From contig JBEKMY010000004.1 of assembly GCA_049523355.1 (NCBI GenBank), forward strand, positions 20,797 through 84,796: a DNA stretch of 64,000 bases, given 5' to 3'. The translations under genes and the position numbers were made by a program. The notes beneath the pieces are model-generated. The model saw nothing but the letters and a program-made list of their open reading frames with translations, did no database searches and was not told the DNA's origin. Below, piece after piece: positions 1-64,000 of the stretch (positions are counted from its first letter, which is position 1; each line of letters starts with the position of its first letter). The stretch is from Smithella sp. (lineage in GTDB: Bacteria > Desulfobacterota > Syntrophia > Syntrophales > Smithellaceae).

Positions 1-1045
1 GATCGTTGACCTTGGGCATGTCATTGATTCGCTGTGCCGCTTCACCGGCAGCCAGAAGCGCCTTATCCTTGTCACCTTCATAAGCAGCCTTCATTGAATC
101 AAGTTCAAACATGATTAATGATAGATCAATCGTCGCCATATCATCCGGCACTCCCAGATAACATCCGGGTGATTTCTGCAGCGTGTTTTTGGCGTGCTCT
201 TCACTGCGCGGATTTTTAATCCAGCGCGCCGGACCGACAAAACCTCGCGCCACAAGAGTTCCCCTGTCGCCTGCATCAACTACACCTTGTCTCCAAATCT
301 GCGGGAAATCACTTTCCTGCGTTGCGAGAAATCGTGTTCCCATCTGCACGCCGTCTGCGCCCATCACCAGGGCCGCAGCCAGTGTTTTACCGTCGCAAAA
401 GCCGCCGGCTCCGCACACCAGGGTCTTTTCATCGGAAACCGCTTCCACAATAGCGGGCAGCAGAATCATCGAGTGAACCGGTTCCCATGAGGTGTGAAAG
501 CCTCCCTCGTGTCCGGAAGCTACAATGACATCGACACCTGCTTTTTTGCATCGCTGGGCACCCTTGACCGACGGAACAACATGCATCCATGTAAAACCCG
601 CTCCTTTGATCTTTTCGTGCCAGGGCACCGGATCGCCTGCAGAGGTGAAGATAACTTTGAAGTGTTTTTCCATGCCAGGATTTGCCGCCCTTACCCGAAT
701 TGCCGTATCAATAATCATCTGTGCCTGAAATAGCAACTCAGCCGACACCATCACATTGATGCCGAATACTCCATTTTTGTCTTTAGTCAGTCGATATGCT
801 TTCTTCAGCAATTTCTCTAACGCAACCGTAATGTCGTCTTCCGGATTAGCATCGGCGCTTTTGATCCAATCATTGTAGATAAATGGAAGAAAATCCTTAT
901 TGCAGAGCCCGCTCGTGGAGAACAAGCCCAAAACACCGGCGTTGGCTGCGGCTACGGCAAGGTTGTTATTGCTGAATGGCCCCATACCCGCCTGAATGAT
1001 AGGATATTTGATGCCGACCAGGTCACAAAGTCTGGATTTGATCAT
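1..1045 (-). CDS. FMN-dependent nitronate monooxygenase / enoyl-reductase (NMO, FabK-like) family oxidoreductase; C-terminus runs off the window
   Basis: Absent from the ORF track because it is open at the window edge. My reverse-strand translation from the ATG at 1045..1043 gives MIKSRLCDLVGIKYPIIQAGMGPFS...VIVASGHEGGFH...GADGVQMGTRFLATQES with no stop down to position 1. These motifs are typical of the NMO TIM-barrel family. Confidence 0.7.
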   Translation of the reverse strand, partial: MIKSRLCDLVGIKYPIIQAGMGPFSNNNLAVAAANAGVLGLFSTSGLCNKDFLPFIYNDWIKSADANPEDDITVALEKLLKKAYRLTKDKNGVFGINVMVSAELLFQAQMIIDTAIRVRAANPGMEKHFKVIFTSAGDPVPWHEKIKGAGFTWMHVVPSVKGAQRCKKAGVDVIVASGHEGGFHTSWEPVHSMILLPAIVEAVSDEKTLVCGAGGFCDGKTLAAALVMGADGVQMGTRFLATQESDFPQIWRQGVVDAGDRGTLVARGFVGPARWIKNPRSEEHAKNTLQKSPGCYLGVPDDMATIDLSLIMFELDSMKAAYEGDKDKALLAAGEAAQRINDMPKVND

Positions 1046-1077
1046 ACAAGAAACTCCATAATAAAATTATTCTCTAA

Positions 1078-1201
1078 GGGACTGTTGAAAAACGCTCATC
1101 TGCTGCGTTGCGCTGCAAACCACACCGCTCAGCGTATTATAATATACGCCTCGCGATTTGCTTTTTGCGCGCCTTGCACCTGAACATTTTTGAACAGCCC
1201 C
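1078..1201. repeat. Imperfect-palindromic intergenic repeat, subfamily A, copy A1 (124 bp)
   Basis: The arms GGGACTGTTGAAAAACG (1078-1094) and CATTTTTGAACAGCCCC (1185-1201) are inverted complements (14/17). The core blocks CTGCGTTGCGCT and TTTGCGCGCCTTGC and a central GCGTAT-TATAA-TATACGC hairpin match the copies at 8618, 11377, 12986 and 46852. Confidence 0.85.
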
Positions 1202-1604
1202 TCTATTTAGTTTTTTCAGTCCTTTAATAAGCGTATCGAAAAAATCAGCCAGAGCGTAGCGATCGGCTGTATTGATTTTGTTATGTGCTATTCTTCTTTG
1301 TTTTTCTTTATATCGCTACAACAAGCAGATATAAAGTATAGAGCAGGCCAATGCTAGCAGATCCTGCAACTCCGTATCCAACTACTTCTGCACCACCACC
1401 AGAAAATGTTAAATGATGTTTATAGTCAATGTAGTATCCGTAATTATTATACCGATCAACATGGCTAACAAATAAGATATTGCCCCAAATAGGATTGTAC
1501 GTATTCTTAGTTTATGTGGAGTAATAATATCAATTATTTTTTTCATATTTATTTTCTTACATAACGATTAATATACCTAATACATATTACCAAAAAAATT
1601 AAAT

Positions 1605-2609
1605 TTATTCCCTGATTCGTTTTTTAAGTTCTTTAATCAAGTTGTTCAGAACGTCGCTGGCATCGCCAACGATAGCCACATCGGACATTTTCATCATCGT
1701 TGCCTGCGGATTTTTATTAATCGCTATAATAAAATTTGCTTCGCCCAATCCTGCTGTATGTTGAATAGCGCCGCTGATGCCAAAAGAAAAAAGGATTTTC
1801 GGTTTTATGTGCTTGCCCGCCTGTCCCACCAGTGCGCCATGGTCAGCCCATCCGGCGTAAACTACCGGTCTGGTGGCGCCGACATCACCACCTAAAAGCT
1901 TGGCCAACTCCTGCAGTTTTTTGAATTTTTCCCTATTGCGCATACCACGGCCACCGCAAACGATAACCGAAGCATTCTCAATAGTATGTTCTTTTTCCAC
2001 AGAACGTTCATACTCCACAAGGCGAACACGGGGTTTCGGCAGGTTTTGCATTAAGGGCAGACGTTCAACCAAAGCCTTTCTTTGATAATCATGCGGTATT
2101 TCCTTAAATGTTCCCGGTCGTATCGTAGCCATCTGGGGACGATGATGTTCCGTAACGATTTCCGCCAGCATATTGCCGCCAAACGAGGGGGCTATCTGCA
2201 ACAATAGTCCGTCTTGTGCAATATCGAGCCCCACACAATCAGCGGATAAACCTGTCTTTAAACGCTTGGCCAGCCGCGGCGCGAATTCACGGCCAAAGTC
2301 TGTAGCACCAATCAGGATAATTTCCGGATCCCTTTGTTTGGCCAGAATTTCAATGATAGCCAGATATCTTTCCGTGCTGTAACTCTTTAAAGCGGGATCA
2401 TCAATTGCCAGAATTCTATCCGCTCCGTGAGCGGTATATTCCATAATCCATTCGTCAATTTCATGACCAAAAATCAACGCGCAAACCTCCGCATTGATAG
2501 TTTTGGCAAGATCCATAGCTTTGGAAATCAACTGAAGGGTTACACGGTTTTGATAATAATTGCGGTAATCGCCAAATACCCAGATACTTTTTTGCTTACT
2601 CTTCATCAT
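1605..2609 (-). CDS. etfA: Electron transfer flavoprotein alpha subunit
   Basis: The ORF-track protein has typical EtfA features (WVFGDY..., C-terminal FAD-binding GISGAIQHxAG motif). The track start at 2627 is a TTG. The ATG at 2609 is preceded by GAAGGA, so I use it. Confidence 0.9.
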   Translation of the reverse strand: MMKSKQKSIWVFGDYRNYYQNRVTLQLISKAMDLAKTINAEVCALIFGHEIDEWIMEYTAHGADRILAIDDPALKSYSTERYLAIIEILAKQRDPEIILIGATDFGREFAPRLAKRLKTGLSADCVGLDIAQDGLLLQIAPSFGGNMLAEIVTEHHRPQMATIRPGTFKEIPHDYQRKALVERLPLMQNLPKPRVRLVEYERSVEKEHTIENASVIVCGGRGMRNREKFKKLQELAKLLGGDVGATRPVVYAGWADHGALVGQAGKHIKPKILFSFGISGAIQHTAGLGEANFIIAINKNPQATMMKMSDVAIVGDASDVLNNLIKELKKRIRE

Positions 2610-3444
2610 CAAGTTTGTTTCCTTCAATAGATTTGCCTATTACCGTGCCGATTTTTCTTTGATACCTGTCTAAGAATTCAGTAACGACCGCGGAAGATGT
2701 TCCATGTATGAGCACGTTTTCTTTCTGTGCTTTTCTCAAAAAGACTCTGCGCACTTTGGTGCGTGAGCCTTTACTTTTAGATGATAAAGCGTTTATGCCA
2801 AGAGCCGCCGCATCAAGCACAATCACCTCATTTCCGCAAAAAACATTTTCCAAACCAACAAGATTTGTGTAGCGCGGTTTGTAATTTTCCATGGAAACAG
2901 TCACCAGCGCCGGGAATTCCATTTCGAGAGTTTCACGAAAATTATCCACAAGCCGGCGAACACGCAATGTCCGGCCGTAAATTTCCAGCTTTTCAATATA
3001 GGCAGCCGCGGGTAAATCCAATTCTTCAGCTAATTGCGGTCCAACCTGCGCGGTTTCACTATCTGCAGTATAAGAACCGCAAAGGATAAGATCAAATTTA
3101 GGACATTTCTTTTTTATTGCCGCTGTTAAAACCAACGACGTGGCGTAAGTATCCGACCCGGCCAGGAGCTTATCGCAAATAAGGATTCCCCGGTCGGCAC
3201 CTAAAGCCATTGCTTCGAGCAGCACTTCCTCGGCAGCCGGCGGACCCATGGTTATGGCAGTAATATTCGCGGAAATTTTTTCTTTTATTTGCAGTGCGGC
3301 CTCCAGAGCGTGCTTGCAGGCCGGATTCATCATACCGGAGGCGAGGTCACGTCTGAGTGTGCCGGTTTTTTCATCCCACGGCAGTTCTGTAACCATAGGA
3401 ACTTGTTTTAAACATACTACGAGATTTAACATATTGTCTATCAT
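2596..3444 (-). CDS. etfB: Electron transfer flavoprotein beta subunit
   Basis: The N-terminus NLVVCLKQVP and overall EtfB-like sequence support the call. It overlaps the etfA start by 14 nt, the classic etfB-etfA arrangement. Confidence 0.9.
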   Translation of the reverse strand: MIDNMLNLVVCLKQVPMVTELPWDEKTGTLRRDLASGMMNPACKHALEAALQIKEKISANITAITMGPPAAEEVLLEAMALGADRGILICDKLLAGSDTYATSLVLTAAIKKKCPKFDLILCGSYTADSETAQVGPQLAEELDLPAAAYIEKLEIYGRTLRVRRLVDNFRETLEMEFPALVTVSMENYKPRYTNLVGLENVFCGNEVIVLDAAALGINALSSKSKGSRTKVRRVFLRKAQKENVLIHGTSSAVVTEFLDRYQRKIGTVIGKSIEGNKLDDEE

Positions 3445-3578
3445 ACGGACTCACGTCGCCCCCTCACAAGGCATGAGCCTTGCGAGCCTCCCTCTCTCGC
3501 TCGCTTATGCGAGTTGCATAACAGATTCCTTTAACGGCGAGAAACAACCAATAACTTCGCACAGAAACATTTGGGAAT
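3445..3578. repeat. Probable degenerate member of the palindromic repeat superfamily, filling the acd-etfB spacer
   Basis: It contains CACAAGGC...GCCTTGCGAG and CTCGC-TTAT-GCGAG hairpins followed by TTGCATAAC. The right end GCACAGAAACATTTGGG resembles GCAGCACATGAGCATTTTGGG of copy A5. A matching left arm is not evident, so the assignment is tentative. Confidence 0.45.
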
Positions 3579-4745
3579 CTATAATATCAGTTGAGACAGT
3601 ATCGAGCGCGCAATAACCATGCGCTGAATTTCACTTGTGCCTTCATAAATTTCCGTAACTTTAGCATCACGGAAGTATCTTTCAACATCATATTCCTTGC
3701 TGTATCCATAGCCGCCGTGAATTTGGACGGCCAGGGAGGTCGTCTTTGTCGCAACCTGACTGCAATAAAGTTTCGCCATCGCCGCCTCACAGCCAAAGGG
3801 GACTCCTTCATCCTTCAATGAGCATGCGTGGTACAAAAGTAAACGCGCCGCGGTTTGTTGGGTGGCCATATCGGCAATGTAATTTTGAATTGTTTGCAAC
3901 GACGCAATGGGTTTTTTAAATTGCTGCCTTTCTTTGGCGTATTTAACCGCCGCTTCCAATGCTCCCTGGGCAATACCCAAAGCTTGCGCGGCGACGCCGA
4001 TCCTGCCGTTATCCAGGGTGGTCATGCCTATTTTCATTCCGTCACCGATTCTTCCCAGCAGATTTTTTTCCGGTACACAGCAATCTTCCAAAAATAATGA
4101 AGAAACCGGGTTAGCGCGCATTCCGCAAAGATCTTCCAACTCACCGCGTAAAAATCCGGCATATTTGCCCTCAACAATAAAAACACTGCTCTGCGGACGT
4201 GTTGGATCAAAACCGGTAAGGGCGAAAATTAAGGCCAAATCACAAATTCCGCCGTTGGTGACGAATATTTTAGTGCCGTTTAAGATGTACTCCTTGTTTT
4301 TTTTTACAGCTGTTGTTTCCACGCTGGCGGAATCAGAACCCGCATTGGCTTCGGTCAGACTGAAAGCGCCGATAATTTCACCGCTGGCTAATTTAGGCAG
4401 GTAATGTTTTTTTTGCTCTGGTGTGGCAAAGCGTAGAAACGGATAGACCGCGACTCCATTGTGCACGGTAACGCACAAGCCTACTGCGGCGCAGATACGG
4501 GATAATTCTTCCACAACTATTGCAGAGCTGACAGAATCCATGGCCGCACCGCCGAATTCTCTGGGCACCTGCAGGCCGAAATAATTAAGCACCTTCATTT
4601 TCTCGATGACGGCAAAAGGAAAAGTGGCTTTACGGTCTATTTCGGCAGCAATAGGCGCAAGTTCTGTTTCTGCGAAATGCCGCACGGAATCACGGATCAA
4701 CTTATGTTTAGTGCTTGGATTTATTTGCAATGTCATTTTCCCCAT
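3579..4745 (-). CDS. Acyl-CoA dehydrogenase (short/medium-chain type)
   Basis: A 388-aa protein with full-length ACAD-family similarity (e.g. C-terminal YEGTSEIQR motif). It lies immediately upstream of etfBA on the same strand. Confidence 0.9.
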   Translation of the reverse strand: MGKMTLQINPSTKHKLIRDSVRHFAETELAPIAAEIDRKATFPFAVIEKMKVLNYFGLQVPREFGGAAMDSVSSAIVVEELSRICAAVGLCVTVHNGVAVYPFLRFATPEQKKHYLPKLASGEIIGAFSLTEANAGSDSASVETTAVKKNKEYILNGTKIFVTNGGICDLALIFALTGFDPTRPQSSVFIVEGKYAGFLRGELEDLCGMRANPVSSLFLEDCCVPEKNLLGRIGDGMKIGMTTLDNGRIGVAAQALGIAQGALEAAVKYAKERQQFKKPIASLQTIQNYIADMATQQTAARLLLYHACSLKDEGVPFGCEAAMAKLYCSQVATKTTSLAVQIHGGYGYSKEYDVERYFRDAKVTEIYEGTSEIQRMVIARSILSQLIL

Positions 4746-5031
4746 CTAAAAGATGTTTGGCACAAATAACTTAAAATAAAAGTAAAATCAAGAAAATGAA
4801 ACAAGCTATAAGATTTTCTCCGCATAAACAAACAAAATGTCATTAAAACACGTTAAATAACCCGCCCCCTTAAGCAGGACAATATTGTATATATGCGTAT
4901 TTGTTTATATTTACAGTATTTATTTTTCGTTTTCTGTCTGCGGAACATGATCAAAAACAACCTCTTCCATTAAAATTTTTCTGTCAAAATCGGCGTATAT
5001 TGCTTTTTTATTTTTAGTTGTTATTATATGC

Positions 5032-5517
5032 ATGATGACTAAAGAAAAGTTTCCGACAACTCCCGCCATTTTAGCCATGAAAGCGCAAAAGGCTGATTTT
5101 ACTCTGCATACTTACCCATACGAGGAAAGAGGCGGAACAAAAACGGCGGCGGGCAAATTGATGGTTGATGAACACCGTATTATCAAAACACTGATAATGG
5201 AGGATGAAACAAGCAAACCGTTCATTATTTTAATGCACGGAGATAAAGAAGTTTCCACAAAATCGCTGGCCAGGACTATCGGCGTCAAATCGGTTTCTCC
5301 ATGTAATCCGGCAGTGGCGGAAAAGTACACGGGCTATAGAGTAGGCGGCACTTCACCTTTCGGAACAAAAAAAGCAATGCCTGTTTACATGGAAAAAACC
5401 ATAAATGATTTGCCGGAAATATTTATAAATGCGGGTAGCCGCGGTTTACTGGCTCGGATACCCGTTGCTGAAATTGTGAGAATACTTAAACCGGTTGAGG
5501 TGAACGTTGCTATATAA
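5032..5517 (+). CDS. ybaK: Cys-tRNA(Pro)/Cys-tRNA(Cys) deacylase, YbaK/EbsC family
   Basis: A 161-aa protein with YbaK-type motifs (KTLIM..., GYRVGGTSPFG). Confidence 0.8.
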   Translation: MMTKEKFPTTPAILAMKAQKADFTLHTYPYEERGGTKTAAGKLMVDEHRIIKTLIMEDETSKPFIILMHGDKEVSTKSLARTIGVKSVSPCNPAVAEKYTGYRVGGTSPFGTKKAMPVYMEKTINDLPEIFINAGSRGLLARIPVAEIVRILKPVEVNVAI

Positions 5518-5566
5518 TTTGCCTTTTTCCGGTAAAAAAGAGATAATATAGCAAAGGTTAATTAAT

Positions 5567-6124
5567 ATGCCTGATAATGTAATCATCCGCTGTCTTAACT
5601 GCGGAACAAAAAACAGAATACCGCATAAAAAACTACAGGGCAGGTCTATCTGTGGAAAGTGCGGCGCGTCGCTGGATGAATTAATTATTCGTTGCCTTAA
5701 ATGCGGCACGAAAAACAGAATGTCTGAAGATCGCTTAAATCAAAAACCTTTATGCGGCAAATGCCATGAACCATTGATCATGCCTCAACAAAAAATCATG
5801 CCTTTCGATGTAACGGATCAAACATTTGCCCGTGAAGTGCTGACTTCCGATACGTCCGTGCTAGTAGATTGCTGGGCGCCATGGTGCGCTCCCTGCCGGA
5901 CATTATCCCCTATTATTGATGAACTCGCTTCTGATTATGCCAACGGAGTAAAAGTAGTTAAGCTTAATGTTGATGAAAATCAGATCACCGCTTCCCAATA
6001 TGGAATTCGCAGTATTCCAACCATGCTTTTCTTTAAGGAAGGTAAGATAGTAGATAGAGTAACCGGGGCACTGCCGAAAGAAGAAATCGAAAGACATCTG
6101 TTATCCATCATCAAAACAAACTAA
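5567..6124 (+). CDS. Thioredoxin with an N-terminal tandem pair of CxxC-x16-CxxC zinc-finger modules (Trx2-like)
   Basis: The C-terminal thioredoxin fold has the active site WCAPC. The N-terminus has two near-identical modules, [31 protein letters not shown] and [31 protein letters not shown]. Confidence 0.85.
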
Positions 6125-6140
6125 ATGAAGTAATTCGCTG

Positions 6141-6674
6141 ATGAAAAATAATAAAACTTCTGTAAAATACCACTGTAAAATTTTTGATGTTCGGGAAGAA
6201 GAATATGATTTGCCAGACGGTAGATCAACCAGGCAAAGCTGGATTAGCCATAATCCTACCGTTGCCATTGTCGCCATAAACGGCAAAAACGAATTGCTTT
6301 TAATTAAACAATACCGCAACGCGGTTAAAAAGAATCTGCTGGAAATTCCCGCCGGCTCAATGGATTCCTCTGAAGAACCTGCTGTTGTCTGTGCCCAAAG
6401 GGAACTGGCCGAAGAAACCGGGTTTAAAGCCGGAGCTCTTATCAAACTCTTTGAAGGTTACCTGCTGCCGGGATACTGCAACGAATACATGTATTTTTTT
6501 CTAGCCAATGATTTGATCCATGCGCCGCTGACTCCCGACGAAGATGAATTCATTGAAACCATACCCGTCAGCTTTGCACATGCTAAGGATTTAATTAAAA
6601 ATGGCGAAATAATTGACGCTAAAACCGTTTTGGGAATTATGCTGGCAGAAAACTATCTAAAGAACGGCTTTTGA
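6141..6674 (+). CDS. NUDIX hydrolase (ADP-ribose pyrophosphatase-like)
   Basis: A Nudix box is present (GSMDSSEEPAVVCAQRELAEETGF). 177 aa. Confidence 0.8.
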   Translation: MKNNKTSVKYHCKIFDVREEEYDLPDGRSTRQSWISHNPTVAIVAINGKNELLLIKQYRNAVKKNLLEIPAGSMDSSEEPAVVCAQRELAEETGFKAGALIKLFEGYLLPGYCNEYMYFFLANDLIHAPLTPDEDEFIETIPVSFAHAKDLIKNGEIIDAKTVLGIMLAENYLKNGF

Positions 6675-6867
6675 AAACCCCCCAAGTAAAAAAATTCATT
6701 TAAACAATAAACTGCCAGGATAAATTTATGAAAAAGACTTTCCGATTTCTCTCCTTTTAGTTCTAAACAACTTTTTCTTCTGGAAAGTTTCTTGCCAGAG
6801 GTAAAAAGTTTTGTTAGACTTCCTGCCAAGTCAGGCATTAGTTATACTAAAAGGGAGACGCAAACCC

Positions 6868-8166
6868 ATGATCTACAATGAAGAATTTGAAACCATGCCC
6901 CGTGAAGTTATAAAAGCCCTGCAAGTCAAAAGACTACAGCAGGTTCTGGAACGGGTCTACCACACGGTGGGATTTTACAAAAAATCTTTTGATGCCGCTA
7001 AAATCAAGCCTGACGCTATAAAATCCATTGCCGACATGCAAAAACTTCCCTTTATCACCAGAAAGGATTTAAGCGATAATTATCCTTTCGGCTTATTTTC
7101 CGTACCCATGAGCAACATCGTCCGTTTGCACACGTCTTCCGGAACCAGCGGAAGGGCAACTGTTTTCGGATATACCAAACGCGATATTGAAACATGGTCG
7201 GATCTTATCGCTCGCTCGCTCGTCGCCGCGGGTATAACAAAAAACGATATTATTCATAACGCCTTTGGTTACGGATTGTTCACCGGTGGTTTGGGGCTGC
7301 ATTATGGCGCGGAAAAAATAGGCGCCAGTGTTATTCCCATGTCCGGAGAAAACACCAAAAGGCAAATTATGATTTTGCAGGATTTCGGTCCGACCGTAAT
7401 TTGTTCCACTCCGTCATACGCTTTGCACCTCGTTGAAGAAGGAAAGGCTCTTGGCGTGGACATGAAATCTTTAAAACTGCGCGTGGGCATTTTCGGAGCA
7501 GAACCATGGAATAAGGCGACGTGCGATGAAATTGAAAAAGCTTTTGGTATAACCGCCCTGGATCTGTATGGTTTATCGGAAGTTATCGGCCCGGGCATGG
7601 CTATGGAATGCATAGAAGGTCGCAATGGAATGCATGTTTTTGAAGACCATTTTATCGTCGAAACAATCAATCCCACAACAGGCGACGTTCTCCCCGAGGG
7701 AGAAGAGGGCGAACTGGTTTTTACAACTCTCACCAAAGAAGCGGGTCCGCTCATCCGTTACCGTACAGGCGACATATCGCGTCTGATTACCGAATCGTGC
7801 CGCTGCGGCCGTAGTCACGTCAAGATGGAAAGGGTTTTGAAAAGAAGCGACGACATGCTGATTATACGAGGTATCAATATTTTCCCCTCACAAATAGAAG
7901 CTATTTTAGTTGGTATCGAAGGATTGAAACCCAATTATCAAATCATCATTGATAAAGTGGGCGCGCTGGACTCGCTGGATTTACAGGTGGAAGTCAGCGA
8001 TAATATATTCAGCGATTCCGGCAGCGTCAAAGAACTGCAGAAAATTGAAAAACAGATTATCAAGGACATGAAGGATTATTTGGGTGTCTCCGCACGTGTA
8101 AAGCTTGTCGAGCCTAATACTCTACAAAAAGCAGGAGCAAAAATTATTGATAAACGCCGCTATTGA
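6868..8166 (+). CDS. paaK: Phenylacetate-CoA ligase family (adenylate-forming) enzyme
   Basis: PaaK-type sequence ([24 protein letters not shown]). The track start at 6811 is a TTG. The ATG at 6868 follows the SD AAGGGAG (6851-6857). Confidence 0.85.
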
Positions 8167-8187
8167 TAAATACATAAGGGGGTTACA

Positions 8188-8619
8188 ATGAAAGTAGAAC
8201 AAATATCTGTTTTTTTAGAAAACAAACCCGGCTCGCTCGAGTATGCGACGCGAGTCATGAAGGAGAACAACATCAATATTCGGACTCTCTCGCTGGCTGA
8301 AACGGTCGATTTCGGTATTTTGCGTTTGATTGTCAATGATGTCGAAAAAGCAAACAAAGTGCTCAAAGACAACGGCTTTCGTGTAAGCAAAACCCCTGTT
8401 GTTGCCGTCGAAGTTCCCGACAAACCGGGCGGACTGCATAGCATTATGGAAGTTGTATCCAAAGAAGGCATCAACGTGGAATATCTTTACGCCTTTGTAG
8501 AAAAAAGCGGCCAGAATGCCGTCATCATCTTCCGCTTCGATAACCCCGAAAAAGCTATTGAAGTTTTACTAAAGCATAAGTTCACGGTTATTCCGGGCGC
8601 AAAGCTCTACGACTTCTGA
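8188..8619 (+). CDS. ACT domain-containing protein (two ACT repeats)
   Basis: A 143-aa protein. The N-terminus [10 protein letters not shown] and the second module [10 protein letters not shown] are ACT-like. An ACT protein directly after PaaK is a common pairing. Confidence 0.7.
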
Positions 8620-8743
8620 TGACACCGTAAAGCACCCGTAAGGTACGTTGCGCTTTAGCCCTTGTCATTGCGATGTACATTATAAGTACACTTCGATCCT
8701 GAGGCTTTGCGCGGCTTATCTCTTGGCATTTTACAGTGTCATC
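8618..8743. repeat. Imperfect-palindromic intergenic repeat, subfamily A, copy A2 (126 bp)
   Basis: The arms GATGACACCGTAAAGCACC and GGCATTTTACAGTGTCATC are inverted complements (15/19). The core has ACGTTGCGCTTTAG, a central GTACATTATAAGTAC hairpin and CTTTGCGCGGCTT. The element starts on the stop codon of the ACT gene. Confidence 0.9.
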
Positions 8744-8938
8744 ATTTAGTAGATAGATATCATCAATGTTTGAGATATTGTACTTCTTGCCATTATATGC
8801 AACGGCTTATCTCAAATATTTTCTTGAGTTTTAGCTTTATGCGCTTATAATATGCACATCAAACAAGCAGATAAGTAATTTCTTCCTTATAAAAATTTTT
8901 AAACATTCCACAATTTAATATCGGCAGGAGGTAATGAT

Positions 8939-9994
8939 ATGTTTACGTTCAGTACAGACGTTAGTTTAATTCTGGTATGGCTTGTCTGGATTGCGGCTTT
9001 CATCGCCTTGTTTGTTACCAATGAGGTGGGCCGCAGATTCAAATGGGCGGGTTTTGCCATGTTTGTTGTATTGCCGATCATCCTTACGATTTTGTGGCTT
9101 ACGACATTGAAAGATACGGCCTATATGGACTGGTTCCATCTGGCAAAGGTTTACTCATCAACAGCCGGATGTATCGGGTTTTGGTGCATCAGACACCTTC
9201 GCGGCACAGGCAAAGACGGGAAATTTTGGAAACTAAGTGACAAGAAATGGGCTCTGTGCTTCCCGCCGCTGATTCTGGCAATCAACATTCTGGAAGCTGT
9301 GACTCGTGACTTTCAAGTAGGCGCAACTTATTCAGTGCCTACAATTGAGTTTTTGCATAATCAGATCGAATATTACATCGGCGGTTCATGGAACTACATG
9401 AACGGCATTGCCGGAATCCTTAACATCATCACAATCACCGGCTGGTTCGGAATCTGTGTACGTAAAAAGACAAACACAGACGGAAGCATGGATATGTTGT
9501 GGCCGGATATGCTCTGGTTCTGGATTATTGCTTATGATCTTTGGAACTTCGCCTACACATACAACTGCATCCCGGGCCACTCATGGTACGCCGGACTGGC
9601 ATTGTTGCTCGCTCCCACCCTTTGCGCATTTACAGTCGGTAAGGGCGCATGGCTGCAACATCGCGCCCAGACTCTTGCATTGTGGTGCATGTTCGCTCAA
9701 ACGTTCCCCGCATTTATCGACAGGGGCGCTTTTGCGGTACAATCTGTAGCCAGCGCGCAAATTGCAGCGGCGGCAAAAGGGATTTCATTGACAAAAGAAG
9801 GCTTATATCCGGTTTTGTCCGCGACACCCGATACCACGGCATTGTTTATTGTAAGTTTTCTGGCATTGCTTTCGAATATTGCCGTATTCGGCTATATGAT
9901 ATACAAAGTTGTCAAGACAAAGCGTAATCCTTACACAGGCGATCTCTATACCGACCTGAATCAATATAAAGGAATTAAAGCGCTGGCAGAATAA
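8939..9994 (+). CDS. Polytopic Trp-rich integral membrane protein of unknown function
   Basis: A 351-aa ORF with about 9-10 hydrophobic segments and the SD AGGAGG at 8927-8932. I recognise no family with confidence. Confidence 0.6.
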   Translation: MFTFSTDVSLILVWLVWIAAFIALFVTNEVGRRFKWAGFAMFVVLPIILTILWLTTLKDTAYMDWFHLAKVYSSTAGCIGFWCIRHLRGTGKDGKFWKLSDKKWALCFPPLILAINILEAVTRDFQVGATYSVPTIEFLHNQIEYYIGGSWNYMNGIAGILNIITITGWFGICVRKKTNTDGSMDMLWPDMLWFWIIAYDLWNFAYTYNCIPGHSWYAGLALLLAPTLCAFTVGKGAWLQHRAQTLALWCMFAQTFPAFIDRGAFAVQSVASAQIAAAAKGISLTKEGLYPVLSATPDTTALFIVSFLALLSNIAVFGYMIYKVVKTKRNPYTGDLYTDLNQYKGIKALAE

Positions 9995-10014
9995 AAATTT
10001 TTTTCACTGAATAA

Positions 10015-10045
10015 AAAAGCCATCGATTTACTCGGTGGCTTTTTC
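10015..10045 (+). terminator. Rho-independent terminator (bidirectional) between convergent genes
   Basis: The stem GCCATCGA/TCGGTGGC has loop TTTAC, is preceded by an A-run and followed by TTTTT. Confidence 0.75.
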
Positions 10046-10070
10046 TATGTGCTATTAAAGTTAAACTTTT

Positions 10071-10952
10071 TTATTTTTGATAAGTCTTTGTTTTCCAGCG
10101 CTGGTGAAACCAAAACCACTGGTTCGGATATTCACGGACGACATCTTCCACTATTTTTGTGAAACGCTGGGTATTTATCTGTAAGTCAGCCTCATAATCG
10201 TCCGTGCAAACAGCCTTTAAGAAAGGTTTAATAATAAGTTTATATTTACCCGATTTCTGTCTGGCCATAAAAACCGGGACTACGGGTGAGTCGGAGCGCA
10301 TTGCCATAACCGCTAACCCTACACCGGTACAGGCAGGACGTTCGAAGAAATCAACAAACACGCCCTCGTAAGCGGCCACATTTTGATCGCTTAAAATTCC
10401 TATAATCTGATTCTCTTTTAATAATTCCAAAACCTTTTTCCCCGACCCTCCTTTGGGAATCAGGGAATTTCCATGCATGGTGCGCACATATTCCACCATA
10501 TTATCAATAACCGGGCTATCCAGCGGCCGGTAGACAATATACATCGGCCTGACCAGCATCGGGATAGCGATAGTCAAAAGTTCCCAGTTTCCGAAATGGG
10601 CAACGATGGAAAGAGCTCCTTTGTTTTGGGAAAGTGCCGCATCGGCATATTCCATACCTTCTACTTCCACCCACCGGTCAATATTGTCCCTGGTAATGGA
10701 AGGCATATCGAAGAATTCAGCGGCAACAATGGAAAAATGCCTGTAAACTCCTTTGGCTATCTTTATTATTTCCTTTGAATCTTTTTCCGGAAATGAACGC
10801 TGGAGATTATGCAGAACTATCAAGCGGCTTTTAGCAACCAGATGGTAAAAAAGTGAAAATCCAATCCTGCACAATCCCTTACGCACAACCAGGGGTATAC
10901 ATCGGAAAACAAAGAGCAGGGTGCTTGTTGTTTTTGTTTTTTCAACAGTCAT
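10071..10952 (-). CDS. Lipid A biosynthesis (Kdo)2-lipid IVA acyltransferase family protein (LpxL/HtrB-like)
   Basis: A 293-aa protein with an N-terminal membrane anchor and the HFGNWE catalytic motif typical of the LpxL/LpxM family. Confidence 0.75.
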   Translation of the reverse strand: MTVEKTKTTSTLLFVFRCIPLVVRKGLCRIGFSLFYHLVAKSRLIVLHNLQRSFPEKDSKEIIKIAKGVYRHFSIVAAEFFDMPSITRDNIDRWVEVEGMEYADAALSQNKGALSIVAHFGNWELLTIAIPMLVRPMYIVYRPLDSPVIDNMVEYVRTMHGNSLIPKGGSGKKVLELLKENQIIGILSDQNVAAYEGVFVDFFERPACTGVGLAVMAMRSDSPVVPVFMARQKSGKYKLIIKPFLKAVCTDDYEADLQINTQRFTKIVEDVVREYPNQWFWFHQRWKTKTYQK

Positions 10953-10984
10953 ATTTTACTATAAATAGTTGCCCGTCATTTTAG

Positions 10985-11296
10985 TTACAGCGGTTTTTCA
11001 CATTCCCTGCACTTGCCGTCAGAGCCAATAACCCCGATACAGGCCTCGTCGCTGCATAATATTCTTTTATCCCAATCATCATCGGATTTCGTATCAGCTG
11101 CAGGGACTGCTTTTTGTTCTCGAGAAACTTCCGCCTGAACGCTGCCCGTTGCCTGTTGGCAGGGAAGCTTTCCTTCATAAACTCTGCCGCATTCTTTACA
11201 TTTACCGTCGGCACCTATAACTCCTATACAGGATTCATCGCTGCACAGTATTCTTTTATCCCAGTCTTCATTTTTGTCAAAAATGATTTCCGTCAT
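10985..11296 (-). CDS. Small protein built of two Cys4 zinc-ribbon-like modules, unknown function
   Basis: A 103-aa protein with an internal duplication: DWDKRILCSDESCIGVIGADGKCKECG and DWDKRILCSDEACIGVIGSDGKCRECE (C-x4-C-x9-C-x2-C each). The strong SD GGGAGGA lies 4 nt upstream of the ATG. Confidence 0.7.
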   Translation of the reverse strand: MTEIIFDKNEDWDKRILCSDESCIGVIGADGKCKECGRVYEGKLPCQQATGSVQAEVSREQKAVPAADTKSDDDWDKRILCSDEACIGVIGSDGKCRECEKPL

Positions 11297-11376
11297 TTTG
11301 TCCTCCCGTATTTATTCTTGTCTTTACTTACAACAGCTTCCATATTATTTTCACTAAACAGAATTCCTTAAATTTT

Positions 11377-11503
11377 GATGGCTTCGTAAAATGTCCAGAG
11401 GCAAGGCGCGCAAAACCCATAGGAGTGAGGCGTACTTTTTGCGTACGCTGCAACGACAAGAGCTGAAGCGTAACGCAGCATATGGGCATTTTACGGAATC
11501 ATC
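11377..11503. repeat. Imperfect-palindromic intergenic repeat, subfamily A, copy A3 (127 bp, reverse orientation relative to A2)
   Basis: The arms are GATGGCTTCGTAAAATGTCC and GGGCATTTTACGGAATCATC (16/20 complementary). The core has CCAGAGGCAAGGCGCGCAAAACCC, the GCGTAC-TTTTTGC-GTACGC hairpin and CTGAAGCGTAACGCAGCATATG. Confidence 0.9.
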
Positions 11504-11506
11504 TTC

Positions 11507-12949
11507 TTAGCCTTTGATACAGGCTATAGATTTAAGTTTAGCCACCCTCCTCGCAACACCCGAATCATGCATAACCTGCACAACGTCCTGGAGGTTTTTA
11601 TAAGCTTCCGGCATTTCCTCACCCAGCGTGCCCTTGCTGCCGGCTATTACCAAAACTCCCATCTCGGCAAGCTCACGGCTAATAAATCTTCCCTTGCTGG
11701 ATTTGATTGCTTTTGAACGGCTCATCACCCGCCCTGCCCCGTGACAGGCACTGCCGAATGTCGCTTCCATTGCCTTTTCCTGACCGGCTAAAACAAATGA
11801 ACCTGTGCCCATATCACCGGGAATCAATACCGGCTGGCCCACGCTTCTATAGCGATCGGGTACAGCCTCATGACCGGCGGGAAACGCACGCGTCGCTCCT
11901 TTGCGGTGAACGCAAAGTTTTTTTGTAATGCCCGCAATAGTAAACGATTCTATTTTGGCAATGTTATGACAGACATCATATACCAGACGCATTCCCAGTT
12001 CGCGGGGAGCCACGCGCAGCGTTTTTTCCAGAACTTCGCTTGTCAGATGCATTAGGATTTGCCGGTTGGCCCATGCGTAATTGGCTCCGCAGGCCATGGC
12101 AGCCAGATAATTTTCCCCCCGTGCTGAATTGAGATATGCACAAGCCAGCTGTCTATCCGGCAGCTCAATGCCTGTTTCATGCGCGTGCTTGACCATTAAG
12201 GCCAGATAATCATCGCAAATCTGATAACCCAATCCGCGCGAACCGGTATGAATCATGATGACGATCTGATTTTTACGTAAACCAAACGCCTGCGCGGTTT
12301 TCTCATCAAATATCTCCTGCACCACTTCAATTTCCAGAAAGTGATTGCCGGAACCCAGCGTGCCTAACTGTTGCTTGCCCCGTTCGATAGCCCGCGCTGA
12401 TACCTGCTCCGGGTCCGCGCCGCTCATGCATCCGCCGTCTTCAGTTGTTTCCAAATCCAGAGCCGTCCCAAAACCGGCCTTGACCGCCCACCTTGCGCCT
12501 TCTTCGAGCACTTTTTTCTGATCTTTACCGGATAGTTTAATATAGCCTGTGGAACCGACACCCGACGGAATACGATGATACAATGCAGTAGTTAAATCTT
12601 TGATCTTGTCTTTGATATCCGAAATGAACAGTTCTGTGGTCATCAGGCGGCAGCCACAGTTGATGTCATAGCCAACACCGCCAGGCGAAATAATGCCGCT
12701 CTCAAGATCAAAGGCCGCTACGCCGCCGATAGGAAAGCCATATCCCCAGTGAACATCGGGCATGGCCAGAGAATAATTCACAATACCGGGCAAATGTGCG
12801 ACGTTAGCCACTTGTTTCACGCTTTCATCTTTTTTCAGCAGATCATAAATCTTATCATTGGCATAGATAATTCCCGGTACGCGCATAGAGCCTGTCTGCG
12901 GCAGAAACCAGCGGTTATCATCTATTTTTTCCAATCTAATTTCAGGCAT
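11507..12949 (-). CDS. rtcB: RNA 3'-phosphate/2',3'-cyclic phosphate ligase RtcB
   Basis: RtcB signature motifs are present (GYDINCG, GSGNHF, HTGSRGLG, HGAGR). The track start at 12961 is a TTG, so I prefer the ATG at 12949 (MPEIRLEK...). Neither has a clear SD. Confidence 0.9.
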   Translation of the reverse strand: MPEIRLEKIDDNRWFLPQTGSMRVPGIIYANDKIYDLLKKDESVKQVANVAHLPGIVNYSLAMPDVHWGYGFPIGGVAAFDLESGIISPGGVGYDINCGCRLMTTELFISDIKDKIKDLTTALYHRIPSGVGSTGYIKLSGKDQKKVLEEGARWAVKAGFGTALDLETTEDGGCMSGADPEQVSARAIERGKQQLGTLGSGNHFLEIEVVQEIFDEKTAQAFGLRKNQIVIMIHTGSRGLGYQICDDYLALMVKHAHETGIELPDRQLACAYLNSARGENYLAAMACGANYAWANRQILMHLTSEVLEKTLRVAPRELGMRLVYDVCHNIAKIESFTIAGITKKLCVHRKGATRAFPAGHEAVPDRYRSVGQPVLIPGDMGTGSFVLAGQEKAMEATFGSACHGAGRVMSRSKAIKSSKGRFISRELAEMGVLVIAGSKGTLGEEMPEAYKNLQDVVQVMHDSGVARRVAKLKSIACIKG

Positions 12950-12985
12950 TTTAATGCTCAAAAAAGTTCAAATATTAAAGCTCTT

Positions 12986-13090
12986 CCACGGCATCGTAAA
13001 AAGTTCCAGAGGCAAGCACGCAAATCCCGAGGAATGAGGCGTACTATTCGTACGCCGCAACGTAGCTTATGGACTTTGTACGAAGCCGTC
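12986..13090. repeat. Imperfect-palindromic intergenic repeat, subfamily A, copy A4 (about 105 bp, same orientation as A3, internal deletion)
   Basis: CGTAAAAAGTTCCAGAGGCAAGCACGCAAATCCC...GAGGCGTACTATTCGTACGCCGCAACG aligns with A3. About 20 bp is missing from the right half. The arms GGCATCGTAAAAAGTTCC and GGACTTTGTACGAAGCC are complementary. Confidence 0.85.
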
Positions 13091-13526
13091 AGACATCGAA
13101 TATCACCCTTGCCCCCCATCCTGACTTTCGCTTTGTAACACTCAAGCCACAATAGGTTACTGCCTTAATCTCGGTTTTAATCAAATGCTTCCTGTTATTG
13201 TATGGCTCACCCATCAATTGCGCTACCAGCTTTTTATTGCCGCATTTTATAATTTCGCACTTGTCTACTACCCAGTGCCCGCCATTAAATAAGTAAAGCA
13301 TCTCCCGTAAAAAATTAATCAGTAAATCCGCTGCATCCGCGCCGTCAATAGTTATTATTTTATACCGCCCTTTTCTCTCCCGGGTAGTCCTGCCATTATT
13401 TTTGACGTTTTCGATCAGGACACCAAACAAAGCACAGGCGGCGTTGGCAAACAGTTCCTTCTTAGTCCGTCCTGATATTTCAATACCTATATCGGCCGTA
13501 TGGTCAAAAAAGTTGTATTTGGACAT
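13089..13526 (-). CDS. Archease (RtcB activator)
   Basis: A 145-aa protein. The N-terminus FDHTADIGIEISG is the archease signature. It is on the same strand as, and upstream of, rtcB. Confidence 0.85.
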   Translation of the reverse strand: MSKYNFFDHTADIGIEISGRTKKELFANAACALFGVLIENVKNNGRTTRERKGRYKIITIDGADAADLLINFLREMLYLFNGGHWVVDKCEIIKCGNKKLVAQLMGEPYNNRKHLIKTEIKAVTYCGLSVTKRKSGWGARVIFDV

Positions 13527-13576
13527 GTGCAGATTATAACCTAAGATGGCTCATTCAACAAGTTCCTGCCTTCAAT

Positions 13577-13605
13577 AAAAAAGGGCGCCTCGCAGCGCCC
13601 TTTTT
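13577..13605 (-). terminator. Rho-independent terminator downstream of gyrA (bidirectional geometry)
   Basis: The stem GGGCGC/GCGCCC has a 6-nt loop and is flanked by A6 and T5. Confidence 0.75.
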
Positions 13606-13628
13606 GCTCATAGACTTTAATTGAAGCC

Positions 13629-16145
13629 TTAATCTTCTTCCGTTGTACTATTTTCTTCCTGCGTCAGATCAGTTTCATCGTCACCATTGCTGTTGATATC
13701 ATCATCCTTGCCTTCGGCTTCCGATGTCGTGCGCGCAACGCCAACAAGTTTTTCTTCAGGATCCAGTTCAATAAGTTTCACTCCCTGCGTTACCCGATGA
13801 TTTACCGGTATTTCCTGCACCTTCAACCGGATAACTTTGCCGGCATTGCTGATCAACATAACGTTATCTTCACCGATAACCTGCAGAACGCCGGAAACAT
13901 TGCCTACTTTTTCCACCGTTTTTAAATTGATCGTTCCTTTGCCGCCACGGGTTTGGACACGGTATTCATCAATCGGCGTGCATTTGCCGAATCCGTTTTC
14001 CGAAACGGTAAGCATGAAAGTGTTCTGCGCGGGAATATCCATACCGATAACATCATCACCTTCATCCAGATTAATGCCGCGCACACCGCGGGCTGTTCTG
14101 CCCATATCCCGAACATCGTCTTCTTTGAAACGAATGGCCATACCCTGTCTTGTCGCTATAAAGATATCCTGATTCCCCATCGTCAATTGAACATCCACCA
14201 ACTCATCCCCTTCGTCAATGGAAATGGCAATGATGCCGCCGGATCGCGGATTGGCATAAGCGGTTAGTTCAGTTTTCTTGATAGTGCCCTTTTTAGTGAT
14301 CATCACAATATACTTATCGTCAACAAATTCCTTGACCGGCAATGTTGCACGAACACTTTCACCCGGCGCAAGATTGACCAGATTGACCATGGCTTTGCCT
14401 TTGGCCGCGCGTCCCGCCTGAGGTATCTGATAAACCTTCAACCAGTGCACTTTTCCTGCACTGGTAAAAACAAGCAGGTAATGATGTGTGGAGGCGATAA
14501 AGATTTTTTCCACAAAATCTTCCTCTTTCGTTCCCATACCCATTTTGCCGCGTCCGCCGCGGTGCTGACTTTTGTAAAGGCTGACCGCGTTGCGTTTGAT
14601 ATAGCCGCTATGGGATATCGTTACAACCACATCTTCTTCCACGATCATATCTTCAATATTGATATCTTCGGAGCTCGCGACGATTTCCGTACGCCGTTCA
14701 TCGCCGTACCGTTCCTTAATTTCATTGAGCTCGTCAATAATAACCTGCAAAACTTTTTGCGGATCGGCTAAAATAGCGTTCAAATGGGCGATCAAGGCGT
14801 TCACTTCCGCGTATTCCTCGTCGATCTTGGCTCGCTCCAAACCGGTCAGACGCTGGAGTCTCATCTCCAGAATGGCTTTGGCCTGAATTTCCGACAAACT
14901 GAATTTCGCGCATAACTGCATCGAAGCTTCCGCTGGTGTCTTCGATGCTTTAATGACTTTAATAACTGCGTCAATGTTGTTTAAGGCAATAATGTAACCT
15001 TCTAAAATATGCGCTCGTTCCTGCGCTCTTGCCAATTCAAACCTGGTGCGGCGTATAACAACATCCCTGCGGAAACTGATGAATTTTTCGAGTACTTGTT
15101 TGAGATTGAAAACCTGTGGCATGTTTTCGGAGATCGCCAGCATGATGACGCCCAAGGAAACTTCCATTTGCGTGAATTTATAGAGCTGATTGAGGATGAT
15201 TGCCGAATTTTCATCCCGCTTGAGTTCGATCACCACGCGGATGCCTTCTCGGTCGGATTCGTCCCGCAAATCGGAAATGCCTGATATCTTTTTATCGCGC
15301 ACCAGTTCCGCTATTTTTTCGATCAGCGTAGCCTTGTTGACCTGATAAGGCAGTTCTGTAAGAACAATGGTTTCCCTATCATTACGGGCGTTCTTTTCAA
15401 TAAGAGAGCGAGCGCGGATGCGGATGATCCCGCGTCCGGTTTTATAGGCGGAAAGAATTCCTTCCCGGCCATTAATAAATCCGGCAGTTGGAAAATCAGG
15501 ACCGGGAATATGACGTATGAGCTGTTCGATGGTAATGTCCGGATTCTTAATGCAGGCGATGGTGCCGTTTATAATTTCTTTCAGATTATGCGGCGGAATA
15601 TTGGTCGCCATACCAACAGCAATACCTGATGTTCCATTGAGCAGTAACAGCGGAATGCGTGTTGCCAGAAGCGACGGCTCCTGCAGGGATTCATCATAGT
15701 TCGGCACATAATCGACCGTGTCTTTTTCCAGATCGGCCAGCACTTCATCAGAAATGCGCGCCAGACGACTTTCCGTATAACGCATGGCCGCGGGCGGATC
15801 GCCGTCAATCGAACCGAAGTTGCCCTGTCCGTCCACCAGCATGTAGCGCAGAGAAAACTCCTGTGCCATACGCACCATTGTGTCATAAATGGCCGCATCG
15901 CCGTGCGGATGATATTTACCCATGATCTCGCCGACGATACGGGCGGATTTTTTGTAGGGTTTATTATGGCGGTTGCCCATTTCATACATGGCATATAAAA
16001 TCCGGCGGTGCACCGGTTTGAGGCCGTCGCGTACATCGGGAATTGCCCGGCCGATGATGACACTCATGGCGTAATCCATGTAGGATTTTTTCATTTCATC
16101 TTCTATATTCACCAGTGTTTGCTTGTGGTGGATATCACGTTCCAT
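13629..16145 (-). CDS. gyrA: DNA gyrase subunit A
   Basis: Full-length GyrA ([23 protein letters not shown], catalytic-Tyr region AAMRYTE). The track start at 16196 is a TTG. The ATG at 16145 follows GAGAGG. The C-terminus is an acidic tail. Confidence 0.95.
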
Positions 16146-16217
16146 TTTGTTTAATCCTCTCTCAATAATAAACTGACTGATTTTCAGCCGGCACAATCAT
16201 TAATCTAACAGTGTTTA

Positions 16218-18647
<2,430 letters not shown>

Positions 18648-18650
18648 CTA

Positions 18651-19760
18651 CTATATTTTTAACGGCATAATTATGCATAAATAACCGTCATCTTCAGCCT
18701 GTTTGATCAGTGATGGTTTTAATCCCACCCCAACTTCCAACAGAATATTTTCTTTATTAATCACAGATATGGCATCAATTAAATAATTTACATTAAATCC
18801 ACTATCAATATTTTCTCCATCATAATCTATATCTATCTCTTCCGTTGCTTCACCTACGTCCAAATTTGTGGAATTGAGTGTTAACTTACCTTTAGAAAAA
18901 GAAAGAATAACTCCACCATATCTTTCTGACGACACAACACTCATTCTTTTTAAGGCATGTAGAAAATATTCTTTTTCTAAAATAACTCGAATTCCTTTTT
19001 CAGTGGAAATAACTTTTTTATAATCAGGATAATCCGCATCAACCAAACTGACTTTTAAAAGAGTGTTTTCTGTTTTCACGACAAACATATTTTTATGTAA
19101 ACCTATTTTAACCTCTTCATTTTCATCAATAATTTTTTTGATTTCCATCAATCCCTTGCGGGGAATAATAATTCCTTTTCCAGTCTTTAAAAAAGGACCG
19201 GATATTAAACCTTTAGCCAACGCTAAACGATGACCGTCAGTAGCCACCATTCTTAATAAATGATCTACCCCATCCACTCCTTCTTCCAATAAAACACCAT
19301 TTAGATTTTTTCTGCTTTCATCAGTTGCCATAGCGAACGCTGTTTTATTAATTAAATCTTTTATGACCATTCCCTTTATTTTATAAAGAGGAATATCCTT
19401 ATCATCTGTAATACTTGGAAAATCTTCGGCCGGTAGTCCCGGTATTTTATAAAACGCCCGCTGAGATGATATTTTTACAATATTATTTTTCTGAGTGAAA
19501 ATAATAACTTCACCTTGAATTTCTCTTATCATTTCATATATCTTTTTTGCGGAAACAGTGATTTCACCATTTTCCGATATTTCCGCATCATAATCAGAAA
19601 TTAAAATTATTTCTCTATCAGTAGCAATTATTTTCAGCTTATTATTTTCAGCTTTTACAAGAATATTATTTAAAATAGGTATTGTTGTTTTTTTTTCGAC
19701 AATGCCTAATGTTTTTTGAATACCATCAAGAAAGGTTTCTCTGTTAATTTTAAATTCCAT
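18651..19760 (-). CDS. dnaN: DNA polymerase III beta sliding clamp
   Basis: A 369-aa DnaN-like protein positioned after dnaA. The SD AGGAGG lies upstream of the ATG. Confidence 0.9.
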   Translation of the reverse strand: MEFKINRETFLDGIQKTLGIVEKKTTIPILNNILVKAENNKLKIIATDREIILISDYDAEISENGEITVSAKKIYEMIREIQGEVIIFTQKNNIVKISSQRAFYKIPGLPAEDFPSITDDKDIPLYKIKGMVIKDLINKTAFAMATDESRKNLNGVLLEEGVDGVDHLLRMVATDGHRLALAKGLISGPFLKTGKGIIIPRKGLMEIKKIIDENEEVKIGLHKNMFVVKTENTLLKVSLVDADYPDYKKVISTEKGIRVILEKEYFLHALKRMSVVSSERYGGVILSFSKGKLTLNSTNLDVGEATEEIDIDYDGENIDSGFNVNYLIDAISVINKENILLEVGVGLKPSLIKQAEDDGYLCIIMPLKI

Positions 19761-19919
19761 ATTTCCTCCTTGTTTTTTATCTTAATATTATAATTTAGTT
19801 TCTTATATATAATTAGTATTAATAGTAATGCCTGTGGATATGTTGATTAATGCTTTTTTTTAAATAATTATAATTACTTTAAACACATTTAACTTGTTTA
19901 TAAATGAATATAAAAAAGT
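19761..19919. promoter_or_regulatory. Candidate oriC unwinding module in the dnaA-dnaN spacer
   Basis: Read on the minus strand from 19841 the sequence is: DnaA box ATATCCACA (8/9), a second abutting 7/9 box (TAATCAACA, 19849-19841), spacer GGCA, then TTA CTA TTA ATA CTA (19828-19814), then a very AT-rich stretch down to 19761. Confidence 0.55.
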
Positions 19920-21272
19920 TTATGATTTGTTCATTAAAATATCCTCCAATTCCTGAATCAAACCTTTTAACTTAGGGTCTGTTTTTATGCTATTTAATAT
20001 TTTATTATTAGCATAAATTACCGTGGAATGATCACGACCACCAATTTTTTGACCGATATCAGGAAAAGAATGATTTGTTAATTTTCTTGCTAAATACATG
20101 ACAATTTGCCTTGCGAAGACAATATTTTTATTTTTATTATGAGCTTTAATGTCAGATATTTTTATATTTAATTTTCCAGATATAACTTTAATGATTTCTT
20201 CAATGCTTACGTCACCCTGTTTATTATGCTTAACTAAGCTGCTTAATACTTCTTTTACTAAATCTAAATCAATTTCTCTGCCTGTTAAAGATGAATAAGC
20301 GCCTATTCTAACTAAAAAACCTTCCAGTTCACGAATATTTGATTCCACATGGGATGCGATATAATGAATAACATTATGCGGTAAATCAATTTTATTTTCC
20401 TGAATTTTTCTTTCGATAATAGCAATTTTAGTTTCTATTTCCGGTGGTTGAATATCGGCAATTAGTCCCCATTCAAAACGGGAACGAAGCCTACTTTCCA
20501 GATTAGGAATATCTTTTGGAAACTTATCACTGGTGACCACTATTTGTTTTCCGGAATCATGTAATGTGTTGAAAGTATGGAAAAATTCTTCCTGCGTTCG
20601 TTCTTTGCCTGCTAGAAAATGAATATCATCAATTAATAAACAACTGATGTTACGATATTTTTCTCTAAATTTTGGCATGCGGTCATAACGAATGGAATTA
20701 ATCATTTCATTCATAAATTCTTCTGCCGAAACATACATAATATTTAGCGTTGGGTGGATAGAAGACGAGAGAAGACCGATAGCATTAAGTAAGTGAGTTT
20801 TTCCTAAACCTGATCCTCCATAAATAAATAAAGGATTGTAATTTTTCGCCGGTTGTTTGGCTACGGCAATTGAAGCGGCGTGGGCAAATTGATTACACGA
20901 GCCAACCACAAACCTGTCGAAGTTGTAATTATCGTTGAGAAAAGAAAAGTTTTTGCTTTTACTGGTAATAGCCGTTGACGTATGTTTAGAATGCGTCGTC
21001 TGCTTGAACGACGGGTCGGAGATATTTTCCTGATTTTTTAATAGAACAAAATCAATATCAACATCTATACCTGCGGCAGCTTTTAAAGATTGTTTAATGG
21101 TAGATGTATAATTATCTAAAAGCCAATCTTTAAAAAATTTATTGGGCACAGCCAATTGCACATGCTGGTCTTCCATGGCAATTATTTTGATAGGTTTTAT
21201 CCATGTATCAAAATTTTGCTTACTTATTTTTTCTTGAATAAATTTAGTTGTTTTTCCCCAAAAATCTTCCAT
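19920..21272 (-). CDS. dnaA: Chromosomal replication initiator DnaA
   Basis: A 450-aa protein with the Walker A GGSGLGKTHL, an AAA+ domain and a C-terminal DNA-binding domain (DHSTVIYA). Confidence 0.95.
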   Translation of the reverse strand: MEDFWGKTTKFIQEKISKQNFDTWIKPIKIIAMEDQHVQLAVPNKFFKDWLLDNYTSTIKQSLKAAAGIDVDIDFVLLKNQENISDPSFKQTTHSKHTSTAITSKSKNFSFLNDNYNFDRFVVGSCNQFAHAASIAVAKQPAKNYNPLFIYGGSGLGKTHLLNAIGLLSSSIHPTLNIMYVSAEEFMNEMINSIRYDRMPKFREKYRNISCLLIDDIHFLAGKERTQEEFFHTFNTLHDSGKQIVVTSDKFPKDIPNLESRLRSRFEWGLIADIQPPEIETKIAIIERKIQENKIDLPHNVIHYIASHVESNIRELEGFLVRIGAYSSLTGREIDLDLVKEVLSSLVKHNKQGDVSIEEIIKVISGKLNIKISDIKAHNKNKNIVFARQIVMYLARKLTNHSFPDIGQKIGGRDHSTVIYANNKILNSIKTDPKLKGLIQELEDILMNKS

Positions 21273-21294
21273 TTAACAACCTTTATAAACACAC

Positions 21295-21324
21295 TTATCA
21301 ACAATTGTGGATAAGTGTGGAATA
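21295..21324. promoter_or_regulatory. DnaA-box cluster in the 58-bp parB-dnaA spacer
   Basis: TTATCAACA (21295-21303, 8/9), TGTGGATAA (21306-21314, the perfect reverse complement of TTATCCACA) and TGTGGAATA (21316-21324, 8/9). Confidence 0.7.
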
Positions 21325-21330
21325 CATATA

Positions 21331-22188
21331 TTATTTTAAATTATCAAGAATTAAATCCGCTAACCGGTTCAATTCATCCATAGACGTATAGCGAATTTCG
21401 ACAAATCCCTTTTTAGCCGAACCCTTAATTTGCACCTTTGCCATAAATTTTGCGGCTATTGATTTTTCCAGGTCAGTTAGAAAGTGGTCTTTTTTGACAT
21501 CTTGTTTTTTATCAATGTGAATCTTTTTTGCGTTTTGTATTAAACGTTCAGTTTCTCGGACATTTAAATCTTTTTGTAAGATTAAAGCCAGCGCCGCAAG
21601 TTGTTTTTCTGTTGAACTGCATGCCAGTAAACAGCGGGCATGGCCTGAAGAAATTTTCTTTTCCGTAAGAGCTTTTTTGGCTTGATCCGGCAATTTCAAA
21701 AGACGAATGGTATTGGCAATGGTCGAACGATCTTTGCCCACGCGCGAAGAAATTTCATCCTGAGAAAGTTTGAAATTTTCAATTAATGTTACGTAGGCAT
21801 CGGCTTCTTCCAGAGGATTTAATTCTTCACGCTGAATATTCTCAATCAGCGACATTTCGGCCGCCTGCATGTCTGTTGCTTCACGAATGGCAATAGGTAC
21901 ATCTTTTAAACCTATGGACTGAGCCGCTCTCCATCGCCGCTCTCCGGCAATAATTTCATATCCCTTTTCAGCCCTGCGGACAATAATCGGCTGAATAATA
22001 CCGCTGTTTTTAATGGAATCAATAAGCTGCTTTTGGTTTTGATCGTTAAAAGTTTTACGGGGTTGATAACGGTTTGGCCGCAACTCTTCAATGCCGCAGG
22101 AAAAAACATTCTTTTTCTTATCGAAGTCATTTAATAAATCCGGAAAAATTGCGCCAAGCCCTTTACCAAGCACATTTTTTTGTGCCAT
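21331..22188 (-). CDS. parB: Chromosome partitioning protein ParB (Spo0J)
   Basis: The N-terminus GLGKGLGAI, the GERRWRAA box and an HTH region. Confidence 0.9.
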   Translation of the reverse strand: MAQKNVLGKGLGAIFPDLLNDFDKKKNVFSCGIEELRPNRYQPRKTFNDQNQKQLIDSIKNSGIIQPIIVRRAEKGYEIIAGERRWRAAQSIGLKDVPIAIREATDMQAAEMSLIENIQREELNPLEEADAYVTLIENFKLSQDEISSRVGKDRSTIANTIRLLKLPDQAKKALTEKKISSGHARCLLACSSTEKQLAALALILQKDLNVRETERLIQNAKKIHIDKKQDVKKDHFLTDLEKSIAAKFMAKVQIKGSAKKGFVEIRYTSMDELNRLADLILDNLK

Positions 22189-22956
22189 TTACATTCCCCC
22201 CTGAATTATTTCCCCAGCCATTTCCATATAAGCCAAAGCGCCGCGCGATTTAATGTCGTAAAGAATAATAGGCAATCCGTGACTGGGGCTTTCCGAAAGC
22301 CGCACATTACGCGGGATCACCGTTTTAAAAACCTTATCGCCAAAATGTTTCCGCACATCATCGGATACCCGATGAGATAATAAATTGCGCTGATCAAACA
22401 TCGTTAGCAAAATACCGCCTAAAACCAGTTTTGGATTTAATTGCGCTTTTACCAGTTTGACAGTATTGAGCAAATATCCCAAACCTTCCATAGCAAAATA
22501 CTCGCACTGCAAAGGAACAATCAAATAATCGGATGCGACCAGGGCATTTACGGTCATAACACCCAGCGATGGCGGACAATCAATTACTATAAAATCATAA
22601 TGCCTGTCCAGAGAACTCAATAAATTACGCAACCGCTTTTCTTTATCTTCCAGACCAACAAACTCAACTTCAATGCCAATCAGATCCTGGTTAGACGGCA
22701 CAACATCAAGATGCGGTATTGCCGTGTTGATAATTACTTGTTCCAGAGGCACCTGACCGATCATCGCGTGATATAAATTAGCCGTCTGAAATGAATTTCT
22801 ATCCGCTCCGATACCGCTTGTTGAATTACCCTGAGAATCGCCATCAATGAGCAAAGTTTTTTTTTCCGCCGCCGCCAGGGAAGCAGATAAATTTATCGCG
22901 GTGGTGGTTTTACCGACACCACCCTTTTGGTTCGCTATACATATAATTTTATTCAT
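22189..22956 (-). CDS. parA: Chromosome partitioning ATPase ParA (Soj)
   Basis: The deviant Walker A KGGVGKTT. The stop codon abuts the parB start. Confidence 0.9.
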   Translation of the reverse strand: MNKIICIANQKGGVGKTTTAINLSASLAAAEKKTLLIDGDSQGNSTSGIGADRNSFQTANLYHAMIGQVPLEQVIINTAIPHLDVVPSNQDLIGIEVEFVGLEDKEKRLRNLLSSLDRHYDFIVIDCPPSLGVMTVNALVASDYLIVPLQCEYFAMEGLGYLLNTVKLVKAQLNPKLVLGGILLTMFDQRNLLSHRVSDDVRKHFGDKVFKTVIPRNVRLSESPSHGLPIILYDIKSRGALAYMEMAGEIIQGGM

Positions 22957-23046
22957 TATTTTATTGAGCGTAAAAAAATAAATTCTTTTGCAAGAACTGA
23001 AGTTAGCAGTAGCATAAAAAAATTCTTTTTAGAAGTTTTTTTTACT

Positions 23047-23709
23047 TTATTTTGTCTTTTCTCCGATAATAATTTTACGCTGTGCCTCTAAGCAGGGGAC
23101 GTTTATATCATATTGAATAAATTGAGATATTTTGTATTGATCTTTAACAGGTGAGCATTGTGTAAATTCCTCATCAACATTAGGGCCTTTCAAGGCAATT
23201 AGTTTTCCTCCCGGGACAAGAAAATATTCGCCATATGGCAGAAGTTCGGATATTTTAAAAGCGGCACGGGAAATTACAATATCAAATTTTTCTCTCCATG
23301 AATCTTTCTTGATAATATTTTCGACGCGGTCATGAAAAACAAAGGTCTGGGAAAGATTCAAAAGACGGATAATATGTTTTAAAAAAGAAACTTTTTTTCT
23401 ATTGGTTTCCAAAAGATAAACCTGTAATGAAGGCAGCGCTATTTTTAAGGGAAGACCAGGAAAACCCGCGCCGCATCCGACATCAATTAGTCTTGCGGCC
23501 GGCTTTTGAATAAATTGCAATGCTGAGAGTGAATCCAAAAAGTGACGCTTGATAATTTCCCGGGAAGAATTTTCGGAAATTAAATTTGTTTTAGCATTCC
23601 ACTGTAAAAGCTCATTTTTATAAACATCAAACAAAGCCAGTTGTTGCTTGTTGAGTTTAATGCCTAATTGCGGCGAGTTTTTACTCAGTAATAGAATTTC
23701 TTGATCCAT
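23047..23709 (-). CDS. rsmG: 16S rRNA (guanine527-N7)-methyltransferase RsmG (GidB)
   Basis: The SAM motif DVGCGAGFPGLPLKI and the position upstream of parAB. The track start at 23769 is a TTG, so the ATG at 23709 is used. Confidence 0.85.
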   Translation of the reverse strand: MDQEILLLSKNSPQLGIKLNKQQLALFDVYKNELLQWNAKTNLISENSSREIIKRHFLDSLSALQFIQKPAARLIDVGCGAGFPGLPLKIALPSLQVYLLETNRKKVSFLKHIIRLLNLSQTFVFHDRVENIIKKDSWREKFDIVISRAAFKISELLPYGEYFLVPGGKLIALKGPNVDEEFTQCSPVKDQYKISQFIQYDINVPCLEAQRKIIIGEKTK

Positions 23710-23864
23710 GGACAAGAAAATAGCAAAAAAAATCTTCTGACGCAAAGCGTAAATTAGTCCGGCCTGCAATTCAGCATGAAAATTAAAGGGACAAAGATAT
23801 ATTGCACTGGCTTACCGGCCGTTTAAGGAAAAAGAATTGCAAAGGCCACTCTGCATCAAGTCGA

Positions 23865-24824
23865 TTATAATTCATCGCTGATTTTCTTGCAATTATTGAG
23901 AATTTTAACACTTGGCGGTGAACTGGCAACAGGCACATGAATGAATTTTAAAATTAATGGTTGAAATTCTTGGAAATATTCAAGGCCACGTTTAGGATCG
24001 GAGGAAGGCAACTCGAGAGTGAGTGTAAAGATATTGCGTTCATGACCAGCATAGTTACCGAGCGATCCTGGATAAAAGCCAAATTTTTTATAAGGATAAT
24101 TTATGTCTTTATATGCTTGTTCCATCCATTTTTCAAAAGAATATAAATTTGATGATGGCCCGTCATAATCAAAGAAGTTAAGCGGTGAATGTACCGACAA
24201 TATCTTTTGCGGTTTGAATTTCTTTATCAAGGCAATTTGAAACTGTGTTTCCTGCTCTGATGATGGTTTTGCTCCCGGATAGTAACGCCTCTTTCTTTTT
24301 GTCTTTAATATCCATTGACGCATTGCGTTTGCCTGCCAGTCTTTTGTGGGGAAATTTCTATTAATATCAATGCCATTGGCATTGACGCGTGTTGGTGGTA
24401 TGGACAAGAAACCATCGGGATTGAGCAGTGGCGCAATGACAATACACTTGTCTTTAAACAATGCGGGATTGTCTTTAACGTAATGAGCAAGTTTGAACAT
24501 AAGATAGGCAGACGGCAACTCATCACCGTGAACGCAACCTAAAAATAAAATGCAGTTTCCGATGCTATTACCGTAATTAACGAACATAAGCGGGTGCTTG
24601 TTTTTTGTTGTCCGGTAATATTGCCATGGTATTTCTCCGGGATTTATGTCTGTCCATCCATAAAGGGCGTTAGATTTTTCCAATAGGCTAATGTATTCCT
24701 TAAAATCATTTGAAGAAGAATCGTAAGCAAATACCCGGGAAGGTAAAAACAGAAAGAACAACAATCCGGAAAAAAGACACCATGACAAAAAGATTTTTTT
24801 ACGTTTCGATATCTGATTGCACAA
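23865..24824 (-). CDS. Secreted M14-family zinc carboxypeptidase-like protein (MpaA/murein peptide amidase-like)
   Basis: A signal peptide, the HGDE zinc motif, DINRNFP, SVHSP and TLELP, all typical of M14 peptidases. The start codon is TTG (no nearby ATG). Confidence 0.65.
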   Translation of the reverse strand: MCNQISKRKKIFLSWCLFSGLLFFLFLPSRVFAYDSSSNDFKEYISLLEKSNALYGWTDINPGEIPWQYYRTTKNKHPLMFVNYGNSIGNCILFLGCVHGDELPSAYLMFKLAHYVKDNPALFKDKCIVIAPLLNPDGFLSIPPTRVNANGIDINRNFPTKDWQANAMRQWILKTKRKRRYYPGAKPSSEQETQFQIALIKKFKPQKILSVHSPLNFFDYDGPSSNLYSFEKWMEQAYKDINYPYKKFGFYPGSLGNYAGHERNIFTLTLELPSSDPKRGLEYFQEFQPLILKFIHVPVASSPPSVKILNNCKKISDEL

Positions 24825-25213
24825 TTTTTTTTTACTGACGGCTATACGGTAAATAGGTGTTTAATCCCTTCGTTATTATTTTGATGATCCGGTTCTTATA
24901 TCTTTGGCTTATTCGTTTAATGGAATCGCCTACATTTATACCGTTCCTCAATGTGAACTTAAATAGGCAGAGAAAATTATTTTGAAGTGAACATTATAGT
25001 AAGTTAATCCAGAAATCAATTCAAAAAACTTTTTTGCTAAATTCGGCAGCAAGCGCATTTCCCATAGCCTTCTTTGGGGTAAGCATGTAAATACCGAATG
25101 ATAATGTTTCCTCAGCATACATGTCTAAAAAGTTTTCTTTAATTGAAAAGCAAAGCAATTCATGATGATAAAATAAACTGAAATCATTGTTTGGAAAAGC
25201 TTCTACGGCGGGA

Positions 25214-25954
25214 TCATCGAGCTATAAGAAAAATCATAACGGATAAAATAATCACAACATGAATGGTGATGATGCTGAATTTATGCCTGAGATAAAATTC
25301 ATTTGCCTTTTGAATTCTCTCCAATCCGCCGCATAATTTCCGGAAACGTTCCAACCCTTCATATTTTTTGTCGTTGTCAGAAGAAAAATCGTTTTGAAAC
25401 GCAAACATGGGATAAACTGCGTAGATGTGATCGGTCAGAGGACGAAACAGAGTATCAATGACGATCCCCTGCCATGGTTGATAAGCAAGGGCTTCCGCGT
25501 AAGGTCTGTTTAAAACATACGCATGGGCCAGACTCTGATAGTGCACTTTTTGTATGAACGGATTAGCCGTTTTACGGCTTTCGCGTATTAATGCTCCCAG
25601 AAGCAGAACTTTCCAATCCGGATTTGCTCTTAAAAATTGAGTGCATTGCTTGAAGCGCTCAGCGTCAAATCTGTCAAAAATGACATCGTCTTCAAAAACC
25701 ACAATATTGTCCGCTCCGATCTCCACGCCCTTGCGCAGACAGGTCATGTGAGATTCATACATTCCCTGTTCGATATTCAAAGGGTGAGGTTTGACAATGA
25801 CGAATTCGACTTTTCCGTTGAGTCCTACTTCAGCAAACGATTTCGCGGCTGCCTGCCGCCGGTCTTGACGCCCTTCCAGAGAAATGCAGTAGATACGATC
25901 AAAAAAATCCCAGCCATCGTTTTGGTTTTCCACGATATCCTCTATAAATCGCAT
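25214..25954 (-). CDS. Glycosyltransferase family 25-like protein with a C-terminal membrane anchor
   Basis: The N-terminus IYCISLEGRQDRR and VFEDDVIF are GT25-like. The last approximately 20 residues are hydrophobic. Confidence 0.5.
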   Translation of the reverse strand: MRFIEDIVENQNDGWDFFDRIYCISLEGRQDRRQAAAKSFAEVGLNGKVEFVIVKPHPLNIEQGMYESHMTCLRKGVEIGADNIVVFEDDVIFDRFDAERFKQCTQFLRANPDWKVLLLGALIRESRKTANPFIQKVHYQSLAHAYVLNRPYAEALAYQPWQGIVIDTLFRPLTDHIYAVYPMFAFQNDFSSDNDKKYEGLERFRKLCGGLERIQKANEFYLRHKFSIITIHVVIILSVMIFLIAR

Positions 25955-26093
25955 TTTTCTTTACAGGACTGTTTTATAATATTAGTATTATACGGTGTCA
26001 AGAAATGACTGTTGAAATTAATATTAGCCGACAAATTAAATTACCGGGTGTCCGGTTCAAGAGCAACCGGATGGTTTTACAAAGTAAGGTTTT

Positions 26094-26444
26094 ATGATTA
26101 GAAAGAAAATAGCCCAATATCTTGCCTCAAAGAAATGTATTAAAACAATGTTAGAGAATCCGGCGGACCTTAGTGAATTCAAGGAGCGTCCGACACCGCG
26201 ATTAATTACCGGTTTGATCCTGATGGTGTTAAGTTACATTTTAGGTTGGCCGGCAATATTCGCTTTGAGCTTTATGGCAGTTTGGTTTCAAAAACCGCTG
26301 ATCGCTGTTATCGGTTGCCCGATGACTTACGGACTTTCTTGTATTGTCTTTGTTATTGGCGCCTGGCTTGCGCGCGCTCCACACTATATGGGAACTTTGA
26401 TGAGGTACAGCATTCAAAGCTTTTTCAGAAAGTTACGTTCCTAG
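26094..26444 (+). CDS. Small membrane protein, unknown function (3 predicted TM segments)
   Basis: A 116-aa ORF. It is the first plus-strand gene after the strand switch. No recognisable family. Confidence 0.45.
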   Translation: MIRKKIAQYLASKKCIKTMLENPADLSEFKERPTPRLITGLILMVLSYILGWPAIFALSFMAVWFQKPLIAVIGCPMTYGLSCIVFVIGAWLARAPHYMGTLMRYSIQSFFRKLRS

Positions 26445-26456
26445 AAGGGAAAGAAA

Positions 26457-27200
26457 ATGATGTTGAAGACCAAAACAAAAAATATCAGCATTGTATTATA
26501 TAAACCAAAATACGCGGGAAATATCGGTTCTGTTGCCCGCGCGGCAAAAAACATGGGAATCCGTGACATAATGGTTGTGGGAAGGGCAGGTTATGATCGG
26601 GAGGAAATGCAACAGAGATCAACACATCTGGCTGCCGATGTTTTAGATCATATCCAATATTGTGAACGCCTTGACGAAGCGCTCGGAGGCTTCCGTTATA
26701 TTGTGGGAACAACTGCCCGTCTTGGCAAGGCTCGTGGCCCTTTTTTCTCTCCACGCGCGGTTGCTCAAGACATCGCCGATATTTCCCAGAAAAACAGAGT
26801 GGCCCTTCTTTTCGGTCCCGAAGATACCGGGCTTGCCAATGAAGAGTTGCGCCTTTGCCAGACGGTGGTTACCATTCCGACGTCTCAGGATTTCACATCA
26901 CTCAATCTTTCTCATGCCGTAATGATTCTGTGTTATGAAATATTTATCGCCTCTTCTCCGTCGACGAAAACAACAGAAGTAACGCCAAAATTAGCGCGAT
27001 CGCAGGAACTGGAAGGCATGTATGGACAAATCAAAACATTGCTGGCCGATATTGAATTTTTAAATCCTGAAAATCCTGATTACTGGATGATGCACCTGCG
27101 CCGATTTTTTACGCGTGCCTCGCTGTTATCGCGCGAGGTAAAGATTATTCGGGGTATCTGCCGTCAACTTCAATGGTACTCCCATCATAAAAAAACTTGA
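26457..27200 (+). CDS. trmJ: tRNA (cytidine/uridine-2'-O-)-methyltransferase, SpoU/TrmH class (TrmJ-like)
   Basis: SPOUT motifs NIGSVARAAKNMG, LLFGPEDTGL, IPT...SLNLSHAV. Confidence 0.8.
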   Translation: MMLKTKTKNISIVLYKPKYAGNIGSVARAAKNMGIRDIMVVGRAGYDREEMQQRSTHLAADVLDHIQYCERLDEALGGFRYIVGTTARLGKARGPFFSPRAVAQDIADISQKNRVALLFGPEDTGLANEELRLCQTVVTIPTSQDFTSLNLSHAVMILCYEIFIASSPSTKTTEVTPKLARSQELEGMYGQIKTLLADIEFLNPENPDYWMMHLRRFFTRASLLSREVKIIRGICRQLQWYSHHKKT

Positions 27201-27290
27201 CTTTACATAACAGTTCCCATAGGAATTGCACATACTGCAAGGATTTCCTTATTATAATTTCAGTGAATATATATGGAGGTTTTATAAATT

Positions 27291-28448
27291 ATGAGAAAAA
27301 CATTTTCTTTTACCGGCGCGAAAAAAATTATTTTCGGCAACGGATCCATTTTAACGCTTGCCAGCCATATAAAAGAACATCATGCACAAAATCCGCTCAT
27401 CGTCATTGATAAAAATCTGGCCAAAACCGGATTGCAGGAAAAAATAGCAAGCATACTGATCCCCGAAGGTATTAAATTTACTGTCTATGATAAGGTCAAT
27501 CCTGAACCGGATATAGCACTTGCTGATGAAGGAGCGAAAATTGCCGTAAAAAACAAATGCGACATCGTGATAGGCATCGGCGGCGGCAGCGCTATGGATG
27601 TGGCCAAAGCCGTAGCAGTGCTTGCGACCAATAAAGGCAGCGCGGTCGATTATCTGGGTCTCAATAAAGTTCCTAAAAACGGTCTTCCCAAAATCATGAT
27701 ACCGACAACGGCCGGAACGGGTAGCGAAGTAACTTTCACCGCAGTCTTTGTAAGGAAGAATTTAAAAAAGAAGGAAGGTATGAACAGCCCGTATCTTTAT
27801 CCGGAACTGGCGCTGCTTGATCCGGAATTAACGTTGAGCCTGCCGCCAGCGCCCACCGCTCAGACAGGCCTTGATGCTTTGTGTCACGCCATTGAATCCT
27901 ACACATCTGTTAATTCATCTCCCGTTAGCGAAATGTTTTCTCTGGAAGCTATCGCTCTCATTGCCGAAAATTTACGTACTTGTGTTCATGATGGTAAAAA
28001 TATCGTTGCTCGAGAAAGAATGTTGTTGGGCAGCTTATATGCAGGGATCGGTCTGGCTAATGCCGGTGTGACGGCGGTTCATTCATTATCTTATCCACTG
28101 GGCGGCAAATATGGTGTTGGACATGGACTTGCCAATACGATGATGTTGCCAGCGGTGATGGCTTTCAATCTTCCGGCGGCATTGGAAAAATTTGCCGATG
28201 TCGCCGAGGCAATGGGAGAGTGTATGGATGGTCTTCCCGCCCGAGAATCCGCATATTTGGCGATTGAGGCGGTTGAGGCGTTAATTGAAGACTGCGGTGT
28301 ATATACGTCTCTTGCTCAGTTTGGCATCAAAGAGAAAGACTTTCCGGCATTGGCTGATGTGGCCTTAACTGTTGCCAGACCTTTGGAGAACAATCCCCGC
28401 AAAATCACCAAAGAAGATATGATCGCGATTTACGCGCAGGCTTTTTGA
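27291..28448 (+). CDS. Iron-containing (group III) alcohol dehydrogenase
   Basis: GGGSAMDVAKA and His-rich metal-site motifs. The SD GGAGG lies upstream. Confidence 0.85.
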   Translation: MRKTFSFTGAKKIIFGNGSILTLASHIKEHHAQNPLIVIDKNLAKTGLQEKIASILIPEGIKFTVYDKVNPEPDIALADEGAKIAVKNKCDIVIGIGGGSAMDVAKAVAVLATNKGSAVDYLGLNKVPKNGLPKIMIPTTAGTGSEVTFTAVFVRKNLKKKEGMNSPYLYPELALLDPELTLSLPPAPTAQTGLDALCHAIESYTSVNSSPVSEMFSLEAIALIAENLRTCVHDGKNIVARERMLLGSLYAGIGLANAGVTAVHSLSYPLGGKYGVGHGLANTMMLPAVMAFNLPAALEKFADVAEAMGECMDGLPARESAYLAIEAVEALIEDCGVYTSLAQFGIKEKDFPALADVALTVARPLENNPRKITKEDMIAIYAQAF

Positions 28449-28460
28449 TAAATGAAGATA

Positions 28461-28498
28461 ATTTCTAAATCAAAGATAACATTTTGATTTAGAAATGG
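28461..28498. repeat. Mini derivative of repeat subfamily B (terminal arms only)
   Basis: ATTTCTAAATCAAA-gataaca-TTTGATTTAGAAATGG. The arms are the same as the ends of the 120-bp copies at 29719 and 32246, but the approximately 85-bp core is absent. It ends 3 nt before the SD AAGGAGG of the next gene. Confidence 0.8.
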
Positions 28499-28513
28499 AA
28501 TAAGGAGGTATAA

Positions 28514-29716
28514 ATGGCTGGAGCTGAATTGATCGGAAAAGAAGAAATCAAGGAAGTAATGGATGTCCTGGAAACAGGCATTTTGATGCGTTATGGTTTT
28601 GATAAAGAAAGAAAAGGAATTTATAAGGTTCGGGAGTTTGAACAGGCATTTGCAAAATATTGCGGTGTTGACTATGCCCTCGGAGTTACTTCCGGCTCGT
28701 CGGCTTTGAAAATAGCACTCACCGCAATGGATGTAGGGCCCGGAGACGAAGTTCTTGTGCCCGCATTTACTTTTTTGGCAACTTATGAAGCGGTAATGGA
28801 AGTGGGCGCTATTCCCGTAATGGTAGATATTGACGATACTCTGAATCTTGACCCATTAGAGATCGAAAAGAAAAAAACTCCGTATACCAAGGCGGTCATT
28901 CCCGTACATATGTGCGGGTCGGCAGCGAATATCGATAAAATAGTGGAAATCGCCCATAAAAATAAAATGCTGGTTCTGGAAGATAATGCTCAGGGCTGCG
29001 GTGCCGGTTTTAAAGGAAAAAAGCTCGGCGGTTTTGGCGATATGGGAACCTTCAGCTTTGATTATGTGAAAACGGTCACCACAGGCGAAGGCGGCATGGT
29101 GATTACCAACAATAAGGATTTGTACAACCGGTCGGAATGGTATCACGATCATGGCCATGATCATAATCCTAAAGTAAGCCGCGCTTTGGAAGGCCGGACC
29201 ATTCTTGGTTTCAACTACCGAATGAATGAACTGCAGGGCGCGTTAGGATTGGCGCAGTTGCGCAAGCTGGATTACCTTATCGGAGAGCAGAAAAAAAACA
29301 AGAAATTTATTATGGATGTGCTGGCTCAGATTCCCGGTGTAGGATTTCGTGCCAAACCAGATCTCGAAGGAGACTCCGCCACGTTTTTAGCGTTTAATTT
29401 ACCGGATGAAAATCGGGCGCAAAAGTTTCAGAATCTACTCTGTGCCGAAGGTGTGGATACTGTTTGCTATAAAAGAAATTTATGGCATTATGTTCCGAAC
29501 TGGGAACATTTTCTGGCGAAATCAACGGCTAGTTCAAAAAAATATCCGTTTACAGACCCATCTTATAAGGGCAAAGTAAACTACACGAAAGAAAGCATTC
29601 CTCAGGCCGAAGATATTTTGGGACGCACACTGGTTATGGGCATATCTGTACGGATGAGTCAGGAAAAATTGGACGGGATTAGAAAAGGGATCGAGCAGGC
29701 CGCTAAAAACATCTAA
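28514..29716 (+). CDS. DegT/DnrJ/EryC1/StrS-family PLP-dependent aminotransferase
   Basis: A 400-aa protein with SFDYVKTVTTGEGG (PLP-lysine region) and overall family similarity. Confidence 0.8.
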   Translation: MAGAELIGKEEIKEVMDVLETGILMRYGFDKERKGIYKVREFEQAFAKYCGVDYALGVTSGSSALKIALTAMDVGPGDEVLVPAFTFLATYEAVMEVGAIPVMVDIDDTLNLDPLEIEKKKTPYTKAVIPVHMCGSAANIDKIVEIAHKNKMLVLEDNAQGCGAGFKGKKLGGFGDMGTFSFDYVKTVTTGEGGMVITNNKDLYNRSEWYHDHGHDHNPKVSRALEGRTILGFNYRMNELQGALGLAQLRKLDYLIGEQKKNKKFIMDVLAQIPGVGFRAKPDLEGDSATFLAFNLPDENRAQKFQNLLCAEGVDTVCYKRNLWHYVPNWEHFLAKSTASSKKYPFTDPSYKGKVNYTKESIPQAEDILGRTLVMGISVRMSQEKLDGIRKGIEQAAKNI

Positions 29717-29718
29717 TG

Positions 29719-29838
29719 CCATTTCTAACTCAAAGCGCTATTTTCGTTCGCTTCGTTGTCGGCTTCCTCAGACGTATGTATAATACGCCTTGTCGCCTCC
29801 AACTAGCCGCCTCAATATCGTCTTTGATTTAGAAGTTG
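29719..29838. repeat. Imperfect-palindromic intergenic repeat, subfamily B, copy B1 (120 bp)
   Basis: The arms are CCATTTCTAACTCAAAGCG and CGTCTTTGATTTAGAAGTTG. The core is TCGTTCGCTTCGTTGTCGGCTTCCTCAGACGTATGTATAATACGCCTTGTCGCCTCC. It is about 80% identical by eye to the reverse complement of 32246-32366. Confidence 0.9.
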
Positions 29839-29864
29839 CATAAACTCGATCTCCTTCGTATAAC

Positions 29865-29903
29865 TTCCTGCTGGTTCAATCTTGCAGATTGAACCAGCAG
29901 GAA
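29865..29903. other. Perfect 18-bp inverted repeat with a 3-nt loop
   Basis: TTCCTGCTGGTTCAATCT-tgc-AGATTGAACCAGCAGGAA, directly after repeat B1. There is no clean T-tract, so it is not a canonical terminator. Confidence 0.7.
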
Positions 29904-30213
29904 TCATCAGTTTTCAAATTTGCCGCGTTCTACTTCGGATATCAAGTTTATTAGAGTGTTGATAATAAGTTATTAAGAGTATTCCTATGATGGATATTAT
30001 TTGAATTTTAATTGACATTGACTATCAATTTTGGATTCCTTTATTAATTAGCGCAACTATCAGTTATTTGATACTATCTAATTCCAATGACACTATACTA
30101 AAAGTTTTTAGGTATATAATTGTATTTATTGGATTTATCGTCGGATCATGTTGGGAAATGCTATCTCGACGTAAAAAATAGCTCTTAAATCAATGAATAA
30201 AGGAATATTTTTC

Positions 30214-30242
30214 TTGACAATCAAATTGAGATTGCATAAACT
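30214..30242 (+). promoter_or_regulatory. Sigma70-type promoter candidate for rplM-rpsI
   Basis: TTGACA (30214-30219), a 17-nt spacer, then TAAACT (30237-30242), about 38 nt upstream of the rplM ATG. Confidence 0.5.
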
Positions 30243-30279
30243 TCGCTTTTAAATTTTTTATTAAAATGGTGGTTTTGTT

Positions 30280-30708
30280 ATGAAGACATATATGGCGAAA
30301 GCCGAAACAATTGACAGGAAGTGGTATGTTGCAGATGCTTCCGGTAAGGTATTGGGAAGACTGGCCAGTGAAATAGCACTCCGCTTGAGGGGCAAGCACA
30401 AAGCTTCTTATACGCCTCATGTAGATACCGGCGATTTTATTATTGTAGTTAATGCCGAGAAGATTTTACTTACCGGGAAAAAGTTGACCGATAAAGTATA
30501 TTATTCTTATTCAGGTTATCCCGGAGGATTAAGGGAAACAACCGCAGGTAAGATGCTGGCGGAAAAACCTGAAAATTTGATTCGTATAGCTGTGCAGGGA
30601 ATGTTGCCCAAAACTAATCTGGGACGAAAAATGCTGAAAAAACTGAAAGTTTATTCCGGCAATGCCCATATTCACGAAGCTCAGTGTCCGGAAATTTTAT
30701 CCATTTAA
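30280..30708 (+). CDS. rplM: 50S ribosomal protein L13
   Basis: A 142-aa protein. The N-terminus [16 protein letters not shown] is typical of L13. Confidence 0.95.
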
Positions 30709-30756
30709 TGGATATAAAATTATAAATTAGATTATTTCAAGTATTCAGGAGAAATC

Positions 30757-31149
30757 ATGACGCAACAACGGTATTATGCAACAGGTAAGAGAAAAAGCGC
30801 TATTGCCCGCGTTTATATGAGGGCAGGCAGTGGCAATATTATAGTCAATAAAAGAAACTATGATGAATATTTTGCTCGTCCCAGCCTTAATATGCTTGTC
30901 AAACAACCGTTTGATATTACAGGCAAGAAAGATCAATTTGATTTGTATGTGAATGTATGCGGTGGTGGAGTGGCAGGTCAGGCAGGCGCGGTAAAACACG
31001 GGATTTCCAAGGCTCTTCTGGAATATGATCCGGAATTGCGTTCAGTCCTGAAAAAGGCGGGCTTTTTAACCAGAGATGCCCGCGTCAAAGAAAGAAAGAA
31101 ATACGGGCAGCCCGGAGCAAGGAAAAGATTCCAATTCTCCAAGCGTTAA
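30757..31149 (+). CDS. rpsI: 30S ribosomal protein S9
   Basis: A 130-aa protein. [10 protein letters not shown] and the C-terminus KRFQFSKR are typical of S9. Confidence 0.95.
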
Positions 31150-31157
31150 ATTCCAAC

Positions 31158-31185
31158 AGGGGGGCTTCCGGCCTCCCTTTTTTTT
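31158..31185 (+). terminator. Rho-independent terminator after rpsI, running directly into the argC SD
   Basis: A GC-rich stem (GGGGGGC/GCCTCCC) with a 5-nt loop, followed by T8. The GGAGG SD (31186-31190) and the argC ATG (31197) follow immediately. Confidence 0.7.
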
Positions 31186-31196
31186 GGAGGATTTTT

Positions 31197-32234
31197 ATGA
31201 TCAAGGCAGCAATATTTGGAGCCAGCGGATATACCGGTCAGGAACTGACAAGAATTTTGTTGGGTCATCCGAAGGTTAAATTAGTTGCGGTTACATCCCG
31301 GCGTTTTGCCGGACAACCGGTAACGGAAGTGTTTCCGTCGTTATATGGTTTGACTTCGTTAAAATATCAAAACTCAACACCGGCCCAGATAAGCAATGTC
31401 TGCGATATTGTTTTTCTGGCTCTTCCCCATGGTGTTTCTATGGGGATTGCTCCGGAATTTATCAGGGCAGGCAAGAAAGTAATTGATTTAAGCGCTGATT
31501 ATCGTTTACGGGATTTAAAAACCTATGAAACCTGGTACGGAAAACATAGCAGTCCCAAATTTCTAAAGGATGCTGTTTATGGAATACCCGAACTTTACCG
31601 GCAAAAAATCAAGAAATATGGATTCATTGCCAATCCCGGTTGCTATCCAACCAGCATTATCCTGGGTCTTGCTCCTGCGCTTAAAAAGAAACTTTTAGAC
31701 GTATCCACCATTATTGCAGATTCAGCCTCCGGCGTAAGTGGAGCGGGACGGGAACCACTGACAGGATCTCTTTTTTGTGAAGTTGACGGTGGTTTTAAAG
31801 CATACAAAGTTGGGAAACACAGGCATCTTCCTGAAATTGAGCAGGAATTGAACGCTCTGGCGGATAAAAAATTTGCCATTTCCTTTACGCCGCATTTGTT
31901 GCCGGTGAAGCGGGGCATTTTGAGCACAATTTATGCGAAACTGAAGAACGATGTTACCTTGCGGGAACTACATTCACTTTATTGCTCGTTTTACGCGCCA
32001 GAAAAATTTGTAAGGATTTATCCTGAAGGTCTTTATCCTAATATTTCTTCTGTGTGTGGATCGAATTATTGCGATATCGGATTGGCGATTGATCCGCGAA
32101 CAAAAAATGTTATTATAATGGCGGCGATTGATAATTTAATTAAAGGCGCAGCGGGACAGGCTGTGCAAAATATGAATATAATCTGTAATATTGCGGAAGA
32201 CACCGGTTTGCAAAACGCGCCGCTCTATCCATAA
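31197..32234 (+). CDS. argC: N-acetyl-gamma-glutamyl-phosphate reductase
   Basis: The GASGYTG Rossmann motif and the catalytic-Cys motif ANPGCYPTS. Confidence 0.9.
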   Translation: MIKAAIFGASGYTGQELTRILLGHPKVKLVAVTSRRFAGQPVTEVFPSLYGLTSLKYQNSTPAQISNVCDIVFLALPHGVSMGIAPEFIRAGKKVIDLSADYRLRDLKTYETWYGKHSSPKFLKDAVYGIPELYRQKIKKYGFIANPGCYPTSIILGLAPALKKKLLDVSTIIADSASGVSGAGREPLTGSLFCEVDGGFKAYKVGKHRHLPEIEQELNALADKKFAISFTPHLLPVKRGILSTIYAKLKNDVTLRELHSLYCSFYAPEKFVRIYPEGLYPNISSVCGSNYCDIGLAIDPRTKNVIIMAAIDNLIKGAAGQAVQNMNIICNIAEDTGLQNAPLYP

Positions 32235-32245
32235 TGAAATGAATA

Positions 32246-32366
32246 CCATTCCGAAATCAAAGATGATATTAAGGCGGCTAGACTCCAGGCGACGATGCCT
32301 ATTTATGCATACGTTGAGGGAGCCGACAATGAAGCCAACAAAGATAACGCTTTGATTTAGGAATGG
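32246..32366. repeat. Imperfect-palindromic intergenic repeat, subfamily B, copy B2 (121 bp, inverted relative to B1)
   Basis: The arms are CCATTCCGAAATCAAAGATG and GCTTTGATTTAGGAATGG. Its reverse complement aligns end to end with 29719-29838. The right end abuts the cysS SD (AGAGG). Confidence 0.9.
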
Positions 32367-32376
32367 AAGAGGAAAT

Positions 32377-33867
32377 ATGTCTCAGAAAATATTCAATACG
32401 GCGACGAGAAAAAAGGAAATTTTTCAGTCCATACAAGAAGGGGCAGTTGGTATTTATGTTTGCGGTATCACCGCTTATGATGTTTGTCATATAGGACATG
32501 CCCGTGCGGCGGTTGTTTTTGATGTTGTGGTCAGATACTTACGGGCAAGAGGATATCATGTGACTTATGTTAAAAATTTTACCGATATTGATGACAAGAT
32601 TATTGACCGCGCCCAAAAAGAAGGTGTCAGTATTGCTGAAATATCGGAACGTTACATTAAATTGCACGACGAAGACATGGCGGCGCTCGGAGTCGAAACT
32701 CCTACGATAACCCCGAGGGCCACCCAACACATGGAAGATATGATCGCTCTCATCATCAGTCTTGAAGAAAAAGGCTACGCTTATTGTGTGGATGGAGATG
32801 TATATTTTGCGATAAATGAGTATGGCCAATATGGAAGTTTATCCGGACGCAATGTGGAAGAAATGATTGCAGGAGCGCGTGTTGATGTCAATGATAAAAA
32901 AAAGAATCCCCTGGATTTTGCGCTTTGGAAGAAAAGTAAAGAAGGTGAGCCTTTTTGGGAAAGCCCCTGGGGGAAAGGACGGCCCGGCTGGCATATTGAA
33001 TGCTCCGCCATGAGCCGACGTTACCTGGGAGAAACTTTCGATATTCACGGAGGTGGTGAAGATTTAATTTTTCCGCATCACGAAAATGAAATCGCTCAAT
33101 CGCGGGCGGCAACAGGAAAACCTCTGGCCAATTACTGGATGCACAATGGTTTTGTAAAAATAAATTCGGAAAAGATGTCCAAATCTTTAGGCAATATATT
33201 TCCCATCAGAGAAATCTTAAGAAAGTATCATCCGGAAGCATTGCGTTTGTTCATGTTGCAGAGTCATTACCGCAGTCCTGTTGATTATTCGGATAGTTCG
33301 CTTAACGAAGCCAGATCAGGTTTGCTTCGATGTTATAGAGCTTTGCAACTCCTGAAAGAGATGCAGCGCAAATTAGACGCTGATATAACGCCGGTAGTAA
33401 AAAACGCTTCGGAACAATCGGAACAAGCGGAAAATTATATCAGTCAGTTTAAAAAATTGACTGATAAATTTGATGCAGCAATGGATGATGATTTTAATAC
33501 TGCTCAAGCTTTGGGTCATGTCTTTGAAATGGTAAGGTTAATCAATAATTTTATTGTTGATGATAAGAATATGCTCGCTTCTAATAAAGCGAAAATTCTG
33601 GCCCAGGCAAAGAATGTATTTGATCATTTTGGTTCAGTTTTAGGAATTTTTCAAAGTGATGCCGACTATTTTTTTATTTCAGATAAGGAAACCGAGTTAC
33701 GTAAAAGAGGCTTAAACATTGAGGAAATTGAGAATTTAATTAAGCAAAGGCATATTGCCCGCCACCAGAAGGATTGGGTCAGGGCAGATGCTATAAGAAA
33801 AGAACTCGGCCAGCTTCATATTGTTCTTAAAGATTCTGCCAATAGCACTAGTTGGATGATTGAATAA
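32377..33867 (+). CDS. cysS: Cysteine--tRNA ligase
   Basis: Class I motifs HIGHARA and KMSKSLGN. 496 aa. Confidence 0.95.
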   Translation: MSQKIFNTATRKKEIFQSIQEGAVGIYVCGITAYDVCHIGHARAAVVFDVVVRYLRARGYHVTYVKNFTDIDDKIIDRAQKEGVSIAEISERYIKLHDEDMAALGVETPTITPRATQHMEDMIALIISLEEKGYAYCVDGDVYFAINEYGQYGSLSGRNVEEMIAGARVDVNDKKKNPLDFALWKKSKEGEPFWESPWGKGRPGWHIECSAMSRRYLGETFDIHGGGEDLIFPHHENEIAQSRAATGKPLANYWMHNGFVKINSEKMSKSLGNIFPIREILRKYHPEALRLFMLQSHYRSPVDYSDSSLNEARSGLLRCYRALQLLKEMQRKLDADITPVVKNASEQSEQAENYISQFKKLTDKFDAAMDDDFNTAQALGHVFEMVRLINNFIVDDKNMLASNKAKILAQAKNVFDHFGSVLGIFQSDADYFFISDKETELRKRGLNIEEIENLIKQRHIARHQKDWVRADAIRKELGQLHIVLKDSANSTSWMIE

Positions 33868-34000
33868 TTAACTGTACCATTTTCCGGTCTATATTTGAAA
33901 AAACGTTTAATATTTTTAAGTAATCTCTGAAAATAAATGGAAAATATCAGAGAAAGTGGTATAATAATACTCTTTATATATATAATATTGTGAGGAATAT

Positions 34001-35320
34001 ATGAAAAAAATATCACCAATATTTTGTTTGCTGATCGTTATTTTTTTAGGATCTTTTTTCCTTTTAGGGCTTCACAACGATAGTAGCTCTTCCGCAAATG
34101 ATAAAAATGTCTATAAAGACATTAAAACATTCAACGAAGTTTTCGACATAATAAAGAAAAATTATGTTGATGAAATTGATCCCACAACATTAATGCAGGG
34201 TGCGATTAATGGCATGGTCAAATCTCTTGACCCACACAGTTCATATATGACGCCTGATTTATATAAAGAGTTAGAGGTGGAAACACAGGGACATTTCGGG
34301 GGAATTGGTATTGAAATTATGATCATAAAAGATGTTTTGACCGTAATTTCCCCCATAGAAGATACTCCCGCGTTCAATGCCGGGCTAAAACCGGGCGATC
34401 AAATTATAAAAATTGATGGCAAGTCTACTAAAAATATAGAAATTACGGAAGCCGTAAAGAAACTACGTGGTCCCAAGGATACTAAGGTTACAATTACAAT
34501 CATGAGGGAGAATATGGCCGCACCAAAAGATTTTACGTTGACACGTGCCATTATTCAGATCAAAAGTATCAAGGTTAAAAAGCTCGAAGATAACATTGGA
34601 TACATTCGCATAGCTGCTTTTCAAGAGAAGACGTCAGATGATTTACGCAAAGAACTGCGGGAAATCAGCCAAAAGCTTAATCCGATGAAAGGCTTAATAC
34701 TGGATTTGAGAAATGATCCCGGTGGATTGTTGACCCAGGCAATTGAAGTCTCTGATATATTCCTCAAATCAGGTGTGATTGTTTCCACTCGTGGACGCGT
34801 AAAAAGCATGGAAACAAAATCAATGGCGAAAAATGATGGTGATAAAATAACCTGTCCGATAATTGTGTTGGTCAACGAAGGCACCGCCAGCGCCGCGGAA
34901 ATTGTTGCCGGAGCATTGCAGGACAACGGCAGGGCTTTGGTTGTTGGAACGCAGACTTTTGGCAAAGCATCTGTACAGACCGTTATTCCGCTGGAAGACG
35001 GCTCCGCTCTTAAGTTGACGACCGCGCGTTATTACACGCCGAAAGGACGCTCGATTCAGGCGGAAGGTATTACACCGGACATTATTGTTAAATATATTAA
35101 GCCGTCGGAAGATGTGGAAGCAGTTGCCGGGATGGAAGAACAAATTAGAGAAAAAGATCTTGAAGGACATATAAAACCGGCAAAAGAAGATGGCACTAAG
35201 GTTGATGAAACTCAGAGTAAAGAGAAAAAAGATTCTTCTAATTTAGCTAATGATAATCAACTAAAAACAGCAGTGGATATATTGAAAAGCTGGAGTATCA
35301 TGAAAAAGAATTTAAATTAA
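34001..35320 (+). CDS. Carboxy-terminal processing protease (S41A, Ctp/Prc-like) with PDZ domain
   Basis: A signal/anchor, GGIGIEI, a PDZ domain, LVNEGTASAAEIVAGALQD and TFGKASVQ. Confidence 0.85.
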   Translation: MKKISPIFCLLIVIFLGSFFLLGLHNDSSSSANDKNVYKDIKTFNEVFDIIKKNYVDEIDPTTLMQGAINGMVKSLDPHSSYMTPDLYKELEVETQGHFGGIGIEIMIIKDVLTVISPIEDTPAFNAGLKPGDQIIKIDGKSTKNIEITEAVKKLRGPKDTKVTITIMRENMAAPKDFTLTRAIIQIKSIKVKKLEDNIGYIRIAAFQEKTSDDLRKELREISQKLNPMKGLILDLRNDPGGLLTQAIEVSDIFLKSGVIVSTRGRVKSMETKSMAKNDGDKITCPIIVLVNEGTASAAEIVAGALQDNGRALVVGTQTFGKASVQTVIPLEDGSALKLTTARYYTPKGRSIQAEGITPDIIVKYIKPSEDVEAVAGMEEQIREKDLEGHIKPAKEDGTKVDETQSKEKKDSSNLANDNQLKTAVDILKSWSIMKKNLN

Positions 35321-35352
35321 TTAAGACGTGAATTATAAAATTATAATCAGCA

Positions 35353-36213
35353 ATGAAATTATTTAAAAGGATTTTTACGGCGACAGTCATATTCTTGATC
35401 GTTATATCAATTGCAGGCATTATTTATGTGCTGCAATTTCAAGAAGAGCCATCTGTAATAAAAGAACCGAAAAAAGAAACAAAACAAATAAAAACTAGGA
35501 AGGCGACCCCGGGTTCAAAGGAAAAACTCCTGCCTATTACATCGGCACCATTACGTAAAGTAGCAATTATTATTGATGACATGGGTTGTAATTTAAACGC
35601 GGTAAAGGAATTACTGAAAATTAACGCCGATTTAACATTTGCTCTTTTACCTTTTCAGGCTCATACACGCGAAGCGGCGGAAATGTTTCATAAAGCTAAC
35701 AAAGAAACTCTTTTGCACCTGCCGATGGAACCGGTTTCTTATCCGCGCGAAAAACCGGGGGAAGGAGCCCTGTTTACGGATATGAGTGATGAGGAGCTTT
35801 TGTTGCAATTAAAAAAGAATATTGCTGATGTGCCTTACATATCCGGAGTCAATAATCATATGGGGTCAAAATTCATGACCGATGAAAAAAAACTTATTTT
35901 AATTTTTAATGAGCTCAAGAAAAAGAAATTGTTTTTTGTGGATTCGCGCACGTCAAATGATACCAAGGCTTACGCGGCTGCTAAAAAAACCGGTTTACAG
36001 ATAGCCGAACGAAAAATATTCATTGATAATAATCGTGACTACAATAAAATTTATGCTAATTTGATTAATATAACCAAAGATAATGATGTTTCGCCCCGGA
36101 TCATTATCGGTCATCCTTATCCTGAAACTATTCGAGCGCTTAAAGAAGCGACGAAAGTTTTACAAGACAAAGGGGTATCAATTGTTCCTGTGTCTGAGAT
36201 AGTTAACAAGTGA
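35353..36213 (+). CDS. Divergent polysaccharide deacetylase family protein (YibQ-like)
   Basis: An N-terminal TM segment and the motifs VAIIIDDMG, HLPMEP and NNHMGS. Confidence 0.75.
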   Translation: MKLFKRIFTATVIFLIVISIAGIIYVLQFQEEPSVIKEPKKETKQIKTRKATPGSKEKLLPITSAPLRKVAIIIDDMGCNLNAVKELLKINADLTFALLPFQAHTREAAEMFHKANKETLLHLPMEPVSYPREKPGEGALFTDMSDEELLLQLKKNIADVPYISGVNNHMGSKFMTDEKKLILIFNELKKKKLFFVDSRTSNDTKAYAAAKKTGLQIAERKIFIDNNRDYNKIYANLINITKDNDVSPRIIIGHPYPETIRALKEATKVLQDKGVSIVPVSEIVNK

Positions 36214-36286
36214 AAATCTTCTCTTAAGTGTTTATAATTTTTATTCGATAATCAGAATAAGCACTGAGCGAAGCGGATATTTAAAT

Positions 36287-37990
36287 ATGCAAAAAAACAA
36301 AACACTTTTTATATTTATATTAATTCTGGTTTTAATAAATTTATACGGGTGCAGTCATTTGCAAAAAGGTCAGATTCATTCCGTATCTTCTGAAAACAAA
36401 CTAACTGATGCGTCTTATCATTATTCTCTGGGCGTTCTTTTACGTCTGGATGGAAAACTTGAAGAAGCGACTGAAGAATTTAAACAGGCTGTTGCTGCCG
36501 ATCCCGGTTCAGCATATCTTGCGACGGAACTTATTTCTCTTTATACAGAACAGGGCGATCTCAATAACGCCATTGCTCTGGGACAAGAAACGCTTTCTAA
36601 GAATCCTGATAGCATAGAAATACATTTAATTATGGGTGGTTTGTATCTTAATATTCGCGAATACACAAAGGCGATTGCAGAACATAAAAAAGTAATTGAA
36701 CTGGATCCTGACAATCTTATTGCCCATCTTTATTTGGGGATCATTTTTGCTGAAGAAAAAAGATTTGATAAATCTGAGGAAACATTTAAGAAAATGTTAA
36801 AAATAGATCCTGACAATATCATGGGCATCTATTACTATGGTAAAATGCTGGAGAAAAATAAACGCTTTGAAGACGCGGAGAAAATGTTTAAAAAAGCCAT
36901 ATCTTTAAGTCCATACTTTGAAATGGCTTTATTTGATCTGGCCGCGCTTTATGAAAAGCAAGACAAACTGGATAATGCAATTGAAGTTTATCGCAATTAT
37001 TTGGAAAACAATCCAGCGCGAATAAATTTGCGGGTAAGAATAGCAGAGCTTTTAATTAAGGGAAAAAAATATGAGGAAGCTCAAAAAGAATTCCAGGAAG
37101 TTTTGAAAGTTGATCCCGATAATCGGGATATAAGGGTGGCGCTGGGTCTTTTATATTATGATATGAAAAAGTTTGATTTGGCTGCAGCTGAATTTTCTGC
37201 AATTCTACAGAAAAATATTATGGATGACAAGGTTCATTATTTATTAGCGACTACTTATGAGGAAAAAGGCGATAACAAACAGGCCTTTGAAGAATATCGC
37301 AACATTTCTATTTCCTCCGAATTATATGTCAATGCTCAAATTCGCGCGGGAATGATCTTAAAAAAAGACAACAAAATCACAGAGGCTATTACTTTAATTA
37401 AAGGATCTATTAAGAAAAAAAACGATCAGGTGCCTTTTTACATTTATTTATCTTCACTTTACGAGGAAGCTAAGAATGCCGTCGAGGCAGAAAACATTTT
37501 GGAAGAGGGAATCAAAATCGTTCCCAAGGATATAGATTTACATTATGCTTTAGCTGTACTTTATGAAAAAACAAATCGTCTTTCCGAAAGCATCAATGAA
37601 ATGGAAAAGGTTTTGGAAATTGATCCCAAAAATGCCGAGGCGCTCAATTTTATAGGCTACAGTTATGCTGATCGCGGTATAAATCTTGATGAAGCAGAAA
37701 AAATGATTATAAAAGCTCTGGACATTAAACCGGACAATGGTTATTTGTTGGACAGTCTTGGTTGGGTAAATTTCAAAAAAAATAAATTTGGCAGTGCCGA
37801 GAAATATTTAAAGCAGGCTCTGGAACTATTACCTGATGAAGTTGATATTCTTGAACACATGGGAGATGTTTACGTCAAACTAAAGAAAGTTAAGGAAGCC
37901 AGAGAAATGTATGACCGTGCCCTTAAGATTGAACCTGAAAACAGTTCCGTGCAAAAAAAGCTTGAAGATTTGATCAAGCAGAAACAATAG
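36287..37990 (+). CDS. Tetratricopeptide-repeat lipoprotein
   Basis: A lipobox (LINLYGC) followed by more than 10 TPR-like repeats. 567 aa. Confidence 0.75.
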   Translation: MQKNKTLFIFILILVLINLYGCSHLQKGQIHSVSSENKLTDASYHYSLGVLLRLDGKLEEATEEFKQAVAADPGSAYLATELISLYTEQGDLNNAIALGQETLSKNPDSIEIHLIMGGLYLNIREYTKAIAEHKKVIELDPDNLIAHLYLGIIFAEEKRFDKSEETFKKMLKIDPDNIMGIYYYGKMLEKNKRFEDAEKMFKKAISLSPYFEMALFDLAALYEKQDKLDNAIEVYRNYLENNPARINLRVRIAELLIKGKKYEEAQKEFQEVLKVDPDNRDIRVALGLLYYDMKKFDLAAAEFSAILQKNIMDDKVHYLLATTYEEKGDNKQAFEEYRNISISSELYVNAQIRAGMILKKDNKITEAITLIKGSIKKKNDQVPFYIYLSSLYEEAKNAVEAENILEEGIKIVPKDIDLHYALAVLYEKTNRLSESINEMEKVLEIDPKNAEALNFIGYSYADRGINLDEAEKMIIKALDIKPDNGYLLDSLGWVNFKKNKFGSAEKYLKQALELLPDEVDILEHMGDVYVKLKKVKEAREMYDRALKIEPENSSVQKKLEDLIKQKQ

Positions 37991-38027
37991 GAACAACATG
38001 GTATCATTATATCCCCAGAGATTTTTT

Positions 38028-38813
38028 ATGCGCATCACAAAAAAATCCTCTTTCCTTGCCATAAAATTATTATGGCTGTTTTTTTTTGTTTATGGTTGCG
38101 CTGGGCAAGCAATTGTTTATCCCGATTCTCCATCCGAAAAAATTCCTACGACAATCTTCTCCGGCCCTATTGCTGAAGATGATGTTGTAAGCGCTATAGT
38201 TGACATAAATTTGACTTCACCCGAAGGTTATTATCCAACCAAGGCGGCCTTGATTATAAAAAAGCCTTCATATTTACGGCTGGAAATGCTTCCTGTCATC
38301 GGAACACCCGATTTTCTTCTCGCTGCTTCGCCTGAAAAAATGAGTATTTTTATTCCTTCGAAGGAAAATTTTTATTACGGACAACCGACGGGCGCTAACT
38401 TAAGAAAATTTATTCACTGGCAATTTAATATTGAAGATATAGTAATGATTTTTGCCGGAACATATCCTTCTTTGAAAGGGAAGGATATTTCTTACCAAAG
38501 CTATCGTGAAAAAAATTTTCTGCGTACGGAAATGAAAGCGCCGTCAGGATGCTCGCAAATTTTCTGGGTAGGAGAAAACAATAGATTGTTTAAAATAGTT
38601 CGCAATGATGAAAACGGCAAAGAAATATATACGGTTAGATATTTCTATGATGAAGCCCCCCCCACTCTTCCAGAAAAAATTACCATTAGCATGGCAGATG
38701 GAATAACGTTACTATCAGTAAAATTTTCGGACATCAGAATTGAAAAGGCAACAGATTTATCAATTTTTGATCTTCCAATTCCCGCTAATGTAAATGTTAT
38801 TTTATTGAAATAA
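38028..38813 (+). CDS. Putative outer-membrane lipoprotein (LolB/DUF4292-like)
   Basis: Lipoprotein signal MRITKKSSFLAIKLLWLFFFVYGC. An alternative ATG lies at 37998. The family assignment rests on size and context, so it is tentative. Confidence 0.5.
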   Translation: MRITKKSSFLAIKLLWLFFFVYGCAGQAIVYPDSPSEKIPTTIFSGPIAEDDVVSAIVDINLTSPEGYYPTKAALIIKKPSYLRLEMLPVIGTPDFLLAASPEKMSIFIPSKENFYYGQPTGANLRKFIHWQFNIEDIVMIFAGTYPSLKGKDISYQSYREKNFLRTEMKAPSGCSQIFWVGENNRLFKIVRNDENGKEIYTVRYFYDEAPPTLPEKITISMADGITLLSVKFSDIRIEKATDLSIFDLPIPANVNVILLK

Positions 38814-38843
38814 TTCAGATGATTACTTTAATTTCAGAGGGAT

Positions 38844-39668
38844 TTATTTGATTTCCTGCAGGCTGGACCGGGCGATGCGCGCCTGATTGGTGTTCGGATA
38901 AGTTTTGATTACTTCCTGTAAAAGTAATTTGGCGCTGGTTTTGTCTCCCAGCTTGAGAAAAGAAAGGCCTTGCTTAAGCAAGGCATATGGAACTTTATTT
39001 CCGTTGGGATAATTTTTAGTTACTTTTTCGTACTCTAATATTGCCGCTTCATATTTTTTTTCGAAAAAATAACATTCACCGACCCAAAACTGGGCATTAT
39101 CTGAATACTCGCTATCAGGATAAACAGATAAGAAATTTTGAAATTCGGATCGGGCTTTATCGTAATTGCCTTCTTTAAATATTTGATAAGCGTCCGAATA
39201 CGCTTTTTCCTTGTCTTGTATCTTTGCCAAATCTTTTGTAACATTACTGCCTGTTGATTTGCTGTTCTTATCTGGAGTTTCATTCACACTATGTTTATTT
39301 CCGATTTCCAGAAAATTTTCAATAAAGTTGATTTTCAGAAGAACATTATCAAAACGCTGATCATCCTTCTTTGTGTTGGCACTAAAATCTTTTTTCAGGG
39401 TTTCCACTTGACCACGCAATTGCTGGAGAGCTTCCCTCAAATCGGAAATATCTGCCGAAGTGTTGGCCTGCCCGTTACGTATAGCATCCAGACCTGCGGT
39501 GTTCTTTTTCAATGTGCTCAAATCAGCATCTATTGCGGCAAGTTTTTCTTCCATGTTCTGGTTTAATTCCGAACGAAGCACCCTTAAATCTCCTGTAGAA
39601 GCGCAACCGGCAACGGAAAATATCGCCAAAAATAAAAGAAGATAAATAAACTTTCTCAATTTTTTCAC
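38844..39668 (-). CDS. cpoB: Tol-Pal system protein CpoB (YbgF), coiled coil plus TPR
   Basis: A lipoprotein-type signal, a coiled-coil N-terminal half and a C-terminal TPR region (YPDSEYSDNAQFWVGECYF). It is the last gene of the tol-pal cluster. The start codon is GTG. Confidence 0.8.
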   Translation of the reverse strand: MKKLRKFIYLLLFLAIFSVAGCASTGDLRVLRSELNQNMEEKLAAIDADLSTLKKNTAGLDAIRNGQANTSADISDLREALQQLRGQVETLKKDFSANTKKDDQRFDNVLLKINFIENFLEIGNKHSVNETPDKNSKSTGSNVTKDLAKIQDKEKAYSDAYQIFKEGNYDKARSEFQNFLSVYPDSEYSDNAQFWVGECYFFEKKYEAAILEYEKVTKNYPNGNKVPYALLKQGLSFLKLGDKTSAKLLLQEVIKTYPNTNQARIARSSLQEIK

Positions 39669-39682
39669 CTCATTAGATTATA

Positions 39683-40267
39683 TTATGGAGTAACAACAAA
39701 ATGAGCACGCCTATTTTTTGCCCATGCTTCTTCGTTAGAGTCCGGAAACAGAGGACGCTCAGAGCCATAACTAATAGTTTTCATCATTGATTCTTTAATG
39801 CCTAAATTAACAAGATATTTCTTTGTTTCCTGAGCGCGACGCTCCCCCAGAGCCATGTTGTATTCGGCGGTTCCTCTTTCATCGCAATGTCCTTCAATCA
39901 TGACGGAAGATACTCTATGTTTCCGTAAATAATTGGCATTGACCTGAAGAATTTCACGGGCGTCAGGACGAATGCTGGAACTGTCGAAATCAAAGTTGAT
40001 GTCACTAACAGGAGATGTTGCCGTTGCTTCCATAAGAGAAGACTGTTCATGAACGGAACCTTTTTTATTAGCGGTATCGGTGGGGGCAATGTTGTTGTTT
40101 TGATTTGTATTATCAGTTGTTTGCACCGGTGTTTGCACGGGTGCGGTTACTTGTTCCTGCGCGTTGCTGCTTGTGATGACTGATTTTTTTTCGGCACAGC
40201 CGGTAAAAATTATCAGACTAAATATCATAACAACAAAAATTCCCGTCAAGGTCAGATTATTTTTCAT
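39683..40267 (-). CDS. pal: Peptidoglycan-associated lipoprotein Pal (OmpA-like domain)
   Basis: A lipobox (FTGC), a low-complexity linker and the OmpA-C motifs IEGHCDERGTAEYNMALGERRA. Confidence 0.9.
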   Translation of the reverse strand: MKNNLTLTGIFVVMIFSLIIFTGCAEKKSVITSSNAQEQVTAPVQTPVQTTDNTNQNNNIAPTDTANKKGSVHEQSSLMEATATSPVSDINFDFDSSSIRPDAREILQVNANYLRKHRVSSVMIEGHCDERGTAEYNMALGERRAQETKKYLVNLGIKESMMKTISYGSERPLFPDSNEEAWAKNRRAHFVVTP

Positions 40268-40491
40268 TATTCTTCCTCTCTTTCCTCACTAAAATAAGTT
40301 TATCAGAAATAAAAAATGTCAACACAATGACAAATATTGTCATCAACAAAATTATAACAGAAACAAGGACAGTTTTTTAGAAGAAACCCTATACGCATTT
40401 TATGTTCCATATTGCTGTCAAATTCAATTATTATTAACGTCTTATACGGCAAAGGCTAGAAAATAACAACCCCTAAACTTTTACGATGCAA

Positions 40492-41820
40492 TTATTTAAA
40501 TCGGGGCGACCACGTCGGCATTACTAAATTAGTACTATATTCAGTGAGTATTCTCGGATTGGAGCCGTTAGAATTCATAATAAAAATTTTACTTTTAGAG
40601 TTTTTTTGGGAAGCATAGACAATTTGTCTGCCTGATGGTGACCAGGATGGTGATTTGTTATTAGCGGCATCGAAAGTTAATTGGATGGGTGGAGTATTGC
40701 CGTCTGAATCAATGATAAATATTTGATATTTATCATTTGTTAATCCCTCGTATGCTACACGGTCACCATGCGGCGACCATGAAGGAGATGTGTTATAAGT
40801 TCCTTCATACGTTATCCTTTTTACATTATTACCATCGGAATCCATGATATAAATTTGCGGCGATCCTGCTCGGTTAGAAACAAAAATTATCCTTTTTCCA
40901 TCGGGCGACCAGGACGGAGAAACATCTATAAAATAGTTCTTTGTCAGACGCTTGAGTGTCAAGGTGTCAATTTCCAGGATATATATTTCTTCGTTGCCTT
41001 CCTTGCTAAGGGTCAATAATAGTTTCTTTCCATCAGGAGAAAACGATCCGCATAGATTAAGTCCTTCGAAAGAAGCCACTTTTTTTTCCGTTCCATTGAT
41101 TAAATTCCTGATATAAATTTCCGGGCGGCCGCCTTTAAAAGAGGTGAAAGCAAGAAATTTTCCATCGGGCGACCAGCGTGGCGCAATTATAATGGATTGA
41201 TGGTTTGTGACGCTTTTTAACTCCGAGCCATCATAGTTGATAGTTTGAATATCGGATTTGGGGCCTTTCTTGGACACAAAAGCGATTTTAGTGTTAAAGT
41301 CGCCTTCATCGTTCACCAGCGCCAGCATAATATCGGAAGCTATGGCCCGGGAAATTTCTTCTAATTTGTCCGCTTCAGCATGATATCTTTTATTAAAAAT
41401 GAGTTCTCCGCGGGTAACATCAAAAAGGGAACTGTCCGCTATTATTTCTTTATCATTTCGGGTTATGTTGCCTCGTAATAAATAATCCGCGCCGATTATT
41501 GTCCAATCGGGGAAACGAATTTTTTCGGCAGTCATAGCCGTGCTGGAATCTTTATCCTCTAAAAAGCTCTTCTTATTTAAGATATTGAATATTCCCGTCA
41601 AGGAAAGATCTTTTCTGATATCGTCCGAAACCGTAATGCCAACATCTACAGTTTTATTGGCGCTTGTTACTTTGTTGTTGAAGTCGCAAATCGCGATAGG
41701 AATTTGTTTGAATGTTGGGGAATCTATATCAATGTAAACCTTCGCTCCTGCTCTATTGCTGAAAATCGGCAAGGAGCAAAAAAACAAGATCAAAACAGGG
41801 ACTAAATATTTTTTTTTCAT
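40492..41820 (-). CDS. tolB: Tol-Pal system beta-propeller protein TolB
   Basis: A signal peptide, the TolB N-domain and repeated P.WSPDG propeller blades. Confidence 0.9.
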   Translation of the reverse strand: MKKKYLVPVLILFFCSLPIFSNRAGAKVYIDIDSPTFKQIPIAICDFNNKVTSANKTVDVGITVSDDIRKDLSLTGIFNILNKKSFLEDKDSSTAMTAEKIRFPDWTIIGADYLLRGNITRNDKEIIADSSLFDVTRGELIFNKRYHAEADKLEEISRAIASDIMLALVNDEGDFNTKIAFVSKKGPKSDIQTINYDGSELKSVTNHQSIIIAPRWSPDGKFLAFTSFKGGRPEIYIRNLINGTEKKVASFEGLNLCGSFSPDGKKLLLTLSKEGNEEIYILEIDTLTLKRLTKNYFIDVSPSWSPDGKRIIFVSNRAGSPQIYIMDSDGNNVKRITYEGTYNTSPSWSPHGDRVAYEGLTNDKYQIFIIDSDGNTPPIQLTFDAANNKSPSWSPSGRQIVYASQKNSKSKIFIMNSNGSNPRILTEYSTNLVMPTWSPRFK

Positions 41821-41870
41821 TAGAGCCGGGGACGCCTTTCTTCTAAATATTCTATTAACAATATTTTATA

Positions 41871-42593
41871 TCAGCGCAGTTCCGTAGAATTAAAACGGAT
41901 GCCGAGTTCAATGCTGTTTTCCATGACCCAGTGCGGCAATTGCATAAAAGGATTGGATTTTTTAACAGCCCGGAGAGCTGATTCATCAAAATAGCGGTTA
42001 CCGGACCGTTTTTCAAAATCTGCATATTCCAGTGCGCCGCTGCGCGAAATTTTAACATCAATAATAGTTGTAATATTTTTCTCCGGCATTAAAGTTTGGG
42101 GCATTGTCCAGTTTTGCTTAACTCTCGACCAGACAGCTGCAATATAATCATTTGTTTGCGCGTTGATTTCAGCATTTGATATTGCCGGCCTGCCTGAAGC
42201 AGATGCAGGTTCCGGTGTTTTCAATTGGGCAAATTCTTTTTTCCGGATGGCGCTGACAGCTTTTTCAATATTAAAATTATGTGTTTCCTGATTTTTTACG
42301 AGGGTGGTATAAATGCTGGTGATCTTCCTTTTTATAATTATGGATCGTGTTGCTTCGTTTGACTGCAGCATATCATTCAGCCCCGACGAATCATTGGCCG
42401 TCCCGACGGCCTCTGAGCCTACAAGCGAGACGGAGTATGCGGTTCCAAAAGTTAAATGCCGAGACGCTGTCGGGATCGAAACAAGTATGATGGTAATAAC
42501 AATCAAATGGATTATCGCAGAGAGGAAAATCAAGCTGTAGATGTTGCCGTTATTGCCGCGGTAGCCGTTGCTAAGAAGCGTCCGGGGTGTCAT
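41871..42593 (-). CDS. tolA: TolA-like / TonB C-terminal domain energy-transducer protein
   Basis: A single N-terminal TM segment, a linker and a TonB_C-like C-terminus. It sits between tolR and tolB and overlaps the tolR stop by 4 nt. Confidence 0.65.
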   Translation of the reverse strand: MTPRTLLSNGYRGNNGNIYSLIFLSAIIHLIVITIILVSIPTASRHLTFGTAYSVSLVGSEAVGTANDSSGLNDMLQSNEATRSIIIKRKITSIYTTLVKNQETHNFNIEKAVSAIRKKEFAQLKTPEPASASGRPAISNAEINAQTNDYIAAVWSRVKQNWTMPQTLMPEKNITTIIDVKISRSGALEYADFEKRSGNRYFDESALRAVKKSNPFMQLPHWVMENSIELGIRFNSTELR

Positions 42594-43012
42594 TTTGTTG
42601 CCTCGGGCGGTTCCGTAATCATTCCGAGTTTATCAACACCGGCTTTGCGTACTTCCGACATGACTTCAACAACAAATCCATAGGGGACGTTCTTATCGGC
42701 GCGCAGAAATATTTCACGATCTATTCTGTTGGAAAATATCGCTTCCAGTTTGGCATTTAATTCTCCCAGCGGCAGCTTTGTTTTGTTCAGGAAAATTTCT
42801 TTTGCTTCGCTGATAGTCAGGACAAGTTTTTCTTCGGTGACATCCACGCTTTTAGATTTGACCCGCGGCAGATTGACATCAATGCCCATGGAGAGCATGG
42901 GTGCTGTAACCATGAAGATAATAAGCAACACCAGCATAACGTCAACTAAAGGCGTAACGTTAATTTCTGCCATAGGTTTACTGGGATGAGTTTTTCTGCG
43001 TAAGCCGCGCAT
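42590..43012 (-). CDS. tolR: Biopolymer transport protein TolR (ExbD family)
   Basis: EINVTPLVDVMLVLLIIFM is typical of the ExbD/TolR family. Confidence 0.85.
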   Translation of the reverse strand: MRGLRRKTHPSKPMAEINVTPLVDVMLVLLIIFMVTAPMLSMGIDVNLPRVKSKSVDVTEEKLVLTISEAKEIFLNKTKLPLGELNAKLEAIFSNRIDREIFLRADKNVPYGFVVEVMSEVRKAGVDKLGMITEPPEATK

Positions 43013-43033
43013 AGTCGTTAAATTTCCCTACCC

Positions 43034-43756
43034 TTATTTACGAACCATATACCGTTCGACAATGTTTAAGAATTCAGCGGCAAAGTTTTCCATTTCCTGA
43101 ACCATATTTTTGGATTGGTTTAAGAAGTAATTATAAAAAATAACAGCCGGTATAGCCGCGGCAAGTCCGGCGGCGGTAGCAATAAGCGCTTCTGAAATAC
43201 CGGGAGCGACAACGGCGAGAGTTGCCGAACCGCGAGCACCGATTCCTTTGAAAGTGTCCATGATGCCCCAAACCGTGCCGAATAAACCGATGAAAGGACT
43301 GGCCGAACCGGTTGTTGCCAGAAAACCCAGGGCGCTTTCGAGCTTGGTCATCTCCGTATTGCTGGCCTTGTTCATGGAACGTTCCAGATTGTCCAGAGAG
43401 GAAAGACTAATTTCGTCGTTTCCCTGCACAGCTTGATGCTCCTGTTTGTTTATTTTTGTCAATTCCGTGTAGCCGACACGAAAAACTTCAGCAGTGGTGG
43501 AATAAGAATATTTTTTTGCCGCAGGCATCACTTCGGAAAGCTTACTACTGCGCAGATAATCAGCGTTGAAAACATCATTTTCCTTTTTAATCTTGCGATA
43601 ATAACTGTATTTCAGAAAAATAATCGCCCAGGAAACAACAGAAAAAATAAAGAGCACCAGCAAAACAAATTTAACCACCACTCCGGCGTCCAGTACCATG
43701 CTTAAAAGACTACCGTTAAAACTGCCACTTAAATCTAAAGAGCCAATGTCTTTCAC
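43034..43756 (-). CDS. tolQ: Tol-Pal system protein TolQ (MotA/ExbB family)
   Basis: Three TM segments and the GLFGTVWGIM motif. The start codon is GTG. Confidence 0.85.
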   Translation of the reverse strand: MKDIGSLDLSGSFNGSLLSMVLDAGVVVKFVLLVLFIFSVVSWAIIFLKYSYYRKIKKENDVFNADYLRSSKLSEVMPAAKKYSYSTTAEVFRVGYTELTKINKQEHQAVQGNDEISLSSLDNLERSMNKASNTEMTKLESALGFLATTGSASPFIGLFGTVWGIMDTFKGIGARGSATLAVVAPGISEALIATAAGLAAAIPAVIFYNYFLNQSKNMVQEMENFAAEFLNIVERYMVRK

Positions 43757-44030
43757 TTTTCTATCTCCAAAAGGGAATTAAATTTGTAGCGTAAACTAAA
43801 GGAAAAAAGCGGCCTTGTCAATATATCTTTTAGCTAAAAAAATTATTGACTTTATTGATGTCTGTAAACATGGATGCGGGGCAAGCGATCAAAAAAATCC
43901 CCTCGTGAAGGCAATCACTTTATCAATAATATTTTTATCCGTGATAATCATAACCAAACAGTCAATTTTCAGAGTGATATCTATTAATAAATGAAAATTT
44001 TATAATCAGTTTTACGGCTCTTTTGAGGGA

Positions 44031-44059
44031 TTGACAATTTTAATCTTACAGGTTAACAT
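44031..44059 (+). promoter_or_regulatory. Sigma70-type promoter candidate for the 44212 gene
   Basis: TTGACA (44031-44036), a 17-nt spacer, then TAACAT (44054-44059). This would give an approximately 150-nt leader. Confidence 0.4.
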
Positions 44060-44211
44060 TAAATTCTAAAATTAATTTTATCCAGTATGTTGTCGTAAAG
44101 CACCTTCGTCAGACTCTTGCTGGATGCCTTGATGATATCCATTCATTTTTTAAGGCAGGTTAAAAACAATACGATTATTTTAGCTTAATTTTAAACGACA
44201 GGGGATTAAGC

Positions 44212-45735
44212 ATGAATATAGGGAGAATTTCAACTCCGGTTTTATTAAGTTTTCTTATCATCATGTTTATGACGGTTATTGGTTGTGACAAAAAGTCGGC
44301 AACCTCCGTTATCTCCGGAACGGTATCAGGGGATTTGAAAGCAGGTATAACGATTAACCTGACAGGCGCCGCAACAGCTTCTACAACGACCGATTCAAAC
44401 GGAAACTTTAGCTTTACGAATCAGGAAAACGGAAACTACACAGTAACGCCCTACCTTGATGGCTATACGTTTAGTCCGACCAGTAAGGCCGTTGCTGTCA
44501 GCGGAGCCAGTGTCACGGGAATCGACTTTACATCAACACACTCTGGTTACGGTATTTCCGGGACGGTCACCGGTGCTATAGCAGCTAATGTTACACTCAC
44601 ATTGGACGATCTCAATTTAACTACAACCACAACAGACTCTAATGGGAACTATACTCTCAGAAGTACTGATATTGGTAACAACACATATATCGTAAAACCC
44701 TATCTTGCCGGCTATAAGTTTAACCCCTACACTCAATCTGTACCTGTGGGTAACGCGAGTGTTACGGGTATAGATTTCGTGTCTTCTTCTGCCTACACAA
44801 CAGCGGGTTCCGCAGCAGGTACTTATACATGGGATCCAACGATGTCGGGTGGTGAGCTAACATTAACATGGACATCGAAAACAGCTCCCTGTAACTGGCC
44901 GCAAGCAGGCACGGATGCTGAATCGTTTGTGACTATAACAAACACCACCATGACATGGCCAAATACAATTACATGGTCGGATGGGATTGCATGGCTGGGT
45001 ATGATGATATGGACGAGGACAAGTGGGACAGCAAACGATCCCGCAGGCGTGTGGACGGCATATGATCAATCAGGAAATAAATATACGGCTACATTTACGG
45101 CTACAGACGCTACCAGCGGTTCAATTTCGCTGGTCGAGAATATTGTTGCCTGCGCCTATGTGTGGTCAGAGGTTCTTCCTTCCGGCGATTATCAAGTCTC
45201 GCTGAGTTATCAGGATCCGCAACACGAAGCAACTTCTGTAAGTGTAACGGGTCCGGGTATATCGGGTTCGCAGACTCTTAAGTATTATGACAATGCGGGT
45301 GCGGGTGAATGGAATATTAGTGGGACGGTTCCTGGGGGTGTTATAGACATCTCCACATTCTTGCAGACGCCGCCCTATACCTACACGTTTACTGTAATAA
45401 TAAGTGATCCGGACAACAAGTGGGATGAGACATCTTGCTTTGTGGATTGGCCTACAGACCTCTCTACTCCTGCATGGAAGGCCCTGACAAAGACTCTGAC
45501 CTTCTCTTGGACCGGTGTCACTGATGCGTCAGGTTATGTGGTGCAACTAAAGGACAGTAGTTACAATCTGATATGGGAATCACCTGAAACATCGGCCAAT
45601 TCTATTGTTTATAGCGGTGCTGCTGTTCTTACACCAGGAGCTACCTATTATTACTATGTACAAGTAAGAGGCACCAGTTACTGCGCTAATGGTACCTCTT
45701 ATCAAGAGAAATCTTTTGTTTTTGACGCCCCCTGA
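44212..45735 (+). CDS. Secreted lipoprotein with two carboxypeptidase-regulatory-like (Ig-like beta-sandwich) repeats, a Trp/Thr-rich central region and an FN3-like C-terminal module
   Basis: A lipobox (MTVIGC). There are two approximately 78-aa repeats of the form ISGTV.G....TL....TTTTDSNGNY.....NY.V.PYL.GY.F.P......V....VTGIDF. The C-terminus is LTFSWTGVTDASGYVVQL...YYYYVQV. Confidence 0.6.
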   Translation: MNIGRISTPVLLSFLIIMFMTVIGCDKKSATSVISGTVSGDLKAGITINLTGAATASTTTDSNGNFSFTNQENGNYTVTPYLDGYTFSPTSKAVAVSGASVTGIDFTSTHSGYGISGTVTGAIAANVTLTLDDLNLTTTTTDSNGNYTLRSTDIGNNTYIVKPYLAGYKFNPYTQSVPVGNASVTGIDFVSSSAYTTAGSAAGTYTWDPTMSGGELTLTWTSKTAPCNWPQAGTDAESFVTITNTTMTWPNTITWSDGIAWLGMMIWTRTSGTANDPAGVWTAYDQSGNKYTATFTATDATSGSISLVENIVACAYVWSEVLPSGDYQVSLSYQDPQHEATSVSVTGPGISGSQTLKYYDNAGAGEWNISGTVPGGVIDISTFLQTPPYTYTFTVIISDPDNKWDETSCFVDWPTDLSTPAWKALTKTLTFSWTGVTDASGYVVQLKDSSYNLIWESPETSANSIVYSGAAVLTPGATYYYYVQVRGTSYCANGTSYQEKSFVFDAP

Positions 45736-45771
45736 GACAGTCGGAGACGGCCTGAGACGGAGAGAGAGAAG

Positions 45772-45812
45772 ATTAAGAATGCTTCTTTCCACCCACCGGG
45801 GGCATTCTTAAT
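45772..45812 (+). terminator. Hairpin downstream of the 44212 gene (possible terminator)
   Basis: An 11-bp perfect stem ATTAAGAATGC/GCATTCTTAAT with a 19-nt loop, followed by TTTC. The large loop and short T-run make it atypical. Confidence 0.35.
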
Positions 45813-45842
45813 TTCATGCCAGATATCCGCATCTGCTCATAT

Positions 45843-45895
45843 GATTGAGTAGTGATGCGGTGAACAAAGATAGCGCTTTGATTTAAAATTGGAGT
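45843..45895. repeat. Half copy (right end) of repeat subfamily B
   Basis: AACAAAGATAGCGCTTTGATTTAAAATTGGAG matches the right end of B2 (AACAAAGATAACGCTTTGATTTAGGAATGGAAG). No left half is present. Confidence 0.7.
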
Positions 45896-45901
45896 CGTTT
45901 T

Positions 45902-46840
45902 TCAGAGGGTTTCCGGCGTAAAGGCGACCACATCATCTATCTTTTCTTTGCCTGCAAAGATCATAACCAGCCGGTCAATACCCAGAGCAATGCCGGCGCA
46001 TGGCGGCAGGGCATCAAGTGAAAGGAGGAATTTTTCCGGCATGGTGTAGCGCGCCAGGTTTTTCGAGGCGCGTGTTCTCAAAGCCTCTTCAAAGCGTTGT
46101 TTCTGTTCACGCGCGTCGATCAATTCCGAAAAACCATTGGCTATTTCCAGCCCGGCTATATAAAGCTCAAATCGTTCGCTGATGGCCGGATTATTTTCTT
46201 TTAATCTGGCCAGGGATGCAAGCCCTGCCGGATAGTCATAAAGAAATACCGGCCTGTTTATGCCCAGATGGGGTTCTATGTAATCAACTAATATTTCATC
46301 AAATTTATTTTGAGCCAGCGCTTCTTCCAAAGTAACAGGCGCGTATTTTAAAAAGGCGTTCGCGACGGAGATTCTCTCCCAGGGTAGGGCCAGATTTATT
46401 TTTTTACTTTGCCAAATCAATTCCCGGACAATACCCATATCCCCGGCTAAAGACTTAATCAACTCCTGGCATTGATCCATTAATTGATGGTAGTCATATT
46501 GCGCGACATACCATTCCAGGATGGTGAATTCCGGCAGGTGCTTATCGCCTCTTTCATCGGCGCGGAAACATTTACTGATTTGAAAAATGCGATTATAACC
46601 CGCGGCCAGCAGCTGTTTCATGCACATTTCAGGTGATGTCTGTAAAAACCAGTTTCCCGAAGGCAACGCTTCAATATTTTCTTCCGGCGCGGGCGATGGG
46701 ATTCTCAGAGGAGTTTCTACTTCCAAAAATCCATAACGGGTAAAAAAGAGACGAATGTTTTGAATTAGTCTGGCGCGCGCCTGCAGAGTCTGCGACTTGC
46801 GTGCCAGATAAAAAAGATCGTCTTGATGAAATTCACTCAT
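45902..46840 (-). CDS. epmA: Elongation factor P--(R)-beta-lysine ligase EpmA (PoxA/GenX)
   Basis: A class II LysRS-like core (FLEVETP, FRADERGDKHLPEFTILEWY, GIALGIDRL). The track start at 46921 is a TTG lying inside repeat A5, so the ATG at 46840 is used. Confidence 0.85.
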   Translation of the reverse strand: MSEFHQDDLFYLARKSQTLQARARLIQNIRLFFTRYGFLEVETPLRIPSPAPEENIEALPSGNWFLQTSPEMCMKQLLAAGYNRIFQISKCFRADERGDKHLPEFTILEWYVAQYDYHQLMDQCQELIKSLAGDMGIVRELIWQSKKINLALPWERISVANAFLKYAPVTLEEALAQNKFDEILVDYIEPHLGINRPVFLYDYPAGLASLARLKENNPAISERFELYIAGLEIANGFSELIDAREQKQRFEEALRTRASKNLARYTMPEKFLLSLDALPPCAGIALGIDRLVMIFAGKEKIDDVVAFTPETL

Positions 46841-46851
46841 ATTTTTATACA

Positions 46852-46988
46852 GTTTCTCAAAATGTTTCAGGGGCAAGGCGTGCGAAGTATAAGGAGTTGG
46901 GTCAATCACCGTTGATCGCAATCAGTCTGTCTGGGCCAGCGCCGGGGCAAACTGAAACGTAAAGCAGCACATGAGCATTTTGGGAAAC
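46852..46988. repeat. Imperfect-palindromic intergenic repeat, subfamily A, copy A5 (about 137 bp, same orientation as A3)
   Basis: The arms are GTTTCTCAAAATG and CATTTTGGGAAAC. The left half AAAATGTTTCAGGGGCAAGGCGTGCGAAGTATAAGGAGT and the right half CTGAAACGTAAAGCAGCACATGAGCATTTTGGG align with A3. Confidence 0.85.
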
Positions 46989-46990
46989 TT

Positions 46991-47557
46991 TCAACCTTTA
47001 ACTCTGGTCAGGTATTCTCCCGTGCGAGTGTCTATCCTGATTTTTTCACCTTCGGTAACAAAGGTTGGCACCAGAATCGTATAGCCGGTTTGCACTTTAA
47101 CGGGTTTTGTTGAGCCGGCGGCGGTATCTCCTTTAGCCCACGGTTCGGCTTCCGTCACGATCAGTTCGACAAAATTAGGCAGGCTTATGCCGATAGGGTT
47201 GTCCTCAAAAAGAAGAATTTCCACTTCAATGTTGTCGATCAGGAAATTCACGGCATCACCGACTTGAGCTTCAGTTAAATATATCTGCTCGTAGTTTTCA
47301 TTGTCCATGAAGCAGTATTTATCCCCTTCTTTGTAGAGATACTGCATTTTCTTTTCACGCAAATCAGCGGTTTCAAAAGTATCAACTGAACGGAATGACC
47401 GCTCAAACTGGCTGCCGGTAACCATATTTTTAAGCTTCGTGCGATATAGAGCCTGTCCCTTGCCCGGTTTGACAAAATTGAATTCAGTGATAACATACGG
47501 TTCGTTATCAATTTTCAGCCTTATTCCTTTTCTTAACTCACTGGCTGGTATTATCAT
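46991..47557 (-). CDS. efp: Translation elongation factor P
   Basis: A 188-aa protein. The KPGKGQA loop contains the conserved modifiable lysine. Confidence 0.95.
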   Translation of the reverse strand: MIIPASELRKGIRLKIDNEPYVITEFNFVKPGKGQALYRTKLKNMVTGSQFERSFRSVDTFETADLREKKMQYLYKEGDKYCFMDNENYEQIYLTEAQVGDAVNFLIDNIEVEILLFEDNPIGISLPNFVELIVTEAEPWAKGDTAAGSTKPVKVQTGYTILVPTFVTEGEKIRIDTRTGEYLTRVKG

Positions 47558-47625
47558 AAAAATATCTCCTTACTTGGTTAATGTAACAAAATTGAGTGTT
47601 TTGCTCTTCGGTTTCTCTATTCTAT

Positions 47626-48717
47626 TTATGTGAACTTGTCAAAAAAATGTTGATGTTTTTTTAAATCATTTTTTATTGCGCCAGACATCACATTTAAAGG
47701 TATCTTGCCCGAGCTTCCGGGTACATCCAGAACATATTGCGGCAGGCAAAGTCCTGAACATTGCTGCCATATTGTTTCCATCAGGGCAATGCTCGCTTGC
47801 GCATCAGTGCGAAAGTGTGCACAGCCCTTAGCCGGATCGCAGTGGAAAAGATAATACGGACGGACAGATATCTTTTGCAGACCGTAGAGTAAGGTTCTCA
47901 TTACCTCCGGAGAATTATTAACGTTTTTCAGTAAAACCGATTGGTTGGAGACGGGAATGCCCGCTTCCTGCAGCATATTACAGGCGCGCCTGGATTCGGG
48001 CGTGATTTCTGCGGGGTGATTAAATTGAGTGTTAAACCATAAAGGCCGGTAGCGTTTGAGTATTCTACAAAGTTCTGGGGTAATACGCATAGGCATAACA
48101 ACAGGAATGCGGCTGCCAACACGCAAAACTTCAATATGCGGAATGGCTCGCAATGAAGACAAGAGATTTTCTAAAATATGATCATCGAAAATCAGTGGAT
48201 CACCGCCGGAAATAATCACTTCCCTGATTTGCGGCGATTGGGCAAGATAGTGAATCATTTTCTGAAATAGTGTTTTTAAACTTATATGATTAGGCTTTGA
48301 CCAGAGACGCTTGCGGTTACAGTGTCGGCAGTAAGTAGCGCAGGTTTCAGTAACAATGAGCAGACAGCGATCCGGGTAGCGATGCACCAGCTTGGGTACC
48401 GGCATGTGGGAATCTTCTTCCAGGGGATCTTGTGTCGCCGTTTCCGGACAGGAGATTTCCTGCAAATCGGGAACACATTGAGAGAGGATCGGATCGTTAA
48501 TATTATTATTTTGCATGAGCGATAAATAATAAGGAGTTATCGCCAGAGGATAAACAGATATTACTTCTTTTAACTTATCCTTATATAAATCCGTTTTTCC
48601 AAGAATATGTTCCAGTGTTTTTATTCGGGTCACCCGGTTTTTAAATTGCCAGCGCCAGTCCTGCCAATCTTTTGCCGAAGTATTGTTAAAATAGGAAAGA
48701 AATTTATTTTTATTCAT
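47626..48717 (-). CDS. epmB: EF-P beta-lysylation protein EpmB (lysine 2,3-aminomutase family, radical SAM)
   Basis: The CATYCRHCNRK radical-SAM cluster motif, KamA-family similarity, and adjacency to efp and epmA. Confidence 0.85.
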   Translation of the reverse strand: MNKNKFLSYFNNTSAKDWQDWRWQFKNRVTRIKTLEHILGKTDLYKDKLKEVISVYPLAITPYYLSLMQNNNINDPILSQCVPDLQEISCPETATQDPLEEDSHMPVPKLVHRYPDRCLLIVTETCATYCRHCNRKRLWSKPNHISLKTLFQKMIHYLAQSPQIREVIISGGDPLIFDDHILENLLSSLRAIPHIEVLRVGSRIPVVMPMRITPELCRILKRYRPLWFNTQFNHPAEITPESRRACNMLQEAGIPVSNQSVLLKNVNNSPEVMRTLLYGLQKISVRPYYLFHCDPAKGCAHFRTDAQASIALMETIWQQCSGLCLPQYVLDVPGSSGKIPLNVMSGAIKNDLKKHQHFFDKFT

Positions 48718-48893
48718 ATATTTAATTATTTACAAACAAAATCAAGATGTGTTTCCTACCACAAATTTCTCTGATTGCAAAGGGAATCAATAATCTTTAA
48801 AGAGTTTAAATAATGTAATGTCTATGATATATAAACAAACCATATCGAATGTAAGTTGCTATCTTGCAGGTGATAATTGCCGGTAAGGTGAAA

Positions 48894-49035
48894 ACTTGAT
48901 TTGTTACGCGCTTACGATCGTTGGCTGACTTTGTCGGTTGCGTCGTCGGTTCCTCGACGTATCAGTAGTGTGCCTTCGGAGCCTCCTGGTTACCGAGGCT
49001 GAGCCTTTGCGACATGGTATAAAAAAATAAACAAG
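48894..49035. repeat. Diverged member of repeat subfamily B (copy B3)
   Basis: The core TTGTCGGTTGCGTCGTCGGTTCCTCGACGTAT...GCCTTCGGAGCCTCC parallels B1 (TTGTCGGCTTCCTCAGACGTAT...GCCTTGTCGCCTCC). The termini are different (CTTGATTTGTTA / TAAACAAG). The boundaries are approximate. Confidence 0.6.
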
Positions 49036-49052
49036 AACTTTGGAGAGCTGAA

Positions 49053-49943
49053 GTGACGAATATGCAGCAGCGCAAAGAAAGAGTGGCAATGTTATCAGTT
49101 TCTTCCAATTCTTTTTTGGTTTTATTCAAAATCATTGTCGGTATTCTCACCGGGTCTGTTTCGATAATATCGGAAGCGATTCATTCGGGAATGGATTTGC
49201 TGGCGGCAGTTATTGCCATGTTTTGTGTAAAAACATCAAACGTTCCTGCTGATGACCGTCATCCATTCGGCCACGGGAAAATAGAAAATATATCCGGTTT
49301 TGTGGAAGCTTTGCTTATTTTTATCGGGGCGTTCTGGATCTTATTTGAAGCTTTGCAGAAATTACTTTCCTCACAAGTCATAGAAAACGCCGGTTGGGGC
49401 GTTATGGTCATGTTATTTTCCTCAGTTGTTAATTACATGGTTTCGCGAAAGCTTTTCGAGATAGGCAAAGAAACTGAATCCATTGCCCTGCAGGCTGACG
49501 CCTGGCATTTGCGCACGGATGTTTATACTTCGGCTGGTGTTATGGCAGGTCTTGGAATAATCTGGATTGGACATGAGTTTTTTCCCGCACACAACATTAA
49601 TTGGATTGATCCCGTTGCCGCCATGGTTGTCGCCTCTCTTATTTTGCGCGCCGCTTATCATCTGACTGTTAATTCTATCCGCGACTTGATAGATGCTAAA
49701 CTGCCGCCGGAAGAAGAGGATTATATCCGCGATATAATCAATGATCAACCGGCAATTAATGGCTTCCACCAATTGCGGACGCGCAAAGCAGGTAATGTTC
49801 GTTTTATAGAATTTCATATTACAGTCGCCAAACAAATGACTGTGCTTGATTCTCATAATATTACAAAAATATTGGAACAGAATATCAAAAAAAAATTTCC
49901 CGCAAGCTACATTACCATTCACATCGAACCCTGTGAAGGCTAA
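49053..49943 (+). CDS. Cation diffusion facilitator (CDF) family metal efflux transporter
   Basis: Six TM segments with HSGMDLLA and HLRTD motifs plus a C-terminal cytoplasmic domain. The start is a GTG after the SD GGAGAG. Confidence 0.85.
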   Translation: MTNMQQRKERVAMLSVSSNSFLVLFKIIVGILTGSVSIISEAIHSGMDLLAAVIAMFCVKTSNVPADDRHPFGHGKIENISGFVEALLIFIGAFWILFEALQKLLSSQVIENAGWGVMVMLFSSVVNYMVSRKLFEIGKETESIALQADAWHLRTDVYTSAGVMAGLGIIWIGHEFFPAHNINWIDPVAAMVVASLILRAAYHLTVNSIRDLIDAKLPPEEEDYIRDIINDQPAINGFHQLRTRKAGNVRFIEFHITVAKQMTVLDSHNITKILEQNIKKKFPASYITIHIEPCEG

Positions 49944-49993
49944 TATCCGGATATTTGTGCGGCTGATATGTATTTTTCTTTTAAATTTATTTG

Positions 49994-50770
49994 TTAAGAC
50001 AAAGAAATTAACGGTTTGATTTCAGGCAGTTTGTCGCCTTCATACAATACCTTTTCCAGAAAAAGACCGGAAGGCGGGGCAGTGAATCTTGCCGGTATTT
50101 CTGAATAAGAAAGGAGCATTTTCTCAACATCGCGTTTGGTTAGGTTGTTACGGCCAACCTCTACAGTTACTCCTGTTATGCGCCGCACCATTTTCCAGAG
50201 AAAATGAGAGCCGACAATGCGCAAAGCGATTATGTCGTCAAATTCCTGTAACCACAATCCTTCAATGTTAACTTTTGTTGAAGCTTCTTTGTCCATTCTT
50301 TTATCCGCAAAGGAAACAAAATCGTGGAAGCCTTGAAAAATTTCAAGCGTTTGCTTCATTTTTTTGCAATCAAGTTTATCTTTTATCCACCAGACATACC
50401 GCTTCCCGAAAGCGGAGCGCCTTTTTGAAATTAGATATAGATAACTTCGGCTAAGAGCGTGATGGCGGGCGTGGAAAAGCGGCAAAGCGTTTTCCACATG
50501 TAATATATTAATGCTTGACGGTAAGTTATCATTGATCCCGATGCGCAGAGCTTCCGGATGAACATTTCTGGAAGATTCCAGATGGGCGGTTTGCGCCAAA
50601 GCATGCACTCCGGCGTCAGTTCTTCCGGCACCTTGAACTTTTACCGGTACGCCTAAAAATTTTTGTGCTGCTGTTATCAAAGTATCTTGGATGCTTTTAG
50701 CGTTTTTTTGTGTTTGCCATCCGCGGTAATTGGTGCCATCGTATTCGAGAATAATTTTATATTTATGCAT
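49994..50770 (-). CDS. truA: tRNA pseudouridine(38-40) synthase TruA
   Basis: EYDGTNYRGWQ and the catalytic motif GAGRTDAGVHA. The track start at 50785 is a TTG, so the ATG at 50770 is used. Confidence 0.9.
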   Translation of the reverse strand: MHKYKIILEYDGTNYRGWQTQKNAKSIQDTLITAAQKFLGVPVKVQGAGRTDAGVHALAQTAHLESSRNVHPEALRIGINDNLPSSINILHVENALPLFHARHHALSRSYLYLISKRRSAFGKRYVWWIKDKLDCKKMKQTLEIFQGFHDFVSFADKRMDKEASTKVNIEGLWLQEFDDIIALRIVGSHFLWKMVRRITGVTVEVGRNNLTKRDVEKMLLSYSEIPARFTAPPSGLFLEKVLYEGDKLPEIKPLISLS

Positions 50771-50870
50771 AACAGCCTTAAACAAAGAAGTCTATAACGT
50801 ATCGTTGGAACAACAGGCATCTTTTCTAATTGCCGTTTATCTGAGAAATCAAATCATTTTGCGGTCTTTG

Positions 50871-52247
50871 TTAATTTAGTTTTTCAGGCATCAGTATAGT
50901 CATTCCTGAAATGGTCTTCATTAATAAGCCTTCCTGCGGATCAAGATTATATAATTCAGCTCCGGGATATAGTGTCGTGATGACAGCCTTTCCGATGATT
51001 TTTCTGCCTTCCTTGCCCGTAAAATCTATTGTTTTCAGACCCCAGACATTATGAAAAATTAGCGCCCGTCCGTTTTGTTCGCCAATGTAGAGCATGATAT
51101 GGCCTTTGCGCCAAAGGAGACTCAAGTAGGGAATTCCCCGCTCCAGAATGATTTTTTCCTTCTGTTCGGGATCAAGATTCTGCAAATTTGTATAAAATCC
51201 AACTTTTTTTGCCTGATCTTCGGAGTGTCTTGGCAACCAGATGCCAAAAGGAGCGAAAAAATCTCTGGTCATTGCGGAACAATCACGATTTCCATAAAGT
51301 CCGCCCCAGCCATATGGTTCGTCAATTAATTCGTTGGCGATTTTCATCGCATTGACGTATGTGAAAGGCAGGGGCTTGGGCGCGATCACCTGACGGGAGA
51401 CGAAGCCGTGCTTAATTACCGCATCATTGTTTTTATCCGTCGTGGTGATAAGTATTTCCAGTTTATCTGCCATCTCATTGACTAAAGGAAATATTTGTCC
51501 GATGGATGTTCTGAGATTGAAATTGCCATCGGCATCAAAAATAGAAATTTTGTCCTTGATAATGACGGCATAACGGCCGGACTCCCAAGTTTTAATGAAA
51601 TTGTCATCCACATGCGCATAATCCTCAACAGGCATCCACCCGAAAGCGAAACTGGTTTCCACCAATGCCCATGATTTATCCGCACTGAGATGAAATATAA
51701 TAATAGGAGTGTTTGAGGTCACAGAAGATATTTGCAGATTATCAAAAGGCCAACCGGCGATGTCTCCTTCAGAACTGTAAAAGTGAGGGCCTTGCGTCGG
51801 AAGCATTCGAAGACTTGTATTTCTCGTTGTAATCGCAGGTTGCAGTGTGTTGGGATAATTCTCTAAAGACGCGTTTTGCTGAAGCTTTTTTAACCATGCT
51901 GCTGAATGTTTTTTTTTGTTTTCGCCGTAACCGGGATTAGCGGCGAATTTTTTAAAAATCAAAGATAATTTTTCTGATGAGGCATGGGCAGGCTGAAGAT
52001 TATGCCAGACCGAAAAGTAAGTTTTATCGTAATCTTCATTCATCTTAACCTGAAATTCCACGGGAAGAAGAAATTTTTCCTTTTGGGTAGTATTGTTTTG
52101 GGTAGTATCGTTTTTAGTAGTATCGTTTATTAAATAGGCTGTGTGATCCTGAGGTAAATCTCTTACGTCTTTTATTGTGTCCGGTGTCTGCAAACACCCC
52201 CAGAACAGTAAAGGTATTAAAATAAAATAATAATTTTTTATATTCAT
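50871..52247 (-). CDS. NlpC/P60 (C40) peptidoglycan endopeptidase with N-terminal and SH3b-like domains
   Basis: A lipoprotein-like signal (LLFWGC). The C-terminal catalytic region has DCSAMTRDFF and a downstream His. Size and architecture resemble gamma-D-glutamyl-L-diamino acid endopeptidases. Confidence 0.7.
   Translation of the reverse strand: MNIKNYYFILIPLLFWGCLQTPDTIKDVRDLPQDHTAYLINDTTKNDTTQNNTTQKEKFLLPVEFQVKMNEDYDKTYFSVWHNLQPAHASSEKLSLIFKKFAANPGYGENKKKHSAAWLKKLQQNASLENYPNTLQPAITTRNTSLRMLPTQGPHFYSSEGDIAGWPFDNLQISSVTSNTPIIIFHLSADKSWALVETSFAFGWMPVEDYAHVDDNFIKTWESGRYAVIIKDKISIFDADGNFNLRTSIGQIFPLVNEMADKLEILITTTDKNNDAVIKHGFVSRQVIAPKPLPFTYVNAMKIANELIDEPYGWGGLYGNRDCSAMTRDFFAPFGIWLPRHSEDQAKKVGFYTNLQNLDPEQKEKIILERGIPYLSLLWRKGHIMLYIGEQNGRALIFHNVWGLKTIDFTGKEGRKIIGKAVITTLYPGAELYNLDPQEGLLMKTISGMTILMPEKLN
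52082..52126. repeat. In-frame 15-nt tandem repeat (3 units) inside the NlpC/P60 gene
   Basis: The units are TTTGGGTAGTATTGT, TTTGGGTAGTATCGT and TTTTAGTAGTATCGT. They encode NDTTK-NDTTQ-NNTTQ on the minus strand. Confidence 0.85.
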
Positions 52248-52612
52248 GGAAAATGCCTTAATTTAAATTTATGGCCTTTTATAGTCTTTTTTTATATTTA
52301 GGGCAAGATGAAACGATTAATATTTGCTTAAGTATTTTATAAATAATTTTGTGGCATAAGAAGTTGAACACTGATATAAGTTATAAATCAGGTTAGTATG
52401 AAAATAAATTAATTTATTTAAACGCTAATTCAGAGGAAAAATATGGCTGACCATATAAAAATATACGGTAAATCCAGTTGATCCTACACAGAGTGTGCCA
52501 CAGGAAAGTATCTATTGTTTATGGAGGTTCTTGCGGAATTGAATAACAGGTCGGAAACCGGCTGAAAAAATAAAGCCTTTTGCTCTTCACGAAAAAATAA
52601 GGAGATAAAAAA

Positions 52613-53161
52613 ATGGATAGCTTTGTGCCCAAAAAAATATTTTTTACCAAAGGTGTGGGCACGCACAAAGATGAATTGCATTCTTTTGAGCGTGCCTTAC
52701 GTGATGCCGGAATAGAAAAATGCAATCTGGTGCAGGTCTCCAGCATATTCCCGCCGCGCTGTAAAATGATTTCCAAAACACATGGGCTGAAGCAGTTAAC
52801 GCCCGGCGCCATTACTTATTGTGTGATGAGCCGTTGTTGCACCAACGAACCGAAAAGACTTATGGCGGCATCGGTTGGCTGCGCCATTCCTGCCGACAAA
52901 TCATCTTATGGCTACATCAGCGAACATCACGCTTACGGCCAGAACGAAAAGCAGGCGGGCGATTACGCGGAAGATCTGGCTGCGGCCATGCTGGCCTCCA
53001 CTTTGGGCATTGATTTCGATGTAGATGAAAGCTGGGATGAGAAAAAGGAAATTTTTAAAATCAGTGGCAAAATAGTCCGAACTCTTAATGTGACTCAATC
53101 CACGATTTGTAAAGATAATAAATTCACCACGGTTATTGCTGTGGCTGTATTTATTTTTTGA
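52613..53161 (+). CDS. pdaD: Pyruvoyl-dependent arginine decarboxylase
   Basis: A 182-aa protein. The N-terminus FFTKGVG and the self-cleavage site [11 protein letters not shown] are typical of PdaD. Confidence 0.85.
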
Positions 53162-53240
53162 AATGATTTTTGTGCTATAAAAAAATATATTTACCGGGAA
53201 TTCAGCCGACAGGCCTCTCCTTGGATACGGTTTATCCATT

Positions 53241-54128
53241 ATGTCGCAATATCTTAATCAAAATACCGTCAAAAGAAAAATCCCGCCTTTAATGATGCAG
53301 GATGTTGGCGGTGCGGAATTACCATACCTTTATTATGAAGGAGGAACTCCACAAATTCTTTTTGCTCATGCCACCGGTTTCCTGCCATGGCTCTGGCATC
53401 CCATCATAGAAGATTTGACGCCGCCGATTCAGGCATGGGTGCCTTATATTTGCAATTATCGCGATTGCGATCCGGAAAAAGGTGGTCTTGCCTGGAATAT
53501 TATCGCCAAAGATTTATCTGTTTTATGCAGTGCGCAGAACATTGAAAATCATCTGGCCGTCGGACATTCGATGGGAGCAACAGTGCTCACTATTGCCGCC
53601 GCTTCGTTGGGCATGCAGCCGCGCGCCATGATTCTGATCGAACCAATTTTTCTTCCGGAAGAATTTTACTCGATGGATATCAAGCTGAAAGATCATCCTC
53701 TCGCTTCGCAGTCCATAAAGAGAAAAAACAGCTGGAAAGATGAAAACGCAGCCCTGGAATATTTGAAATCAAAATCACTTTTTGCCGGATGGGACGAACA
53801 GATTCTGCAATTTTATCTGCAATACGGTATGGAGAAGCAACAGGAAGGAGAGTTAAAACTTGCCTGCTCTCCGAGAAATGAAGCCGCAATGTTTATGGGC
53901 GGCAAGAGCACTAATCCCTGGCCACTGATTAAACAATTAACCTGTCCGGTGCTTATCGTGGAAGGAGAAAAAAGTTCCAATAAAGAATTTGTTGATTTGT
54001 CCAAAGCCGTATCTTTGTTAAGCAATGGAAGATACAAATCTGTTCCTGACGCCGGACACTTAATTCCCATGCAGAAACCACAAGAAGTTGCTAAAATCAT
54101 AAAAGAATTTTTGGCAGGAATAACTTAA
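53241..54128 (+). CDS. Alpha/beta-fold hydrolase
   Basis: The nucleophile elbow GHSMGA and a C-terminal His region (PDAGHLIPMQKP). Confidence 0.75.
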   Translation: MSQYLNQNTVKRKIPPLMMQDVGGAELPYLYYEGGTPQILFAHATGFLPWLWHPIIEDLTPPIQAWVPYICNYRDCDPEKGGLAWNIIAKDLSVLCSAQNIENHLAVGHSMGATVLTIAAASLGMQPRAMILIEPIFLPEEFYSMDIKLKDHPLASQSIKRKNSWKDENAALEYLKSKSLFAGWDEQILQFYLQYGMEKQQEGELKLACSPRNEAAMFMGGKSTNPWPLIKQLTCPVLIVEGEKSSNKEFVDLSKAVSLLSNGRYKSVPDAGHLIPMQKPQEVAKIIKEFLAGIT

Positions 54129-54210
54129 GCAAACAATTGACGAATTCCAATAAATATGTAAACTTCTCATGGAAGTGATCTAATAAAAATCAACAAGGGG
54201 ATTTTGTTTG

Positions 54211-55062
54211 ATGGCTGAAAACGAAAATAATCAGCGAAGCCTGGAAAACAGCGGGAAATGTGTGCCCAAAATGTTCCTGACACTGCCGTTTACCTTTATC
54301 GGAGAAAAGGTTGTCGGCTGGATTAACGTTTTGGGTACGGCAACTATTTTCCTTGGCGCAGCACTCTGGAAAACATTTCGGCCCAAACAGTTTCCCAAGG
54401 TCATAGTGCAAATCTATTATATTGGAGCCAGCTCCACAACGATTATCATTCTGGTTGGCCTGTTTACCGGCATGGTTTTAGGTTTGCAATCATACCATGC
54501 TCTGAGTAAGTTCGGTGCGGTGGGCGGTCTTGGAGCGCTGGTGTCCCTTTCCCTGATCAGGGAATTGGGGCCCGTTCTTACGGCCATTATGATTACAGCC
54601 AGAGCGGGATCCGCCATCACAGCGGAAGTAGGCATTCAGCGCATTTCGGAACAGGTTGATGCCCTGCATACCATGCGGATTGATCCGTTTCGCTATCTCA
54701 TTAGCCCGAGAATTACTGCTTCGATTATCAGTTTTCCGCTGCTCACGGCGGTATTTGACTTTTTTGGCATTATAGGAGGTTATATTACCGGCGTCATGTT
54801 ATTGGGATTAAATGGCGGAGTTTATTCCCACAGCATTAAAGCCAACGTGGATATGAATGACCTCACCGACGGTTTTATCAAGGCGATAGTATTTGCGATT
54901 ATTGTTGCCACCGTCTGCTGTTATCAGGGATATTTTGTGCACATGCGCAAGGATAGCCACGGCGCCAAGGCTGTGGGGCTTGCGACAACTTCCGCTGTTG
55001 TGACCTCCTGCGTGTTGATTCTTGTTTCGGATTATGTGGTGACTTCACTGCTTTTAATATAG
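54211..55062 (+). CDS. mlaE: Phospholipid ABC transporter permease MlaE
   Basis: MlaE-type motifs (RELGPVLTAIMITARAGSAITAEVG). The track start at 54208 is a TTG and the ATG at 54211 follows it directly. Confidence 0.85.
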   Translation: MAENENNQRSLENSGKCVPKMFLTLPFTFIGEKVVGWINVLGTATIFLGAALWKTFRPKQFPKVIVQIYYIGASSTTIIILVGLFTGMVLGLQSYHALSKFGAVGGLGALVSLSLIRELGPVLTAIMITARAGSAITAEVGIQRISEQVDALHTMRIDPFRYLISPRITASIISFPLLTAVFDFFGIIGGYITGVMLLGLNGGVYSHSIKANVDMNDLTDGFIKAIVFAIIVATVCCYQGYFVHMRKDSHGAKAVGLATTSAVVTSCVLILVSDYVVTSLLLI

Positions 55063-55070
55063 AGAAAATT

Positions 55071-56315
55071 ATGAATACACCTCTGATTGAATTTAAAAAT
55101 ATCACCAAGCGCTTCGGATCGCACACGGTTCTGGAAAACGTGAATTTACAAATATACGAAGGGCAGGTTACCACTATTATTGGTCTCTCCGGTTCGGGAA
55201 AAAGCGTTCTGCTTAAGCATATCATCGGTCTGCTTCATCCTGATGAAGGGACGATTCTCTTTCGCGGTAAGGCTTTATCCGAAATGAAGAAATCCGAAAT
55301 ATCATCTTCTCTGCGTCAAATAAGTTACATGTTTCAGGGCAATGCTCTGTTTGATTCCCTGACGGTTTATGATAACATCGCCCTGCCCCTGAGAGAGACG
55401 ACAAGTTTGAAAAAAGAGGATATTAACCGCAGGGTTATGGCCAGAGTCGAACAGACGGAGCTTACCGAGGCTATTCACAGATATCCGTCAGAACTGTCCG
55501 GAGGAATGCAGAAAAGGGCGGCGCTGGCGCGCGCGCTGATCACCGATCCGCAAATAGTTTTGTTTGACGAACCCACGACTGGCCAGGACCCCGTCCGGAA
55601 AAACGCTATTTTGAGCATGATTGCCCAGTACCAGAGAAAATTTAATTTTACGGCGATCATGGTCAGTCACGAAATCCCGGATGTTTATTTTATATCCAAC
55701 CGGATTCTTGCTCTTTATGATAAATCCATCGTTTTTCAGGGCACTCCCGAGGAACTTGGCAATTTTAAGCATCCCTTCACCGATGAAGTTATCAATAGCC
55801 TGGAAGGTTTGCAGAAAGAACTAACAGGCCTTTATTCCCGAAGAAAGTTTAAAGTTTTGAATTATGCTCAGCTAAAGCATGGACAGGCGGACGAAAATTA
55901 CTGCGTCGCGGTTTTTACACTTTCGGATATGGATGCAATCGTTGCCGGCCTCGGACACGACACGGCGCAGGAAATAATTCACGCGATGGGATTGTATATT
56001 GATAAACATTTTGGCGCCATAGGCGGTTTTTCCACCCGCAATAAAGCCAATGAATTTGTTACGGTGCTTCCTTATTCAGATACGGCAGAAGCTGAAAAAA
56101 TTATGAATGAATTTGTTGATGATTTCCACAAACGTGGAATCAGCGATATCTGGGCGGAAGCTCAAAGGCGTGCGCCTTCGGATAAATGCGTTGATTTCGC
56201 CATCCGGGCTGGCATTGCCGAAGGGCATCCTGTTGCCGAAATAGATTCCATTATCGACTCGGCCAAATCTCGACAAAAAGAAATCGGGCGTTTGCAATGC
56301 GCCGCCAAGGAGTAA
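55071..56315 (+). CDS. mlaF: MlaF-type ABC ATPase fused to a C-terminal degenerate GGDEF-like domain
   Basis: Residues 1-245 carry Walker A GLSGSGKS, the signature LSGGMQKRA and Walker B VLFDEPTTGQD. Residues about 248-405 carry LTGLYSRRKF...FTLSDMDAIVAGLGHDTAQEII...NKANEFVTVLP, which aligns with a GGDEF fold, with KANEF in place of GG(D/E)EF. Confidence 0.8.
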   Translation: MNTPLIEFKNITKRFGSHTVLENVNLQIYEGQVTTIIGLSGSGKSVLLKHIIGLLHPDEGTILFRGKALSEMKKSEISSSLRQISYMFQGNALFDSLTVYDNIALPLRETTSLKKEDINRRVMARVEQTELTEAIHRYPSELSGGMQKRAALARALITDPQIVLFDEPTTGQDPVRKNAILSMIAQYQRKFNFTAIMVSHEIPDVYFISNRILALYDKSIVFQGTPEELGNFKHPFTDEVINSLEGLQKELTGLYSRRKFKVLNYAQLKHGQADENYCVAVFTLSDMDAIVAGLGHDTAQEIIHAMGLYIDKHFGAIGGFSTRNKANEFVTVLPYSDTAEAEKIMNEFVDDFHKRGISDIWAEAQRRAPSDKCVDFAIRAGIAEGHPVAEIDSIIDSAKSRQKEIGRLQCAAKE

Positions 56316-56319
56316 ACAA

Positions 56320-56775
56320 ATGAAAAAATACAAAGTAGAAACCATAGTGGGCATCTTTGTTTTTCTGGGACTGCTCTGTATCGGGTACATGACCGTGAAA
56401 CTAGGCAAAGTTTCTTTTTTCCAAGATGAATATTATCCCATAACCGCCAAATTCATTGCCGTTACCGGCCTGAGAGAAGGCAATCCGGTGGATATTATGG
56501 GTATAGAGGTCGGCAGAGTGGAAAAAATCACAATGGATCAGGAAAATCAGAAAGCGGTTGTGGAAATAAAGATCAAAAAAGGCGTAAAGATTTATGATGA
56601 TGCCATCGCTTCCATTAAAACAGAGGGCTTGATGGGCGATCAATATATAAGTATTGATCCGGGAGGATCCGGCACGCTTTTGGGGCCTCGCGGAACGATC
56701 ACGGAAACTCAGGCTCCCGTGGACATATTAGGACTCATTGGCAAATACGCATTTGGCGATGTAAAGAAACAGTAA
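56320..56775 (+). CDS. mlaD: MCE-domain protein MlaD
   Basis: An N-terminal TM anchor (VETIVGIFVFLGLL) and an MCE domain. 151 aa. Confidence 0.85.
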   Translation: MKKYKVETIVGIFVFLGLLCIGYMTVKLGKVSFFQDEYYPITAKFIAVTGLREGNPVDIMGIEVGRVEKITMDQENQKAVVEIKIKKGVKIYDDAIASIKTEGLMGDQYISIDPGGSGTLLGPRGTITETQAPVDILGLIGKYAFGDVKKQ

Positions 56776-56809
56776 AAGTGATATAATAAGACTTCAGGAG
56801 GATTAAGAA

Positions 56810-57406
56810 ATGAAAAAACAACTCGCGGGATTAATAATTATACTTACGCTTTTTGTATTTGCTATTCCGGTATATGCCGGTGCCCCGCTGGATACGGTTA
56901 AAGTAAATGTGAACAATGTTCTGGATGTATTGCGTAATCCCAAACTTAAAGCCGAATCGGCCAAAGAGATTAAAAAGGATAAACTCCGGATAATTTACAA
57001 GACGATGTTTGATGAGAATGAATTTTCCAGGCGCACCCTGTCACGCAACTGGAGTAAGCTCAATCCTGCCGAACAAGTGGAATTTGTGAAGCTTTTTGAA
57101 CAGGTGCTGGAAAAATCATACGCGGACAAAATTCTGGACTATACGAACGAAAAAGTTGAATTCACTAAAGATGAGATGAAATCAGATACCCAGGCCGAGG
57201 TTCAGACAAAAATTATAACAGCATCCAAGGAAATTCCCATATTTTACCGGATGATTTTGAAAGACGGGAAATGGAAAGTATATGACGTTGTCGTGGAGAA
57301 TGTAAGCCTTGTTCAAAATTACCGCACGCAGTTCAATGATATACTGTCCAAGAATACGCCGGAGCAGTTACTGGAAACTCTGCGAAAAAAGGTAAGTAAG
57401 CCTTAG
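56810..57406 (+). CDS. mlaC: Periplasmic phospholipid-binding protein MlaC (Ttg2D/toluene-tolerance family)
   Basis: A signal peptide, 198 aa, MlaC-like sequence and operon position. Confidence 0.75.
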   Translation: MKKQLAGLIIILTLFVFAIPVYAGAPLDTVKVNVNNVLDVLRNPKLKAESAKEIKKDKLRIIYKTMFDENEFSRRTLSRNWSKLNPAEQVEFVKLFEQVLEKSYADKILDYTNEKVEFTKDEMKSDTQAEVQTKIITASKEIPIFYRMILKDGKWKVYDVVVENVSLVQNYRTQFNDILSKNTPEQLLETLRKKVSKP

Positions 57407-57636
57407 AAAAAACCGGTGATAAGTATTTTAATCAAAAACGTATCGATAGCGTAAAAAGAACGTCTCAACACTCAAAGTTGTATAGTAACGGCAAAGGAAC
57501 AATTTCCACATCAGAAGTGATATTGAAGCGTCACCCAGAAGTCTCTTTTTTACATAAGTCGGGCAAGTTGACAATGCCACAGGCATAAGCCGGTATTGCT
57601 TTGCCGACAAAGATATCGCTTGGATTTGGAATTGAT

Positions 57637-58596
57637 ATGGTGAGTATGAAAAAGTTTCATCATATGGAATCTTTTTTGTCTTTGATTTTCTTGTGCTTTT
57701 TTCTCGCGGCAGGTTATGCTTACGGATCACAACCGTCTTCCGTCGTTGTGTCGGAAGCAGCATCTTCTTCCGTTTCTGTTTTGCCGGATTCCAACTCCGG
57801 TGAGGTTACGGTAAAATCTTCGGACAAATCAGTTGACGCAATCAAGGATGAGTATAAAGATGAGGATGATCCCGATTCCGCCAACGATAAACTAAAAGAA
57901 GAAAGAGTGGAAATTGCCGATCCCCTGGAGCCGGTGAACAGAGCAATGCATCAGTTTAACGATAAGCTTTATTTCTGGGCGCTCAAGCCTGTCGCGCAGG
58001 GATACAAAGCAGTTGTTCCCGAACCTGCGCGCATCGGTGTGAGAAATTTCTTTTCCAATCTTGGATTTCCCGCCCGTTTTCTAAGTTGCCTGCTTCAGGC
58101 GGATTTCAATGGCGCGGGCACGGAAGCAGGCCGTTTTACGATAAATACTATCTGGGGCGTCGGTGGATTTCTTGATCCTTCTTCCGGCAAAGAGTTGAAT
58201 CTACAGAATCAAGACACAGATCTGGGGCAAACACTAGGCGTCTATGGCGTGGGGCAGGGTTTTTACATTGTCTGGCCGATACTGGGGCCTTCCAGTCCGC
58301 GCGACTCCATTGGTATCGCCGGCGATTATTTTCTGTCTCCCGTCTCTTACATTTCTCCGTGGTATGCCTGGTTGGGAGTGAGGACTTATGAGGAAGTGAA
58401 TGCCACATCTCTGAGAATCGGCGATTATGAAGCGCTGAAAAACGCGGCAATTGATCCTTACGTGGCGTTTCGCGATGCCTACATCCAATATAGGTTGAAT
58501 AAAGTTAAAGCCAGAAAAGCCAAACTTACATTATCCACTCCGCCCAAAGAGAGAACACCATCGGCCAATATGGCATTACCGGAAAAGGAAAATTAA
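57637..58596 (+). CDS. mlaA: MlaA/VacJ family lipoprotein-like protein
   Basis: DPLEPVNRAMHQFND...PVAQGY...NFFSNLG...N..GVGG is the VacJ signature. The track start at 57601 is a TTG. ATGs at 57637 and 57646 are both possible. Confidence 0.8.
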   Translation: MVSMKKFHHMESFLSLIFLCFFLAAGYAYGSQPSSVVVSEAASSSVSVLPDSNSGEVTVKSSDKSVDAIKDEYKDEDDPDSANDKLKEERVEIADPLEPVNRAMHQFNDKLYFWALKPVAQGYKAVVPEPARIGVRNFFSNLGFPARFLSCLLQADFNGAGTEAGRFTINTIWGVGGFLDPSSGKELNLQNQDTDLGQTLGVYGVGQGFYIVWPILGPSSPRDSIGIAGDYFLSPVSYISPWYAWLGVRTYEEVNATSLRIGDYEALKNAAIDPYVAFRDAYIQYRLNKVKARKAKLTLSTPPKERTPSANMALPEKEN

Positions 58597-59397
58597 ATGA
58601 AAAGAAAACTGATTATAAAAAATTTTCCGGTCATCGTTTTAACGGTATTATTAATTCTTTCGATTGGCCAGACAGTCAAGGCGTCCGGATTATTCGGTCC
58701 GTTGCAAACCGTTTCTAGAGAAGACGGCGGATTAAACACCGCTATCGGTTACTTTTATCATGAGGATACATACCAAAATGATACCAATCATATTATAAGG
58801 CAGAATGAGATTTATTCGCAGGCAGCGTACGGCGCAAAAAACATCTGGGAAATATACGCGCGAATAGGGATATCTGATCTAAAAATTTTTGATATTTTCA
58901 ATTCCACAGACGCTTCCACCACGACAAATAAAAATGATTTTGAGGAAAACTGGAAATTTTTCGGCACTCTGGGGGCAAAGGGTTTTTATCCGATAAACAA
59001 AGTATTCGGAGTAGGCGCCTTTGTACAGGGGACATATTATTTTAGCAACTTTACGGATGATATTGTGGGAACAATCAGCGGCACGCCTTTTACAACCGAC
59101 CTAAAGGTGAAAAATCTCTGGGACGTGAATTTCGGAGCCGGGCTTCAGGTCACCATCCCACATGGCATCAAGTTATACGCGGGTCCATATATCTATTATT
59201 CGGAAGCAGAGGTTTCTTTGGCATCCAATATTCCCGGTCTTGAATATTCGGCAGGAGATGTTTCAATTAAGAACAAGACAATGCTTGGCGGATTTACTGG
59301 ACTGGATATACCGCTTATCAAAGGATTTCATCTGAATATTGAAGGACAATTTTCAGACAGGTTTTCCGCCGGTGCCGCCGTGAGCTACACATACTGA
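58597..59397 (+). CDS. Small outer-membrane beta-barrel protein (unknown family), translationally coupled to mlaA
   Basis: A signal peptide, alternating amphipathic beta-strand pattern and a C-terminal aromatic residue (..AVSYTY). The ATG directly follows the mlaA TAA (TAAATG). Confidence 0.6.
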   Translation: MKRKLIIKNFPVIVLTVLLILSIGQTVKASGLFGPLQTVSREDGGLNTAIGYFYHEDTYQNDTNHIIRQNEIYSQAAYGAKNIWEIYARIGISDLKIFDIFNSTDASTTTNKNDFEENWKFFGTLGAKGFYPINKVFGVGAFVQGTYYFSNFTDDIVGTISGTPFTTDLKVKNLWDVNFGAGLQVTIPHGIKLYAGPYIYYSEAEVSLASNIPGLEYSAGDVSIKNKTMLGGFTGLDIPLIKGFHLNIEGQFSDRFSAGAAVSYTY

Positions 59398-59707
59398 TTT
59401 AAATATCCATTCACCGCTGTAAGAAAAATCCGGCAAAAAAAATAAATCTGAGATGAATTTCATACCGTTTCGTTTTAAAAGGAGGCTTGGGAATATATGA
59501 GTCACGCCATTATGGAGTAGCTAACAGAAAATGGAATGATCTATTTATATTGTTGGGGATACACTTCCATATTCTAATACTTGAGGAAGCAGACGACGAT
59601 GACAACAAAGTTAGCCAAAAAAAGCGGATATCATGCTAAAAAAACGCTGGACGATCAATGGCAATCTGAACTATAAATATACAACTATTGGTTATATGGG
59701 GGACTAA

Positions 59708-60244
59708 ATGAAAATATTTGTTATCGTGGGTATGCCCGCTGCGGGCAAGAATATCGCCCGTCTTTATGCTGAATCTCAGGATATGATCTATTACGCTACA
59801 GGCGACATTGTCCGGGCTGAAGTCAAGGGGCGCGGCCTGGAAGCAGACGCCGTTAATTCTTCCGAGGTGTCCGATGAACTGCGGGGCGAAGATGGCATGG
59901 GTATTACCAGATTAGCTTTGGCAGAAGTTCTTAAATCCGGCGTTACCGTGGGTTTTCTGGAAGGTATGCGGTCATGGCAGGAAATTGAACTGATTCGTGA
60001 AAAGGCCGATAGCGTGGTGGTCGCTTTCGTTACACCAAGAAACTTGCGACGCGAACGCATTGTTTCCAGAGGCAGGGAAGATGATTCTCCTCAAGCTTTT
60101 GATGATCGGGATAAGCGCGAAATTGCTTATGGCACAGCCATTCCGATTGCCCTAGCCGATGCGTATATATTAAATACCGGATCAGTGGAAGATGCTACAA
60201 GCCAACTGGACGCTATCGTTCAGCAAGAAACAGGTAAGTGGTAG
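59708..60244 (+). CDS. P-loop nucleotide/nucleoside kinase-like protein (dephospho-CoA kinase / UPF0200-like)
   Basis: The N-terminal Walker A VGMPAAGKN. 178 aa. Substrate unknown. Confidence 0.5.
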   Translation: MKIFVIVGMPAAGKNIARLYAESQDMIYYATGDIVRAEVKGRGLEADAVNSSEVSDELRGEDGMGITRLALAEVLKSGVTVGFLEGMRSWQEIELIREKADSVVVAFVTPRNLRRERIVSRGREDDSPQAFDDRDKREIAYGTAIPIALADAYILNTGSVEDATSQLDAIVQQETGKW

Positions 60245-60439
60245 GTTAGTATTTCTTTTGTCATACCGACGCAGGCCGGGATCCGGTTTTTACCCTCTTT
60301 ATTAAAGAGGGATGAGTGGCGATTGTTTTCATGTCAAACCTCCGTGTTTTTTTAAGCAGACAAAACGTAAGAAAATTTCTAATGACAAGAACACCCCTGT
60401 TTCGTATAATATTTTATATTTTAGAAGGGTCTTGTTCAT

Positions 60440-60985
60440 ATGAAAGCGTTCAGAGAATCGATTATAAATATTATATATAAAGGAGCGACAAGCGGCAAAA
60501 GAATTCGAATGCTTCTTACCCCACTGGTCGGCTTTATCTTTTTCTGTATCATATCGCTTTTGATACTTGCCTCTTTTTTTCTGGATCGGTTTTTTGGATT
60601 TGCGGAATTCATTTCCAAGCCTTTGGAAATAACGATTTCCATGCCCTTCCTGATTTCAGGTTCCTGCTTGTGGTTATGGTGTGCAGGGAAATTTTTTAAA
60701 ACAAAAGGAACTCCTGTGCCAATAAATCCTCCGCCAAAATTGGTTACTGACGGTCCTTATGCTTATTCAAGAAACCCGATGATGACGGGTCTTTTTATGG
60801 TAATGGCCGGGATTGGCATTTTATTCGGTTCAGTGACGCTCACATTCTTGATAACGCCGTTATTTGTCTTTATGAGCATTCTTGAATTTAGATATATTGA
60901 AGAACCGGAATTGATGAAGCGTTTCGGCAAGAATTATACTGACTATAAAGAAAAAACTCCGATAATTATTCCCCGGATTCGTTGA
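60440..60985 (+). CDS. Isoprenylcysteine carboxyl / phospholipid methyltransferase-family membrane protein
   Basis: Four to five TM segments. GPYAYSRNPMMTG and EEPELMKRFG are typical of the ICMT/PEMT family. Confidence 0.7.
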   Translation: MKAFRESIINIIYKGATSGKRIRMLLTPLVGFIFFCIISLLILASFFLDRFFGFAEFISKPLEITISMPFLISGSCLWLWCAGKFFKTKGTPVPINPPPKLVTDGPYAYSRNPMMTGLFMVMAGIGILFGSVTLTFLITPLFVFMSILEFRYIEEPELMKRFGKNYTDYKEKTPIIIPRIR

Positions 60986-61200
60986 AATATTTGTCGGGTT
61001 CAGCATTACTTAAAGGGAAGCAAAGGCTAAATTCCGAAACGCATTTATAAAAACGACAACGATGAATTAACTGACTGAATCCAGGAAAAAAAATTGAAGT
61101 TCTCCGCGGCAAGCTGCGGAAAATCTTCGGTTCTTAAGGAATCGATGTTATTAAATATTCACCTGCTGTCAAATTCAAGCTTAATAAAGGAGGCACAATT

Positions 61201-61713
61201 ATGAATAAAAACAAAATTATAAACTCAATCAAAATATTAGCGCCGGGGTTTTATGCATTGGCCTTGATAAACTGCGGCGGTTTTGGCGCTATTGTCAATA
61301 TGCCGGCAGTAAAAGATGTCCCGGCTGGACAGTATGAACGTATTATAAAATTGAACAATCCCGTAGCAGCGACAGATAGAACATTTGCGGGATTAGTTTT
61401 TATTAAAAAAGGCGCAAAGGTTTGCACGGATTACCCGCGTGAAGAGATCATCAAAAGCCTTGACGAATTGACAGTGATGGAAAAGAATTACTACAGCTAT
61501 TTCAGCAATTACGCGATAGAATCAGATGGCAGGACATATGGATTTGTCTCCATACCGGTAGAGTATAACGCAATGCTCTGGAAAAATGAAAAAGACGAAA
61601 ACTGCAAATATAAAGTGCAGATCACCAGGTTGGGCGAAGAAAACGATGATATTGGCGAAGGAGTACCTAAATCCGGATATGGCGGCGGTCACGGTGGAGG
61701 CTTCGGCCATTAA
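61201..61713 (+). CDS. Lipoprotein of unknown function with a Gly/His-rich C-terminal tail
   Basis: A lipobox (LALINCGG), the SD AAGGAGG, and a tail GYGGGHGGGFGH. Confidence 0.55.
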   Translation: MNKNKIINSIKILAPGFYALALINCGGFGAIVNMPAVKDVPAGQYERIIKLNNPVAATDRTFAGLVFIKKGAKVCTDYPREEIIKSLDELTVMEKNYYSYFSNYAIESDGRTYGFVSIPVEYNAMLWKNEKDENCKYKVQITRLGEENDDIGEGVPKSGYGGGHGGGFGH

Positions 61714-61746
61714 ATTGCGTTGGGATCAGGAGAAAAATTCGCTATT

Positions 61747-62487
61747 TTAAACCACTATTCTTAGTCCGTCGTAAGCAGAAATAGTTTCAGGAAATATAAA
61801 TCTCGCCTGAGCTTGTGCATTTTCTCTTTTTGCCATTGTTGTGTATAATGCCGCGTTAAAATGGGTAAGAACAAGTTTTTTTACTTTTGATTTTAATGCA
61901 AGTTTTGCGGAAAGTTGGGGATTCATGTGAGGCCAGGAATTCGATGTTTGTTTACTGAGCAGGGCACATTCAGAGATAAGCAGGTCAGCATTTCCGGAAA
62001 GTTCTTCAGAGTTTTTACAGTAACCGGTGTCGGTGCAATAACCTATAACTTTGTCGTCAATTTCAAACCGATAGCCTAAACACTTTGAAGCGTGCACAAG
62101 CGGCAGCGCCTGGAATTTTAAGGGGCTTTTATGCCAGCCGTCTTTAATGTCGATCACATTGCAGGGGAATGGCAGTTTATTGACAGGAATAGAATATTTA
62201 GGAGCGAGAAATTCTTTGATGGTCACCTTCGTTCCGGTTTGTCCTATGATCTCAAGCGACTTAAAATTAAATTTTGCAAGAGTGTGAAGACCTTCAATAT
62301 GATCAATGTGGAAATGACTAAGGAATAAATAGACTGGCATATCTTTTTTTATATACCTGTTTGCTTTGTGAATACCGTTTCCGGCATCAAGAATAATATA
62401 CGCCGTTTTAGTCTCTATCAGCGTACAAATCGTATTGCCGCAATCAGTGTCGAACCAGCCGTTAGTCCCCAGGAACGTAATCTTCAT
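61747..62487 (-). CDS. MBL-fold metallo-hydrolase (RNase Z/BN-like)
   Basis: The HFHIDHIEG metal-binding motif. An alternative ATG lies at 62502. The ATG at 62487 follows GAGGG. Confidence 0.75.
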   Translation of the reverse strand: MKITFLGTNGWFDTDCGNTICTLIETKTAYIILDAGNGIHKANRYIKKDMPVYLFLSHFHIDHIEGLHTLAKFNFKSLEIIGQTGTKVTIKEFLAPKYSIPVNKLPFPCNVIDIKDGWHKSPLKFQALPLVHASKCLGYRFEIDDKVIGYCTDTGYCKNSEELSGNADLLISECALLSKQTSNSWPHMNPQLSAKLALKSKVKKLVLTHFNAALYTTMAKRENAQAQARFIFPETISAYDGLRIVV

Positions 62488-62818
62488 TTTACCCTCATCC
62501 ATTCTTGTATCTGATTAAATGATACTTTTCAAATCGAAAAATATTTCTTTCTATAAGTCTTATTTTCCCATTTATATTCTTGAGCCGATTACCCGGAACT
62601 TATATTCCTGCTATAAACTTTTTTCTTTGCCTTCATCACCATTTAATTTCCTCTCTTCAAGGGCAAAAAGGAAAGGGGAATGACTAAAGAAAGCTTCTGG
62701 ACACCAGCCTGTGCCGGTGCCCCGGCCATGGATAACAGGCTATCTAATCGTCTTGAAAAAATCTCTTTGATCATGTATGAAAGTCCATCAACACAAATCA
62801 AGAGGTTGTTCAACAAAT

Positions 62819-63661
62819 ATGAAAGTCATTCCCGCCGATGCCTCGACTGTAATGCTTATACGCGCTTGTCCGGATGCCTCAATTAAGGACATTGAAGTTC
62901 TGATGGTCCGGAGAAACCGCAAGAGCAGCTTTGTCCCAGGCTATTATGTCTTTCCGGGCGGCGTTATGGAAAGCGAAGATTTTGGCGCCGGGATGGAACA
63001 CTTTATCCTGGGAATTGATCGCGCCAGCGCTTCTCATATTCTTTCCGACATGCGACACCTTGAGCATGCTCTGGGGGCGTGGGTGGCGGCGATACGCGAA
63101 ACGTTTGAAGAGGTGGGAATTCTCCTGGCGCAGAAGAAAGACGGTGCGCCTGTGACGATCAGGACGGAAGAAGAGTGCCGGCGCTTTTGTGATTATCGCA
63201 AAGCGCTCATCGAGGGTAAAATACATTTTTCTGAGATGCTTGCGGCGGAGGAGCTTCTTCTGCCGTTAGACCGGCTTACTTATTTTTCACACTGGATTAC
63301 ACCTGAACCTTTTGAGTTGCGCTATGATGTTCGTTTCTTTGTGACGCCGGTACCGTCTGATCAAGCCGTTATACATGACGGCGTCGAACTGACCGGCCAT
63401 GTCTGGATTCGTCCGGCGGAGGCGATAAAACAATATGAGCAGGGACGGCTGGATATGATTTTACCTCAGATCATAACACTTGAAGATATAAAACATTTCA
63501 AGACTATTGCGGAGGTTATTGACACAGCCCGAAAACGCTGCGTTCCTGCCACACTGACCAAAATCAAAAGAGTCGACGGCAAAGATGTCGAAGTGATGCC
63601 CGACGGATCAAGCTTTGAAAATCGCCTTCCCGTATATTCCTGGCCTGACAGGGATGATTAA
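62819..63661 (+). CDS. NUDIX-family hydrolase
   Basis: Nudix box GGVMESEDFG...AAIRETFEEVGILLA. The track start at 62777 is possible, but the N-terminus MKVIPADASTVMLIR looks native. Confidence 0.75.
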   Translation: MKVIPADASTVMLIRACPDASIKDIEVLMVRRNRKSSFVPGYYVFPGGVMESEDFGAGMEHFILGIDRASASHILSDMRHLEHALGAWVAAIRETFEEVGILLAQKKDGAPVTIRTEEECRRFCDYRKALIEGKIHFSEMLAAEELLLPLDRLTYFSHWITPEPFELRYDVRFFVTPVPSDQAVIHDGVELTGHVWIRPAEAIKQYEQGRLDMILPQIITLEDIKHFKTIAEVIDTARKRCVPATLTKIKRVDGKDVEVMPDGSSFENRLPVYSWPDRDD

Positions 63662-63803
63662 TCATTCGCTCTCTTCTTAAATTTATCCTCTCATAACCTA
63701 ATAACATTAAGATCACACGAAGGCGGGCAAGTAATAACTGGATTACCCTGAATAACCTCAAGACCACCTTTGACCACAACTTCAATTTAAAAACATTTTT
63801 CTC

Positions 63804-63836
63804 TTGACAAGCTAAATATTAGTTGTATTATACAAC
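63804..63836 (+). promoter_or_regulatory. Promoter with an overlapping palindromic operator for a leaderless regulator gene
   Basis: TTGACA (63804-63809), a 16-nt spacer, TATTAT (63826-63831), with the ATG 6 nt further on. The perfect 7-1-7 palindrome GTTGTAT-T-ATACAAC (63822-63836) overlaps the -10. Confidence 0.5.
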
Positions 63837-63837
63837 C

Positions 63838-64000
63838 ATGTTGATACATATAAAAGAAAATACCAGTGAATTATTGGAAATGTTTGGTGGACTTTCACAA
63901 GTGTTGCGCTGCTGCTGCCGGGATGAGGCCTTTTGCGAAGGTGTCACTTTTCATCAGTTTATGATTCTTGATGCCGTGGCTAAAGAGAAAGAGTTGCACA
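63838..64000 (+). CDS. Winged-helix transcriptional regulator (MarR/ArsR-like) with an N-terminal Cys cluster; 3' end off-window
   Basis: My translation is MLIHIKENTSELLEMFGGLSQVLRCCCRDEAFCEGVTFHQFMILDAVAKEKELH, open to the window end. There is no SD upstream. Confidence 0.5.
   Translation, partial: MLIHIKENTSELLEMFGGLSQVLRCCCRDEAFCEGVTFHQFMILDAVAKEKELH

Follow-up and report, generated by a model that had tools for sequence, protein, structure and literature searches.

The intergenic and intra-operon spacers of the 64-kb stretch of DNA from an uncultured peat bacterium analysed here (the window) contain many copies of an imperfect-palindromic repeat, which raises the question of what kind of element these repeats are and why they lie where they do. 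The initial annotation placed all of them in one superfamily. Our analysis indicates that the repeats are, very probably, two families (A and B) of an ordinary kind of element, the MITE. Such elements are DNA transposons without coding sequence; DDE-type transposases, whose genes lie at other places in the genome, move them in trans.

Repeat copies in the window

Scans with profile HMMs detected 12 copies or fragments in the window: five of family A, three near-full copies of family B and four fragments of B. They recovered the copies listed in the initial annotation, with B3 reduced to its core and the mini form marginal, except for a supposed degenerate copy at 3445-3578, which matched no model at E<5 and gave a fold z-score of only -1.9. 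Two family B sequences, at 57500-57638 and 59577-59615, were absent from that list.

A1 (1078-1201, plus strand; profile match 1079-1199, nhmmer E 2e-35) belongs to subtype II of family A, with GGGACTGTTGAAAAACG as its terminal repeat and a possible degenerate tail, AGTTTTTTCAGTCC, about 10 nt downstream. It is antisense relative to both long ORFs beside it, and a copy in MAG contig L040 shares 91.6% identity with it. A2 (8612-8787, plus strand; profile match 8618-8741, E 5e-18) is located 3' of a gene for an ACT-domain protein (Pfam); its hairpin (8618-8743) is followed by a degenerate spacer and tail ending at 8781, and a candidate 6-bp duplication, ACTTCT, occupies 8612-8617 and 8782-8787. 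The stop codon TGA of the ACT-domain gene (8617-8619) is composed of the T of this duplication and the GA of A2 itself. A3 (11377-11503, minus strand; profile match 11379-11503, E 1e-29) begins 3 nt past the rtcB stop codon, in the same orientation as the operon. Orthologous copies of A2 and A3 are found in a Smithella sp. locus, L259 (6762-6885 and 4442-4564, respectively; 78% identity for A3), and their presence at the same sites in a species with an 88%-identical RtcB marks both as older insertions.

A4 (12944-13096, minus strand; profile match 12988-13090, E 2.5e-20) is a complete, internally deleted unit. It consists of the upstream duplication ATGTCT (13096-13091), the hairpin (13090-12988), a spacer and tail, GAACTTTTTTGAGCATTAAA, extending to 12950, and the downstream duplication ATGCCT (12949-12944), which includes the rtcB start codon ATG at 12949. 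A5 (46853-46989, minus strand; E 6e-7 over model positions 4-120), between efp and an epmA-like gene (Pfam), is diverged: its ends match best and its interior is mostly replaced.

In family B, B1 (29714-29843, plus strand; element 29717-29840, E 8e-33) lies 3' of a gene for a DegT-family aminotransferase (Pfam) and is bracketed by the duplication TAA (29714-29716 and 29841-29843), the upstream TAA doubling as the stop codon of this gene. B2 (32242-32368, minus strand; E 5e-30), between an argC-like gene and cysS (Pfam) and antisense to both, has decayed flanks (GAA/GAG). The copy at 57500-57638 (minus strand; E 1.7e-9), which is likewise antisense to both of its neighbours, mlaC and mlaA (Pfam), is diverged and carries an internal insertion. 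The fragments are the core of B3 (48925-48994, plus strand; E 1.2e-6, model positions 26-95), without recognisable terminal repeats; a half copy (45857-45895, minus strand; E 3e-7, model positions 4-42) made of one terminal repeat and adjoining sequence; the newly detected 59577-59615 (minus strand; E 2e-5, model positions 25-64); and mini-B (28461-28500, no strand assigned; profile E 0.016, marginal), in which a left and a right terminal repeat, recognised by eye, stand about 7 nt apart without the core. TAA and the ribosome-binding site belonging to the DegT-family gene come after mini-B.

It had been proposed that every copy folds as a long hairpin. This holds for A1-A4, B1 and B2 (RNA fold z -3.1 to -5.5, with A1 at -4.5 and B1 at -5.5; 0 of 200 shuffles as good), is weaker for A5 (z -2.3) and fails for B3 (z -0.9) and the 57.5-kb copy (z about -1). 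Of two identities estimated by eye at about 80%, the one between B1 and the reverse complement of B2 was measured at 79%, and the one between A3 and A5 at 59%; A3 is 66-71% identical to A1, A2 and A4, and random 125-mers from the window average 46% (maximum 52%). Pfam assignments confirmed the placement between co-directional genes (archease/rtcB/103-aa gene, argC-like/cysS, efp/epmA-like, mlaC/mlaA), and nothing that we saw speaks against the absence of a transposase from the window.

Architecture, target sites and mobility

The family A unit, about 155-165 bp long, is bounded by terminal inverted repeats of about 19 bp (left GAYGGCTTCGTAAAAAGTC, right GACTTTTTACGAGNNCRTC). The left repeat is followed by a conserved core, an internal copy of the right repeat that closes the hairpin, a short spacer and the terminal right repeat. 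The core and the repeats flanking it fold as a 124-nt imperfect hairpin, and the second right repeat is the downstream 'tail'. The same A repeats also surround other interiors (L058, L074).

Insertion of family A is accompanied by a 6-bp duplication, AWNNWT, in an AT-rich, palindromic target, ATY|AWNNWT|RAT, as defined on copies other than the A1-like subtype II. In 37 of 89 copies, the hexamer flanking the 5' end recurred exactly just past the tail; controls with swapped flanks gave 3.8 on average and 9 at most. The duplication has the consensus A(35/38)-W-N-N-W-T(35/38), and its flanks are palindromic. Family B units, of about 125 bp, end in the terminal repeats TWCCAATTCTAAATCAAAG and CTTTGATTTAGAAWTGGWA and duplicate 3 bp, TWA. 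Among 112 pairs of flanking trinucleotides, TAA/TAA occurred 27 times, TTA/TTA 24 times and mixed pairs at most once, and identical flanks numbered 54 against 24 expected. Family B copies are uniformly 80-95% conserved over their full length, and deletion derivatives such as mini-B and the half copies exist. Within the window, duplications are visible for A4, B1 and possibly A2 only, the duplications of most copies being decayed or unresolvable.

A comparison of filled and empty orthologous sites, made for family A, demonstrates the mobility of A4. In two related Smithellaceae genomes (loci L259, L260 and L263), the archease/rtcB junction is empty, ATGTCTGA, within the context ...TTCGATGTCTGATATT...; in the window, the same junction is filled as ATGTCT-[A4]-ATGCCT, and the archease stop codon is restored by the 5' GA of A4 itself. 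Together with the terminal inverted repeats and the target-site duplications, this bears out the MITE-like character suggested in the initial annotation. It also contradicts, with the duplications, a reading as palindromes of the REP/BIME type that owe their dissemination to a RAYT (IS200/IS605-type tyrosine transposase), or as integron attC sites, which we regard as scarcely credible: imperfect palindromes after stop codons between co-directional genes would fit it, but the units have true terminal inverted repeats and measure 125-165 bp rather than 20-40 bp, their neighbours are housekeeping operons (gyrA, archease, rtcB, cysS, efp) and not cassettes, neither the window nor the examined loci showed a RAYT, no integrase was seen, and IS200/IS605-type elements are not known to make duplications or terminal inverted repeats.

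Distribution and genomic context

Both families extend well beyond the window. A scan of a genome collection found family A in at least 120 loci, with HMM-confirmed copies in at least 114 and at least 117 full-length copies at 80-100 bits; these loci belong to MAGs of Desulfobacterota and Nitrospirota, and some to phage contigs. Family B occurred in at least 120 loci or contigs of a metagenome scan (at least 107 full copies), and many of these contigs share naming prefixes with peat contigs bearing the genes of the window. The two families are found together in the same Syntrophales genomes. Copies sit between long ORFs and have no coding capacity in their 125-165 bp; many have their 5' end at -2 to +8 nt relative to a stop codon. 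Their orientation relative to transcription is skewed (45:20 for A, 11:27 for B), with p 0.003 and 0.014, respectively, in co-directional gene pairs.

The families appear to be undescribed. Rfam gave no match at gathering score over the whole window and, at E<=5, none within the elements; when A3 was compared by blastn with 5,426 complete genomes of Escherichia coli, a carrier of ERIC and REP, no match was found, and a plasmid search and a literature string search returned none to the repeats either, in line with the failure of the initial annotation to connect them to a named family. About 1.7 Mb of loci yielded neither an autonomous element nor a transposase whose terminal repeats match; searching for pairs of repeats separated by 450-4000 bp, and for ORFs beside solo repeats, turned up ordinary genes only.

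How the repeats may have spread

The cognate transposases are probably of the DDE type. Family A inserts at palindromic AT-rich sites and duplicates 6 bp, and family B duplicates TWA; given the unlike terminal repeats and duplication lengths, the two must depend on different transposases. Both target motifs overlap stop and start codons, that of B through TAA and that of A through T|GA or ATG-containing hexamers, the first letters of family A being GA. Insertions precisely at gene ends or in overlaps of stop and start codons thus spare both reading frames and survive, which explains why intra-operon spacers are full of copies. From their position, the copies are probably co-transcribed with the flanking genes, and their long hairpins may affect mRNA processing, stability or termination.

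Is the hairpin core a selected module?

Compensatory changes maintain the entire 124-nt hairpin of family A and not its ends alone (27 of 41 pairs). Double-change cells number 277, against 86 in shuffled and at most 62 in slid controls, all five helices covary strongly, and different subfamilies have kept the asymmetric internal loops. Neutral decay of a MITE is not expected to leave a whole hairpin and such loops in place, and this counts against the plain MITE reading, as do the orientation skew, the failure to find a matching transposase in about 1.7 Mb of loci, the decayed or unresolvable duplications of most copies in the window and the lack of a definable duplication for subtype II of family A. 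Families A and B, despite their unlike ends, have in common, in register, a short and weak central hairpin module, CTCA.CGTAT-loop-ATACGCCTCG, and right arms of loose similarity. A1 scored 36 against the B consensus (maximum of 32 in 3000 shuffles), and of 116 B copies the type II A model matched 13, with scores of 9-13 bits (shuffled sequences at most 0.6 bits).

The repeats could therefore be mobile and yet carry a hairpin core that is itself a selected module, maintained by the host or by the element and spread by two transposition systems. Such a module might serve as a hairpin for the processing or stabilisation of mRNA, as a weak terminator acting in both directions (A-tract, hairpin, U-tract) or as a DNA or RNA structure to which a protein binds. 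Besides the covariation, the internal loops and the common central hairpin, the orientation skew in co-directional pairs favours this possibility, as does the 78% identity of the orthologous A3 copies against 59% at rtcB fourfold-degenerate sites. We nevertheless consider it unlikely. Among non-Watson-Crick cells, G.U is not in strand-specific excess (68 G.U against 129 A.C), the skews of A and B are opposite even though the two cores share one orientation when aligned, and conservation of the orthologous A2 copies does not exceed that of fourfold sites (about 75% against 78%). The uniform conservation of family B is what a recent burst would produce, subfamilies derived from different master copies can also give covariation, and simple terminator and promoter scans flag nothing within the elements. 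A more specific proposal, that the core of about 70 nt is a selected RNA or single-stranded DNA hairpin or protein-binding site taken up by two or more unrelated transposition systems (with 6-bp and TWA duplications) and spread across Desulfobacterota into Nitrospirota, partly via phage genomes, seems to us distinctly improbable. If true, such a core would act at operon junctions, for example in mRNA processing, stability or translational coupling.

The similarity between A and B also bears on whether they form a strict superfamily, as the initial annotation proposed, i.e. the descendants of a single ancestral MITE whose ends diverged alongside one transposase lineage. The similarity, in register, of the central hairpin and of some of the right arm speaks for this, and so do the loosely similar right-end motifs CTTTTTACGA, CATTTTTGAAC and CATCTTTGATT, the co-occurrence of A and B in Syntrophales genomes and an A/B chimera in L063. 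These similarities lend the proposal weak support, but the terminal repeats and the duplications (6 bp AWNNWT versus 3 bp TWA) differ, and a difference in duplication length and target normally denotes different transposase families. Moreover, the similarity is limited to roughly 30-60 nt, and each profile mostly misses the other family (the B model gives at most 3.3 bits on A copies). Common descent in this strict sense is thus very doubtful.

As two MITE families, the repeats abound in Smithellaceae, in other Desulfobacterota and in some MAGs of Nitrospirota, and they account for many 'structured' spacers between genes that might otherwise pass for riboswitches or small RNAs. Both break short-read assemblies, and both are useful markers to distinguish recent from old insertions among close uncultured lineages. 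They also provide clean natural cases of transposon insertion in the stop/start overlaps of translationally coupled genes with both genes left intact, and raise the question of why a full-length hairpin and a core common to two families are maintained.

Comparison with known elements

Similar repeats are known in other bacteria. Enterobacterial ERIC/IRU elements (127 bp) resemble those described here in size, imperfect palindromy, location in transcribed operon spacers and partner-less, MITE-like copies. The likeness to ERIC drawn in the initial annotation does not extend to sequence, A3 having no match in E. coli; the host phylum is another one, and the elements described here show clear duplications as well as a right end in two copies. 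The Correia/NEMIS elements of Neisseria are also MITEs, of about 100-160 bp, with long terminal repeats and internally deleted size variants. They are often co-transcribed, and their hairpins affect mRNA processing; Correia elements have a TA duplication and 26-bp repeats whose sequence is not known to be related. The TWA duplication of family B is the signature of MITEs derived from the IS5 family (TNA/TWA; the bacterial counterpart of PIF/Harbinger), a link suggested by the duplication alone; about 1.7 Mb of loci yielded no IS5-family transposase bearing the terminal repeats of family B.

Within Desulfobacterota sensu lato, Chunjie, a MITE from Geobacter uraniireducens Rf4 (Chen et al. 2008, as described in PMC3184786 and PMC10969869), is A+T-rich, 178-235 bp long and flanked by 9-bp direct repeats. 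By that description, families A and B are set apart from it by their duplications of 6 and 3 bp, their lengths of 125-165 bp and their G+C-rich cores. They resemble Chunjie, which has 21-bp terminal repeats (PMC3184786), in being MITEs with terminal inverted repeats of about 20 bp and a stable hairpin, and in having inserted in an operon that stayed undisrupted.

Two families of repeats in the window

The repeats that fill the gene spacers are MITEs, elements of a familiar kind that here show a few traits worth following up, and they belong to two families, A and B, with different terminal repeats. Profile HMMs, built first from the aligned window copies and then from about 100 copies per family collected elsewhere, recovered most of the repeats listed in the initial annotation as genuine. 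Family A is represented by A1 (1079–1199, plus strand), A2 (8618–8741, plus), A3 (11379–11503, minus) and A4 (12988–13090, minus), all with E values within 1e-17 to 1e-35, and by the diverged A5 (46853–46989, minus; E 6e-7). Family B is represented by B1 (29714–29843, plus) and B2 (32242–32368, minus), both with E values of about 1e-30, and by a copy absent from the original list (57500–57638, minus; E 2e-9). The same models recovered family B fragments: a half copy (45857–45895), the core of B3 (48925–48994) and a piece likewise absent from that list (59577–59615). A mini form of about 38 nt (28461–28500) consists of both family B ends with the core deleted. A generic repeat finder at 30 nt detected family B fragments only, and the remainder needed the profile HMMs. 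The degenerate copy claimed at 3445–3578 matched none of the models and should be dropped. B1 and the reverse complement of B2 are 79% identical, much as had been estimated by eye (about 80%); A3 and A5, credited with the same figure, are 59% identical, against a mean of 46% for random 125-mers from the window.

The genes flanking these copies are ordinary housekeeping and metabolic genes, and the neighbourhood is a chromosomal origin region (parA, parB, dnaA, dnaN, gyrB, gyrA, archease, rtcB). The genes gyrA, gyrB, dnaN, dnaA, parB and parA all lie on the minus strand (13629–22956), and G+C falls to 0.33 at 18–20 kb, in the origin neighbourhood. The nearest RtcB homologues (at most 88% identity) carry Smithella or Smithellaceae labels (order Syntrophales), and archease proteins identical to that of the window occur on peat and wetland metagenome contigs. 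The 103-aa gene 3' of rtcB (11001–11082 vs 11190–11271) and the thioredoxin/Zn-ribbon gene (5573–5619 vs 5675–5721) contain internal direct repeats of 78–79% identity, which look like duplicated Zn-ribbon-type modules. Directly 3' of B1, at about 29864–29954, a near-perfect 17-bp stem (CCTGCTGGTTCAATCT...GATTGAACCAGCAGG) gave a sub-threshold match to the Rfam 23S-methyl motif (30.7 bits vs a gathering threshold of 50, E 0.049) and is probably just a terminator-like hairpin.

Terminal repeats, target duplications and an empty site

The MITE-like character proposed from the sequence is borne out by terminal inverted repeats, target-site duplications and a filled versus an empty site. The family A unit is longer than its 124-nt hairpin and continues through a spacer, usually of about 8–20 nt, to a 19-nt tail (GACTTTTTACGAGNNCRTC), which comparison of flanks identified as a duplicate of the right terminal repeat. 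The hexamer preceding the left end recurs exactly, directly after this tail, in 37 of 89 copies (mean 3.8 and maximum 9 in flank-swapped controls), at sharply defined distances of 27–29 or 38–39 nt. Its consensus is A-W-N-N-W-T, in the palindromic context ATY-AWNNWT-RAT. The terminal inverted repeats and the 6-bp target-site duplication together indicate that family A is a non-autonomous transposon of the cut-and-paste, DDE type. The core is common to the family and the ends distinguish type I (GAYGGCTTCGTAAAAAGTC; A2–A4) from type II (GGGGCTGTTGAAAAACGC; A1); no duplication was definable from 15 copies of type II. Such doubling of the right end is not typical of bacterial MITEs and could stem from a parent element with two transposase-binding sites at one end. 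Two loci from elsewhere (L074, 4135–4330; L058, 6745–6950) combine the terminal repeats of family A, and a duplication, with different interiors; in L074 the duplication is AATTTTG, the two halves of the A core run inverted with respect to the ends and there is also a G+C-rich hairpin of unrelated sequence.

The ends of family B are TWCCAATTCTAAATCAAAG and its complement. The bases outside them are TAA/TAA in 27 and TTA/TTA in 24 of 112 copies, mixed combinations occurring at most once, and the flanking trinucleotides are identical in 54 of the 112 against 24 expected. Since TAA and TTA are mutual reverse complements and the concordance is direct, this demonstrates a 3-bp TWA duplication rather than a lengthening of the inverted repeat. 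In the window, B1 has TAA on both sides, and the upstream one serves as stop codon for the gene before it.

Direct proof of insertion comes from A4, which lies between archease and rtcB, by comparison of the filled site with the empty orthologous one. The ancestral junction was predicted beforehand as an 8-nt stop/start overlap, ATG-YCT-GA, and precisely this junction, free of any element, was found in three orthologous loci (L259 and L260, Smithella sp.; L263, a Smithellaceae MAG), reading ...ATATTCG ATGTCTGA TATTAAA..., where the start codon of rtcB (ATG) and the stop codon of archease (TGA) overlap. In the window the site reads ...TTCG ATGTCT [GACGG...hairpin...tail] ATGCCT GAAATT...: the hexamer is duplicated, rtcB retains its start codon in the downstream copy, and the archease stop codon is rebuilt from the upstream copy and the first two bases of A4 (GA). 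rtcB in fact starts with the ATG at 12949, which yields a product of 480 aa, as in all close homologues; the upstream TTG at 12961 that the ORF finder listed falls within the MITE tail.

Comparison of orthologous loci placed A2 and A3 at the same positions in a Smithella sp. genome, and both copies therefore predate the split of the two species. Three further relatives show other, partly deleted arrangements, with an A-type tail retained downstream of rtcB. In two relatives (L261, 4443–4558; L262, 4443–4578), the post-rtcB spacer is occupied by a different small palindrome (GTAGGGAACGGTCGCGACCTTTCCCTAC, and one related to it) that precedes an A-type tail, GACTTTTTTACGAAGCCAGCAT; this suggests element turnover or replacement at one site.

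Placement at gene ends

Many family A copies have their start at −2 to +8 nt relative to the stop codon of an ORF in the same orientation, many family B copies also abut stop codons, and many family A duplications contain ATG or CAT. Much of the gene-end placement is attributable to the target consensus, because TWA includes TAA and AWNNWT followed by RA gives T-GA. Beside this target preference, gene-damaging insertions would then be removed by selection, and apportioning the two would need whole genomes. One family B copy (L190, 6958–7082) has likewise inserted within an operon, that of a cytochrome bd oxidase, where it separates cydB from cydA.

Distribution

Confinement of the copies to the window would have counted against the initial annotation; both families are widespread elsewhere (at least 114 A and 120 B loci), and MAG BP8.bin90 is one example of a genome with near-identical copies. 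A scan of a species-representative genome collection with two core blocks (CGTTRCGCT...TTTGCGCGSCTT) yielded at least 120 family A loci, and 114 of the 120 listed carry HMM-confirmed copies, with at least 137 matches, at least 117 of them full length at 80–100 bits. The six listed loci lacking an HMM match, the sole listed ones outside Desulfobacterota and Nitrospirota, were rejected as chance pattern matches. Hosts among the listed matches are MAGs from many Desulfobacterota lineages (Syntrophales/Smithella, Desulfobacterales, Desulfococcaceae, Desulfobulbaceae, Desulfurivibrionaceae, Desulfosudaceae and Syntrophobacterales) and at least seven Nitrospirota MAGs, some with copies on contigs of 0.3–1 Mb. 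Full family A copies are also present on IMG/VR viral contigs, singly on L132 (2822–2943) and L134 (896–1017) and twice on L133 (928–1049 and 7494–7616); two of the viral copies adjoin a terminase large-subunit (gpA) gene. Such contigs are a possible vehicle for the spread of family A between Desulfobacterota and Nitrospirota.

Family B was sought in metagenomes with two B blocks, which gave at least 120 loci; nhmmer found at least 157 matches among those listed, at least 107 of them full length. Many of the contigs have JGI prefixes (e.g. Ga0182021, Ga0209777) that match, at the level of the prefix, those of peat contigs carrying the window's genes. Smithella and Syntrophales MAGs are the only hosts among the listed genome loci. 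Conservation is uniform, 80–95% along the length, which suggests a recent burst.

Hairpin structure and possible function

Every copy had been described as a single long hairpin; this holds for A1–A4, B1 and B2 (z −3.1 to −5.5 against shuffles), more weakly for A5, and fails for B3 and the copy at 57500–57638 when their folds are compared with shuffles. RNAalifold on the MAFFT alignment of family A gave a consensus of only seven pairs, owing to gaps, and a representative structure was mapped onto the alignment instead. Over 83 copies, 88.8% of the cells of this 41-pair hairpin are paired and 27 of the 41 pairs have changed on both sides; double-change cells number 277, whereas shuffles give 86±7 and slid partners no more than 62. 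These compensatory changes argue that the palindrome is actively kept, or repeatedly re-founded, from end to end. Conservation also extends to several asymmetric internal loops.

The explanation that the elements are an RNA family was dropped, as Rfam gave no match on them at gathering or permissive thresholds, in keeping with the initial annotation, which could assign them to no named family. In the test for strand-specific RNA selection in family A, G.U mismatches did not outnumber A.C ones (68 vs 129), so that neither strand is favoured as transcribed. Between co-directional genes, family A copies are oriented 45 sense vs 20 antisense (p 0.003) and family B copies the opposite way, 11 vs 27 (p 0.014). 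Evidence for purifying selection on orthologous copies conflicted: A3 copies are 78% identical vs 59% at rtcB fourfold sites, and hence slower, whereas A2 copies are about 75% identical vs 78% at ACT-gene fourfold sites, and are not. Simple promoter and terminator consensus scans flagged nothing inside the elements. A transcript-level role is possible, and candidates would be a long hairpin with a basal A-tract and U-tract or a processing or stabilizing site of the sort reported for other MITEs.

Relation between the families

The grouping of all copies into one superfamily is only weakly right: a central module is in register, but ends, duplication lengths and targets all differ, which implies different transposases. 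When type II A is set against the B consensus, two stretches line up in register: its centre (CTCA.CGTAT-loop-ATACGCCTCG) and a portion of its right arm. A1 scores 36 against that consensus (maximum in 3000 shuffles, 32), and the type II model matches 13 of 116 B copies at 9–13 bits (shuffled sequences, at most 0.6 bits) as well as the B2 core in the window (E 0.034). We read this similarity between sequences as pointing to a core module that the families share or have exchanged, rather than to a single family. At one locus (L063, 4374–4563), a family B right arm (ATATCATTTTTGATTTAGAACTGGAAT) comes immediately after a type II copy of family A, which makes the arrangement a chimera or, alternatively, a nested insertion.

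Comparison with known elements

ERIC and REP are both present in complete Escherichia coli genomes, and these gave no match; blastn against plasmids found neither the elements nor a cognate transposase. A full-text literature search with the terminal-repeat and core strings returned unrelated primers only, and one on ISDol1/ISNCY nothing usable. An autonomous partner was not found through solo terminal repeats and neighbouring ORFs or through inverted repeat pairs 450–4000 bp apart; the neighbours in these searches are ordinary metabolic genes, or terminase in viral contigs. As leads we presume, for family A, the ISNCY/ISDol1 group (6–7-bp repeats, Desulfococcus oleovorans) or IS1595/IS1016-like ends (GGGgctg) and, for family B, the IS5-family TNA/TWA groups. 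By host, the nearest described element is Chunjie of Geobacter uraniireducens, compared here by description only. As far as the published descriptions consulted go, Chunjie is A+T-rich, 178–235 bp long and has 9-bp direct repeats (PMC3184786, PMC10969869), characters that would set it in a different family from both A and B.

Follow-up and report, generated by a model that had tools for sequence, protein, structure and literature searches.

Comparison with Described Systems

The regulation of Mla transporters is poorly understood, and to our knowledge the only post-translational handle on them is the MlaB/handshake system of the gamma-proteobacteria. Several ABC ATPases carry C-terminal domains that bind regulators, namely MetN (methionine), ModC (molybdate) and OpuCA, in which CBS domains bind c-di-AMP. 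Degenerate GGDEF domains bind GTP (PdeA/CC3396), ATP (GdpP/YybT) or c-di-GMP (PelD, PopA), and the receptors of this kind retain either the RxxD I-site (PelD, PopA) or a GTP/ATP-binding A-site (PdeA, GdpP). GGDEF domains are built for pairing with a second GGDEF domain, and in the Hypr GGDEF enzymes the base specificity is set by the residue equivalent to PleD D344.

The direction of Mla transport was disputed until recently (PMC10665443). MlaF of E. coli depends on MlaB for its association with MlaE, and on its own C-terminal extension for remaining there (PMC7367683). The MlaF described here is encoded in a 64-kb stretch of Smithella sp. DNA, referred to as the window. Like the MlaF subunits of the MlaFEDB complexes of E. 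coli, A. baumannii and P. aeruginosa (PDB 6xbd, 7d06 and 7ch8), it has an intact ABC ATPase, here formed by the N-terminal 236 residues, and its gene lies between mlaE and mlaD. It differs from the E. coli type in that the locus contains no MlaB gene and that the C-terminal handshake of ~25 residues is replaced by a stalk helix and a predicted GGDEF-fold domain of 160 residues. No published fusion of a GGDEF domain to an ABC ATPase was found in the literature; the MlaF-GGDEF architecture is apparently undescribed, and the ABC ATPase fusion represents a new context for degenerate GGDEF domains.

Organization of the mla Locus

The genes of the operon are as follows.

54208-55062, plus strand: mlaE, permease; an ORF of 284 aa from TTG (the gene callers start one codon later, giving 283 aa)
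55071-56315, plus strand: fusion gene of mlaF and a GGDEF-like domain; 414 aa plus stop
56320-56775, plus strand: mlaD, short (151 aa), with a single MCE domain (Pfam MlaD, 1.7e-22)
56810-57406, plus strand: mlaC, periplasmic lipid-binding protein (Pfam MlaC, 1.6e-46)
57601-58596, plus strand: mlaA, outer-membrane lipoprotein (Pfam MlaA, 1.3e-69); an ORF from TTG (start at ~57637 according to the gene callers, giving 319 aa)

The first-pass annotation of this DNA had given the order as mlaE-mlaF(fusion)-mlaD-mlaC with no mlaB. This order is confirmed, and it is extended downstream by mlaA, so that the window contains mlaE-mlaF-mlaD-mlaC-mlaA and the fusion is co-encoded with both MlaE and an MCE-domain MlaD. 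MlaE matches Pfam MlaE at 9.4e-74 and scores 240.9 bits, above the cutoff, with the NCBIfam MlaE-family model TIGR00056, and MlaD scores 143.5 bits with OM_asym_MlaD, above the cutoff of 135. The mlaE gene is also present on other contigs that carry the identical fusion gene. A conserved gene for a 266-aa protein is found downstream of mlaC in addition to mlaA; a PDB sequence search with this protein gave no match. A link to hopanoid transport was considered and set aside: the best match of MlaC is HpnM, but the preprint on HpnM/HpnS and HpnN is silent on MlaF.

The ABC ATPase Core

55071-55778, plus strand: ABC nucleotide-binding domain of the MlaF type, residues 1-236 (Pfam ABC_tran)

The ORF at 55071-56315 encodes the MlaF-type ATPase of the Mla phospholipid transporter of a Smithella-like (Syntrophales) bacterium. 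Pfam ABC_tran is matched by residues 21-170 (E=1.9e-36), and all of the ABC motifs, the Q-loop included, are intact: Walker A (GLSGSGKS, 38-45), the signature (LSGGMQKRA, 142-150), Walker B (IVLFDEPT, 162-169) and the H-loop (VSHE, 198-201). The closest solved relatives of this part are the MlaF proteins of A. baumannii (3.6e-53) and E. coli (6e-50), together with that of P. aeruginosa; OpuCA and a MalK-like protein are also among them. The best NCBIfam model is that for MlaF, with a score of 196 bits that lies below the equivalog cutoff of 441. The alignment with MlaF stops at HPF-DEVI-SLE, which is the start of the MlaF C-terminal extension, and from the ABC core the reading frame runs on, stop-free, for ~178 further residues. 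A complete ABC ATPase prolonged at its C terminus within one ORF is thus present as first annotated; the boundary had been placed at ~245, and the core in fact stops at about residue 236.

Fold of the C-terminal Extension

55821-56300, plus strand: predicted degenerate GGDEF-fold domain, residues ~251-410 (Pfam, family profile, Foldseek)

The extension is predicted to adopt a GGDEF fold, as had been proposed at first reading, and three kinds of search agree on this. The Pfam GGDEF model (PF00990, gathering score 23.8) matches residues 250-347; the score is 25.9 bits with the full-length protein and 28.0 bits when the extension is searched by itself, and the match spans only positions 5-106 of the 161 in the profile. 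Matches to this model are found in 39 of 43 family members, the best at 8.2e-12. With the single sequence, a PDB search of the extension gave weak matches (best E=0.058, the top one being the LapD GGDEF domain, 3pjw), so a family profile was needed; searched against the PDB, this profile retrieved GGDEF structures at 2.7e-12. In Foldseek searches with the AlphaFold model of the domain (pLDDT 80.6), the top 50 matches are all GGDEF domains, the best at 2.1e-7 with a TM score of about 0.6. The longest Foldseek alignments, of 175-185 columns, are to structures that combine a coiled coil with a GGDEF domain: DgcB (6ttr), SadC 300-487, WspR-GCN4 and SiaD. The model of the full-length monomer has a pTM of 0.54, too low for the placement of the domain against the ATPase to be read from it. 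No STAS domain was matched by Pfam in the extension, for which the profile and fold searches returned GGDEF domains only.

Distribution and Constraint

The fusion architecture is real and conserved. The identical protein is encoded on 23 public contigs, and 116 representative clusters carry the MlaF-GGDEF-like architecture; because only this number of clusters does so, most MlaF proteins of the Desulfobacterota appear to do without the domain. The family was found in metagenome genomes of Syntrophales/Syntrophobacterales. A contig scan with a single-protein query retrieved 12 Smithella/Syntrophales loci, which are close relatives only and under-sample the taxonomic breadth. Queries with the extension in word-indexed searches gave only fragments of up to 333 aa, and full-length relatives were retrieved only with a full-length query. 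Relatives with extension identities of 26-43% keep the order mlaE-F*-D-C (F* being the fusion); the Mla operon context is therefore retained down to 26% identity, and the link of the fused domain to Mla operons is ancient and stable. The median dN/dS is 0.14 in the extension and 0.06 in the ABC part, indicating purifying selection on the extension.

Loss of Catalytic and Ligand-binding Residues

55917-55970, plus strand: segment aligned to the D-x-D-x-F-K-x-I-N-D...G-H-x-x-G-D block, residues 283-300 (alignments)
56016-56027, plus strand: I-site-equivalent A316-I317-G318-G319 in place of RxxD (alignments, family frequencies)
56043-56057, plus strand: KANEF replacing GG(D/E)EF (translation and alignment to the GGDEF/GGEEF of canonical domains)

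The active site was mapped by alignment to SadC and to the canonical REC-GGDEF protein P0345. In the first of these segments, the Mg-binding Asp is replaced by T283, the Lys by D288, the guanine-contacting Asn by V291 and the guanine-contacting Asp by Q300; the canonical counterparts of these residues are PleD D327, K332, N335 and D344. The replacements extend through the family: among 271 unique sequences, the Mg-Asp is Thr or Ser in 78%, the Lys is Asp, Asn or Glu, the Asn is Ile or Val, and the Asp is Gln in 93%. KANEF was found by translation at the nucleotides first given for it. GG[DE]EF occurs in 0/271 sequences, and N327 and E328 of KANEF are conserved in 80 and 94%, respectively. In receptors of the PelD/PopA type, the I-site RxxD lies five residues upstream of the signature motif. 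RxxD is absent throughout the extension and from the I-site of all 271 sequences, where the equivalent residues belong to a near-invariant GGFSTR motif (G318, G319 and S321 at least 95%; R323 99%). A mapping of the phosphate-binding PleD K442 and R446 to K403 and R407 was dropped because the C-terminal third is unalignable and two hand alignments disagree.

These comparisons indicate that the extension is not a diguanylate cyclase; the first-pass annotation had considered it probably inactive in this one protein, and the same can now be said of the whole family. An active cyclase fused to MlaF would be in keeping with the Pfam GGDEF score above the gathering threshold, and one NCBI record labels a fragment from the family "diguanylate cyclase," but KANEF in place of GG(D/E)EF, the replacement of the Mg-Asp, Lys, Asn and Asp and the count of 0/271 leave this reading effectively refuted by the signature motif and the active-site residues. 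The public name of that fragment calls for caution in annotation. As in the degenerate GGDEF domains of LapD, PelD, PopA, FimX, CsrD, GdpP/YybT and PdeA, the signature is non-consensus and no cyclase activity is expected. Unlike the degenerate domains that act as receptors, the MlaF-GGDEF family retains neither the I-site nor the A-site, and no known mode of GTP or c-di-GMP binding is preserved. The proposal, made with the first annotation, that the domain senses GTP or c-di-GMP is weakened accordingly, since the A-site and I-site residues of both known modes are replaced in essentially all 271 sequences.

The domain might nevertheless be a sensor, a reading that generalises the proposal made with the first annotation: a small molecule of the cytoplasm, either a nucleotide or second messenger held in a non-canonical way or an unrelated metabolite, would bind at the remodelled former active site and allosterically switch the MlaF ATPase, so that retrograde lipid transport would be coupled to a cellular signal. 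Conservation of the residues now found at the former A-site and I-site lies well beyond the background level (Q300 93%, R323 99%, E328 94%), the extension is under purifying selection, and there is precedent both in degenerate GGDEF domains and in the C-terminal domains of ABC ATPases that bind ligands. Against this, the four GTP-site residues that can be mapped and the RxxD I-site are lost family-wide, so that the known binding modes do not apply, and the C-terminal third, which in canonical domains contains the helix with the phosphate-binding Lys/Arg, is unaligned to the Pfam model or to a canonical domain. Furthermore, no canonical GGDEF gene is present in the 64-kb window or the related loci examined, and no EAL or PilZ match to Pfam was found within 10 kb on either side of the operon. 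We consider a sensor of this kind rather unlikely, and slightly less likely still the specific version in which the conserved pocket (GGFSTR...NEF and Q300) would be the site of non-canonical binding of a nucleotide or second messenger and MlaF the direct receptor for a cytoplasmic signal. If a ligand does bind, lipid transport in the envelope would be connected with signalling. Non-canonical nucleotide binding, if true, would define a new class of nucleotide-signalling receptor and the first ligand-gated Mla transporter, and in syntrophic Desulfobacterota the lipid homeostasis of the outer membrane would be tied to a signal from the cytoplasm.

The Stalk Helix and a Model for the Extension

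55779-55838, plus strand: linker or stalk helix, residues 237-256, TDEVINSLEGLQKELTGLYS (heptad pattern, helix in models)

The stalk helix is the most conserved stretch of the extension. Across the family, the heptad positions 240/241, 244, 247, 251 and 254, which have a 3-4 spacing, are Leu, Ile, Val, Met or Phe in at least 96% of sequences, and E239, S243, E245 and E250 are each conserved in at least 90%. The region is helical in the predicted models, with a low pLDDT (~55) in the model of the domain alone. Such a heptad stalk is suggestive of a C-terminal dimerising regulatory domain of an ABC ATPase. The arrangement of a helical stalk leading through LTGL-x-x-R into a GGDEF fold is shared with the coiled-coil-stalk diguanylate cyclases DgcB (6ttr), SadC (4wxo), WspR, DgcR and SiaD, a group that provides the best profile and fold matches of the extension. 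In those enzymes a dimeric N-terminal sensor precedes an active cyclase, whereas here the ATPase dimer would take the place of the input and the GGDEF domain is catalytically dead.

We give about an even chance to the reading that the extension is a C-terminal dimerisation and regulatory module that tethers or gates the ATPase dimer and has no small-molecule ligand; the dimerisation, the tethering or gating and the lack of a ligand are each inferred. The extension stands in place of the handshake tail of proteobacterial MlaF and consists of a coiled-coil-type heptad helix and a dead GGDEF-fold domain. Because MlaF forms a dimer under MlaE2 and pairing is what stalk-plus-GGDEF units are made for, the two extensions most likely homodimerise. 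The resulting module would sit beneath both ATPase domains, tie the subunits together and help to hold them on MlaE, and by locking or freeing the spacing of the subunits it could set the ease with which the ATPase closes on ATP. The gating logic would be the one at work in the regulatory C termini of MalK, MetN, ModC and OpuA. MalK, MetN, ModC and the CBS-containing OpuA/OpuC resemble MlaF-GGDEF in having an additional domain fused behind the ATPase core, and pairing of this domain beneath the ATPase dimer is expected. The folds, however, are unrelated (TOBE, ACT-like and CBS as compared with GGDEF), and control by ligands has been shown for theirs; the resemblance is best regarded as functional analogy and not homology. 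A conserved lineage whose MlaF has a stalk and a dead GGDEF domain offers a natural experiment on the holding and control of an ATPase dimer. If there is no ligand, it would exemplify the reuse of a signalling fold for structural dimerisation.

Some observations weigh against the dimerisation module: the pTM of the full-length model, the low pLDDT of the stalk helix, and the apparent lack of the domain in most MlaF proteins of the Desulfobacterota. The conservation of GGFSTR, N327-E328 and Q300 also does so, since it is not obviously needed by a pure tether and may mark a surface for a ligand or a partner. A partner surface would be required if the domain were a recruitment platform, in which the dead GGDEF fold pairs with another protein, such as a canonical GGDEF enzyme or a factor in envelope homeostasis, and keeps it at the transporter by localisation or sequestration. 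The tendency of GGDEF domains to pair and the conservation of a surface on the hairpin of the former active site are consistent with such a role. In the loci examined, however, no conserved candidate partner gene other than the Mla components lies beside the operon, and, as each transporter contains two copies of MlaF, a homodimer is the simpler assumption; we regard recruitment as improbable.

Absence of MlaB

A STAS domain is absent from the ten small free-standing ORFs of the 64-kb window, no STAS gene appears in the Pfam context within 10 kb on either side of the identical gene on other contigs, and a gene of ~100 aa would not fit into the intergenic gaps of the operon. The first-pass annotation had suggested that the fused domain may replace MlaB. 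It would then be a substitute acting in cis, docked on the helical subdomain of MlaF (the MlaB site in E. coli) and needed for the stability of MlaF and its association with MlaE. The locus has MlaA, MlaC, the short MlaD, MlaE and MlaF and lacks only the STAS gene, and in E. coli the association of MlaF with MlaE depends on MlaB, as noted above. Grasekamp et al. 2023 (Supplementary Dataset 1), however, give MlaB as 0 for every genome of the Deltaproteobacteria that they list, including those of Geobacter, Pelobacter, Desulfovibrio, Desulfococcus, Desulfocapsa and Desulfomicrobium, in which MlaA and MlaC are present. The lack of MlaB is therefore lineage-wide and unrelated to the fusion: these bacteria, in which MlaF is presumably unfused, are without MlaB as well, and there would be nothing to replace. 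The predicted fold is also GGDEF and not STAS, and the GGDEF-like domain, attached through a dimer-type stalk, occupies the position of the C-terminal handshake tail of MlaF and not that of MlaB. Replacement of MlaB is thus unsupported, and we attach a low probability to it. MlaB has a different fold, is a separate polypeptide and attaches at another point of MlaF; a shared role in stabilising the MlaF dimer on MlaE is possible by functional analogy.

Domain Organization and Assignment as MlaF

The N-terminal part of the 414-residue product of the fusion gene is a complete ABC ATPase (ABC_tran, 1.9e-36 in Pfam), with Walker A at residues 38–45, the signature LSGGMQKRA at 142–150, Walker B at 162–169, and the H-loop at 198–201. 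The top curated model for the whole protein is MlaF (NCBIfam, 196 bits, under the 441-bit equivalog cutoff), and among solved proteins the ATPase part is closest to MlaF of A. baumannii (3.6e-53), E. coli (6e-50), and P. aeruginosa, and then to the mycobacterial Mce ATPase. Taken with the operon context listed here, the assignment as MlaF from sequence is well founded.

Genes of the mla locus
53241–54128, +, alpha/beta-hydrolase gene, first gene of the operon
54208–55062, +, mlaE
55071–56315, +, mlaF-GGDEF-like fusion, 414-residue ORF
56320–56775, +, mlaD
56810–57406, +, mlaC
57601–58596, +, mlaA
58597–59397, +, 266-residue gene without a family match

No paper describing an MlaF-GGDEF or ABC-ATPase-GGDEF fusion was found in full-text literature searches, and public annotation of the family (homologues with the same MlaF and GGDEF-like extension) is as generic ABC ATPases, with one fragment named "diguanylate cyclase." Both parts come from well known families, and it is not new for an ABC ATPase to bear an accessory domain at its C terminus.

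Fold of the C-terminal Extension

The extension (residues 237–414) is predicted to be a GGDEF-fold domain by three independent and concurring lines, in agreement with the first-pass annotation. (i) In the Pfam comparison that the annotation proposed, PF00990 matches residues 250–347 above its gathering score of 23.8 (25.9 bits with the full-length query, 28.0 bits with the extension alone), and 39 of 43 diverse family members match it individually (best 8.2e-12). (ii) All PDB sequences were searched with a profile made from 43 family members, using their extensions only; the best 49 matches (E up to 0.0076) are GGDEF-domain entries by name, led by SadC (2.7e-12), DgcR, PleD (1.9e-8), WspR, and LapD, save two named "ammonium transporter" that are matched in a C-terminal region. 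(iii) The AlphaFold2 model of residues 237–414 (mean pLDDT 80.6, core near 90) has the element order β1-α1-α2-β2-β3-α3-β4-α4-β5, and its 50 highest Foldseek matches among PDB structures are GGDEF domains without exception (best 2.1e-7, probability 1.00, TM ~0.6). P0345, a canonical REC-GGDEF protein, is 33% identical to the extension across 102 residues. The Pfam alignment spans only profile positions 5–106 of 161, and the C-terminal third is therefore divergent; it is aligned by the fold search despite this, but a residue-by-residue alignment to canonical domains, on which the phosphate-binding Lys/Arg could be placed, did not succeed for this third.

Degeneracy of the Functional Sites

Functional positions were mapped by alignments to SadC and P0345, with canonical positions in the established PleD numbering.

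Canonical functional positions and their equivalents in the fusion protein
Mg-binding Asp (PleD D327): T283
Lys (PleD K332): D288
Guanine-binding Asn (PleD N335): V291
Guanine-binding Asp (PleD D344): Q300
I-site RxxD: A316-I-G-G319
GG(D/E)EF: K325-A-N-E-F329 (nt 56043–56057)

The KANEF replacement and the missing I-site had both been noticed in the first-pass annotation. RxxD is absent throughout the extension, and of the 271 unique family sequences whose extension is nearly complete, not one carries GG[DE]EF or an I-site RxxD, so that the domain, as had been suspected, is judged from its residues not to be a diguanylate cyclase; an active cyclase is given almost no weight. In the same 271 sequences, the substituted residues are themselves conserved (Q300 93%, G319 95%, R323 99%, N327 80%, and E328 94%). 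In approximately 8% of the family the Mg-binding position is still Asp, and a distant subgroup of 12 sequences, resembling the family member P0344, has GSGEI at the signature position; degeneration has thus followed differing routes by branch.

Degenerate GGDEF domains bind nucleotides in two known ways, GTP or ATP at the A-site and c-di-GMP at the I-site, and both modes are predicted to be lost here. The main alternative to the structural role discussed below is that the remodeled pocket (GGFSTR...NEF, Q300), which is strongly conserved, has a ligand of some kind and thereby puts the ATPase under the control of a signal. The loss of every known binding determinant speaks against the proposed link to GTP or c-di-GMP through the known modes, although binding may occur in a new mode, and we consider a ligand-binding role rather unlikely.

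Conservation and Distribution of the Fusion

The fusion is a real, conserved, and selected architecture. The full-length query retrieved more than 120 clusters at the 90% identity level (408–431 residues, 73–91% identity), which, where named, are from Smithella, Smithellaceae, Syntrophaceae, Syntrophales, or "Deltaproteobacteria" metagenome-assembled genomes, and the identical protein is present on 23 public contigs. Twelve loci in Smithella/Syntrophales genomes carry the fusion with unchanged operon order and 65–95% identity in the extension. For taxonomy, the survey relies on how the metagenome-assembled genomes are named at source and on a single genome scan, which reached close relatives only. 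When the extension by itself was run exhaustively with HMMER against 1.84 billion representatives, no more than 116 clusters reached E<=0.001, and many of these are fragments; one cluster contains a Syntrophobacterales protein, and the full-length distant members P0243, P0316, and P0344 (43, 29, and 26% identity) are each encoded in an operon of mlaE, the fusion gene, mlaD, and mlaC. By median dN/dS (pairwise Nei-Gojobori, window and 13 loci), the ABC part stands at 0.063 and the extension at 0.143; the extension evolves at ~2x the rate of the ABC part and is clearly under purifying selection.

Linker Helix, MlaF Tail, and MlaB

The linker (residues 237–256, TDEVINSLEGLQKELTGLYS), predicted as a helix in the models, is the best conserved stretch of the extension. 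Positions 240/241, 244, 247, 251, and 254, spaced by 3–4, are Leu, Ile, Val, Met, or Phe in at least 96% of the family, and Glu239, Ser243, Glu245, and Glu250 are conserved at 90% or above. This pattern is that of the dimeric coiled-coil stalk preceding the GGDEF domains of many cyclases, and the longest Foldseek alignments (175–185 columns) are to stalk-plus-GGDEF structures, namely DgcB (6ttr), SadC 300–487, WspR-GCN4, and SiaD. Alignment to solved MlaF proteins stops at HPF-DEVI-SLE, the point at which E. coli MlaF continues into a C-terminal extension of ~25 residues. That extension forms a "handshake" wrapped around the neighboring MlaF and is required for MlaF retention on MlaE (PMC7367683).

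No STAS gene was found at the locus, as first reported, but the suggestion that the fused domain replaces MlaB is not supported. MlaEFD is the ancestral core, with MlaA, MlaB, and MlaC sparsely distributed (Grasekamp et al. 2023, PMC10665443), and within the portion of Supplementary Dataset 1 covered, MlaB is scored 0 in every Deltaproteobacteria genome listed, including Geobacter sulfurreducens, two Pelobacter species, Desulfovibrio vulgaris, Desulfomicrobium, Desulfococcus, and Desulfocapsa, which have MlaA and MlaC. The MlaB search in that survey is synteny-based, so a distant unlinked STAS partner may exist. On the genomes sampled there, the whole former class lacks a linked mlaB, with or without the fusion, and therefore the domain did not take over from an MlaB that had been lost; if anything, it supplanted the MlaF tail. 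A cis-acting mimic of MlaB is improbable, and a recruitment platform for another protein equally so; these two and the active cyclase are each less likely than ligand binding or the dimeric module.

A transporter has two MlaF subunits, and at the end of each stand a heptad helix and a fold built to pair; in the simplest model, the two extensions would form a homodimeric module under the ATPase domains. This module would tether the subunits and help them to assemble on MlaE, a part played in E. coli by the handshake tail and MlaB, and might also tune how easily ATP drives their closure. The latter is proposed by analogy, not homology, with MalK, MetN, ModC, and OpuA and their regulatory domains at the C terminus. 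We give such a tether or gate about an even chance. The full-length monomer model has a pTM of 0.54, and no domain orientation is readable from it.

Neighboring Genes

The alpha/beta-hydrolase gene lies 80 bp 5' of mlaE on the same strand, keeps this place on other contigs with the identical MlaF, and may share a transcript with the operon; that its product acts as a lipase/esterase is speculation. The top NCBIfam model for the MlaC-family protein is HpnM (79 bits, under its cutoff of 160), a hopanoid-associated MlaC-like protein, and the score against E. coli-type MlaC is only 30 bits; E. coli Mla and this system may not have quite the same substrate. The 266-residue ORF starts at the base right after the mlaA stop codon and is kept directly 3' of mlaA on other contigs with the same operon. 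Its product, with a signal-peptide-like N terminus and the C-terminal end ...AVSYTY, has no match in Pfam or among PDB sequences; by analogy with OmpC/F in E. coli, one might speculate that it is an outer-membrane β-barrel partner of MlaA.

Shortly downstream of the operon is a membrane methyltransferase of the PEMT/ICMT (phospholipid methyltransferase) family (60440–60985, +). Approximately 5 kb downstream, a metallo-β-lactamase-fold protein (61747–62502, −) has Pfam matches that include Anti-Pycsar_Apyc1, a cyclic-nucleotide phosphodiesterase family, but may simply be a generic hydrolase of this fold. Elsewhere, positions 18001–26000 have a G+C content of 0.33–0.39, as compared with ~0.42–0.48 in the rest of the window, and long ORFs all on the minus strand; this gene block may have been acquired horizontally or be of the surface-polysaccharide type.
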